From: Lingula anatina
Lineage: Eukaryota; Animalia; Brachiopoda
Reading direction: 5' to 3'
Assembly (NCBI GenBank): GCA_051362555.1
Contig: CM120645.1
Span: 23,712,934-23,776,933, forward strand
DNA: 64,000 nucleotides
The notes under the pieces were generated by a model. That model saw only the letters and a list, made by a program, of their open reading frames with translations, had not been told where the DNA came from and searched no databases. Shown piece after piece: positions 1-64,000 of the stretch. A program made the position numbers and the translations under genes. Position 1 is the stretch's first letter; each line of letters begins with the position of its first letter.

Positions 1-47
1 AATTTTTTTTAATATTTATTTATTTATTTATTTATTTATTGTTCTAG

Positions 48-2047
48 GAACACGACTGTAAGCTCACCCAGGAGATCATAGAGCTCATAGACAGAGAGGC
101 AGATCTTTTGATGAGAGGAGTGAAGGAAAACAACCTGGAGGGACTTAGGAAAAGAATCTCTACGTTATTCCTACAGTACATCAAGACACCGACATTTAAC
201 CCAGAGGCCGCCAGGTTACTCAAGGTACGGGGTCTTTAGATTATTTTGTTAACTTTGTGAAAATGTACAACATCACATCCAGACTCCTGTATACCTTATC
301 TACCGTCAGTTAATCATGATTTGAATGCTTGCATTTTTTTGCATTTGATTTGGTCGTGTCTGTGTCTTTAGTCTGTTTGGAGACAAAAGGTTTACTGTAA
401 ATGCAGATATATTTTCAATTTTTAAACTTATTAAAGGCTTACTTTTGTGTAAGAAAAAGGTGTTTATTTCACCTTCAAATTGGTTGAAAAAAATAGGAAG
501 TCTGGGTGAGGGAGATTTAGCTAATATATACAACAATTAAAATATTTTTATTTCATTGAAAATTTCCTAATTTCTTTATTTGCTGATAAGATTTTTGAAA
601 ATTATTATTTTATCTATCCTTTAAAATCTTCATTTTATATATATTTATCTACAGGTCCCACAGGATCCGTCCACACTGCGCAAGAACATCTACTACTGCC
701 GCAGCTGCAACAGCTATCTTCCGTCCACAGAATTCCAGTTGTCGTCCAACTCTCGGACCGTTGGCAAGTGTCGCAACTGCATGAAGATCGACAACGACGC
801 CCGCGTCCGACAAGATCTCAGCCATTACCGCTTCATGCTCAAGACGCTGCGTCGCTCGGAAGAACAGTTCCAAGATGGCGCCAAGATTGCGTTCTTGTTA
901 CAGGTAAGCTTTGGTCGCAGTGCTAACGTTACAGCTAAAAGAGTATCCAGGGACTTCTACTCTTTACATTTTGTATACACTTTACATTTCATTGGCACTT
1001 CTTTTGGTATTTTAATAATAAAGTGTATTGCTAGCAGCTTTGTTATGCTGTACCTTGCACAAAATCTGAATTCTTTCTTAAAGCGAAAAGTTAAGATGTG
1101 TAAGTGTTCTAGTAGCACTTTATTTTATATAGCTTAGTCATACTTTGATTTAAAACTGGGGTTCATAATAATATTACTGAGTATTCATGCTTGTTTATGT
1201 AGGAATCTTGAACGCAAAAAAAACCCCGACTACGTTCGTACTTAGAAGACCATTGCTCGAGCGAAGTTGGTTGTTGAGTACATCGTTAATCATTTTAAGC
1301 TCCATATTCCCGTGTTATCTTTCTAGGAGAGTGACTTGCGTTACTTGATCGAGAACGTCTGGAACAGCCAGAGCGTCCTCAGTGCCTGGGAGGACCTCTA
1401 CGACCTGGTGCTGTGCCGCTGGGACAAGTTTGAAGAGTGGGCCCCCTGGAACTGCGTCCTCCTGACCAAGGACGAGGCGTCCGCTCATATGAAGCTGGAG
1501 AACCTGGAGGAGGTGGGTGGTTAGAACTTTGACTTCAGATTTTTTTAAAGACGAAGAATTATTTCTGTGGCCAGTACATTGAAATACACGATGTCTGAGG
1601 ATAATATTGTGTATTTTGTTTGAGTTAAGGCAGAAATTAGAGATGGTTTACAATTAAGTGTTACATGAAAAAACTAAATACTGTGATTCTGTAAGTGACT
1701 GATTGTATTTACGATTTTTAAGTGGAGTTACAAGATCTGGAATGTGCTTCATGATAAATTTATTTGCGTTTTTTTTTTATAGAATAAGTCGATCGGTTCT
1801 AATATTTATTATTCTATGACGAAAATATAAATAATAACACATAACATTCTACTTTCATCAGGGTTACGGCCAAGTCTTAATCCACAAGGTTAAGCACAAG
1901 CACACCTTGGCTCGGAACTATTTCTCTCGTCTGCCAGGAATGGCGGAGTACATGCACCAGAAGTCTAAAACAACTCTAACCAACCAAGACCAGTCTTCTC
2001 CGTCCATAGCGGGAAAAGCAGTGCCAAAACAGATGATAAAAGCTTGA
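48..2047 (+). CDS. IQUB: IQ and ubiquitin-like domain-containing protein, last four coding exons (48-224, 655-903, 1327-1512, 1862-2047); 5' part lies outside the window
   Basis: Four phase-0 exons with AG/GT borders join into [64 protein letters not shown]...[13 protein letters not shown]...[29 protein letters not shown]...[20 protein letters not shown]...KA*, recognisable as the IQUB C-terminus; TGA at 2045-2047. Confidence 0.95.
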
Positions 2048-3468
2048 ACTACCAGTCATTTATAATTTTAGAAAGGGACAGTGATGGTGATTTGGGCTTG
2101 TGGATAAAGAATGTTTTCATGGAATTTATTGCCGCAATGTCATGATAAATTATTCCGCACCAATCGGACAAATTATACTACGTCAGAGCCGAAGGAATTT
2201 TTTTAAATCAGAACATGTGCTTAGGCCATTAAAAAACATTACCGGCATATTTTTATAAAACAAGCAAAAACACGTGGATTGATATGGCAAGTTCAACGAT
2301 GCCGATGTGATATTGTCTAGTTCCGTTGGGATCGGGTGTATAATTATATATTTGTGAGAATATTTTGAATACGGTTATTCCAAACTATTTTAAAAATAAG
2401 TTGTGCGATTTGTATATAAATGCTTGTATATAAATTATATTGTATCTGATCTTTGAGTGTTGGTTTTATATATTTTATCGATTTGATACGCGAATAACAG
2501 AAACCGCGACGCCAAAAAAAGGTTTGGACAATTGCAATACTTAGTATTAAAACTCGACTCAATTATGAAAAGAGCATGCCACGCATACCATATAATAAAT
2601 AAATAAATAAAATAAATAAATAAATGAATGAATAAATAAGAGATCCGAGCTTACGTGACAGTTCCTTACCCGCACGTGTCTACTGGGATGACGTTACCAG
2701 CTCATTAACAATCTACAGTGAATTTTGGCAGATGTCATTTTAATGTACCCTGAGTGTCAGAGCAACGTAAAAGCTAACTAGCTTAAATTTACCTTGTGAT
2801 GGAGTCGCTTTTTGCGACATGGGTTATATATGAAATCAAGATCGAGCTGGCAATACCGGAATCTAGAACCTCGGGTATTTTAATGGGGCATACAATAACT
2901 ATCATTGCAATACGTGTTGCCAGGCTTAAATAAAAAGGCAATATTGATATACTAAAAAAAATATTTGGAAGTAGTGTGACATTCTGTTTTTACTATGGAA
3001 TTGTTTGAAGTGAAAATACCACAGAAGTATCACAAAATTTGAAAATCACCAAAATGAAATGTACGTCTCACGTTTCATCCTTTTATCAACCGCAACTGAA
3101 ATGAAAAAAAAAGTAAAATGAAATCAGACATGTCTATAGTTTACATTTCCTGACCGACGATCCCGATATTACATGTAAGGTTCGTGACCAGATAAATCGA
3201 CTTGTAGAACTGCAATTGTTTGTTCGTTTAAAAGGGTAACATTCAATAATCTGACACATTGCTGAGTGTAACTTTAATATAGGTAGCTTGCGCTATTTGT
3301 CTTATTTGATATTTAACAGGGGGTCACCTTGCTGAAACACGATTTTACCTGACATACTGCATGAGTAATTATTCTAATACATATGTAATCATATACTGCA
3401 GGCCTGCCTATATCCCATTTAATGTATGGTAAAACTTACCATTCATGATAAAGATTGGGGGTAGCTAT

Positions 3469-4888
3469 TTACTCCAGCTGAGGGTCAGCCTTTTTCAGTA
3501 TCTGCAATTGATTGCATATTGAACGAATATGAATAGAATTGCCTGGAATACCCTTCACTACAAATGATTATACCCATTTAATTTCGAGTTATTAAACATC
3601 GAAGGCTTTCGGTTTCCTAGTATTCAGATGACAATTCAGCTGGCAAGAAATGACTGATGATTATGAAGAGAAAAAATTATCTGAAACGTCTTTGCATTGA
3701 GATTATTTCTCTAAGTGAGGTACCTTATATCTTAATTCTACTGCAGATGCTTTAAAGAACTGATAAACCTAAACACGTTTTACTAGTCACAATATAATTT
3801 AACTCAAACAAAATTGTTAAAGTATGCATTAAAATAATAATAATAATAATAATAATAATAATTATGATAATGAAAGCATCGTTGTAATCAAACACTACCT
3901 TAACACATTCCTCGAAGCTTAGGAATCCATCATCTGGATAAGAAAACAACCACGTGCACCACTTTGAAAAGTTACCTTAATCAACACAGAACGTAACTGG
4001 CTCCGTTTATGTTAATTTTTGAAATTTAGTCTTAACCCGAAGGAATCAAACACGCTTACCATCGAGATCTAGTGAGAGCATCCTGTTTACATCGGCCGCG
4101 GTCAAAACACCATCGTTATTGAAATCAATTAGTTCCAAGATTGCATAGATCCACTTTGGTTTTAGCACAGAACTGGTCTTCATGTAATGTCTCACAGACT
4201 CCTTTGGCGTGACTTCATCATTATCTGAAAACACCGCAAAAGCGACAGGCATTGTCAATTATATGTTTCTGTCTCGCGTCATTTTATGATATCTATGTTC
4301 GGTTTAGACACTTTTGTATAAAACGATTACATATCATGTTAAGACAACCATATACTACTTTTATGAAATATTTAGCATATTTTATATTGCTTGTAACCGT
4401 CATCAATATTAAATAACCGTATTAAACCTACGATCAGTGTCAGCGGCATTTAAAAGTGCGGCCCATTCCAGTTTGCTGATCATTCCGTCGTTGTCGGAGT
4501 CAACGATATCGCAAAGCAACACCCCTATTTCCTTTGCTGTGAGAGGGGGCTTTTTGGCATCCGTACGACCACAATAACTACAAAAATGTGAAACAGCTCT
4601 GTTGAAAAGTATCTCCGACTACATAATGTGTTATTCATAAAGCATGGAAAGTCAAACGAAAAAAATATGAAACTGACAAAAAACCAATGCAACACGACAA
4701 TTTTGGTGTATGACTGTAGATTGTTGTTTTAAATCACCGACCAAATGTCACAGAGTGTTGGAAACAATTAATTGCAATTGCTGTCACAAGAGTGCTGAAC
4801 GGTGATTAACAATATATACATTATATGCTCACGTGTTTGTTGCCATGGAGGTAAGACACAGGCCCACGATCATCAAGTGGAACATCAT
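3469..4888 (-). CDS. Secreted four-EF-hand protein, copy 1 (144 aa); exons 4833-4888, 4432-4577, 4060-4224, 3899-3933, 3469-3501
   Basis: GT-AG spliced ORF: signal peptide MMFHLMIVGLCLTSMATNT, loops DSDNDGMISKLE, DTDHNDEVTPKE, DFNNDGVLTAAD, DLDDDGFLSFEE, end ILKKADPQLE*. Has a 12-nt in-frame deletion (EECVK vs EECIEECVK in copy 8). Architecture resembles insoluble-matrix-shell-protein-5-like proteins. Confidence 0.9.
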
Positions 4889-5188
4889 ATTGTATTTGCG
4901 GAACTTTTATAGAAATTAGAAATCAGTTCAACACAATAAGGCAAACTAATTATTGCTAAGGATAATAAAAATTGAATGATTTACACATAAATACCAGATT
5001 TATGACTTTTGACAGCATACTTTTAGGAAAAGTAGAACTGGCAAATGTATCATGAACTTCATTTTTCACCTGTTCCTTTTCTTCAAATGGACCTACATTT
5101 TGAGTATCAGTGTAAACAAATGTAAATAACCAAAAAGTAATTGAGCAACTGATATATCATATTGAAATAATTTCATTCCAAAACTTAC

Positions 5189-5328
5189 TTGATATGAATG
5201 TTTACACCAGCGATGTCTATCAGTAGAGATCTCCGACTTAGATGACAAACAGAAGCGCTTCAGGTAGGTTAATTGCGACAGTCACGTCATCAGCAGACAT
5301 ACGGGTACTTCCGAAGTATTCAGTGACG
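5189..5328 (-). promoter_or_regulatory. Putative non-coding exon 1 and core promoter of EF-hand copy 1 (homologous blocks precede the other copies)
   Basis: Conserved GTAAGT donor (acttac 5183-5188 on +); exon-end positions in other copies are 15346, 22446, 27460, 32949/33452, 43640, 49882, 55370. TCAT Inr-like site near 5243, A/T-rich box about 30 nt upstream (TATAAA in copy 3 at 22536-22541), TGACGTGAC at 5281-5289. Confidence 0.6.
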
Positions 5329-8300
5329 TAGTCTATGGGCCAATGTAGACCCCCCTCCCCCCCCTTAGTGATTTTCGTTCACTATGTTTTTCTGATAGCT
5401 TAGGTCCTAAGCTTTGATTTTCCGCTTGTTTGCCATTAAACTGGTGGTGGGTGTGTGTGCTACAGCCGTTGCCATGGTAACATCTGAGATAAAAAATTGA
5501 AATTTCTGAGACCAAAAAAATATTAAATTATTCAAATGTGTTAAGTGAATGGAATTCAAAATCCTTTCAGATGTATAGTTTAAGAGCTGCACTATACTTT
5601 ATGATCCTCAAAATATTCCAAGATGGCTGTAAATTCAAGATGGCGGCCAATTTTTGCTAATTTTTGAGTAATTTCAATTATTTTTCATATTTGAGTTTTT
5701 ATTCAATAATAAAGGAATAAGAATGTGGGATATGTTTTGATGCGCCGGAATAGCATACAACCTCTTCTTGCTACCTACAGTATTTATTTTAGATGAAACC
5801 TTTTGATTTTGTTGTAAAATCCTGAAATCCAAAATGGTGGCCAAAATATAAGTCTGCTGTTCCAACTGGAAAGATGCCAGATTTATCATCAAAGTGTCAT
5901 TCTTTATTACTTTTAATAAACTGAATTCGAGCTTAGAACTTTTTAAAACAATTTGCATTAATTCTGATCACTTTAAGACTTTCAAAATTCAAAATGGCCG
6001 CCAATATGCTTATACACACTGGCTTAAATTGATATAATATATTCTTCCAACAGAATATTAATTTAAATTATCTCCCACCAACTTAGTCCCATTAGTGATT
6101 TTTGTTTACTATTATTTTCTGGTAGGTTAGGCCCTTAGCTTTTATTTTTTGCTTGTTTGCCATTAACCTGGTGGTGGATATGAGTAACAGAGCTGTTGCC
6201 ATGGTAATGTCTGGGGTTGAAAATTGATATTTTTGAGACCAAAAATAAAAATTAAATATTCCAAATGCATTTAAAATCATGGAATTCACAATTATACCAG
6301 ATGTGTAAATTAAGAAGTGTGCTATACTTCACAATTATCAAAATGTCCCAAGATGGCAGCGAATTCAAGATGGCTGCCAATTATTGCTCATTTTTTAATA
6401 ATTTTGGGAATTTTTTTATATTTGAGTTTTTATTTAATTATTAAGAAATTGCAATGTGGCATGTGTTTTGATGTTCCATAATGGTAAAAAGCCTCTGCTG
6501 TCTGCCTAAAGTGCTTGTTGAAGATGTAACCTTTTAATTTTGACGTAAAATCCTGAAATCCAAGGTGGCTGCCACAAAACATGTCTTTTACATACGGCTG
6601 TCCTAACTGGAAAGATGCCACATTAATCATCCCAAATTACATTCTTTATTACTTTTAGGTGTACTGAATATGGACCTAGGACCCTTTTCTATAAATTGTG
6701 TGAATTCAGATTGCATTATGACATTCGAAATTCAAAATGGTCGCCAATTTGCTTACACATGAAATGATATAATACATTATTCCAATACAAAATAAAATTT
6801 AATAAACTCAAGCTAGCTCAGCCCTATTAGCAATTTTTTTTTACTATGATTTTCTGATAGCTTGGGCCTTAAGTTCAAATATTCTGCTTGTTTGCCATGT
6901 AATAGGTGAAAGGTGTGACAGATTCAGCTGTTGCCATAGTAACACAGGGGTTTTAAAATTATAATTTCTGAGACCTTTAAATTGCCATGTATTTCAAATA
7001 TATGATCTCACTGTATTGTAAACTTTTTAAAAAAATTAGACTTGGACCTCAGTTATCAACAAAATTATTTGAAAAAATTATCGTAGTTAAATTGCCAAAA
7101 TGGCAGCCAATCCAAGATGACGATAGATTTATGTTAATTTTCTTCTTATTACTGAAAGTAGCTTTTTGTGAACTTTGAAAGCAGCATTGGAATTGAAATA
7201 ATGTTAGGTTTTTGGATATGCTGATATGAACAGAATTGCATAATTACTGTTTACTGTGTTTGTTACTCCTATATCCTCTTTTTTAAGTGTAATAAAACCT
7301 AAAACCCATGGTGGCCATTACAAAACAGGGTTCATACATATTGCTGTGCTGACCGAATATATATTACATTTTCGTTTCAAAATGCCTCTTGTGCTCTTTC
7401 TGATAAACTGAATTAACCTATTAGGATATTATCTAAATATAAATCATTTCTATTCATTTTCAGCCAAATTATATTTACTTGGCTATTCCAAAATTCACCA
7501 TGGCCACAAATGGCCATGACAGTGCAGGTATGAATTTTGCTGCAATAATTTTAAACAGTGCAACAAACAAATGATTCTAAAATTTGTGCAGTTAATTATA
7601 ATCAAATATGCCCTTTCTACACTGCTTTCACGGAAACGCTTGTCCATATTTAGTTAAATATTTAGGATTAAGGCTTTTTGGAAATGGATGAAATGTCTTG
7701 GCTGTAGTCTTTTTTCATGAAGAATGTTCACTGGAAAGCCAATTAAAATTTGCTTTTACCTCTGAAACTGAGGTTTTGTTACAATCTAAGATGGTGTTCA
7801 TCTATATGAATAAATGGAATAAAACATTTACATGTATATGCCATAACTCAGCTTCAAACTGCTAGAGAGGTAAAATTATATCCACGTTGTGATCCACTAA
7901 CTTCAACTGAATATATAATTTAATTTTTTATAACATTTTACTTAAAATATAATTTATAGAAATGCAAAATCGCCATCTATATTTGCAAACTAGTTGCCTT
8001 TCACTCAAAATCAGACTATTTTGTGTCATTCAACTTGCCCAATAGATGGTAAGAGATGATCAAATAATTTCAGCCATCTACCGCACGATAATTTAAATAC
8101 TTGTAGACCATATTGAGTTATTACAAATGTTCACGATCTTGGCTTCATATTATTCAAATTCAATATATCAAAAGGTAGCAACAAATACAAAAGAATAAAA
8201 GAAGGCAATTTCGGAGAACAATATACAATATTAGAAGTTTAATAGGACAGTAATATATACCAAGGTAAATCACCCAGGATTTGTTGGGGTCATTTTGGAT

Positions 8301-9915
8301 TTCAAGTTTTTTTTTGTTCTTAAAATGATAATTATAGGAATAACAAACACTATAAGCCGTAAGTAAAGACTAAATACCATATGGATATCAAAATACTTAA
8401 CATTTCTCGATCCCATTAAATTTATTAAATTTTCAACGTTAGTTACTTACAGTAGAAACAGGTTTAGAAATCAGCTTAAACCGGCCGCAATTTTGATATT
8501 GCTGCCATCTTGAAAAAAATCACATCATCTTGGATGTTCAAAGAATGTTTTGCCATCATACCACGAATACAGCTGTCTTCTTAAGTTTACATTATTGTTG
8601 AAGTTAATATATTTGAAATGTATGAAATTTTCTTAGTCTCAGAAATGTCAATTTCGAACCCCTGTGTTAGTATGGCAATGGCTGGGTTAATTGAATAGAA
8701 AACAAGCAGAAAATGGGATCTTAGGATGTAAGCGATATATAATAGTAAATAAAAGTCGCTAAAGGGGGATTCAGGTTAATAAAATCAATCTAAGTAACAT
8801 TCTTTTGGAATATAATTTTCAATCAATTTTTTAGCAAGAGTGTATCATATTGACCATAAATATATAGTCCCCTATACTCATTGACAGCCATTTCTTTCAA
8901 ATGCGACAGAATACATTAGTATTTCAACTCAAAAGTATTCTTTCCCATGTCAAATGTGAGTGATTAGCATGTACATGAAACTTTGTGTGATTTCTTAGGT
9001 CAAATGTGAGTGACTTGCATTTATTGAGGGGGTATTATAGGTCTTTTATCTAGTCTAGGTTATTGTTGACCATTTGATCTTTCTTTTTTTAATCATTTTG
9101 CATGACCACACATCTAGTAGTGATCAGCACTATTAAAACATAAGTATTCATCCAAACTTAAGATAAAATTAGGAATATTGCTGTCATATTTTAGTCTACT
9201 GGTTACAAAGATGTAAATTCACGGTCATTGGCGGCCATTTTGAATTTTGAAAGCCATACTGTAATCCAAATTAAGTCAAGTAATTGAAAAGGGTTCTGTT
9301 TTTATATTCAGTGCACCAAAAGTAATGAAGAACTTAATTTGGGATGATAAATCTGTCATATTTCCAGACAGGACAGCTACATGTAAAAGACTTGTTTTGT
9401 GGCAGCCATGTTGGATTTCAGGATTTTTCATCTCAATAAAAAGATTGCACCTTAAACAAACACTACAGGCAGAAAGTAGAGATTCCATGCTACACTGGTG
9501 CATCAAAATATCCCAGATATTGCAATTATTTAATAATTAAATAAGAATTAAAAAATTAAAAATTATCCAAATTTCTGAAAAAACAGCAAAAATTGGCCGC
9601 CATCTTGAATTTGCCGCCATCTTGGAAAATTTTGTTCATCGTTAGGTATAGTGCACATCTTAGACTACATGTCTAGAACGATTTTGAATTCTATTTAGTT
9701 TATGTATTTGAAATATTTTAGATTTTGTTGGGCTCAGAAATGTCAATTTTTAACCCGTGTGTTACCATGGCAACGGCTGTAGCACCCACACCCACCACCA
9801 GTTTTATGGCAAACAAGCAGAAAATAAAAGCTAAGGACCTAAGCTATCAGAAAAACATAGTGAACAAAAATCACTAAGGGGGGGGGGAGGGTTTCGGTAT
9901 TTGGCCCACGGACTA
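5329..9915. mobile_element. Non-autonomous Academ-like DNA transposon (4587 bp) with about 680-bp TIRs and internal ~730-bp repeats
   Basis: Termini TAGTCTATGGGCCAA...TTGGCCCACGGACTA; 3-bp TSD ACG (5326-5328, 9916-9918); empty site tcagtgacgggt near 15480 and 55501. TAG..CTA termini with a 3-4 bp TSD are characteristic of Academ. No transposase ORF. Confidence 0.8.
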
Positions 9916-10644
9916 ACGGTTATATTAAATCAGAACCCCTTCAACAGCTCTCCTTTGCAAAATATGTCAGGCGGACAAGAGTGTCCGATTTGACAGAGGT
10001 AGGTTAGTTCAGCTTAAACGCGAATTTCTTATATCCATAGAAAACTGCCCTATTTTTAAATCATACAAAAACGGGATCAATATATTTGAGAAATTTTGAA
10101 AACCATCGGTAGAGTTTCGTCAGGAGATTATTAATGTCTGCCCCGACAGCAGCTGCCGGCATCACTTTTACATGCTAAGAAATACCATGAAGACAAAAGA
10201 ACGTAAAGAAAGGACAAATCAGAAACAATCAAAATGCAGTAGTTTCACATACCAGTATTATATGCTTTTCACAATAATCTTCTAAATGTTGCAGAAAACA
10301 GATAAAGGGTATACCTACCAACAATTCACGTTTTACCCTTATCATTTTGATACATTTTCAAGGATGAGAACTTCATATACTCATATTGTTAAATTAAATA
10401 TAAAAGCTAGTTTCAAAAGGCTGTAGCACAAAATGGTGTTTTTGTCACCCGTTCCAATCAACGAATATACATGTAATATTTTCGTTTTGTGTGAAATGAG
10501 CATGGTGTCCTGCTTGACACCTCGCGCGACTTCTTATTTCAAGAATGTGCTCAAGGTTAGGGTTCCAAAATTTCTGAATTGCTTTCTTCCAAGGTTTGAG
10601 CCGTCCCCTGTTTCAAATCTTAAGAAGTATAGGGGTTAAGGATG

Positions 10645-10886
10645 TGTCTCATTTAACGTTCACTTACGGTTCGCAATCTATTCTAACACATTTGTTTTAT
10701 TTATTTTTGTTACAGTTCTAATGTTGTTCTGTAATGAATGTAACAGTTCGAGTATTGTTTTGGAAAGTCCATCAAAATGTCCTAGAACAGATTAAGAACA
10801 TTTTTCATGAAAAGAGAAAAACAATATGTTCTAGGACAGATTAAGAACCGTAAGTGAGCGTTAAATGAGACAAATTTTTGCAGGGG
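10645..10886. mobile_element. MITE (CCCTG-type TIR), left-truncated copy of the 28549-28801 element
   Basis: Inverted arms tgtctcatttaacgttcacttacggttc / gaaccgtaagtgagcgttaaatgagaca, ending in gcagggg. Confidence 0.7.
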
Positions 10887-12132
10887 AGATACCTGAATTT
10901 AGTAAATTTAAGTTTAAAAAGTGTTACGTGACATAAAAATCGGTTAGAAATTAGAGATATTTTCGAATTAAGTGTTACATGGAAATATTTCTAATTTTGC
11001 GGTAGGGAATGTGATGTTGGTTTGGGCTTGTGGATAAAGAAAGTTTTCATTGAATATATTGTCGGGGTGTCATGATAAATTATTCCGCACCAATCGGACA
11101 AATTAACCTACGTTAGAGCCATCAAAATGTGTTACAAAAACATTACCGGCATATCTTAATAAAACAAAACAAAAACACGTGGATTGATATGGCAGAAACG
11201 ATGCCAATGTGATATTGCCTAAACGGTTATGCCAAACAAATTTAAAATAAGTTGTGCGATTTGTATATAAATGCTTGTAAATAATTTATTATTTTACCTT
11301 GTCTTTGATCGTGATTTTTATGTATTTTGATTTGACGCGAGAGTACTGGTATAATGGTAACAGATACCGCCACACCAAAGAAGGTTGGGTCAATTGTAAT
11401 ACTTAGTATTAACAATCGACACAAACATAAAAAGAGCATGCCACAAGTCCAAAAAATAAGAGAGACTCGAGCTTACGTGACAGATCCATATCCGCACGTC
11501 TCTACTGGGGCGACGTTACCAGCTCATTAACAATCTACAGTGAATTTTGGCAGATGTCATTTTAACGGGGCATATAATTGCTATCATTGCAATACATGTT
11601 GCCAGGTAATATAAAAAGGCAATATTGATATACTAAAAAAATCATTTGGAAGTAGTGTGATATTCAATTTTACTATGACATTCTTTAATGTCAAATTACC
11701 ACAGTAGTATCACACAAAATTTCAAAATCACCGAATAAAATATTTTCAAATTCTTCAACCTTGGAACAAGGCTTTTTACCCAATCGGAACTGAAATGGAA
11801 AAAATATACGAAATCAAACATGTCTATAGTTTATCCATTTCCGGACCATCCCGATATTATATGTAGAGTTCATGACCAGATAAATCGACTTGCAGAACTC
11901 CTTTTTTTCGTTTAAAAGGTTATTATGCAATAATCTTCTGATAAACTGCCAAGTGTAATAGGTATCTTTCACTATTTACCATACTGGATATTTAACTGAG
12001 AAACAATTTTACCTGACAAACCGCGTGAGTAATTATTCTAATACATATGTAAGCATATATTGCATGCCTGCCTATATTCCATGTATTGTATGGTAAAACT
12101 TACCATTTATGATAAATATTGTGGGTACCTTT

Positions 12133-13444
12133 TTACTCCAGTTCAGGGTCGTACTTTTTCAAAATCTGCAATTGATTGAATATTTTATGTGTCACATCAA
12201 ATACGGATAGAATTTGCTTGCAAGAAATCACTGATGAATATTAAGATAAAAAAATATCTGAAATTTCTGTTTTTATTTCACTGAGACATTCCTTAACATT
12301 TTTAAGTGAGGTATGTAATTCCTACTGCAGGTACCTCCAAGAACAAATAAGCACATTTTACTAATCGCGGTGTTCAATATGAATTTTCTCAAACAAAAAT
12401 TGTTATAGTCTCCAGAATAATGAAAACATCGGTATAATCAAACATAGCCTACCATTGCACATGCTTCAATACATTCCTCGTCGCTTACGAATCCATCACC
12501 TGAATTAGAAAACATACTTTGAAAACATCACTTTGAATTAGAAAACATCACATTGTGACGTTACCATAGCAACCCATAGTATGTACATGTAACATAACGC
12601 ATTTGCTCCGTTTCAGAAAAATATTAAATTGAGATTCGCTCTTAACTCTAAAGATTAAAGCACGCTTACCATCGATATCCAGTGAGACTATCTGGTCTAT
12701 ATCAGCCATGGTTAAAACCCCATCGTTACTGAAATCACCCAGTTGGAAGAGCGCATGGATCCACGTTGTTTTTAGAACAGAACTGGCTTTCATGAAATAT
12801 CTCACGTATTCACTTGCCGTGACTTCATCATTATCTGAAAAAAAAAATGACAGGCATTGTCAATAATATGTTTCTGATTCGCATTATTTCATGAAGTCTA
12901 TGTTCGGATGTACTATATAGGATAGTACAGAATGGACAGTTTTGTACAAAACGTTTGCATGTCATCTGGAGATAACCATATACTACTTTTAGGAAATATT
13001 TAGTATATTTTATATTCCTTTTAACCATCGTCAACACAAAATACGTCCTAAAACCTACGGTCGGTGTCAGCGGCATCCAAAAATGCGGCCCATTCCAGTT
13101 TGCCGATCATTCCGTCTTTGTTGGAGTCAATGATATTGTAAAGCAATGTTCCTATTTCCATTGCTGTGGGGGGCGGTTTTTTGGCATCCCTACGACCACA
13201 ATAACTACAACAATGTGAAACAGCTCTGTTGAAATGTATCTCTGCCTACATAATGTGTTCTTCAGTACGCAGGGAAAGTCAAAAGAAAATATATGAAACA
13301 GACAAAAACCAATACAACACGACGATTTTGGTGTTTAACCGGATGTTTCAGTTTGAAATTGTCGGCCATATGTCATACATAGTTGGAAACAGTTGATTGC
13401 AACGGCTTTCACGGGGCACTGAACGATGGTTTACAATTAATATG

Positions 13445-13480
<36 letters not shown>

Positions 13481-13563
13481 GATTCCAAAACGTGCGCGGG
13501 TGCTTACATGTTTGTTGCCATGGAGACAAGACACAGGCCCACGATCATCAAGTGGAACACCAT
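12133..13563 (-). CDS. Secreted four-EF-hand protein, copy 2 (148 aa); exons 13508-13563, 13059-13204, 12670-12834, 12453-12499, 12133-12165
   Basis: MVFHLMIVGLCLVSMATNI...DSNKDGMIGKLE...DTDHNDEVTASE...DFSNDGVLTMAD...DIDGDGFVSDEECIEACAMILKKYDPELE*; splice sites canonical, frame intact. Confidence 0.9.
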
Positions 13564-13671
13564 TTTCTATTTGCGGTACTTCAATAGAAATAAGATATCA
13601 ACTCAACATGAAAACTACAATAAGACAAACTAACCATTGCTAGGGATGATAAAAATTGAATGATATGCGTG

Positions 13672-13711
<40 letters not shown>

Positions 13712-13815
13712 TTTATCACTTTTTGTCATCATACTTATAGGAAAAGTAGAACTCGCGAATATATCAAAAACGTCATTTTTCACTTGTCCGTTTTCTTCAA
13801 ATTGAGCTATATGTA

Positions 13816-15273
13816 TCTAGTTTCTAGTTTCTAGTTTCGTTTTTCAAAAACGATTCTGGCAACCAGAAACTAGTGTCGTTTTTCAAAAACGATTCTGAGA
13901 GAAGCCAGAATCGTTTTGCAAAGAAAAAGAGGAGTGGACAGAGAGAAAGGCAACCGGCGTGCTACCGCAACCAGGTAACCCTCACCGCGGAAGCCGGGCA
14001 ATGTGTAACGAACTCTCCTCGCCGTGTGCTGAGACATAGACGCCCGCTGATAAGCGTCTAAGGCGCACAAGTAGCCTTCACTGCGGAAGCCGGGCAGGGT
14101 GTTTAGGTTGGTGGGAGAAGGCGGGGTTGAGGGTTAGGTTGGGTTAGATGCCCAAAAATCAGTGTCGTTTTTTGAAAAACGATTCTGGCAACCTGTACGC
14201 CGTAGGCAATAAGCGGTGACCGTCTCGGTCTCAGCGCAAGTAGAGGAGAGACTGTAACAACCTTCTCGGTTTTCGCGGTGAGGGTTACACAGTCATGGTA
14301 CACGCTAATCACGGGTTGCCTCTCCCTCCGTCCACTCCTGTTTCTCTCTGCAAATACGACTCTGGCTTCTCAGAATCGTTTTTCGAAAAACGACACTGGT
14401 TTCTGGTTGCCAGAATCGTGTTTCAAAAAACGACACTGGTTTTTGGGCATCAGAATCGTTTTTGAAAAATAATAAATAAAATAAAAAATTATACTTTAAA
14501 CTACTTAGGGAGATCGGGGGAGGGGGGGGAGCTTTTCCCCCTCATCATCCTCATCACCTCCTCCCCCACCAAACAACCCCACCTAAACACCATTCCCGGT
14601 TCCGCGGTGATGGCTACCTGTACGTCGTAGGAGTTAATCGACGATCGTCTCAGTCTCAGCACACGGCGAGGAGAGGCTTCCACGTTGAGGGTTACCTGGT
14701 CGCAGTAGACGCTAATCACGGGTTGCCTCTCCCTCCGTCCACTCCTGTTTTTCCCTACAAAACTATTCTGGCTTCTCTCTGAATCGTTTTTCAAAAAACG
14801 ACACTGGTTTCTAAGCATCAGAATCGTATTTTAAAAATTCAATAAATTAAAAATTATACCTCAAACTAAAAAGGGAGGCCCCGGGGGCCCTTCCCCCTCC
14901 TCACCCTCACCCTCTCCCTTATTCCCCTAAAGCCCATTCTCGGCTTCCGCTGTGCAGGCGGCCTGTGACTGGTAGAGGCGGTCAACTCAGCCTCAGCGCA
15001 CAGCGAGGAGAGACCGTAACATTCTCTGCAAAACTAATTCTGGCTTCTCAAATTCGTTTTTGAAAAACGACACTAATTTCTCGATGCCAGAATCGTTTTT
15101 GAAAAACGAAACTGGTTTCTAGTTGCCATCTAGAATCGTTTTTGAAAAACGACACTAGTTTCTGGATGCCAGAAGCGTTTTTGAAAAACGACACTAGTTT
15201 CTGGTTGCCAGGTTCGTTCTTGAAAAACGAAACTGGAATCTAGAAATCAGACACCAACTTCAGCGCTCCTGTA
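13816..15273. mobile_element. Foldback-like repetitive insertion in intron 1 of copy 2
   Basis: Absent from the homologous intron of copies 1 and 8. Built of ~34-bp units (gaatcgtttttgaaaaacgacactagtttctggttgcca) and a longer module present once in one orientation (about 13840-14100) and about three times inverted. Confidence 0.7.
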
Positions 15274-17505
15274 AAGAGATGTAATTGCCCAAAAAGTAAT
15301 TGAGCAACTGATATCTTATAGAAATAATTTCATTTTTAAACTTACTTGATTTGAATGTTTACACCGGCGATGTCTATCAGTAGAGATCTCCGACTAAAAT
15401 GACAAACGCAAGCACTTCAAGGAGATTTATTGCGACAGGCACGTCATCAGAAGATATGCGGGTACTTCTGAAGTACTCAGTGACGGGTAAAATTAAATCG
15501 GAACTCCTTCAACAGCGCTCCTTTAAAAATGTGTAAGGCAGACAAGAGTGTCCGATTTGAGAGAGGTAGGTAAGTTCAGATTTAACGCGACTTTCTTGCT
15601 TATATGTATATAGAAAACTGCCCTGTTTAAATCATACAAAAACGGAGTCAAAATATATAAAAGTCAGAAGGTTATTAATGTCTACCCCGACAGCTACAAG
15701 CATCACTTTTACATGCTAAGAAATACCATGAAGACTCAGTAAATAAAGAGCAAATCAGAAACAATCAAAATGCAATAGTTTCACATGCCAGTATTATATG
15801 TTTTTCACAATAATCTTCTAAATGTTACAGAAAACAGATAAAGGGTATTTACCAACAATACACGTTCACTTATCATTTTGAAATACATATTTTCAAGGAT
15901 GAGAACTTCATATACTATATTGTTGAATTAAATATAAAAGCTGGTTTCATAAGGTTGTAACACAAAATTTTGTTTTTGTCATCCGTTTCAATCAACGAAT
16001 ATAATATTTTCGTTTTTTTTTGTGTGTGAAATGAGCATGGTGTCCTTAATTGACACCTCGCGCTATTTCTTACCAATATTAAGATGGGGGAGGGGGGCAT
16101 GCCTGTCAAGACCTTTTTAATGGCAACTAAACAATTTTTTAAACATCTCGTGAGCTTGGTTGTGTTGTTCAATATGCTACGCGACTTAACTACCCATATC
16201 TTTCCGCAACGAAGGAAGGAACTGCGCATGCGTATAGCTTCTTCCATACAAATCTTTTGAGCGGGGTGGTGGGGGGGAGCATCCATTCTACTAGCACGTA
16301 TTTGCGCCAAGGTGAATCAATATACTGACTATGGACCCACTGACAGCTTGGGTTTGTTTATTTATAATAAGGAATGAATCAGGAGTGGAGTGGAAAGTAA
16401 CACAATGTCAACTTATATGACAAGATGCACAGTTAAGTCCAACTAGTCACAAATTAGCAGAGCTGTAGAATCGATCTAGACGTGCATTCGACCTATGATT
16501 GCGTAACCCTTCTACTCTTCTCCTTGCGCTTCCTTACCCGCATGACTTTGTATAAGGTGGTCGTCACATAAGGACTTTGATGCGGCTCTCTTTGACATTT
16601 TATTTTTGCACCGGCACAAAATTACTCAAGGAAAACGAGTTCCCAGGCACGTATGCATGACTTGCTTTTCTTACTACCTGTTAAAGCCTGGAGATTGGTT
16701 GGTTTATACGCTGCCTAATTAAGGGCGACAGTGATGTGGACTCCTCTGTGCAAGGAATACGATTCGTCCACCTGATATTCAATGCTCTTCCTTATAGTAG
16801 TATGTAACTGCTTTCCAGCTTCTGTTTTGGTCCAAGCTTCAGACTTCGTAGCAAAATGCTCTCTACTCAAGCTTATTGAAAGGCCTTTATTTCAAGAACG
16901 TGCTCAAGGTTGAGGTTCCAAAATTTCTTAATTGCTTTCTTCCCATGCAGGTTTGAGCCGTCCTGTGTGTCAAATTATTAGGGTTTAGGACCCAAGATAT
17001 GTGAATGAAGTAAATATCAAGCTGAAAAAGTGTCACGTGACATAAAACTCGGTTAAAGAGTGCATTGCACTGGCCTACCCGCGTCTTTATTGAGATGTTG
17101 CAATCACATCAACTCTTTGAAATGGATATTTGACAGAATTCTGAAAGGCCTTTATTTTCATCGGCAGAAAATATGCTGACTAAATGTGTTGTCAGACATA
17201 TTGTCTGTTAGTGTTAGCCTAAAAAGAAGCAATTCGACCACCGCACTCGTATTTTATTTTTTGAATTTTTTGTAACAATTAGTAAAATGACCTCGTGGTA
17301 TTCAGAAAAATGTCAAAATCAATTAAATGACTGATGAATATCAACTTTTTATGTCTTGTGATGATGTCTTCTTCCAAATGGGACCTGAAATGGACAGAAA
17401 TAAAGTAGAATAAAACAAGTCTTTTTACAGGAAGATGACCCCGATACAGTTGATATCCGGGTGTCTCGATCAGAAAGGTAGGATTAATGTATACTATATC
17501 ACTTA

Positions 17506-18016
17506 GACCCCATTTCCATAGATTTAAGATCGATCTATCCCTGTGGGGACCCGCACGAAAATGAAGTAGTATCGAAGTAGCAAAGAAGCATTAACGCAGT
17601 AGTGGTGTGGAGCATATTTGCAGTAGAAATGCAGTATAGCCTACTGCAATTCTACTTCAAAAATTACATAGGGTTATACAGAGGAGGAGCATTAATGCAG
17701 TAGATTAGCAGCATGATAGAAGCATGTTTCAAATATGCTAATTAGCTCCCACATCGAAGCAGATTTGAAGCATGTGTGCAGTATGATTGCAGTAGTCTAC
17801 TGCGCTGGAGTATCTACTTCGTTTTCATGCGGGGAGTCTCACTAGATTACTGTCAGCTTAGCCGGCTTAAGCGTCTGTCCCGCCTACTAAAAGCTGTAAA
17901 GGGGTACTTAACTATGGTGCACGCTCGGCTGACTGCAATTTAGCGTGAACCCCCAGGGAGTTAGGTCGATCTTAATCTTAATCTCTGGATCGATCTAAAT
18001 TTCTGGCAATGAACCC
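17506..18016. mobile_element. PIF/Harbinger-like MITE (TTA TSD) containing a nested element
   Basis: TTA at 17503-17505 and 18017-18019; empty site cacttaattcccc at 24141; imperfect inverted ends (atagatttaagatcgatc / gatcgatctaaattt); related to 59165-59415. Confidence 0.7.
17550..17833. mobile_element. Nested MITE with CCCG termini and 2-bp TSD (EnSpm/CMC-like)
   Basis: TIR CCCGCACGAAAATGAAGTAG / CTACTTCGTTTTCATGCGGG, flanked by GA on both sides. Confidence 0.75.
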
Positions 18017-18302
18017 TTAATTGCCCAAGGATGCGTTTCATTAACGCTCACTATGTTTTCATTGCTTCGTGTGACTTCAATCTAGGCTCATTACATTATA
18101 CTTATAAACTTGGTCATTGGACATTTTGGGAGTTATTTTACATAATCTATTGCATATGTAAAACTTTCACCCAATATCTATTTATCTAGCAGTATCTTTA
18201 TGTATCTATTTCAGTTATATTGATATACACATGGGCATACACCAAAAGCGGAAGTTACATATTCAAGACTTACCATTTATGGCAAATGCTATTTGTGGCC
18301 AT

Positions 18303-21300
18303 TTACTTCAGTATAGGGTCGTACTTCAGAAACTTTAAATTGAAAGAATATTGAATAAATTTTGTGTGTTTGTAATATTAATAAATGGATTTCATTCTCG
18401 ATGGACAATAATTCTTTTCAATCATATTGATATACATGAACCTCTTCGTTGGAGATAAATATGACTGGTTATTGTTTAGATAAAATCTATCTGAAATTCC
18501 TCCCTCAAATGTACTTGTCTTTTACATTGTTTTAAATGTTTTTACTATAGGTCATTTTAGAAGTAATTAAAACTTTTAATCTGCTAACTGTACATATATC
18601 CAACTGTAAAATTAAAGAACAGTAGTTATAATATAAAACAATCAAACAAACCTTGACGCATGTCTCAATGCATTCCTCTTTATCTAACTGTTCACTTTCT
18701 GAAATAGAAAACAAGTCAGACTTCAAGGAGTAATAACATACACCACCACAACTTGAGGACGACTTGAACCAAGCCGCATATCTTAGACGATCAAACTTAT
18801 TAATAACATTTAATACTTTAATAATTTCGTATATTTATTTTTTTCCTATTTACTTAAACGCTCAGCACCAGTTTCCATTTTATGGGAAATCTTATGTTAC
18901 TTCAGTTATTTGAGGATTACAGCACTGGTGGCTATCAACACTGTAAAGTGTTTAGCATTTAAACACATACCGGTACATGTACAACACACGTTTAGTACCT
19001 ACACGCATTTAGAAATATGTGAAAAAGCTAAACACGTATAGCTTTTCAAGCTTCTCACAGAAGAAAATGCTAGACACGTTTGGCAGTGTTACACGTTTAG
19101 CTATGTGTCTAGCTTCATCGGTATATGTTTCTATAAAAAAAGTTCATCACAAGGCTAAGCACATTGGCAACGCACTTCCCCTGCTTAGCGCGTGGAGCTG
19201 CTAAACATAAGGAGCTGCTATGCGTGTGGAACTCCTAAACGAGTGGAGCTGCTGAACAACACGTTTAGCTTTTCAAGCTTCTCATAGAAGAAAATGCTTT
19301 TTTAAAACATGCTTAGCAGTGTTGCACTTTTAACACCTAAAAGCTAAAAAAATACACCCCATACATATGTAATGCGCCAAACGCGTCATACTGCTAAACA
19401 CATTCAGGCTTAAAGCGTGTAACATGTTTAGGAGCTAAACGTGCTTAGGAGCTAAACGTATTGTAAAAAATTAGACAAAACAGGTGCTTAGAAATGGGTT
19501 TAGGGGCTAAACACTGTTTTAACAGTGTATAAGACACTCACCATCGACATCCTCTTGAAAAATTGCATAAAACCACAGTGACCGAATTCTGTTGTCCAGT
19601 TTGACCAGTTGCTTCAACATTTCATTTTCTGAAACTTCAATTGTCTGAAACCAAAACAGTAATGAACGCTGCCAATTTGATTTAATTGTCTTTTGTTAGT
19701 TTTATAAATCATTCTATTATAGCACGTTGTCGATGTATGCTGTTCCGTTTTATGTCTGATTCGATAGATAATAGGGAAATTGGACAATTTTGCATTATAT
19801 TCCCGTTGGCTTCCATATTTCATTTTCAACATTCACTGGGGTCACTTTCCCAATGTTACGCCTACATTTTCAAGAGTTAAAAAAGTTTTGGAAATTCTCG
19901 TATACACTGTATCATGCTCAAAAGTTAAGTAGTATTTCATTGCCAATTTTTGCAAAAATTAAGCAAATGATTAGAGTAAAATTTGTACAGTAGCTGTGCA
20001 CGCCATTTGTTGTTAACTTGTGCCACTAGGCCATGACAAGAAACTGTCCAAATGCATAAGGGTGCCCCTTACCAAAAACAAGGTATAGGTGTGGCACTTG
20101 AAGCACACGTGTTGGGTGGCATCCTGTGTTTGTGCGTGTGTGTGTGTGTGTTTGACGGCATTTTTCCAAAAATTGCAAGAATACAACTTGTAGGAATTTT
20201 AGATGGTGTCGGAAAATAGCAGGAAAATAACAGGAAGCCATGCAGCTGTTAGACAGTAAAGATTAGCAGCAAATCCAGTATCAAGGCAGCCTGGTCAGTT
20301 GCAAATGACGTCAAACGAGCCACGTGGGGTACATGCCTCGTTTTGGTCAAGTCAGGTTGACAAATGCAAGGGATACCAGGCAACTGATTTTAACAGGGAG
20401 GTACGTTTTGCTGAGAATACTTTTTACCTACATAGGTTCTATGTATGCTTTTTAAAAGTATCATTTGCCAATAAAATCATGAGCATTATCAAAATGCTTT
20501 TTAAAAGTATCATTTGCCAATAAAATCATGAGCATTATCAAAATGCATTGTTTGTTGTATATCCTTAAAAGAAATGTCCATCTCAAATAAAATATTTCAA
20601 GAACACGAAAGAAAATGTCACATCCTCAATGTAACACTCCCATTTCAAATGATGACGCGGTACCAGAATAATTCAAGATACTGTTGACCTTATGAGCATG
20701 AGTGTATGTCGTGATCTGTCAATAGCTTTTGTCAGCGCAGCGGAAATTTTGTCTTGACGAGTTTCAAATACTCCATACTGTGAACTATACAAAATACAGC
20801 CTGGTTGCAGGGGAACTAATACATGTAGAATAATTACATGTACATGTCATTTTTTGGCATTATAAGAAACTTGCATGATACATTGTAATGTTATTCGTTT
20901 CGTGTTACAAATTTCAACTGACGCTGAACTGTCAATACTGTTCCGGATAAGTTATGCTGAAACTTACGGCCAGGATCCATCCGAGCCGATGTTACACGCC
21001 ATTCCAGTTTAGTGATGATACCATCGTTATTGATATCTGCGGTATCGCAGAGATACTGCCCAATCTCTCTCGTTGTTAGCTGTGGCAGTGTGCCATTTAC
21101 AGGAGCACAATAACTGAAACAATGTAAATTAAAACTCAAATAAACTATCTCTCTCTCTCTCTCTCTCTCTGAAGCGTGTTTGCAATAATTGTGTTGTGTT
21201 TATGGATGTGATTGAAGGATCAAAAGAAGTATTCATTCAAGTATCAGCAGAAATAGCTCATGGAATTTAATTAATCATACACTGTTATAAGTTGTTTTAA

Positions 21301-21464
21301 CATATATAATATTAAAATATCTAACAGATTCACCCTATATATTGTCAATCGTTTATTGATAATTACGTTATCCTGAGTCAATGATCTCAATGATCTAATC
21401 CCTAAAACATGTATTTAAAAACACTCCAGTGGAACCAAGGACAACGACATGCAGAGGGAGAGGG

Positions 21465-21501
<37 letters not shown>

Positions 21502-21671
21502 GGAGAGAGGGAGGGAGAGAGAGAGAGAGAGACGGTGGGAGGGAGGGTAGGAGAGAGAGGGTGGGAGGAGGTAGAGAGGGAATGAGAGAGGTTTCAGCTA
21601 ATCACTAGTACTTACATGTTTGTCACCATGGAGACAACAGAAAAGGTCACTGTCATCACGTGGAACTTCAT
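18303..21671 (-). pseudogene. Secreted EF-hand protein copy 3, probable pseudogene; exons 21616-21671, 20968-21113, 19542-19644, 18652-18698, 18303-18332
   Basis: The normally 165-nt exon is 103 nt: a 60-nt deletion removes EF3 and a 2-nt deletion gives an immediate TGA (C|AC AAT TGA). Other exons remain open. Confidence 0.85.
18939..19527. mobile_element. CACTG-terminus (CMC/EnSpm-like) MITE in an intron of copy 3
   Basis: CACTGTAAAGTGTTTAGC ... GCTAAACACTGTTTTAACAGTG; internal gctaaacacg-type repeats; absent from the same intron in copy 4. Confidence 0.7.
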
Positions 21672-22685
21672 CTTCTGCAATGTGTGCTACTTTAATATAA
21701 ATTATTCACCATAGTAACCCTGGCAAATAGATGAAAGTACAACGAGACAACTAAAATGTTTTCTGTGTATTTAGAATTGACTACTAGGTCTTTTAGTCGC
21801 CAATCGCACCTCAAAGGGACCGTGATCAAAGAAACAAACATAGAACCATCCTCCCTTTACCAATTTTCTATTAGCTACCTACTATTATTCAGTCTTATTC
21901 TAAAATCTAAATAAATTTCTAACTGAACAACAATTATGGGAAGATTTTAAAGCTATTGGTAATAATGTCTTTCAACACCTTTAGGGTACTGGTATATTAT
22001 AGTCTGTCGAAATGGGAAAAAAGTATTGACTCTAGATAATAGGAATCCTGTATACAGGCCATTTAACTTGTACGAATCATGGTGGAAGCAGGTATACAAC
22101 GCATACGGTAACCTGATCTGCTTTATCACAAAAGATAAAGATCCCCAAATAATCATTTTTATGAATATGAGTCGAAGCGTTGCAAAGTTATGAATTGATA
22201 AAAATTGAAATATCGTTAAAATGAGCATGTTCTCTATGTAAAATGTTTCCGTGTAAAATACTTTTAAATGGTATCATTGGATAATTCAAAAGCACAGAAA
22301 AAGATGCTGAAGTATCAGCTGAGACATTCATGTCATCCTTACCAGACACTCGAGTCGTAATGTTACATTAACATTAGGTTATGTAAGCGTAACACATAGA
22401 AAAGCAAGTGATGTCAAATAGCAATAATCTCATTTCAAAACTTACTTGATTTATTTATGTAAACACCAGCGATGTCTATCAGTGGAAAACTCCCACTAAG
22501 ATGTCAAACAGAAGTGCACCTCTTTTTCAAGGGCGTTTATAACGTTAGCTGTGCAATTATGCCATCAGCAGACATACGGGCAGTGACGCGTGAAAGTGAC
22601 TTAGACTCCCGCGACAAGGTTATTTTTAGTTGCCTCCGGATTAAGCACGCTTGCTCCGCAAGGCGTCGCCTGTGGAGGTGGGGCA

Positions 22686-23317
22686 GCACAGCCCATATGG
22701 TTACTTTGGCAAAAGTGACAGGTACTTCCAAACATTTTCCATAACTGTGATTATTTCTCATTCTATTCACAAATTTGATATTTACGGCACTGGTAAATAA
22801 ACAGTAAAAACATCACAAAACGTGTGTACACAAGATATTTCTACAGGTATCCTCATTCATCAGGCAGGAAACTTCAGAATGTACTACTAGTACTCAATAA
22901 ATGTAAAATTTTGTACAAGGGAAAATCTGCGTACTGAAACGGCAGAATTACATTACACTGCCACCAACCTAAAACTGAATGGGCATAGAGAGCATAAAGT
23001 GAGGCTCCCTCCCATTAAATAAATAAATAAATAAATAAATAACAGATACTGTCATTCTTAATACTAAAAAACAGTAACACCGTGCAGCCTTCACTGCCTA
23101 ACTATTTGCGGACAATGTTCTAGACTCTGTTTACTTTTGATGAGGCATAGATGCAAGGATTGCAAGTGCATTGTGGAGGTCCCTTTTGTCATAAATGTGC
23201 CACACACAATGTAGGCTACATATCGCGATTCACATCACAGCGGCGGTTTAGGCCTATCTGTGGTGTCAAACTTAGTAAGTAACCTGGTAACTTATATGAA
23301 CCATATGGTTGTCAGGC
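22686..23317. mobile_element. Possible degenerate TIR element upstream of copy 3
   Basis: Imperfect inverted ends cacagcccatatggttac / gaaccatatggttgtcagg; sequence absent from sister promoters; no clear TSD. Confidence 0.35.
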
Positions 23318-24435
23318 AACCAAACTTGACTTGTTTTTCTTAGTACCCGTATAAGCTTGTAGATTTGTTTGTCTAATTTTCATCCTAATTACGGGTGAAA
23401 GTGATGTAGACTCCTCTATGTAAAGAATACGATTCCTCCAGATATTCAATGCTCTTCCTTATAGTTGTGTGTAACTGCTTTCCAACTTCTGTTTTGGTCC
23501 AAGCTTCAGGTTTTGTAGCAAATGCTCTCTACTCAAGCTAATTGAAAGGCCTTTATTTCAAGAATGTGCTCAAGGTTAGGGTTCCAAAATTTCTGAATTG
23601 CCTTCTTCTCAGGTTTGAACCGTCCTGTGTTTCAAATATTTAGGTATAGGACCCAAGATATGTGAATGAAGTAAGCTGAATAAAGTGTGACATAAAATTC
23701 GGGTAAAGTTTGCATTGCAATGGCTTAGCCACGTATTTATTGAGGTGTCGTTGCAATCACATTAACACTCTGAAATGAAAAGGATATTTGGCAGAATTCT
23801 GTCATTTTCATCTGCAGAAATTATGCTGACTAAATGTGTTGTCGGACACATTGTTTGTTAGCCATATAACTTTGGGTTCAGAATATTTCAAATATCTAAA
23901 AAGAAGCAATTTAAGCACCACACCCTTTCTTTATTTCGTGATTTCAAAAATGTCAAAATCAATTAAATGAGTAATAAATATATTTTTTATCTTGTGATGA
24001 TGCTACTTTTTCCAGATGGGATCTGAAATGGACAGAAATAAAGTAGCATGAAATAAGTCTATTTTTCACAAGAAGACGACCCCGATATATTTGATATCCG
24101 GATGTCTCGGTCAGAAAGATAAGATTAACGAATACCATATCACTTAATTCCCCAAGGATGCGTTTCATTAACGCTCACTATGTTTTCATTGCTTGGTCTG
24201 AATTCAATCCAGGCTGATTACATTATACTTATAAACTTGGTCATTGAACATTTGGGGAGTACTTTCTTCCCATATTTTACATAAGCTATTGCATAGGTAA
24301 AATTTCAACTAATATATTTTTCTCTCATCTTTGTGTATCTATCTCAATTATATTGGTACAAACATGCGCATACACCAAACACGGATATCACATATTCAAA
24401 ACTTACCATTTATGGCAAATACTATTTGTGGCCAT

Positions 24436-26736
24436 TTACTTCAGCGTAGGGTCGTACTTCTTCAAAAACTTCAAATTGAAAGAATATTGAATGAATTTTA
24501 TGTGTTTGTTATATAAATAAATGGATTTAATTTAAAATGGACAATAATGTTTTCAAACACTTTAATTTACCTCTTCGTTGGAGGTAAATATGTTTAGATC
24601 ACATCTATCTGAAATTCCTCCCTCAAATGTTCTTGTCTTTTAAATTTTGCAAAAATGTTTTTGTTATGCCTTTTGATTAAGTAAGGAATTAATTCCTACT
24701 AAAGGTCATTCGAGAAGTAATAAAAAACTTTAATCTGCTCATTGTATACATATCCAACTGTAAAATAAAAAGAAATGGCGTTGTTTTCATAGTAGCTATA
24801 ATATCAAACAATCAAACAAACCTTTACACATGCCTCAATGCATTCCTCCTTGTCTAACTGTCCATTTTCTGAAATAGAAAACAAGTCAGACTTCAAGGTG
24901 TAATAACATACACCACCGCAACTTGAGGACGACTTGAACCAAGCAGCATGTCTTAAACGATAAAACTAATACACGAATACAATTTAATACCATTATAATT
25001 GCATATATCTTTGGTCTTATTTACTTAAACACAGCACCAGCTGATAGTTTAAGTGAAGTCTTACTGCTACGTCAGTTAAGCCTTGGTCCCTACCAAACGT
25101 GCAGGCTGCTACGTGTGGTTTACGCCCCCCCCCCCCCCCCAAAAGAGGTGAAAGTTCGTGCTTGAGGAGCACGTCCATCGTGCGACTCTTGGAGGACGCA
25201 AACAGCACGTAGAAACTTTTCGACATGATCAACAGACACTACGTCCTAGCCGGACGCAAGGAACCTAAAAACCGTGGGTCCAAAACGTAGTTGGGACCTG
25301 GGCTTTATAGAGGAATAAAGTCACTGTTGGCTATGTATAATACACTCACCATTGGCATCCAGAGTCAATATCCGGGATCCGTCGTGTTCTGTCAAAACTC
25401 CATCTTTGTCCAAATCACTTTCTCGAAAAATTGCATGAGACCACAGAGGCCGAATTCTGTCGTCCAGTTTGACAAGCAGCCTTAACATTTCATTTTCTGT
25501 AACTTCATCATTGTCTGAAACCGAAACAGTAATGAACACTGTCAATTTATTTGTCTTTTATTTGGCTTAAAGGTTATTCTATCAGAGCACGCTGTCGATG
25601 TATGCTGTACCATTTTATGTCAGATTCTATTGATAATCGTAACATGAACAAGTTTTGGATTATATCCGACTGTCTTTCATATCTCCTATTTGACATACAC
25701 TGGGGGAACTTTTTCAATGTTTAGCCTACATTTACAAAAGTCCAAAAAGTTTTGGAAATTCTTGTATACTCTGTATGATGCCACAAGGTTAAATAGTATT
25801 TAATTTCAATTTTTGCCAAAATAAAGCAAATAATAGAGTAAACTTTGTACAGTAGCTGTACACGTCATTTTTTAACTTGTACCAGTAGGCCAAGACAAGA
25901 AACTGCCCAAATGAGTATAAAATACATAGGGCTATGTACATTGCACTTTTTCCAAAAATGCAAGAATACAGCTAGTGGGATTTCAGATGGTGTCCGAAAA
26001 TAACAGGAAAATAACAGGAAGCTATCAAGCTGGATTTTGTACATGCAGCTGTCATGCAGAAGAGAATTGCAGAAAAAAACAGTATCAAGGCAGCCTGGCC
26101 GGTTGCAAAATGACTTCAAACGAACCATGTTTAATTACAGGCCTCGTTTTGGTCAAATGAGGTTGAGAAACGCAAGGGGTTTGAAACTTACGGTCAGTAT
26201 CCATTCTGGCAAATGTCGCAATCCATTCCAGTTTAGTAATGATACCATCGTTATTGCTGTCCGTGGGATTGCAGATTAACTCTCCAATCTCTCTCGCTGT
26301 TAGCTGTGGCTTTGCGTCAGTTACAGCAGCACAATTACTAAAACTCAAATAATCTTTCAGAACCTAGGGTATTTGCAATTACTGAGTTGTGTTCATGAAT
26401 GTCATGGGGGGGGGGGGGAGGGGCAAAAGAAGTATTCATAAAAGTATCAACAGAAATAGCTTTTGAGTTATAATTCATCATGCACTGTTATAAGCTGTTA
26501 ATTAATAACAGATGCACCTTAATAATTAATTGTTAACCATTTATTGATTATTAAATTATCCTGAGTCAGTGATCTGGTACCTAAAAAAGGATCCCAGTGA
26601 AGCCAAGGACAACGACATGCAGAGAGAGAGAGAGAGGGAGGGAGGGAGGGAGAGGGTTTAGCATGTTCATTTGTACTTACATGTTTGTCACCATGGAGAC
26701 AACAGACAAGATCACTGTCATCACGTGGAACCTCAT
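24436..26736 (-). CDS. Secreted four-EF-hand protein, copy 4 (148 aa); exons 26681-26736, 26192-26337, 25350-25514, 24822-24868, 24436-24468
   Basis: MRFHVMTVILSVVSMVTNI...DSNNDGIITKLE...DTDHNDEVTENE...DLDKDGVLTEHD...DANENGQLDKEECIEACVKFLKKYDPTLK*. Confidence 0.9.
25079..25304. mobile_element. PIF/Harbinger-like MITE in an intron of copy 4
   Basis: AGCCTTGGTCCC ... GGGACCTGGGCT termini; TTA TSD at 25076-25078 and 25305-25307; empty site in copy 3 near 18903. Confidence 0.7.
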
Positions 26737-28548
26737 CCTCCAGCTGCAATGTGTGCTACTTTTATATAATTTATTCATAGTAACCCAGTAGATGAAAGTA
26801 CAATGAGACAACTAAAATGTCTTCTGTGTATTTAGAATTAACTACTAGGTCTTTTAGTCGCCAATCGCACCTCAAAGGGACCGTTTTAAAAGAAATAAAT
26901 ATTGAGCCATCCTCCTCTACCAATATTCAAATAGCTACCTACTATTATTCAGTCTTTTTCTAAAATCAAAATAAAACAAAAATTTTGTGAAGATTTTAAA
27001 GTTATAAGTTATAATGTCTTTCCACACCTTTAGGGAACCGGTATGTCATAGTTTGTCGAAATGGAAAAAAGTATTGACTCTAGATAATAGGAATCCTGTA
27101 TACAGGCCATTTAACGAATCATTGTGGTAGCAGGTTTACAACGCATGCGGTAACCTGGTCTAATTTATCACAAAATATAAAAATATCGAAGCGTTACAAA
27201 TTTATGAATAGATACAAATTGAAATAATATCATTGAAATAAGCATATAATCTTTGTAAAATAGTTTTATGTAAAATGCTCTGGTATCATTGAATAATATG
27301 CAAAAGCATAGAAAAGGATGCTGAAGTATCAGATGAGGCATTCATGTGATCCTTACCTGACACTCGAGTTGTAATGTTACACTAACATTAGGTAATGCAA
27401 ATGTAACAATTAGGAAATCAAGTGATGTTAAATAGCAATAATTACATGTCAAAACTTACTTGAAATGAATGATAACACCAGCGATGTCTATCAGTAGAAA
27501 TCTCCCACTAAAATGTCAAACGGAAGCGTTTCTCTTTTTCAAGGGCATTTATTGCTGTGTGGTTGTCATCAGCAGACATACGGGTATTTTCGCGTACGTG
27601 AGAGTGAACGGAACCTCTTCTACAGCTTGCCAATGAAATATGTGAAAAGTAGGCACGAGTTTGTTACTTGAAAGAGAGAGGTCAGTTTAGATTGAAAGCG
27701 ACTTTCTTGCTTGTAATAAAAACTCCCCTGTTGAAATCATGCGAAATCATGCCAAAATATATAGGAAATTGTGAAAAACATCGGTAAGGTTACTTTAGGA
27801 GGTTATTACTGTCTACATGGGCAGTTAGCAGACGCCTGACCCATATCTTACCCCAATAACATTCTACTAGTACGTATTCGCGCCGAGGTGATTCAATATA
27901 CCGGAGCTGGATCCAAAGTCATCTTGGGATTGGTTATTTATAATAAGGAATGATTTGGAACAGGACGGGAAAGTCCAACAATGTCAACTAATTTGGCAAT
28001 ATGCTCAGTTTATTCCTACTAGTCACAAAATAACAGAGCCGTAGAATCGATTTAGACGTCAATTCGACTTATTTTTGCGTAACCCGTCTATTCATCTCCT
28101 TGCGCTTCCCTACCCGCATGACTTTATTAGGCTGTCGTTTCATTAAAAATTTGATAGGTTTTTCTTTACATTTGCCATTTTGCACCGGCACAAAATTATT
28201 CCAGGAAATCTAGCTGCCAGGCAGCCAAGCTTAACTTGTTTTTCATACTACCTGTATAAGCTTGTGATTTATTCGTCTAGTTTGCATCCTAATTACGGGT
28301 GAAAGTGATATGGACTTCTCTGTATAAAGAATACGATTCCTCCAGCTGACATACCATGTTCTTCCTTATAGTAGTATGTGACTGCTTTCCAACTTCTGTT
28401 TGGGTCCAAGCTTCAGGTTTCGTAGCAAAATGCTCTCTACTCAAGCTAATTGAAAGGCCTTTATTTCAAGAGCGCTCTCAAGGTTGCTTCCTCCCCAGGT
28501 TTTAGCCGTCCCGTGTTTCAAATCTTGAGAAGTACAGGGGTTTAGGAT

Positions 28549-28801
28549 CCCCTGCGAAACTTTGTCTCACTTAACGTTCACTTACGGTTCGCAATCTATT
28601 CTAACACATTTGTTTTATTTATTTTTTACAGTACTAATGTTGTTCTATAATGAATGTAACAGTTCGAGTATTGTTTTGGAAAGTCCTTCAGAATGTCCTA
28701 GAAAAGATTAAGAACATTTTTCTTAAAAGAGAAAAACATTATGTTCTAGGACAGATTGAGAACCGTATGTGAGCGTTCAATGAGACAAACTTTCGCAGGG
28801 G
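28549..28801. mobile_element. MITE with about 45-bp TIRs (CCCCTGCGAAA...TTTCGCAGGGG)
   Basis: Clear inverted termini; homologous copies at 10645-10886 and 51569-51791; absent at the homologous sites near 16990 and 23650. Confidence 0.8.
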
Positions 28802-29087
28802 TAGTTTCCTGAATTTAGTAATTTAGTAAATTTAAATTTAAAAAAGTGTCAGGTGACATAAAACTCTGTTAAGAATCGGAGATGGTTTAGAATTAAGTGT
28901 TACATGGAAATAATTCTAATGTTGCGGTTTTGGAAGTGTCTGAAGTGAATTTTCATGTGGAGTTACAGGAACAGAAATGCACTTCATTTATCAACTTATT
29001 TTCGTTTGATAAAAAAATAAGTTAATAACTTTGAAAGATTTATCCTATGAAAAAAGAAATAATCACACAACATTTCACTTTTTTTAG

Positions 29088-29273
29088 GGTTACGGTCAAG
29101 TCTTAATCCACAAGATAAAGCACAAGCACACCTGGGCTCGGAACTATTTCTCTCGTCTGCCGGGAATGGCGGAGTACATGCACCAGAAGTCTAAAACAAC
29201 TCCAGCCAATCAGGACTTCTCGTCTCCGTCCATAGCGGGAAAAGCAGTGCCAAAACAGATGATAAAAGCTTAA
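29088..29273 (+). other. Duplicate of the IQUB terminal coding exon (intact frame, acceptor and stop)
   Basis: 186 nt with 14 differences from 1862-2047 by my count; preceded by cactttttttag; reads [36 protein letters not shown]...QMIKA*. Confidence 0.9.
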
Positions 29274-30271
29274 ACTACCAGTCATTTATTATTTCAGTAT
29301 GGGGAATGGTATGTTGGTTTGGGCTTGTGGATAAAGAAAGTTTTTCATTGAACTTATTGTTGGAGTGTCATAATAAATTATTCCGCAGCAATCGGACAAA
29401 TTATACTACGTTAGAACCATCAAAATATGTTACAAATACTTTACGGGCATATTTTTTATAAAACAAACAAAAACACGTGGGTTGTTATGGCAAGTTCAAC
29501 GATGCCCATGTGATATTATCTAGTTCCGTTGGGATCGGGTGTATAATATATATAAATGAGAATATTTTGAATACGGTTATGCCAAGCGATTTGCAAAAAT
29601 AAGTTGTGCGATTTGTATATAAATTCTTGTAAATAAATAATATTGTATCTGATCTTTGAGTATTGGTTTTATATTTTGATTTGATACGCGAGTATAAAAA
29701 GTAACAGAAACCGCAACGCCAAAAAAGGTTGGGACAATTACTAGCGTACTATCATTGCAATACGTGTTGCCAGGTAATATAAAAAGACAATATTGAAATA
29801 CTAAAAATTCGTTTGGAACTAGTGTGACATTTTATTTGCTTTATGGCATATTTTGAAGTGAAAATACCACAGAAGTATCACACAAAATTTTAAAATCACC
29901 AAAATGAAATGTCTTTCACATGTTTCATCCTTTAACCAAAGCCAACTGAAATGGAAAAAAGTAAATGAAATCAGACATGTCTATATAGTTTATATTTCCC
30001 GATCGACGATCCCAATATTACTGCAGTTTTTCTCTCTCAAAAGGTTAACATTCAATAATCTTCTGACATATTGCTAAGTGTTACTTTATTACAGGTAGTT
30101 TGCACTATTTCTCTAAATGGATATTTAAGAGGGGGTCACCTAGCTTAGACACGATTTCACCGCATGAGTAATTATTCTAATACATATGCAATCATATATT
30201 GCAGGCCTGCCTATATCCCATGTATTGTATAGTAAAACTTACCATTTATGATAAAGATTGGGGGTAGCTTT

Positions 30272-31988
30272 TTACTCCAGCTTGGGGTCAAACTCTTTCA
30301 AAATCTGCAATTGATTGAATATTGTATGCGCAACATCAAATACGAATAGATTTTATGGTAAGAAATGACTGATGGTTATTAAGAGAAAAATTATCTGATT
30401 TTTTTCATTCAGACGTTTCTAACCTTTTTGAAAGTGAGGTTCGTAATTCCTACTGCAGGTATCTTCAAGAACCGATAAGCACATTTTACTAATCGCGGTG
30501 TTCAATATAAATTTTTCTAAAACAAAAAATTGTTATAATGTGCAGAGTAATGAAAGCATCGTTATAATCAAATTTACCTTTGCACATGCTTCAATACATT
30601 CCTCCTTGCTTACGATCCCATCACCTGAATTAGAAAACAATCACTTTGTCACGTTACTTTTGCAACCCAGAGTTTGTGCAGCATAAGGCATCAACTCTGT
30701 TTCAGAAAAATAGGAATTTAAGATTAGCTCTTCATTTGAAAGAATATAAAGCACACTAACCATCGGTATCTAGCGTGTCTAAAAGTTCTACATCGACCGT
30801 AGTCAAAACACCATCGTCATTGAAATCATCCAGTTCAAAGAATGCACGGATCCACTTTGGTTTTAGACCATAATCAGCTTGAATTAAAAACCTCATATAT
30901 TCGCCTAGCGTGACTTCATCATTATCTGGAAACAAAACGAATATATTTATATATACGAATATATATAATTTTATGATATGTGTACGGGTATACTGCATAG
31001 GATATGTCTGCATTCAAAACCGCGGAATAACAAATATCGGCATGGCTGGCCCACCTGAATGCTTGTTATTTAATACGTAGATCTATTAGTGTGTTGGTGT
31101 GAATTCGGCCTTTTATTCGGAACAAAATGGACAGTTCTGCCGAGAGCATGCTTTCTTTTTATCAAAATGACTATGGACCCTTTCAAAAGTAACATTTTGT
31201 CAATTAAGTTATTTGCATTATTAAAATGCAATTGTGTGGTTTATTTTCTGTCCACCTTTGACAAAATATTAATAAAACAAGAATAAAATTTTTACATTCC
31301 CACTGACATTTCAAATAATGACATGGTACCAGAAAAATTCAAGGTATTGTTCAACTTATGAGCATCTGCGTATGTTGTAATTTGTTAACAGCTTTTTTCA
31401 ACGCGGTGAACGTGGTATTTTTGAATGTAGAAAATTACGCATCAATTCCCTTGCATTATAAAAGACTTATATGATAAACTGGAATGTATCCATTCCATGT
31501 TTCTAATTCCAGCTTATGCTGAAGTAAATGTTCCGGATAAGTAATGATTGGACTTACGGTTAATATCTATAATGGCCAATGTAGCCCCCCATTCCAGTTT
31601 AGTGAAGATACCATCGTTATTGGTGTCCGTGGCATTGCAGATGAACTCTCCAAGCTCCCACGCCGTCAGCTGTGGCTTTGTGTCATTCACAGGAGCACAA
31701 TAACTAAAATAATGTCAATTAAAATCCAGATAATCTTTATGACAGTATTTGCAATTATTGTGTTATGTTCAGAGATGTGAATGGGAAGCCACAAGAAGTA
31801 TTCTCAAAAAGTATCAGCAGAAATAGTTTATGAGTTTTAATTAATCATACGCTGTTATAAGCTATTAATATATAATAGATTCACCCTCATTATTAGTTGT
31901 TAAAAGTTAATTGATTATTAAGTTATCCTGAGTTAATGATCAAAGTCCTAAAAGAGTTAAAAACGGATTCAAGCGAAGCCCAGACCGA

Positions 31989-32034
<46 letters not shown>

Positions 32035-32215
32035 AGGGAGAGAGAAAGAGAGAGAGAGAGAGAGGGAGAGAGAGAGAGAAAGAGAGAGAAAAAGAAAGAG
32101 AAAGAGAGAGGGAGGGAGAAGTGGAGGTTTAAGCATGATCACTAGTAAGGCCTACTTACATTTTTGTCACCACGGAGACAACAGACAAGATCACTGTTAT
32201 CACGTGGAACTTCAT
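30272..32215 (-). CDS. Secreted four-EF-hand protein, copy 5 (148 aa); exons 32160-32215, 31558-31703, 30761-30925, 30578-30624, 30272-30304
   Basis: MKFHVITVILSVVSVVTKI...CNATDTNNDGIFTKLE...DINHNDEVTLGE...DFNDDGVLTTVD...DTDGDGIVSKEECIEACAKILKEFDPKLE*. Confidence 0.9.
31992..32120. repeat. (GA)n / purine-rich microsatellite in the intron after the signal-peptide exon
   Basis: Homologous GA tracts of variable length at about 13445, 21455, 26621, 38141, 49237, 57490 and 61804. Confidence 0.9.
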
Positions 32216-32607
32216 CTTCTTGCAGCAGTGTGTGCTACTTTAATATAATTTGTTTACATTAATCCAGTAGATGAAAGCACGAGACAACTAAATGCGTATT
32301 TAGATTTTATTCTAACATGGCATGGCGCAAGGTCAAAAATTACACCTCAAAGGGACCGTGTTTAAAGATACAATAATCGAATCAGTCTCGCTTTAGCAAT
32401 GTTCTTTTAGCTCTATGTACCTACCATTATTGTCTGATTCTAAAATCTAAATAAATGTCTAACTGAACAACAATTATGGGAAGATTTAAAGCTATTGGTT
32501 ATAATGTCATTTCACACCTTTAGGGTACTGGCATATTACAGTCTGTAAAAATGGAAAAAGTTTGACTTTGGACAATACGAATCCTTTATACATACTGGCC
32601 ACGTAAC

Positions 32608-33600
32608 GTATAAGTAACAAAGTGGAAGCAGGTATACAACGTATAGTGTAACCTGGTCTACTTTATCACAAATGATAAAAACGCCGAAATATCTTTTTAT
32701 GAAAATTAATCGAAGCATTATAATTTTGTGAATTAATACAAGTTGAAATATCATTGAAATGATCATTAACTGTATGTAAAATGGTTTAAGAATCGGAGTC
32801 ACATGATGTTTCTGATCCAACGATCTGGTATCACTCAAAATCCTTTAAACAGAATGCAGAAGAACCAGCTTAGGTATTACGTTTTGCAAACATAACAACT
32901 AGAAAATCAAGCGATGTCAAATAGCAATAATGTCATCTGAAAACTTACTTGATATGATTGTTTACACCAGCGATGTCTATCAGTAGAGAGCTCCGACTGA
33001 AATGACAAACTTTTCTTTCAAGGCAGTTTATTACGATAGCTATGCTATAGTCACGTCATCAGCAGACATACTGGTATTTTCGGCTGAAATTAAATTGAAT
33101 GAAATTAATTGTATAAGTAACAAAGTGGAAGCAGGAACACAACGTATAGTGTAACCTGGTCTGCTTTATCACAAACGATAAAAAAACCCGAATTATCTTT
33201 TTTCATGAAAATTAGTCGAAGCATTATAATTTTGTGAATTGATACAAATTGAAATATTGAAATGATCATTAACTGTATGTAAAATGGTTTAAGAATCGGA
33301 GTCACATGATGTTTCTGATCCAACGAGCTGGTATCACTCAAAATCCTTTAAACAGAATGCAGAAGAATCAGCTTAGGTATTACGTTTTGCAAACATAACA
33401 ACTAGAAAATCAAGCGATGTCAAATAGCAATAATGTCATCTGAAAACTTACTTGATATGATTGTTTACACCAGCGATGTCTATCAGTAGAGATCTCCGAC
33501 TGAAATGACAAACTTTTCTTTCAAGGCAGTTTATTACGATAGCTATGCTATAGTCACGTCATCAGCAGACATACTGGTATTTTCGGCTGAAATTAAATTG
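32608..33600. repeat. Recent 503-bp tandem duplication covering non-coding exon 1 and core promoter of copy 5
   Basis: Near-identical units starting gtataagtaacaaagtggaagcagg at 32608 and 33111; exon-1 ends at 32949 and 33452. Confidence 0.9.
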
Positions 33601-34738
33601 GAACCCCTTCTACAGCTCTCCTGACATCTCTTCTATGATAATGTACGTGTTACGCGTGTAAGACAGACAAGATCGTGTCCACCTTGAAACAGGGAGATCA
33701 AATTTGATTCAAAGTGAATTTTTTCCTCACGTCATATCCAAGAAAAACCTGTTTTAATTATAAAAAACATATACAGGAAATTGTGAAAAATATCGGTTAA
33801 GATCACGTAGGGAAGCCGTTAATGTCTGCCTCGACGGCTGCTGGCATCACTTTCACGTGTTAATAAATACCACGAACACAAAAGGACTGGATAATAGACA
33901 AATCAGCAACAACCATTTCATATACCAGTAAAACGTTTTTTCACAATTATTATTGAAATGAACATTTGTCACTAAACGAAGAGTTCTTCATTTGTCAAAA
34001 GCTATGGAAAAATTAATGAGATTTGCCAGTATTTCTTCTCATCACAGTGTGATCTAACCAGGGAAATGAAGGCTGTGAAAGATATTTAAATACTTTTAAG
34101 TACTTTTAATAAATTTAAAGAATTCTGATTACAGCCCCAAAGCTGCTGGGCGTGCATGTACTGGAAACTTAGTCTGTTGAACTCTCGAGTATAGCCAACT
34201 TAAGGTAACATATTAGTTGTCTGAACAATACGCAGCATATGCACTTTGACATAGTCTTTTTGTAAACTTAGTTGCCTTAGTAGCTAACATGTAACAAGAT
34301 TGATGAGTCCATTTAAAAAAAAAAGGTTTTATTCTACTCCTACCAAAACACATTTGTTCCATGAACTGACAGCAATATACGTATTTCCGTCAGTGTCACT
34401 AAATGGATTACAGTTATAGCAGACTTATATTATCGACTTAGTTTCAACCTTATCTTGGAAACACCCCTTTATATGACACAAAAGTCAATTGTCAACGCAA
34501 TCTCATCCACGCATCCTTCTCCATGTAACCATATAAGTTAGACGTTCATCTGAAAATGACATAACTTAATTAAGATTTGATTTGGTTTCTGGCATTACAA
34601 TTCCTAATATACTATCAAAGAAGAAATATGCCCTGAGAAATGTATCAACTTAAAGGGTGGCTAGCATAAATTTGATGGTATAGCAGAGCGATGTCAATAA
34701 TGAATATATACACTGCAATCCTGGATGGCCAACACATG

Positions 34739-35561
34739 CTACAAATCGCATATTTTCCTAAACAGAAGGTGGGCCAGTGTCATTCCTGTATGGCCTTCAT
34801 ATATTCTTGGATCTCCTCCTATTGGACAAAGAAAATGTGAACTCCGGTCACAGCTTGTCACTTTCATCGGATTGACAATATAAAAACCATCAATGATTTC
34901 CACTCCATATTTTACCAGGCTCTCCCTGATGATTTCGTTGACCGCTGCCACCATGTAATCATTCGCATTTCTGGCCAAAATCCTAGGCAGAATATTGACA
35001 TATATTAGATGAATTTTTGCAGTGTTGGGATTTTTCCGAACTCTGCCCAGGAGGTGGACAAAACGACCAAAATCTTGTTTTATAAATTTGTAGGCACCCT
35101 TAAGTTCTATATCATGTATACCTAAATCCATTACAACTACATCATCGCTTGTAGCAGGCCTTTTGTGAAATCTGGACGAGAGTGAACGTATTGCTTTCAG
35201 CCAGTCGGGAGTCCACGGAGTCCACTTAAATATATAATTGCTCAGACCTATAAGCTCCATTCGGTCCGGTACAGAGTGCTTGGGATATATGCTAGGAGTA
35301 ATGTGGTCTGTATAAGGAGGAATATGATGATATTTCGACAACAGTTGATTCAAGTTATTACTAAGATATCTGAGATGTGAATCTCCGAGGATTCTGAAAG
35401 TGGTTTTCCTAGTGTAACATTTGCAAAGGTCTGCCTTAGTCACGAACTCGAAAATACACCCGCTTTTAGTTCCCCATTTCCAGTCTCCTCGAATATCCCA
35501 CCAACGCCCATTCATGTATTCCTCAATGTTTGTCTTATTACAATTTTTACCTTGTGTTATT
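34739..35561 (-). pseudogene. 5'-truncated NXPE/PC-esterase (SGNH-type) gene copy
   Basis: Near-identical to the C-terminal part of 44875-46272 (GDSHLRY, DLGIHD, CDRSSHFLC). Homology stops at about 35561, where a Helentron-type repeat starts; the membrane anchor and N-terminal domain are missing. Confidence 0.85.
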
Positions 35562-35676
35562 ATCCCCGCACTTTTGGGACAAAAGTCGGGGATCATGTTA
35601 TCCCGCCCGTCCGTGCGTCTGTGCGTCCGTGCGTCTGTGTGTTAGTAATTTCCGCTATCTCCTCCTAGACTATTGC
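35558..35676 (+). mobile_element. 5' end of a non-autonomous Helentron-type (HINE/DINE-1/pearl-like) element
   Basis: ttattATCCCCG-cacttttg-ggac-aaaagt-CGGGGAT hairpin followed by a (GTCC/GTCT/GTGC)n microsatellite, the typical HINE 5' structure; lies at the NXPE truncation breakpoint. Confidence 0.7.
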
Positions 35677-36379
35677 ATATGAGCATATTTTGAATACGGT
35701 TATGCCAAGCGATTTGCAAAAATAAGTTGTGCGATTTGTATATAAATGCTTGTAAATAAATAATATTGTATCTGATCTTTGAGTGTTGGTTTTATACATT
35801 TTGATTTGATACGCGGGTGTAAAAGTAACAGAAACCGCGACGCCGATAAAGGTTGGGACAATTACTCTCATTGCAATTCGTGTTGCCAGGTAATATAAAA
35901 AGGCAATATTGAAATACTAAAAAAATCATTCTATTTGCTTTATGGCATATTTTGAAGTGAAAATACCACAATAGTATCACACAAAATTTTAAAATCATCA
36001 AAATGAAATGTCTTTCACATGTTTCATCCTTTAACCAACGCCAACTGAAATGGAAAAAAGTAAACGAAATCAGACATGTCTATATAGTTTACATTTCCCA
36101 ACCGACGATGCCAATATTACTGCAGTTTTTCTCTCTCAAAAGGTTAACATTCAATAATCTTCTGACATGTTGCTAAGTATAACTTTATTTAAGGTCACTT
36201 GCACTATTTGTCTTAATGGGTATTTAACAAGGGATCGCCTTGCTGAGATTCGATTTTACCTGACATACGGCATGAGTACTTACTCTAATATATATGTAAG
36301 CATATCTTGCATGTCTGCCTATATCCCATGTATTGTATGGTAAAACTTACCATTTAACATAAAGATTGAGAGTAGCTTT

Positions 36380-38280
36380 TTACTCCAGCTTGGGGTCAAA
36401 CTCTTTCAAAATCTGCAATTAATTGAATATTGTATGCGCAACATCAAATACGAATAGATTTTATGGTAAGAAATGGCTGGTCTTTGTTAAGAAAAAATTA
36501 TCTGATTTTTTTTTCATTTAGACGTTTCTAATCATTTTTAAAGTGAGGTATGTAATTCCTGCTGCAGGTACCTCCAAGAACAAATAAGCACATTTTACTA
36601 ATCGCGGTGTTCAATATAAATTTTCTAAAACAAAAAATTGTTATAATGTGCAGAGTAATGAAAGCATCGTTATAACCAAGTTTACCTTTGCACATGCTTC
36701 AATACATTCCTCCATACTTACGACCCCATCACCTAAATTAGAAAATAATAACTTTGTCACGTTACTTTTGCGACCCAGAGTTTGTGCAACATAAAGCATC
36801 GACTCTGTTTCAGAAAAATATGAATTTAAGGTTTACTCTTCATTCGAAAGAATAAAGCACACTAACCATCGGTATCTAGTGTGATTAAAAGGTCTACGTC
36901 GGCCGTGGTCACAACACCATCGTCATTGAAATCATCCAATTCAAATAATGCACGGATCCACTTTGCTTTAAGTCCATAATCGGTTTTCATGAAATATCTC
37001 ACATATTCCTCTAGAGTGACTTCATCGTTATCTGGAAAAATTATATATTTAAATGACTCGCATTGTTTTATGATATGTGTTCGGGTGTACTACATAGGAT
37101 ACGGATGCATTCAAAACCGCGGAATAACAAATACCGGTATGGCTGGCCCTCTTGAATGCTTGTTATTTAATCCGCAGATCTTTTAGTCTGCTGTTGCGAA
37201 TGCGGCCTTTTTTTTCGACAGTTTGGAAAGTTTTGCTCAGAGCATACTTTTTTTTATCTTAATAACTATGGACGCTTTCAAAAGTATCATTTTACCGATT
37301 AAGTTATTTGCATTATCAAAATGCATTATGCGGTGTATTTTCTGTCCACCTTTGATAAAATATTTATAAAACATGAATAAAATTTTTACATTCCCATTGA
37401 CATTTCAAATAATGATGTGATGCCAGAAAAAATCAAGGTATTATTCAGCTTATGAGCATCTGCGTATGTTGTAATTTGTTAACAGCTTTTGTCAGCGCGG
37501 CGAACATTTTGTCTCGACGAGTTTCAAATTGTTCATATTATTAACTATACAAACGGTACCATGGTTGGTATTTTTGAATGTAGAAAATTACGTATCAATT
37601 TTCTTGCATTATAAAATACTTATATGATAAACTGGAATGGTATCCATTCCGTGTTCCTAATTCCAGCTTATGCTGAACTACATGTTCCGGATAAGTAATG
37701 ATGAGACTTACGGTTAACATCTACAATGGCCAATGCAGCCCCCCATTCCAGTTTAGTCAAAATACCATCGTTATTGATGTCCGTGCCATTGCAGATTAAC
37801 TCTCCAAGCTCCCATGCTGTCAGCTGTGGCTTTGCGTCATTCATAAGAGCACAATAACTAAAACAATGTCAATTAATGTCCAGATAATCTTAATGAAGAG
37901 TATTTGCAATTATTGTGTTGTGTTCAGAGATGTGAAGCCCCAAGAAGTATTCTTAAAACGTATCAGCAGAAATAGCTTATGAGTTTTAATTAATCACACG
38001 CTGTTATAAGCTGTTTTAATATATAAAAAATTCACCCTAATTATTAGTTGTTAACCGTTAATTAATTATTAAGTGATCCTGAGTCAATGATCAAAACCCT
38101 AAAAGAGTTAAAAACGGATTCAAGCGAAGCCCAGACCGACGAGAGAGAGAGAGAGAGGGAGAGTGGGAGGGAGAAGTGGAGAGAGAGCGAGGTTTAAGCA
38201 TGATCACTAGTAAGGCCTACTTACATATTTGTCACCATGGAGACAACAGACAAGATCACCGTTATCACGTGGAACTTCAT
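36380..38280 (-). CDS. Secreted four-EF-hand protein, copy 6 (148 aa); exons 38225-38280, 37712-37857, 36867-37031, 36686-36732, 36380-36412
   Basis: MKFHVITVILSVVSMVTNI...CNGTDINNDGILTKLE...DVNHNDEVTLEE...DFNDDGVVTTAD...DTDGDGVVSMEECIEACAKILKEFDPKLE*; non-coding exon 1 ends at 43640. Confidence 0.9.
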
Positions 38281-38441
38281 CTTCTTGCAGCGTTGTGTGC
38301 TACTTTAATATAATTTATTCACATTAATCTAGTATATGTAAGCACAACGAGACAACTAAATGCGTATTTAGATTTTACTCTAACATGGCACCTCTAAGGG
38401 ACCCTGCTTAATGATACAATTATCGAATCAGTCCCGCTTTA

Positions 38442-41400
38442 CACAGCACAAAAACAAATCTTTCCGATTTTTCAGCCCCCGCGGAATGACGTCGGAACAG
38501 TGCAAGCTGGCCTTTACAACGCGCGACTGAATGACGTTTTTCCGCGCAGGAGTACCCCTTTCTCTTTTACACGGCCTTTCAACAGGCGTAATCTCGTTCG
38601 TCTTTCTTCGCGACTGAACAACGTTTTTCCGCAGGGGTCCTGCCTTGGTATTATGTGACGGTCGTTATTGGATTGTGACTGACATTTAAGAACATGAGAT
38701 TTCAATGGAACTGAAAGATTTATATTGTTAATTCCTTTCAAAATTTCATTTTATTATCTTAGGTGCGCTACATGTATATACTGTCGAAAGGCGTGATCAT
38801 CCCCATCATAAGAAAATCTCTCCTGAGGAAGCTTCCCCCGAGGGCTTATCATATTTTGTTATTCATCATTTCATTTCTCTTTGCTGATTTATCCCTAAAA
38901 GTTGTATTTGATCTATCAAATCCAGTCCAATTCACAGTCGTCTCAAAAACCATTTTAAATTAATATAGATTGCTTAGAAGCGATATCAAAGTCCATTTTT
39001 AAAGCATGATCATTATTTCCATAAAATTGCAATGAATTATAATGAATAAAACTTGGTCAAAAGCCATGCTGTTTGATTATTAAAAGTTTGGCCGCGGCCT
39101 TGAATAATGCAACTCTGGTTGCAGCAACATAACTGACTGGCATTTAACTTGTCGCTTGCACTATAGAAATCGTTAATCACACTTGCGCTTACAATCTGGA
39201 TTTTATAGGATACGTTATAATTAGGTGTCTCCGGAGTAAAAATCATTTCACTGAAATCATGATACACAGTCAGTGTATTTTTACTTTTTTTATTTTTTCA
39301 ATTTATAAGGTGTATTTATAAAGATTCCTTAGACGATCGCGATTTAGCCTGCGGCAGTTTAAATAGATCTTAAGTTTATTACACTGATGGACGTAGTGCT
39401 TATGCACTGAATCAGCGTGTGCAGTGGTGCAACCAAGGGAGTTGGAAGAACCAGCGGGTGACCGTTAAACGTTCTAATATTTAATCAACACTGAGCGGAG
39501 AACAAACAAAAAAGGATAAAGATGTGTCACTCTATACGCTGGTGGCCGGGGAAATTTCAACAAAGCCCGACTAACAACAGTGTACGTCACGACCACCTTC
39601 AATATTTCATCCAGCTAAAAGACGAAAACAAAAATATTTTAATACCAGTGTTGACTGGAGATGCATTAGAAAATTTTTTTATTTGATGAATAAGTATTGC
39701 CCCACAACTGATCGTAGTACATCCCACGATAAGATTTCGCTCGATAGACCATGTCTAGAACCATTAGTAAACCATTAGTTCTAAACTAGCTGCCATAAAA
39801 AACCTTGCTTGAAAAACTGAATAACTATAAGACCATTGTTATTTTGCAAGGTTAAGCAGCGATAAATATGTTGATATATAGCAAACATTATCAGTATGAT
39901 GTGCCGTAATACGTATATAACAGGAGTACTTTTCTATTGATGATGATATCTTGCTCATAGTGGGTGACGAAGAGAAGGGGGCGGTTAAACCCCGTAAGTG
40001 AAGAATCACTGCACATTAAACGTGCATCGTGTGTCACTTTTACACGGTTTCTGCAAATGAAAATGTATCATATCGCAATATACTGATTTCTTCATAGAAA
40101 TTCATTTTTCACATGAAAATAAGTAAATCGCCGCAAGTCAGAAACGGTTATTTTGTTTATAAGTTATGGGCTTTGACAGAGAAGGACTAGCCTGCTTTAG
40201 ATGACAGCCGGATTCGGTTGTATTTGTATGGGGACTGCTACCAGTAATTAACACAGTTTTCACATGAAGTACCATTGAAACACGATGGTCGAGAGATGAC
40301 TCATGAGCTGAGGTCAGTATAACAAGCAGCATGGTGGCCAATAAGCTATTTAACCTTTTATGTAACCTCTCTCCAACCGCGGTGATTAAGGCTTAAACCA
40401 AGTGTTTTGGTTTCTCACTTCTTTGTTTAAGCACAGCCCCCCCCCCCCTCTTTTTTTCAGGACTCTGCAGCTGATGAAGGTCACTTGTTGACCGAAAAGC
40501 GCTTTCTGCAACCAGTCCAACCTCCCTTTTTTTCGTTTCCCCAGCCGCACTGTGTTTATCTCGTACAGTCGGCCCTTCAGGTCAAACACATACAGAGGCG
40601 AGACACCTCTCTCACAGCATACCGAAGTGAAACAACAGCCGATAACATTGAATACGGCAATAAATAGTTATCTAACATAATTCGAATCAGAATTATAAGA
40701 CGGACACGTTCTATCACCGTTGTCATCTCTTCACAAACACGTGATAACGCATCTAAGGGACTTTTATACTTCAATCTTAACTCTAACGTCCCAAAAGCAA
40801 TCTCAAAGCTTTTAACCAGGGGCGCTGTCAAAACACACGTCCCCAGGGAACCAGCCCTGTATCGTGTTATTTTGATAAGAGTTAGTTTAACTAACACATG
40901 AGCCGACCACCCCTAAACAACGAATATTAAATCGCAACTACAAAGGGGAGGATGTGGTGTGGTGTGAAGATAGCCACAGAGACAGAGTACAAAGTAAATG
41001 TACAGGAAAAACGAGAGGATGAAAACAGTAAGTGGTTTTATTCCTTTTGTTGTTTTCATAATATTCATTTATTTTCATTTTTAATAATTGATTATCATGT
41101 TTGTTGATAAATTACCAAATCTTTGATTTTATTACATTCTCCATGTCTGTTATAGTGGTAGGCTACATGCATTCTTGTAATTCTCAATCCTGATACTTTC
41201 TCTGAATTTTTTTTAGTCAGACATGCTGTTCCCTTTACCCAGTTATGTTTAATACGTTATTACACATTATATTTTGATATAATTTCGTTATATCTTTACA
41301 GAAACCGTTAAGAAGGACACCGCACTGGAAAAAAGGAAAGGGCGATAGCAGCACTGAACAAGGGGAAGACGTTGAAAGGGGCAACGTCAGAAATATCTGA

Positions 41401-43141
41401 TGCGGGGGTCTGCCAGGCTAAAGGAGTGCTCAAATTGATGTGTGGAAAATAATTTACACGCAAGGGCGATTTGATGTGTGGAAAATAATTTACACGCAAG
41501 GACGATTAGAGTCCACAGTTGTAGATTAGATAATATCACAGTATTCAACATGAAAAATGTTAATATATCTCCTTTACGGTGATTGATTTTTACTTACTGT
41601 TTTTATATATATTGTTATTACAATGAGATCAGTACTTCTTATATTTGAACATATATTTGTATATTATTTTGCTGTGATCCCAAGTAAACTGATATGTTTT
41701 AATTCAGGCCCAGTCTTGAAAGTCCAATTGGGGAGGGGAATGACCACAGTACGCGGGAAGATAAATTATCAATACACAAATTACAGTGTATTATTATCTC
41801 ACTGATAGTAGGCATTTTAAAAATATCCTGAAAATCACGCATCACCGGGTAAAATGTCTTCGTTTCGCGAAGGGCGGAGAATAAAAAATTGCATTCACAA
41901 GTCGCGTGAATGGGGTGCTTCACGAATCACGCTAAATAAGATGAACGTTTCACACACCTCAAGAAATAAATTTATTCTGAAAGCACATTTTTCTCTTAGA
42001 ATTTGAGCAGCATTTATTTGATTTTGATTAAATACTTTAAGTTAGTCGGATATTTCAGCTACATAATGTGTTACGTTTCTCTTGTTTTTAATTTTCCCAT
42101 ATTTTTAATGTTATTTTATTTCTTTAACCTACGCATTTTGTAGGGGTTTTGGTGACAATATTTTATCTTTCCTTGGAAGCTAGGCTTCATCGCCTTACTC
42201 AATGTGAACAAAAATACCTAATGAGTGTAATTTTTAAAACGGGGTCGGGCAATTAGGGCACACATAATTGGCATGTTATTTAACGAGCGGCCACTCTCTG
42301 CAAATACATTAAGTCGATGGATAAGTAGTAGTCGTTTTCGTTTTCATCATATGTTTACCAGATGTCAGATAAATAATGGAAGAAGCCTGACTACTTATGA
42401 ACCTGTGACGTTCCTATAATTGTACTTTTGCTTAGATTTTGTTCTGGAAAGTCGTATTTAAATGTGGTTCGTATTTATTTGCGTAATTATTTTACTAGGT
42501 AAATTTTTTAATGGTATTCGCTATTGTTTAGGGTGTGCGTATAATGAGTGTACAAAACAATACATTAGTGAAAGATTACTTTCCACTTGTGAAATATAGT
42601 AGCTGTATTGCGCTTTATAAATATAATACCCACTGTATTGTAACGGTTATTGTTGTTTTTTGCAATAAATTACTATAATTGAAAATTCACAAGCCTTCCT
42701 CTCATTAAATGAAATGCTACATGAATTTGAAACATTATCAGTGCTATAAGTAATTGAAATAACTATAATCGTCCATATTTGATTAGATAAGGGTAGTAAA
42801 GACTTACCTAAAATCGCCTTTATTTGATCGGAAAAGGGTTATAATGACGTACCTCATATGTCATTTACTTCATCGGAAAAGGGTTATAAAGACGTGTCAA
42901 AAATCGCCTATATTTGATCGGAAAGGAGTTGTAAAGAGGTTGTTTTTAGACGCCTATACTTGATCGGAAAGACGTAGTAATAGTGCAACTACAATTTTAA
43001 GCTTAGGCATAAAAGGGTAGTAAACCCGTAGACCCTGACCTTTCCGGTAGAGCTTTACACCGTTGAAAAGGCTTGTAAAGAGAATATTCAGACCCATTTC
43101 CTGAAGAGTAAAAGAGCTGAAAATTGACTTTTTGTGCTGTG
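38442..43141. mobile_element. CMC-superfamily (Chapaev3/EnSpm-like) DNA transposon, non-autonomous, 4700 bp, in intron 1 of copy 6
   Basis: TIR CACAGCACAAAAA / TTTTTGTGCTGTG; TTA TSD (38439-38441, 43142-43144); empty site gtctcgctttagcaatg near 32390; subterminal repeats (gcgactgaa.gacgtttttccgc near 38520-38630; tgatcggaaaagggttata near 42820-42970). No intact transposase. Confidence 0.85.
40460..40518 (+). ncRNA. Minimal type I hammerhead ribozyme (Penelope-like element / retrozyme type)
   Basis: GGACT-c-TGCAG [CTGATGA] a GGTCA-cttgt-TGACC [GAAA] AGCGCT-T-T CTGCA-acc-AGTCC: core motifs, perfect 5-bp stem II, palindromic stem III, bipartite stem I. Confidence 0.8.
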
Positions 43142-44874
43142 TTAGCAATGTTCTTTTAGCTACATGTACCTACTATTATTCTGTCTGATTCTAAAATCTA
43201 AATAAATGTCTAACTGAACAACAATTATGTGAAGATTTAAAGCTATTGGTTATAATGTCATTTCACACCTTTAGGGTACTGGTATGTTACAGTCTGGCCA
43301 CGTAATGTATAAGTAACTAAGTGAAAGCAGATAACGTATGGTGTAACCTGGTCTGCTTTATCACAAACGCCGAATTATCTTTTTTATCAAAATTAGTCGA
43401 CGCATTATAATTTTGTGATTTGATACAAATTGAAATATCATTGAAATGATCATTAACTGTACGTAAAATGGTTTAAGAATCGGGTCACATGATGTTTCTG
43501 ATCCAACGATCTGGTATCACTCAAAATCCTTTAAACAGAAAGCCGAAAAATCAGCTTACATGTAGCTATTAAGTTTTGCAAACATAACAACTAGAAAATC
43601 AAGCGATGTCAAATAGCAATAATTTCATTTCAAACTTACTTGATATGATTGTTTTCACCTGCGATGGCTATCAGTAGAGAGCTCCGACTGAAATGACAAA
43701 CTACTCTTTCAAGGGAGTTTGTTACGATAGGTATGCGACAGTCAAGCCATCAGCAGACATACGGGTATTTTCGAAGTATTCATTGACGGGTAAAATTAAA
43801 TCGGGACCCCTTCTACATCTCTCCTCTCTCCTATGATAATGTCCGCCTTGAAACAGGGAGTTCAAATTCGATTCAAATTGAAAAATTTCCTCACATCATA
43901 TGCGTGAAAAACCTGTTTTAATAAAAAAGCATATACACGATCACGTAGCGAAGCCATTAATGTCTGCCTCGACGGCTGCCGGCATCATTTTCACGTGTAA
44001 ATAGATACCGTGAACACAAAAGGACCGGATAATAGACGAATCAGCAACAATCAAAACGCAGTATTTTCATATACCAGTAAGACTTTTTTTCACAATTATT
44101 ATTGAAATGTATATTTGTCACTAAATGTATAGTTTTTCATCGAAAAATTAATGAGATTTGCCAGTATTTCTTCCTTTCACAGTCTGATCTAACCAGGGAA
44201 ATGAAGGCTGTGAAAGATATTTTAAGTACTTTTAATACATTTAAAGAATTCTGATCACATCCCCAAAACTGCTGGGCGTGTATGTACTGAAAACTGGAAA
44301 AAGGTGCTGTTGAACTCTCTCAACTTAGGGTAACACATTAGTTGTCTAAAAAATACGCAGCATATGCACTTTGACAGTCTTTTTTGTAAACTTAGTTGCC
44401 TTAGTAGCTACAATGTAACATGTAACAAAATTGATGAGTCCATTACAAAAATAAAGTTTTATTTTACTCCCACCAAAACACATTGGTTCCAACTGTCTAC
44501 AATATACGTACCGGGTACTACCGTCAGTGTCACTAAATGGATAACAGAGTTATAGCAGACTTATATTATCGACTTAGTTTCAACCTTATCTTGGAAACAC
44601 CCCTTTATATGACACAAAAGTCAAGTGTCAACGCAATCTCATCCACGCATCCTTCTCCATGTATCCATATAAGTTAGACGTTCATCTGAAAATGACATAA
44701 CTTAATTAAGATTTGATTTGGTTTCTGGCATTACAATTCCTAACATACTATCAAAGAAGAAATTTGCCCTGAGAAATGTATCAACTTAAAGGGTGGGTAG
44801 CATAAGTTTGATGGTATAGCAGAGCGATGTCAATAATGAATATGTACACTGCAATCCTGGATGGCCAACACATG

Positions 44875-46352
44875 CTACAAATCGCATATCTTCCTAAACA
44901 GAAGGTGGGCCAGTATCATTCCTGTATGGCCTTCATATATTCTTGGATCTCCTCCTATTGGACAAAGAAAATGTGAACTCCGGTCACAGCTTGTCACTTT
45001 CATCGGATTGACAATATAAAAACCATCAATGATTTCCACTCCATATTTTACCAGGCTCTCCCTGATGATTTCGTTGACCGCTGCCACCATGTAATCATTC
45101 GCATTTTTGGCCAAAACCCTCGGCAGAATATTGACATATATTAGATGGAATTTTGCAGTGTTGGGATTTTTCCGAACTCTGCCCAGGAGGTCGACAAAAC
45201 GACCAAAATCTTGTTTTATAAATTCGTAGGCACCCTTAAGTTCTATATCATGTATGCCTAAATCCATTACAACTACATCATCGCTTGTAGCAGGCCTTTT
45301 GTGAAATCTGGACGAGAGTGAACGGATTGCTTTCAGCCAGTCGGGAGTCCACGGAGTCCATTTAAATATATAATTGCTCAGACCTATAAGCTCCTTTCGG
45401 TCCGGTACAGAGTGCTTGGGATATATGCTAGGAGTAATGTGGTCTGTATAAGGAGGAATATGATGATATTTCGACAACAATTGATTCAAGTAATTACTAA
45501 GATATCTGAGATGTGAATCTCCGAGGATTGTGAAAGTGGTTTTCCTATTGTAACATTTCCAAAGGTCTGCCTCAGTCACGAACTCGAAAATACACCCGCT
45601 TTTAGTTCCCCATTTCCAGTCTCCTCGAATATTCCACCAGCGTCCATTCATGTATTCCTCAATGTTTGTCTTATTACAATTTTTACCTTCTGTTATTGCG
45701 TTCTGTGAACCGGATTTTTCGTGGGAAGCATAATCAAAGGAATGGATCTTTCTGTGGATTCTACAGGGGTTATTTTGTTTTGATCCAGCATCGTGGTGTC
45801 TGAATGCATCAAAATCCGTGTAGTCTAAGTATATCGTACCCTGTATACTAGAATGAACATCACAATATCCGAGGTAGGTTCCATTAAAGAAATCTCTCAC
45901 AGGGCACACCATGGACAACGTGGCATTTTTCGTCGAGTCCCCTTTTCTTTCTTCTATAATGATGTACATATTATGAGAGTTATACATCACCACGTTGACA
46001 TTGTACGTGTAATTCGCACTCTTGTTTGTGAAGCAATGTTTACTTTCAGCATCAGGGTTAAGACTTGACCAAGCACGTTCTAGTTGTTCCTTCTCTGGAA
46101 TACCATTTCTAACCCAGCCGCGTCCACCCAAAAGACCATTTTCTCGATATTCAATAATCATTCCATGTTTGAATTGACCCACATCCAGTTCCCTGGTTTT
46201 CCTTGAAGGCGGGACCCTCTGCAATAAGTTCTGGATAGTAATACTTCTGTTGGGAGATTCCGACCAAATCAATGAAATATATATATTAAAATGCTAACGA
46301 TCGCAAGACCCACACCGCGAAATGTACGTCGAGTCAAAGATTCCTTTCCCAT
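44875..46352 (-). CDS. NXPE / PC-esterase (SGNH hydrolase fold) type II membrane protein, intronless; 2-bp frameshift near 46277-46286
   Basis: 465-aa ORF with CPVRDFFNGTYLGYC, GRW, LGDSHLR, DLGIHD and CDRSSH motifs. Real start ATG at 46352 (MGKESLTRRTFRGVGLAIVSILIY.., signal anchor) is out of frame because of (AT)5 versus (AT)4 in the paralogue at 58979-58986. Confidence 0.8.
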
Positions 46353-47252
46353 CTTTTTGGAATTATGGCGTTTGTCAGTGTTGCCGACGCGGCTTTGTGT
46401 TCAGGTATTTATATGTTGCATGTGCTCAATTAGTGTTCTTAGTTCGCGTGATGAGCTGCGTCCGTTGCGAGCAAGAGCTTCGTATTGGTCAATTCATTGA
46501 ACACTGTTCGCGATGCTTTTCTATTGTGTGGTTTGCCTAGTTTCCGGAGTGATTTCCTGTTATTTGCTATATGTCGTCACCCACCGGTTGTCTTCTTGCC
46601 TTTCTTGGAAAAGACTGGTGAATGTGTCCATGGAGACACCCCAAAACTTCTGAGTCATATAGAACACGAAAACTATGTGTTGTAGCAAAAATAAAGACGT
46701 GAAAGGGATTCGTAACGTGTATGAAAAATCGACATCCACCGTAAATCATGACAATTTCATAACCGCATGTCGTCATATTTATTGGAACACATTAAAATAT
46801 GGGAATTACTTATAACAGAAGTTGTTTTCTACCGGCAGCACAGAATTATCCTGATGACAGGCGTATGTCTTTTACTTATGAGATATACTGTTTAACTATA
46901 AGGTTTATTTCAAATGGATATAATAACAAGGACCTTTCAGCCACCACACTAGTTTTTATTTTGAAATAATTAGTGAATTGTGGTATTCAACAAAACATTC
47001 TCAAAATTACTGACGATTCATAATTATATTTTTTCGCCATGATGTCTTCCTAAAAACTGGAACTGAAAAGGAAAAAATATTAAATGAAACTAGTATGTTT
47101 ACCTTTGGGAGTTCAGTCTAATTCTATTTATTTTACGTAATCTACTGCATATGTAAATATTTCACCAGTTATCTATGTATCGATACATATGCCAAATACA
47201 AGTGTCACATATTCAGCACTTACCACTTATGACAAATATTGTGGATAGCTGT

Positions 47253-49245
47253 TTACTCCAGCGTGGGGTCGTACTCTTTTAAGAACTTAAATAGAAACAA
47301 TATTGTAGAACCAAATTATTTATGAAATTTTCTCAAATACCGCTCATTGCAAATACAAACCCATTTATTTATACGCTTGTAATATCATTGAAGACATTCG
47401 GTTTCTACGAACTATAACGGTTTCAAACACTCTCACCTGATGTTTAGACAAAATTATCTTAAACTTCCTCCCAAGTATTATTTTTTGATTAAGTCGGGTA
47501 TTTAATCCTTTCTATAGATACTTTCAAGATGTAACAAAATCTTTTTAATTACTAGAGGTACATTTATCCAACTGGACAGATTCAAAAAGTAAAAAAGATT
47601 GATTGTTTTCATAGTAATAATAGTATTCAAAATCAAGCATACCTTTTCGCATAATTCAATACATTCATTCTTGTCTGTTTGCCCACTTCCTGAATAAGAT
47701 AAACAACTGTCATTATATGCGCATTGCCTTGTCGTATACACATGCATTTACTTCCAGTTGATATATATATGTATGTATGTTAAATGATGTGAGGTAAGGT
47801 TGAGGTTGAAAGCTATGCGCAGGAAATGGTGTATTAGAAGGCAATATGAAAGTAAGAAATCAAAATTGGTAAGTAACACGCAAACTTGGTAAGCAAGCAC
47901 TGTTGTGCGAAAGACTAAGAGAATTTACTTAGCAGATAATAACCAGATGAAAAATACCCGTGTATTAATTATGCCAGCTTTTATTCTTTGTCCACTTCCA
48001 TTAGCTATAGGCTCGCATCATTTCCGGCCCGACCCCCCTCTCCTTCAAAATCCAGGAATTTTCGCTTTATATTATACCAAGTCGCCAGTTTTGTTACGGA
48101 TGATCCCCTTTACGAATACTTATTGTGTGATAGATCATAAAAAGCTACCAAATTGAGAAGGCTATCACACATATTTGGACACTAGAGACATAGGCCTTAC
48201 TAAAAATCACTATGAAAATTTGGCCCTTTTTTGGTACCGATAGGTGAAAATCATGGGCTTGGCTCATGGACTATTAGAACCATTTTGTTTTTGATCGACG
48301 GTTAATGTCTTTTAAAGGATATTCATATTTAACTATAAATATTGTATTTGTTTTTTAGGCAAAGAGTGTTTTCTTCTTCAGTTATTTTAGAAACGGGACG
48401 ATGTTAGACAGTAAAAAACACTCACCATCGGCATCTAGTTTCCCAAATTTAAACATATCATCTTCTGTCAGTACGCCATTTTTATCAAAATCAGCCGTTT
48501 CAAAGATTGCAAGAGACCACAGTGGGCGAATTCTGCTATCCAGTTTGACCATATATCTCAGCAACTCACTGTGCGTGACTTCATCATTGTCTAAAAACCC
48601 AAAGAATAATGGGTATTGGCAATAATCAAAAATTCACATTCAATCGATTCATGAAATTATTCTTTTTGATCACGCAACATTGAATGAGTTTACATGTTCA
48701 TCTTGTGCAATGCTTATTTTTTGGTATTATAATTCAGTTACAAATTCCAGCTGAAGTTACGTTTCTTATGACTACTGCAGACCAGACGTGCTAAAACTTA
48801 CGGTCAAAGTCCATGTTGGCCTCTGTCCCAATCCATTCCAGTTTTGTGATGATGCCATCGTTATTGCTGTCCGTGGCATTGCATATTAACTCTCCAATCT
48901 CTCTCGCTGTTAGCTGTGGCTTTGCGTCATTTACGGAAGCACAATAACTAAAACAATGTCAATTAAAATTCAAATTATCTCTCTGACGGGTATTTGCAAT
49001 TATTGTGTTGTATTGTGTTGAGATGTGAATGGGAAGACAAAAGAAGTATCCATATCAGAAGAAATAGCTTATGGGTTTTAATTAACCGTACACTGTTATA
49101 AGCTGTCAATATGTAACAGATTCATCCTAATTATAAATTTTAACAGTTCTTTGATTATTAAGTTACCCTGAGTCATTGATGAAATTCCTAAAGCAGTTAA
49201 AAAGGGATTCCAGTGGAGCCCAGACCGACAACATACAGAGAGAGT

Positions 49246-49279
<34 letters not shown>

Positions 49280-49360
49280 TTAAAGCATGATCCCTAGTAC
49301 TTACATGTTGGTCACCATGGAGACAACAGACAAAATCACTGTTATCACGTGGAACTTCAT
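47253..49360 (-). CDS. Secreted four-EF-hand protein, copy 7 (148 aa); exons 49305-49360, 48802-48947, 48426-48590, 47643-47689, 47253-47285
   Basis: MKFHVITVILSVVSMVTNI...CNATDSNNDGIITKLE...DFDHNDEVTHSE...DFDKNGVLTEDD...DADGSGQTDKNECIELCEKFLKEYDPTLE*. Confidence 0.9.
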
Positions 49361-50837
49361 CTCCTATCTGCAATGTGTGCTGCATTAATATATTTTAATG
49401 ATAGTAACCCAGTAGATAAAAGTACAATGATACAACTACATGTGTATTTAGATTTTGCTCTAACACGTCATGAATTAAGGTTGCAAACTGCATCTCAAAG
49501 GGACCGTGTTTAAAGATACAATAATTGAATCAGTCTCGCTTTCGCAATGTTCCCTTAGCTACAGTACATGTACCTACTATTTTTATGTCTCATTCCAATA
49601 TCTAAATAAATGTCTAACTGAACAACAATTATGGGAAGATTTAAAGCTATTGGTTGTAATATGTCATTTCACACCTTTAAAGTACTGGTGTATACTACAG
49701 TCTGTCACAGTGGATAAAGTTTGATTTTGGACAATACGAATCCTTTATACATACTGGCCACGTAATGTAAAAATAACAAAGTGGAAGCAGGTACACGACG
49801 TGCAATGTAACCAAGTAAACGTAACAAATTATTAGGAAATCAAGTGACGTCAAATAGCAATTATTTCATGTCAAAACTTACTTGAAATTAAGGTTAACAC
49901 CAGCGATGTCTATCAGTGGAAATCTCCCACCTTAATGTCAAACAGAAGCGCACCTCTTTTTCAAGGACGTTAATTACGATAGCTACAAGCGATTGTCATT
50001 AGCAGACATACGGGTATTTTCGCGTACGTGAAAGAGAACGGAATCCCTTCTACAGCTCGCCTATGAAAAATGTGAAAAGTAGACAACAGTCTCTTACTTG
50101 AAAGAGGGACTTTCTTGCTGATATTAAAAATCTGCCCTGTTGAAATTATGCGAAAACAGGGGCAAAATATATAGGAAATTGTGAAAAACATTGGTAAGGT
50201 TACGTTAAGAGGTTATCAATGTCTACATGACACGTATCTTACCCCAATAACATTCTACTAGTACTTTATAGAAGTAAAAGCCGATGGAATTTTTTGAACT
50301 GAAGATTTCACTTGAAGATTTGAGATTATTTGTAGCTTAATCGTATCGCGTGCGTCAACAGAATGAATCAAGCAAAATGGGTCCAGGCAGTGATGCCCCA
50401 TGGTATAAGTAGCAACATGTGCCTCATTGGAGACTACCCATCTAGGGTACAATTGAGCATGTGCAGAATGTGCATGTGCATAAATAAGCTCTGGAGATTG
50501 TTGTCGCCATAAAATGTCGTTTGACTACGCCAAACTAATTTGGCAAGGTCAGTTTATTCCAACTAGTCACAGAATAGCATAACCGTAGAATCGATTTAGA
50601 CGTGAATTCGACCTATATTTGCATAACCCTCCTGTTCATCTCCTTGCGCTTCCCTACCCGCATGACTTTATTAGGCTGTCGTTTCATTAAAAATTTGCTA
50701 TGTTTTTCTTAACATTTGCCATTTTGCGCCGGCATAAAATTATTCCAGGAAAACTAGCTGCCAGGCAGCCAAGCTTGACTTGTTTTTCTTACTACCTGTA
50801 TAAGCTTGTAGATTTGTTCGTCTAGTTTGCATTCTGA

Positions 50838-51323
50838 TGTCACAAGTTTATATATGAGGTTGCGTATGTATGGTTGTGTTAGTGCAGAGTAGTGTGTTCG
50901 TGCCTTTTCGTTTGTGTTCGTGCGTCTCCGTTTCTTTATATAACACGCCCCTCTTCCTTACGCGGTGCATTCATTTCTCGTTTCTGCCCCGTCAACTTAC
51001 AGGTGAGATAGACTTGATTGGTTTGATTTTCATTTTCTTTGTGTTAAGATTTTGTATTCCTTTAAGTAATTTTGTTTGATATTTTCAGTGCTTGTCATTT
51101 CTTTTCATCCTTATTTGGTTTAGAAGTTTAGTTTAATCACAGTAACAAGTATCTTTAGTTCATGAATGTTGTTCACGTAAATTTTGCTATGTTAGTTCAG
51201 TTCTGCATTAAGTCCATTTTATTTATTTGTAAAGTATTAATTAGACATTCGTTTCTCGTTTCTGCCACGTCAACGTACAGAGTAAACTCGGGTTCTTTAT
51301 AAAGTACAGTGAAAGCTGTTACA
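50838..51323. mobile_element. Solo LTR (486 bp), probably Gypsy-type
   Basis: TGTCAC...GTTACA termini; 4-bp TSD ctga/ctaa (one mismatch); empty site gcatcctaattac near 28285; AGTAAA near the 3' end. Confidence 0.7.
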
Positions 51324-51568
51324 CTAATTAGTGGACTCCTCTGTGTAAGGAATACGATTCCTCCACTGGATATTCCATGCTCTTCCTTATAGTAGTATGT
51401 AACTGCTTTCCAACTTCGGTTTTGGCCCAAGCTTCAGGTTTTGTAGTAAAAGCTCTCTACTCAAGCTAACTGAAAGGCTTTTATTTGAAGAGCGCTCTCC
51501 AGGTTGCTTTCTTCCCAGGTTTGAGCTGTTCTGTGTGTCAAATCTTGAGAAGTATAGGGGTTTAGGAT

Positions 51569-51791
51569 CATTTAACGTTCACCTACGCTTCGCAATCTAT
51601 TCTATAACATTTGATGTATTTTTTTTTAGACTTCTAATGTTGTTTTGTAGCGAATGTAAATGTTTTTGGGAAGTCCTTCAGAATGTCCTAGAACAGATTT
51701 AGAACATTTTTATTAAAAGAGAAAAACATTATGTTCTAGGACAGATTGAGAACCGCAAGTGAGCGTTAAATTAGACAAATTTTCGAAGGGG
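51569..51791. mobile_element. MITE, left-truncated copy of the 28549-28801 element
   Basis: Same internal sequence and right TIR at the homologous position of the unit. Confidence 0.7.
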
Positions 51792-52080
51792 AGATTCCTG
51801 AATTTAGTAATTTAGGAAATTTAAATTTTAAAAAGTGTCACGTGATATGATATTCTGTTAAGAATCGGAGATGGTTTAGAATTAAGTGTTACATGGAAAT
51901 AATTCTAATGTTGCGGTTTTGGAAGTGTCTGAAGTGAATTTTCATGTGGAGTTACAAGAACAGAAATGCACTTCATTTATCAACTTATTTTTGTTTTATG
52001 AAAAAATAAGTTAATAACTTTGAAAGATTTATCCTATGGAAAAAAAAAAGAAATAATCACACAACATTTCACTTTTTTAG

Positions 52081-52266
52081 GGTAACAGTCAAGTCTTAAT
52101 CCACAAGATAAAACACAAGCACACCTTGGCTCGGAACTATTTCTCTCGTCTGCCAGGAATGACGGAGTACATGCACCAGAAGTCGAAAACAGCTCTAGCC
52201 AATCAGGACCACTCGTCTCCGTGCATAGCGGGAAAAGCAGTTCCAAAACAGATGATAAAAGCTTGA
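52081..52266 (+). other. Duplicate of the IQUB terminal coding exon (intact frame, acceptor and stop)
   Basis: 186 nt with 16 differences from 1862-2047 by my count; acceptor cacttttttag; [34 protein letters not shown]...QMIKA*. Confidence 0.9.
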
Positions 52267-52805
52267 ACTACAAATCATTTATTATTTCAGTAGGGGGAAT
52301 GGTTTGTTGGTTTGGGCTTATGGATAAAGAATGTTTTCATTGAACTTATTGTGGGAGTGTCACAATAAATTATTCCGCACCAATCGGACAAATTATACTA
52401 CGTTAGAGCTATCAAAATATGTTACAAATACATTACCGGCATATTTTTATGAAACAAACAAAAACACGGGGATTGATATGGCAAGTTCAACGATGCCCAT
52501 GCGATATTATCTAGTTCCGTTGGGATCGGGTATATAATTATATATAAATGAGAATATTTTGAATACAGTTATGCTAAACGATTTGCAAAAATAAATTGTG
52601 CGATTTGTATATAAATACTTGTAAGCAAATTGTATTGTATCTGATCTTTGAGTGTTGGTTTTATATATTTTGATTTGATACGCCAGTATAAAAGTAACAG
52701 AAACCGCGACGCCAAAAAAGGTTAGGACAATTGCAATACTTAGTATTAAACATCGACTCAGTTATTAAAAGAGCATACCACGTGCCCCCCGCCCCCCCAA
52801 AAAAG

Positions 52806-52837
<32 letters not shown>

Positions 52838-53543
52838 ATAATAATAAATAAATAAATAAATAAATATAAAAGAAGCTCGAGCTTACGTAAGAGTATCATA
52901 GGCGCACGTGTCTAATGGGGCGACGTTACCAGCTCATTAACAATCTACAGTGGATTTGGGCAGATGTCATTTTAACGGGACATATAATTACCATCCTTAC
53001 AATACATGCTGCCAAGCAATATAAAAAGGCAATATCGAAATACTGAAAAATAATTTGGAAGTAGTGTGATATTCTGTTTTTACTATGACATTCTTTGAAA
53101 TGAAAACATCACAGTGCTATCACGCAAAATTTTAAAATCACCACATGTTTCATCCTTTACCCAACCGCAACTGAAATGGAAAAAAAGTAAACGAAATCAA
53201 ACATGTCTATAGTTTATATTTCCCGACCTACGATCCCGATATTACACAAGGTTCATGACCATGCAGATAAATCGACTTGCAGAACTGCAATTGTTTTTTC
53301 GTTTTAAATGTTATTATTCAATAATCTGACACATTACTGAGTGTAACTTTAATATAGGTAGCTTGCGCTATTTGTCTTATTGGTTATTTAACATGGGGTC
53401 ACCCAGCTGAAACATAATTTTACCTGACATACCGCAGTAGTAATTATTCTAATACATATGTAAGCATATATTGCAGGCCTACCTATATCCCATTTAATGT
53501 ATGGTAAAACTTACCATTCATGATAAAGATTGGGGGTAGCTAT

Positions 53544-53952
53544 TTACTCCAGCTGAGGGTCGGCCTTTTTCAATATCTGCAATTGATTGCATATTGTACG
53601 AATATGAATAGAATTTCCTGGAATACCCTTCACTACAAATGATTATACCCATTTAATTACGAGTTATTCATCATCGAAGACGTTCGGCGTCCTAGCATTC
53701 AGATGACACTTCAGCTGGCAAAAAATGACTGATGATTATTAGGAGAAAAAATTATCTGAAATTTCTTCTAAAATGTTTTTTTTTACATTGAGATTATTTC
53801 TTTAAGTGAGGTATATCTTATATCTTATTCCTGCATTGTACTGCAGATGCTTTAAAGAACTGATAAGCCTAAACACGTTTTACTAGTCGCAATATGAACT
53901 AACTCAAATAAAATTGTTAAAGTATGCGTAATAATAAATATAATAATAATAA

Positions 53953-53984
<32 letters not shown>

Positions 53985-55058
53985 AGAAGAATGAAAGCAT
54001 CATTATAATCGAACACTACCTTTACACATTCCTCAATACATTCCTCGATGCTTAGGAATTCATCATCTGGATAAAAAAACATTTACGTACATCACTTTGT
54101 GCCGTTCCCTGAATCAACACGGAACATAATTGGCTCCGTTTAAGTATAAATAATTTTTGAAATTTAATCTTAACTCAAAGGAATAAAATATGCTTACCAT
54201 CGATATCTATTGAGAGCATCCTGTCTATATCGGCCGCGGTCAAAACACCATCGTTATTGAAATCAAATAGTTTGACGATCGCATGGATCCACTTTGGTTT
54301 TAGCACAGAACTAGTTTTCATGAAATATCTCTCATATTCACTTGGCGTGACTTCATCATTATCTGAAAACACCGAAAAAGCGACAGGCATTGTCAATTAT
54401 ACGTTTCTGTCTCGCGTCATTTTATGATCTGTATACTTGGATGTACTTTTTAGTATATTAGACGGTACAATGATGTTAAGACAACCATAAACTACTTTTT
54501 ATGAAATATTTAGCATATTTTATGTTGCTTTCAACCGTCAGCAACATTAGGTAACCGTAGTAAACCTACGATCGGTGTCAGCGGCATTTAAAAATGCAGC
54601 CCATTCCAATTTGCCGATCACTCCGTCGTTGTCGAAGTCGACGATATCGCAAAACAACACCCCTATTTCCTTTGCAGTGAGAGGTGGCTTTTTGGCATCC
54701 GTACGACCACAATAACTGCAACAATGTAAAACAGCTCTGTTGAAAAGTATCACTGATTGCGTAATGTGTTATTCATAAAGCATGGAAAGTCAAAAGAAAA
54801 AATATGAAACTGACAAAAACCAATGCAACACGACAATTTTTGTGTATGACTGCTGGTTGACGTTTTAAATCGCCGACTAAATGTCATAGAGTGTTGGAAA
54901 CAATTAATTGCATTTGCTTTCACAAGTGTACTGAACAATGATTAACAATATATATATACAGTATATTAATATATATATATATATATATATACATATGCTC
55001 ACGTGTTTGTCGCCATGGAGATAAGACACAGGCCCACGATCATCAAGTGGAACATCAT
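53544..55058 (-). CDS. Secreted four-EF-hand protein, copy 8 (148 aa); exons 55003-55058, 54570-54715, 54198-54362, 54020-54066, 53544-53576
   Basis: MMFHLMIVGLCLISMATNT...DFDNDGVIGKLE...DTDHNDEVTPSE...DFNNDGVLTAAD...DIDDDEFLSIEECIEECVKILKKADPQLE*; closest to copy 1. Confidence 0.9.
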
Positions 55059-56269
55059 TTTGTATTTGTGGAACTTTTATAGAAATTAGAAATCAGCTCA
55101 ACACAATAAGGCAAACAAATCATTGCTAAGGATGATAAAAATTGAATGATTTACACACACACACACACACGGAGAGAGATTTATCACTTTTTGTAATCAT
55201 ATTTTTAGGAAAAGTAGAACTGGCAAATATATCATGAATTTCATTTTTCATTTCCCCGTTTTCTTCGAATGGACCTATATTTTGAAAACAGTGTAAACAA
55301 ATGTAATTAGAAAAAAAAAAAGTAATTGAGCAACTGATATCATATAGAAAAAACCATTTTAAAACTTACTTGATATGATTGTTTACACCTGCAATGTCTA
55401 TCAGCAGAGATCTCCTATTATAATGACAAACAGAAGCGCTTCAGGTAGGTTAATTGCGACAGACACGTCATCAGCAGACATACGGGTACTTCCAAAGTAT
55501 TCAGTGACGGGTGAAATCAAATCAGAACCTCTTCAACAGCTCTCCTTTGCAAAATTTGTCAGGCAGACAAGAGTGTCCGATTTGGCAGAGGTAGGTCAGT
55601 TCAGATTAAACGCGACTTTTTTATATCCATATATTTGTTTAAATCATACAAAAAGGGGGTCAAAATATTAATGAGAAATTGTGGAAACCATCGGTAAGGT
55701 TTCGTCAGGAAATTATAAATGTTTGCCCCGACAGCAGCTACCGGCATCACTTTTACATGCTAAGAAATACCATGAAGACAAAGGATGATAAATAAAGGAC
55801 AAATCAGAAACAAACAAAATGCAGTAGTTTCACATACCGGTATTTTATATTTTTGTCACAATAACCTTCTAAATGTTACAGGAAACAGAGGAAAGGTACA
55901 TTGTATATACCTACCAACAATACACGTTTTTCTCTTATCATTTTGATATAGTTTCAAGGATGAGAACTTCATATACTCATATTGTAAAATTAAATTTAAA
56001 AGCTAGTTTCATAAGGTTGTAGCAAAAATGGTGTATTTTGTCACACGTTTCGATCAACAAATATAATATGTTCGTGTTTTCGCATCCATATCATACCCGT
56101 ATCTTACCCCAGTAGCATTCTACTAGTACGTATTCGCAATGAATCAATTTACCGACTATGGATCCAAAAACATCTTGGGACTGGTTATTCATAATAAGGA
56201 ATGAATCAGGAGTGGAGAGAAAAGCCGCACAATGTCTTCTAATAATCACACAACATTTCACTTATTTAG

Positions 56270-56455
56270 GGATACAGTCAAGTCTTTATCCACAAGGTTA
56301 AGCACAAGCACACCTTGGCTCGGAACTACTTCTCTCGTCTGCCAGGAATGGCGGAGTACATGCACCAGAAGTCTAAAACAACTCTAACCAACCAAGACCA
56401 GTCTTCTCCGTCCATAGCGGGAAAAGCAGTACCAAAACAGATGATAAAAGCTTAA
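56270..56455 (+). other. Duplicate of the IQUB terminal coding exon (intact frame, acceptor and stop)
   Basis: 186 nt with 7 differences from 1862-2047 by my count; acceptor cacttatttag; [31 protein letters not shown]...QMIKA*. Confidence 0.9.
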
Positions 56456-57534
56456 AATACCAGTCATTTATTATTTTAGAAAGGGACAGTGATGTTGATT
56501 TGGGCTTGTGGATAAAGAATGTTTTCATGGAACTTATTGTCGGGGTATCATGATAAATTATTCCGCGCCAATCGGGCAAATTATACTACGCTACAGTCAT
56601 CAAAATGTGTTGCAAAAACATTACCGGCATATTTTTTATAAAACAAACAAAAACACGTGGATTGATATGGCAAAAACGATGCCTATGTAATATAATCTAG
56701 TTCAGCTGGGATCGGGTATATAATTATATATAAATGCGAATATTTTGAATACGGTTATGCCAAACGATTTTAAAAATAAGTTGTGATTTGCATATAAATG
56801 CTTGTAAATTATATTGTATCTTATCTTTGAGTGTTGGTTTTATATATTTTGATTTGATACGCCAGTTTAAAAGTAATAGAAACCGCGACGCCAAAAAGGG
56901 TGGGACAATTGCAATACTTACCAATATAAATCGACTCAATTATAAAAAGAACATGCCACGTAATCCCCCCCCCCAAAAAAAAAATAAATAAATAAATAAA
57001 GAGACTCGAGCTTACGTGATAGTTCCAGAGCTTACGTGTCTAAAGGGATAGAGTTACCAGCTTATTAGTTGATTTTTGGCAGATGTCATTTTAACGGGGC
57101 ATATGATTACTATCTTTGCAATATTTGTTGCCAGGCGATATAAAAAAAGGCAGTATTGAAATACTAAAAAATCATATGGAAGTAGTGTGACATTCTATTT
57201 TTACTATGACATTTTTTGAAGTGAAAACACCACAGGAGAATCACACAAAATTTTAAAATCACCAAAATGAAATTCTTTCACATGTTTCATCCTTTAACCA
57301 ACCCCAACTGAAATGGAAAAAATGTAAACGGAATCAAACATGTTTCAGTTTATATTTCCCGACCGACGATCCCGACATTACTACAGTTTTTCTCTCTCAA
57401 AAAGTTAACAATCAATGATCTTCTGACATATTGATTAGCATTACTTTAAAATTAATTAATTCAAGCGAACCTCAGACCGGCGACAGGCAGAGAGAAAGAG
57501 AGAGAGAGGTTTAAGCATGATCACTAGAACCTAC

Positions 57535-57596
57535 GTGTTTGTCACCATGGAGACAACAGACAAGGTCACTGTACATGTCATCAAGTGGAACTTCAT
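57535..57596 (-). pseudogene. EF-hand gene remnant: signal-peptide exon only
   Basis: MKFHLMTCTVTLSVVSMVTNT (6-nt insertion). All EF-hand exons are deleted (junction near 57455) and exon 1 is deleted (junction near 58090). Confidence 0.8.
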
Positions 57597-58523
57597 CTTC
57601 TATCTGCAATGTGTGCTACTTTTACATAATTTATTCATAGTAATCCAGTAAATGAAAGTACAGTGAGACAACTACATGTAAATGCGTATTATTACTCTAA
57701 CACGTCATGGATTAAGGTCGCAAATTGCACCTCAAAGGGATCATGCGTAAAGATAAATTATCGAATCAGTCTCGCTTTAGCAATACTCTTTTAGCTACAC
57801 GTACCTACTATTTTTCTGTCTAATTCTAAAATATAAATAAATGTCTAACTGAACAACAATTATGGGAAGATTTAAAGCTATTGGTTATAATGTCATTTCG
57901 CACCTTTAGGGTACTGGCATATTACAGTCTGTCAAAATGGAAAAGTTTGACTTTGGACAATGCGAATACTTTATACATACATAAGTAATTAAGTGAAAGC
58001 AGATAACGTATGGTGTAACCTGGTCTGCTTTATCACAAACGATAAAAACCCCGAATTATCTTTTTTTATGAAAATTAGTCGAAGCATTATTCTCTTTCAA
58101 GGGAGTTTATTGTGATAGCTATGCGATAGTCACGTCATCAGCAGACATACGGGTATTTTCGAAGTACGGGTGAAATTAAATCGTAACCCTTCTACAGCTC
58201 TCCTATCATTTCTCCTATGATAATGTACGTGTGTAAGGTTGACATGAGTGTTTGCCTTGAAAAAGGGAGATCAACTTTGATTCAAAGTGAAAATTTCCCT
58301 GATGCTATATGCCAAAAAAACCTGTTTTAATCACAAAAACATATACAGGAAGTAATGAAATCTATCGGTTGAGATCACGTAGGGAAGCCATTAATGTCTG
58401 CCTCGACGGCTGCTGGCATCGCTTTCACATGTTAATAAATACCTTGAACACAAAAGGACTGGATAATGAGAAAATCATGAACAATCAAAACGCAGTAGTT
58501 TCATATACCAGTGTTACACATCA

Positions 58524-58842
58524 TCGTTTGTGATAAAGCAGACCAGGTCACACTACACGTTGTGTACCTGCTTCCTCTAAGTTACTTACACATTACGTGG
58601 CCAGTATGTTTAAAGGATTCGTATTGATCTAAGTCAAACTTTTTCCATTTTGACAAACTGTAATATACCAGCACCCTAAAGGTGTGAAATGACATTATGA
58701 CCAATAGCTTTAAATCTTCCCATAATTGTTGTTCAGTTAGACATTTATTTAGATTTTAGAATCAGACAGAATAATAGTAGGTACATGTAGCTAAAAGTGC
58801 ATTGCTGAAGCGAGACTTATTCGATAATTGTATCTTTAAGCA
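58524..58842 (+). repeat. Inverted copy of EF-hand intron-1 sequence
   Basis: Reverse complement of the segment seen at about 57750-58043 and 32360-32675; sits at the truncation point of the NXPE fragment. Confidence 0.85.
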
Positions 58843-58845
58843 TTG

Positions 58846-59052
58846 TCTATATTCAATAATCAGATCGTGTTTAAATTGACCCACATCTTGTTCCCTGGTT
58901 TTCCTTGAAGGCGGGGGCTTTTGCAATAAGCTCTGGATAGTAATCCGTCTGTTGGGAGATTCCGACCAAATCAGTGAAATATATATCAAAATGCTAACGA
59001 TTGCAAGCCCAACACGACGAAATGTACGTCGAGTTAAAACTTCCTTTCCCAT
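58846..59052 (-). pseudogene. 3'-truncated NXPE-like gene fragment (signal anchor and stem only)
   Basis: MGKEVLTRRTFRRVGLAIVSILIYISLIWSESPNRRITIQSLLQKPPPSRKTREQDVGQFKHDLIIEYR, then runs into the inverted intron segment (ORF ends at 58762). Confidence 0.85.
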
Positions 59053-59164
59053 CTTTTGGGAATTGTGGCGTTTGTCAGTGTTGTCGACGCGGCTATGCGT
59101 TCATGTCATTTATATGTTGCATGTGATGTAGTTGTAGTATCTCACTGCTCAATTAGAGTTCTTA

Positions 59165-59415
59165 GAGACCATTCACAGACCCTATCGTACTAACTTTGGA
59201 TCGAGCTATCTCCAAGGGGATTCTCGCTTAATTGCAATTAAACGGATTAGATGTCTGTCACGCCTACTGAAGCTGATAGGGGTCATTAGCTATTGTTTAA
59301 CAGCTTTAGTGGGCGTCCCAGACATCTATGCCACTGAAGCTGGAAGCAATTTAGTGAGAAACCCTGTGGAGATGGACCGATTCTGTTAGATCGATCTGGC
59401 GATGGGAACCCAGTC
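59165..59415. mobile_element. PIF/Harbinger-like MITE upstream of the NXPE fragment
   Basis: TTA TSD on both sides; empty site gttcttagttcgcg at about 46436; internal similarity to 17506-18016. Confidence 0.7.
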
Positions 59416-60225
59416 TTAGTTTGCGTGATAGGGTGTGTCCGTGCGAGCCACAGCTTCGTATTGGTCAGTACACTGAATACTGTTCACGATGCTTTTCTAT
59501 TGTGTGGTTTGCGTAGTTTTCAGAATGATGACTTCCTGTTTTTTGCCATATGACGTCACCCACCGGTTGTCTTTTTGTCTTTCTTGGAAAAGACTGGGAA
59601 ATGTATCCATGGAGACACCCCAAAACTTCTGATTCATATAGAACATGTAAACTATCTGTTGTAGCAAAAATAAAGACGTGAAAGGAATTCGTAACGTGTT
59701 TGAAAAGTCGACATCCACCGTATATCATGACAATTCCATAACCGCGTGTCCTCATATTTATTTGAATACATTAAAATATGGGAATTACTTTTAACAGAAG
59801 TTGTTTTCGACCGGTACAAAACTATCCTGGTGATAGGCGTAAGTATTTTACTGAGATATACTGTTTATCTATGAGGTTTATTTCAAATGGATATAATAAG
59901 GACCTTTCAGCCACCACGCTAGTTTTTATTTTGAAATAATTAGAGAATTGTGGTATTCACCAAAAATTCTCAACATTACTGATGATCCATAATTATATTT
60001 TTTCGCCATGATTTCTTCTTTAAAACTGGAACTGAAAAGGAAAAAATATTAAATGAAACTAGTATGTTTAACTTTGGGAGTTCAGTCTAATACTATATAT
60101 TTTACGTAATTTAATGCATATGTAAATATTTCACCAGCTATCTATCTATGTACTTGTACATATGCCAAGTACAGGTGTCACATATTCACCACTTACCGCT
60201 TATGGCAAATATTGCGGGTAGTTGT

Positions 60226-61799
60226 TTACTCCAGCGTGGGGTCGTACTTTTTCAAAAGCTTAAAAAGAAACAATATTGTAGAAATTTTCCGAAATACTGT
60301 TCATTACAAATATAAACCAATTTTTATAAGCGTGTAATATCACTGTAGACTTTAGGTTTCTATGAACTAAACCGGTTTCAAACACTCTGACCTAATTGCA
60401 GCCAAGTCAAACGCGCTTGCTGTCAGAAAAAATGAACGGTGATTGTTTAGACAAAATTATCTTAAACTTCCTTTCAAGTATTTCTTTTCGATTAAGTCGG
60501 GTATTTAATCCTTTCTATAGATTGTTTCAAGAGGTAACAAAATCTTTTTTACAACTAGAGGTACACATATCTAACTAAAACGATTCAAACAGTTAAAAAG
60601 AGCGATTGTTTTCATAGTAATAATGATATACAAAATAACCAACCATACCTTTTCACATAATTCAATACATTCATCATTGTCTGTTTGCCCATTTCCTGAA
60701 TAAAATAATCAGCTGCCATTATATGCGCATTGCCATGACGTATACACATGCATTTACCTCATCCGCCCCACTCTCCTTCTAAACCGACGAAACTTCGCTT
60801 TATTTTACACTAAGACGCCAGATTTGTTACGGATGATCCCTTTTACGAGCATTGTCATTACGAACACTTAAGAACATTTTCGATCGACGGATAATGATTT
60901 TACTGTATTGGTTTTTTTCAGGCAAAGAGTGCGTTCTTCTTCAGTTGTTTGAGAAACGGGACCATGTTAGACATGAGAAACACTCACCATTGTTATCTAG
61001 TTTCCCAAATTTAAACATATCATCTTCTGTCAATACTCCATTTTTATCTAAATCACCCGCTTGAAATAGTGCGCTAGACCACAGTGGGCGAATTCTGCTA
61101 TCCAGTTTGACCATATATCTCAGCAACTCACTGTGCGTGACTTCATCATTGTCTAAAAACCCAAAGAATAATGGGTATTGGCAATAATCTAAATTTCACA
61201 TTCAATCGATTCACGAAATTATTATTTCAGATCACGCAACATTGAATGAGTTTACATGTTCATCTTGTGCAATGCTTATTTTTTGGTATTAAAATTAAGG
61301 TACAAATTCAAGCTGAAGTTACGCTTCTTTTAACTATTGCAGACAAAACATGCTAAAACTTACGGTCAAAGTCCATGTTAGCCAGTAACCCAATCCATTC
61401 CAGTTTAGTCATGATGCCATCGTTATTGGTGTCCGTGGCATTGCAGATTAACTCTCCAATCTCTCTCGCTGTAAGCAGAGGCTTTGCGTCATTTACAGGA
61501 GCACAATTACTAAAACAATGTCAAATAAAATTCCAATAATTTCTCTGAAGGGTGCTTGCAATTATTGTGCTGTGACGTGAAGACAAAAGAAATATCCATA
61601 TCAGCAGAAATAGCATATGAGTTTTAATTAATTATACACTGTTATAAGATGTAATGTATATAACATGTATTTATGTTATAAGACAGATTCATCCTAATTA
61701 TAAATGTTTACAGCTCATCGATTATTAAGTAATCCTGCGTCATTGATCAAATGCCTAAAGCAGTTAAAAACGGATTCCAGTGGAGCCCAGACCGACAAC

Positions 61800-61839
<40 letters not shown>

Positions 61840-61917
61840 AAGCATGATCCCTAGTACTTACATGTTTGTCACCATGGAGACAACAGACAAGGTCACTGTC
61901 ATCATGTGGAACTTCAT
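60226..61917 (-). CDS. Secreted four-EF-hand protein, copy 9 (148 aa); exons 61862-61917, 61364-61509, 60988-61152, 60649-60695, 60226-60258
   Basis: MKFHMMTVTLSVVSMVTNI...CNATDTNNDGIMTKLE...DFDHNDEVTHSE...DLDKNGVLTEDD...DNNGNGQTDNDECIELCEKLLKKYDPTLE*. Frame intact, but exon 1 and intron 1 are deleted. Confidence 0.8.
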
Positions 61918-63693
61918 CTTCTATCTATCGTTTATTGCGATAGCTATGTGAAAGTCACGTCATCAGCGTGTCCGACTTGAAACAGGGATATCAAATATGA
62001 TTCAAAGAGAAATTTTTGCCTATATCATATGTCAGAGAAACCTGTTTTAATGAAAAAAATCATATACAAGAAATTATCGGTTAAGATCACGTAGGGAAGC
62101 CATTAATGTCTGCCTCGACGGCTGCCGGCATCACTAACACATGTTAATACATACCGTGAACACAAAAGGACTGGATAATGACAAATCAGCAACAATCAAA
62201 ACGCAGTAGTTTCATACACCAGTATTACATTTTTTCACAATTATTATTGAAATGTGCATTTTTCACTAAACAAACAGAGTTTCATTTGTCAAAAGCCATA
62301 GAAAAATTAATGGGATTTGCCAGTATTTCTTCCTTTCACAGTCTGATCTAACCAGAGACATGAGGGCTTTGATAGATATTTTGATACTTTAAATTGCTTT
62401 TAAGTGCGTTTTAAGAATTCTGATCTCAGCCCCGAAGCTGCTGGGCGTATATATACTGGAAAGTTAGTCCGTTGAACTCTCGAATATATCCAATTTAAGG
62501 TAGTATAATTGTTGTCTGCACGAGACGCAGCATATACACTTTGACATACTTTTTTTGTAGACTTAGTTGCCTTAGTAGCTAACAAGTAGCAAAATCGATG
62601 AGTCTATTGCGAAAAAAATGTTTTATTATACTCCCACACCACAAAAACAAATTGGTTCCATGAACTGACTACAGTATACAGGCTTACATCCCGTACTACC
62701 GTCAATGTCATTAAATGGATAACAGGGTTATAACATAATTATGTTATTGACTTAGTTTCAATTTGATCTTGGAAAAGCCATTTATATAACACAGAAATTT
62801 AATTGTCAACGCAATCTCATCCACGTATCCCTGTCCATGTATCTAAATAAGTTAGACGTTGATCTGAAAATAACAAATCTTAATTAAGCTTTGATTAAAT
62901 TTCTGACATTACAACTTCCTAACATACTATCAAAGAAGAGACATACGAAAAGTATCGCCTTAAACTGAAAGTACGGCTGGCATAAGTTTGGTGGTATAGC
63001 CGAGCGAAATATCGTAAATGAATATATGCACTGCAACCCTGGATGGCCACCATATGCTACACATGCTACCCGAGCTTACTTGACAGTTCCATACCCGCAC
63101 GTGTCTACTGGGATGACGTTACCAGCTCATTAACAATCTACAGTGGATTTTGGCAGATGTCATTTTAATGGGGCATATAACTACTATCACTGCAATTCGT
63201 GTTACCAGGTAATATGAATAGGCAATATTGAAATACTAAAAATCATTTGGAAGTAGTGTGACATTCTATTTTTACTGTGACAATCTTTGAAGTGAAAACA
63301 CCACAGTAGTATCACACAAAATTTCAAAATCACCAAAATGAAATTTCCTTCACATGTTTCATCCTTATACCAACCCCAACTGAAATGGAAAAAAAGTAAA
63401 CGGAATCAAACATGTCTGTAGTTTATATTTCCCGACCGAGGATCCCGACATTACTACAGTTTTTTCTCTCTCTCTCAAATTCAGTAATCTTCTGACATAT
63501 TGCTAAGCATAACTTAATTACAGGTAGCTTGCGCTATTTAATCCTATTATATAAAACAGAGGGTCATCTGGCTGAAACACCTGACATACCGCAGTAGTAA
63601 TTATTCTAATACATATGTAAGCATATATTGCATGATATCTCATGTAATGTATGGTAAAACTTACCATTCATGATAAAGATTGGGGGTAGCTTT

Positions 63694-63726
63694 TTACTGC
63701 AGCTGAGGGTCAAACATTTTCAAAAT
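63694..63726 (-). CDS. Last coding exon of a further EF-hand copy (rest outside the window)
   Basis: ttgcag|ILKMFDPQLQ* followed by the conserved post-stop GTAAGT donor. Confidence 0.8.
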   Translation of the reverse strand: MLKMFDPQLQ

Positions 63727-64000
63727 CTGCAATTGATTGAATATTGTATGTTTAACATCAAATACGAAAAGAATTTCATGGTAAGAAATGACCGATGATT
63801 ATTAAGAGAAAATTATTTGATTTTTTTTCATTGAGACGTTTCTTATTATTCTAAAGTGAGGTACGTAATTCCTACTGCAGATACCTGCAAAAACTAATAC
63901 GCACATTTTACCTATCGCGGTGTTCAATATGAATTTTCTCAAACAAACAAATCGTTATCAGGCCTACCCAACTACCAGACTCGGCACCGAATGATCCTGA

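Follow-up and report, generated by a model that had tools for sequence, protein, structure and literature searches.

Open copies of the IQUB last exon in a Lingula anatina EF-hand gene array are probably non-functional passengers of gene duplication

Three open copies of the last exon of IQUB lie within an array of EF-hand genes in Lingula anatina, and in our judgment they are probably non-functional passengers of the EF-hand gene duplications, the assignable RNA being native and exchange with native IQUB having likely refreshed at least the copy at 56270. We read them as passengers, and not as alternative protein endings, because every RNA read with a clear assignment derives from the original exon. 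The window, i.e., the whole stretch of 64,000 nucleotides analyzed here (GenBank assembly GCA_051362555.1, contig CM120645.1, positions 23,712,934 to 23,776,933), starts on the plus strand with the last exons of IQUB, and the rest of it is taken up by an array in which nine genes on the minus strand, accompanied by fragments, encode small secreted EF-hand proteins. The junction between the two, in window coordinates, consists of:

1327 to 1512, plus strand: penultimate coding exon of IQUB, with a phase-0 donor at 1512; reads connect it with the preceding exon on one side and with 1862 on the other.
1862 to 2047, plus strand: native last coding exon of IQUB, 61 codons and a TGA stop, identified by 9 junction reads (4 of 4 runs), homologues and PDB matches.
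2048 to 2940, plus strand: native IQUB 3′ UTR; reads extend to at least 2260, with more on a homologous flank, and the probable end is placed by AATAAA motifs at 2594 to 2631 and at 2929.
3470 to 4888, minus strand: the array's first gene for a secreted EF-hand protein, made up of a signal-peptide exon at 4888 and EF-hand exons (tblastn with P0021; last-exon position taken from the sequence).

A homologue search with the native exon (1862 to 2047) returned 20 matches at E ≤ 1e-3, the named ones being IQUB/PF25805 apart from two hypothetical proteins, and its structure matches were two solved IQUB chains (PDB 9fqr_Ij and 8j07_c2); it encodes the C-terminal GY...HK.KHKH.LA.NYFS motif that is conserved in IQUB. 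Residue 6 of the exon is Leu in native Lingula IQUB versus Phe in 20 of 20 homologues, the native gene being otherwise ordinary. IQUB is placed at the stalk/base of radial spoke 1 (PMC10774353), and a search of one paper library found no publication on IQUB last-exon isoforms or on IQUB in Lingula. IQUB and the first EF-hand gene stand tail to tail, with about 1.4 kb between their ends. The EF-hand Pfam matches of that first gene are weak and below the cutoff; a homologue search with one EF-hand exon gave no match, and with another it gave a single match, a Lingula anatina protein of 148 aa, at 98% identity.

The duplicated unit runs from an EF-hand gene to about native position 1640 and so takes in the IQUB 3′ UTR, its terminal exon and some 220 nt of the intron before it. 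Three of the six duplicated flanks (those starting at 28879, 51868 and 56240) keep the exon, and it is absent from the other three:

10946 to 11565, plus strand: flank with acceptor and whole exon deleted; native 1672 to 2057 is missing in the BLAST view.
28879 to 29739, plus strand: flank with exon copy 29088 to 29273 (V10I, L16W, L39P, T40A, Q44F, TAA stop), behind the EF-hand gene at 30275 to 32215.
35680 to 35863, plus strand: flank reduced to native 2355 to 2533, without exon copy.
51868 to 52975, plus strand: flank with exon copy 52081 to 52266 (Y2N, G3S, V10I, A28T, T38A, T40A, Q44H, S48C, TGA stop), behind the EF-hand gene starting at 55058.
56240 to 57094, plus strand: flank with exon copy 56270 to 56455 (G3S, L6F, TAA stop) and only about 30 nt of intron, beside an EF-hand gene fragment (signal exon at 57596).
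56290 to 56530 (ends approximate), plus strand: native-type tract in copy 56270, likely gene conversion, corresponding to native 1880 to 2124 approximately (from site patterns).
63070 to 63170, plus strand: flank reduced to native 2645 onward, without exon copy.

Each of the three copies is 186 nt long, open, in frame with the donor at 1512 and preceded by a T-rich TAG acceptor, with a stop at codon 62 (TAA, TGA and TAA at 29088, 52081 and 56270, respectively). Relative to the native exon, 14, 16 and 7 of the 186 sites are changed, in the same order (90 to 96% alike), and the copies differ from one another at 14 to 18 sites, with no indels in either comparison. Sequence comparison thus bears out the initial annotation, which had reported three 186-nt, phase-0 copies with a pyrimidine-TAG acceptor, a stop at the same codon and no indels, as well as a unit near 11000 that had lost the exon, where the deletion measures about 370 to 385 bp. 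Its description of the copies as antisense was wrong for IQUB: on the plus strand, they are sense to IQUB and antisense to the EF-hand genes only. All of the variant residues that it listed (V>I, L>W, Q>F/H, S>C) occur in the copies, but Y2N, G3S, L6F, A28T, T38A, L39P and T40A had been overlooked. In being homologous exons downstream of the native one that share its strand, phase, acceptor and stop position, the copies resemble alternative 3′ terminal exons. AATAAA motifs lie downstream of each, and the number of reads assignable to any copy UTR, at low depth, was zero.

To see which exon is used, raw RNA reads under the species label were drawn from seven of nine runs (X6 and X9 left out; X7 used twice), with 6 to 26% of each run read, a resulting depth of tens of reads and source tissues that are not specified. 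The native region (1290 to 2260; runs X1, X3, X4 and X7) was searched at 85% likeness, loose enough to admit reads of any copy, and the copy region (51850 to 56750; runs X7, X8, X5 and X2) at 88%; these references covered copy 29088 only indirectly. Variant letters were listed from 3 reads up, those of the copy region being taken from among the rows seen, with 28 rows beyond them. On the native region we found 67 reads, all in one direction, of which 9 (from X1, X3, X4 and X7) cross the 1512-1862 joint; no copy-private letter was listed among the 67 at the floor of 3 reads. Run X4 matches the window, with 14 of its 16 reads at 99% likeness or more and all 16 at 95% or more, so that none of them is 29088- or 52081-like. 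Runs X1 and X3 carry another native allele with six exon differences (6/186 for X1), five of them synonymous.

The copy region attracted 99 reads, none of which reaches 99% likeness. At the sites diagnostic for copy 56270, the native letter was found in every read (14/14 at 56276, 18/18 at 56287, 26/26 at 56431 and 24/24 at 56457), as it was in 10/10 reads at 56647 (X7, X8, X5 and X2), and UTR reads of X2, X5 and X8 contain a native-only segment that is absent from all three copies. The 26 reads set a 95% upper bound of about 11% on the use of copy 56270. At most 1 of the 99 reads lies on the 52081 exon, namely, a single X8 read of about 70 bases within 52014 to 52177 that fits no one locus assignably; X8 reads occur in both directions, and the library may be unstranded. 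Two groups of reads were considered as copy derived and rejected. One X7 read across the joint has T at 1870 besides three further differences and resembled copy 56270, but both X7 reads there show the native letters at 56276 and 56287. The X1 and X3 reads lack copy-private letters and carry letters found in no copy (1906T, 1963A and 1996C), and X2, from the same study, has UTR reads with the native-only segment. In these runs, then, IQUB RNA is spliced from 1512 to 1862 and extends from there into the native 3′ UTR, and transcripts joining the upstream exon to a copy were not found at this low depth.

The substitution patterns point the same way. The residues altered in the copies include some that are invariant in 20 of 20 homologues: L16W in 29088, Y2N and G3S in 52081, and G3S in 56270. 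Copy-private changes unseen in native reads comprise 10 nonsynonymous and 5 synonymous ones, compared with 1:7 for the native alleles (Fisher p = 0.027; counts tallied by hand, and small), and the 10:5 ratio is consistent with neutrality (p = 0.26 to 0.43); once the six changes common to 29088 and 52081 are added, the ratio becomes 12:9, with synonymous changes slightly in excess (p = 0.04 to 0.12). The private substitutions of 29088 and 52081 are as dense in the exon (12/372) as in the flank (33/888; p = 0.74), whereas the native-private ones are scarce in the exon (1/186 versus 22/444 in the flank; p = 0.004, partly an effect of the 56270 tract). The dN/dS ratio is 0.13 to 0.26 between the native exon and the copies and 0.60 between 29088 and 52081. 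Purifying selection on the copy lineages does not emerge from these small counts, and the intactness of the exons points weakly in the opposite direction: the rough neutral chance that all three copies would escape an indel or new stop and keep the AG and the stop is about 0.033, before ascertainment, and that of no indel alone is 0.093.

The initial annotation had found the intron flank to be more diverged than the exon, and this holds against the native locus (20.7% versus 7.5%), but not between 29088 and 52081, whose intron flanks differ by 1.9%, exons by 7.5% and downstream flanks by 7.2%. It is on the native branch that the short exon distance between native locus and copies originates: constraint on the native lineage, together with the native-type tract of about 240 bp in 56270, makes the exon look conserved.

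We consider it unlikely that any of the copies serves as a genuine alternative terminal exon, whether sparingly or in a tissue not represented here (e.g., testis), with the EF-hand genes nested in a long last intron and variant IQUB C termini as the product. Strand, phase, acceptor and the AATAAA motifs downstream of each copy would suit that role, as would the joint intactness (p of about 0.03), the L6F change of 56270, which restores the residue found in 20 of 20 homologues, and the X8 read at 52081; moreover, C-terminal swaps are enriched in human tandem-exon events (77/236; PMC9741552). Against it, the 56270 letter occurs in 0 of 14 to 26 reads per diagnostic site, at most one read falls on the 52081 exon, the private changes look neutral and strike invariant residues, and half of the duplicated flanks do without the exon. 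The proposal that IQUB splices from 1512 to exons 27 to 54 kb away is not supported: no assignable read carries a copy-private letter, spliced RNA enters the native 3′ UTR, and the lack of junction reads together with neutral exon divergence, which had been named beforehand as evidence against distal splicing, is largely what we observed.

Very unlikely, in our estimation, is retention of the copies as DNA or RNA elements of the EF-hand genes (a poly(A)/termination region or an antisense 3′ UTR) and not as coding exons. A minus-strand AATAAA does lie about 12 nt behind the stop in all three (29285, 52278 and 56467) and is absent there from the window's native locus, but the density of private substitutions is no lower in the exon, and the gene adjoining 56270 is a fragment in which no EF-hand exons were found, only the signal exon at 57596. 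RNA in the opposite direction over the exon was likewise absent in four runs at 85% likeness, a weak test since the 55058 gene has almost no exon reads in the four runs covering it. It is highly improbable that faulty assembly, through haplotypes left uncollapsed or polishing with wrongly mapped reads, produced the copies or the native-type tract of 56270. Although the exon differences are only 1 to 3 times those between native alleles (6/186 for X1), the copies occupy separate rearranged surroundings with 7 to 11% flank divergence and indels, they lack the IQUB upstream exons, and at several sites the tract of 56270 departs from the native allele of the window, with 60C and TAA seen as real alleles in reads.

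Under the passenger reading, the history of the locus may have been as follows: (i) a single founding duplication, broken near 1640, probably gave rise to all three copies, to judge from the 10 letters that they have in common around the acceptor and from two UTR segments of the native locus that none of them has; (ii) unequal crossing-over would later have multiplied the unit and removed the exon from the three other flanks; (iii) IQUB RNA would be cleaved and terminated at the native AATAAA sites (2594 to 2631 or 2929), and, with cleavage in the native UTR, the polymerase would seldom cross the 27 to 54 kb and the opposing EF-hand genes that separate 1512 from the copies (four for 29088, seven for 52081 and eight for 56270); and (iv) a conversion tract of about 240 bp from a native allele may have made most of 56270 native-like.

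The last step draws on site patterns in a four-way alignment, from which gene conversion is likely to account for most of the native character of copy 56270. Between 1832 and 1870, 10 sites place it with the other copies; in 1880 to 2124, 16 of 18 informative sites place it with the native locus; and farther on, most sites place it with the copies again (runs test, p = 3e-5). Noncoding sites alone give 9:2 versus 4:24 (Fisher p = 1.4e-4), with tract boundaries picked after inspection. A short tract with a genealogy unlike that of its flanks, its ends set post hoc, is what interlocus gene conversion leaves. The copy letters 9T, 60C, 105G, 118G and the TAA stop were also seen in native reads, the copies being known from one haplotype, and in the UTR at 2064 to 2090 the X1 type resembles 29088 and 52081, and the window type resembles 56270. 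Shared variants at paralogous sites are expected under interlocus conversion (PMC4467073); ancestral polymorphism or a species complex could also explain the shared letters. Animals labeled L. anatina may include a cryptic species (PMC8146825), so that some of the "alleles" may be differences between populations. The suggestion that gene conversion keeps the copies open is supported for 56270 by its tract, and the letters common to native alleles are compatible with it.

A partial gene duplication can leave a fragment of a neighboring gene. HYDIN2 is reportedly a partial duplicate of a ciliary gene that became expressed; here, too, the breakpoint falls inside a ciliary gene and part of it was copied, but only the IQUB last exon and UTR were taken, without a promoter, and no expression was seen. 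The tandem exon duplication substitutions of TPM1, lev-11 and Tm1, described in PMC9741552, are alike in having terminal exon copies downstream that share strand, phase, acceptor and stop; in that account, alternative homologous 3′ exons form the 77 of 236 human events and are mostly ancient. The IQUB copies, in contrast, lack assignable transcripts, show near allele-level divergence, are separated by whole opposite-strand genes, arose as the flank of another gene and carry private changes that look neutral. Interlocus conversion of segmental duplicates (PMC4467073) offers a likeness in the tandem cluster, the short mosaic tract and perhaps the identical letters at paralogous sites, and a difference in that, here, a working exon is paired with fragments of itself in a neighboring invertebrate gene array. 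The IQUB copies are thus likely to belong with partial co-duplication accompanied by interlocus conversion and not with alternative 3′ exons.

To conclude, the locus in its present light is unremarkable, a leftover of duplication at the margin of a gene array. At the same time, it makes a clear cautionary case, in which an open frame, an intact splice site and exon divergence below that of the flank appear without selection on the copies, because the parent exon is constrained and because of gene conversion. There is a small chance of a different outcome, in which 56270 (or 52081) serves as a rarely used or testis-specific distal last exon, reached by read-through splicing of IQUB over 50 kb of opposite-strand EF-hand genes, and in which silent copies exchange sequence with the working exon both ways, bringing variants (the TAA stop, 105G and the 2064 to 2090 UTR type) into a radial-spoke gene. 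If distal splicing were true, the locus would capture the early birth of alternative terminal exons, with an opposite-strand gene array nested in a new intron.

The IQUB 3' untranslated region at 2048-2124, directly behind the stop codon, varies far more than the exon itself, with at least three strongly different types across the RNA runs and, between run X1 and the window, about 11 changes in 45 nt. Residue 6 of the exon (1877-1879) is Leu in native IQUB (18/18 reads), as opposed to Phe in the duplicate exon at 56270; all 20 of 20 homologues carry Phe.

The tandem genes among which this duplicate lies, together with the sequences inserted between them, are as follows:

3470-61917, minus strand: nine EF-hand genes in an array, each coding for a secreted protein of about 148 aa with a signal peptide
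4888, 13563, 21671, 26736, 32215, 38280, 49360, 55058 and 61917, minus strand: start codons of the EF-hand genes
57596 and 63070-64000: EF-hand gene fragments in addition to the nine genes
34739-35641, minus strand: intronless-looking ORF of 300 codons, stop to stop, inserted within the array
44875-46293, minus strand: intronless-looking ORF of 472 codons, stop to stop, inserted within the array
58762-59125: fragment related to the two long ORFs

The shorter ORF is a 5'-truncated duplicate of the longer one, and both give weak GDSL/SGNH-like Pfam matches, below cutoff. A roughly 650-bp repeat, possibly an old non-autonomous transposon, is present in three copies, about 74-77% alike and one of them inverted (5351-6975 and 9227-9891). 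Short direct and inverted repeats cluster at 13813-15254, in the upstream intron of the second EF-hand unit.

Three reads of RNA run X8, placed at 55370, join the upstream noncoding exon to a signal-peptide exon of another family member, and therefore some array-type gene is expressed; across four RNA runs, hardly any reads fall on the exons of the gene starting at 55058 itself. One homologue search returned a single relative, an uncharacterised Lingula protein. Shell proteomes of lophotrochozoans often contain EF-hand domains (PMC13425148), so a role of these proteins in the shell may be taken as a lead only.
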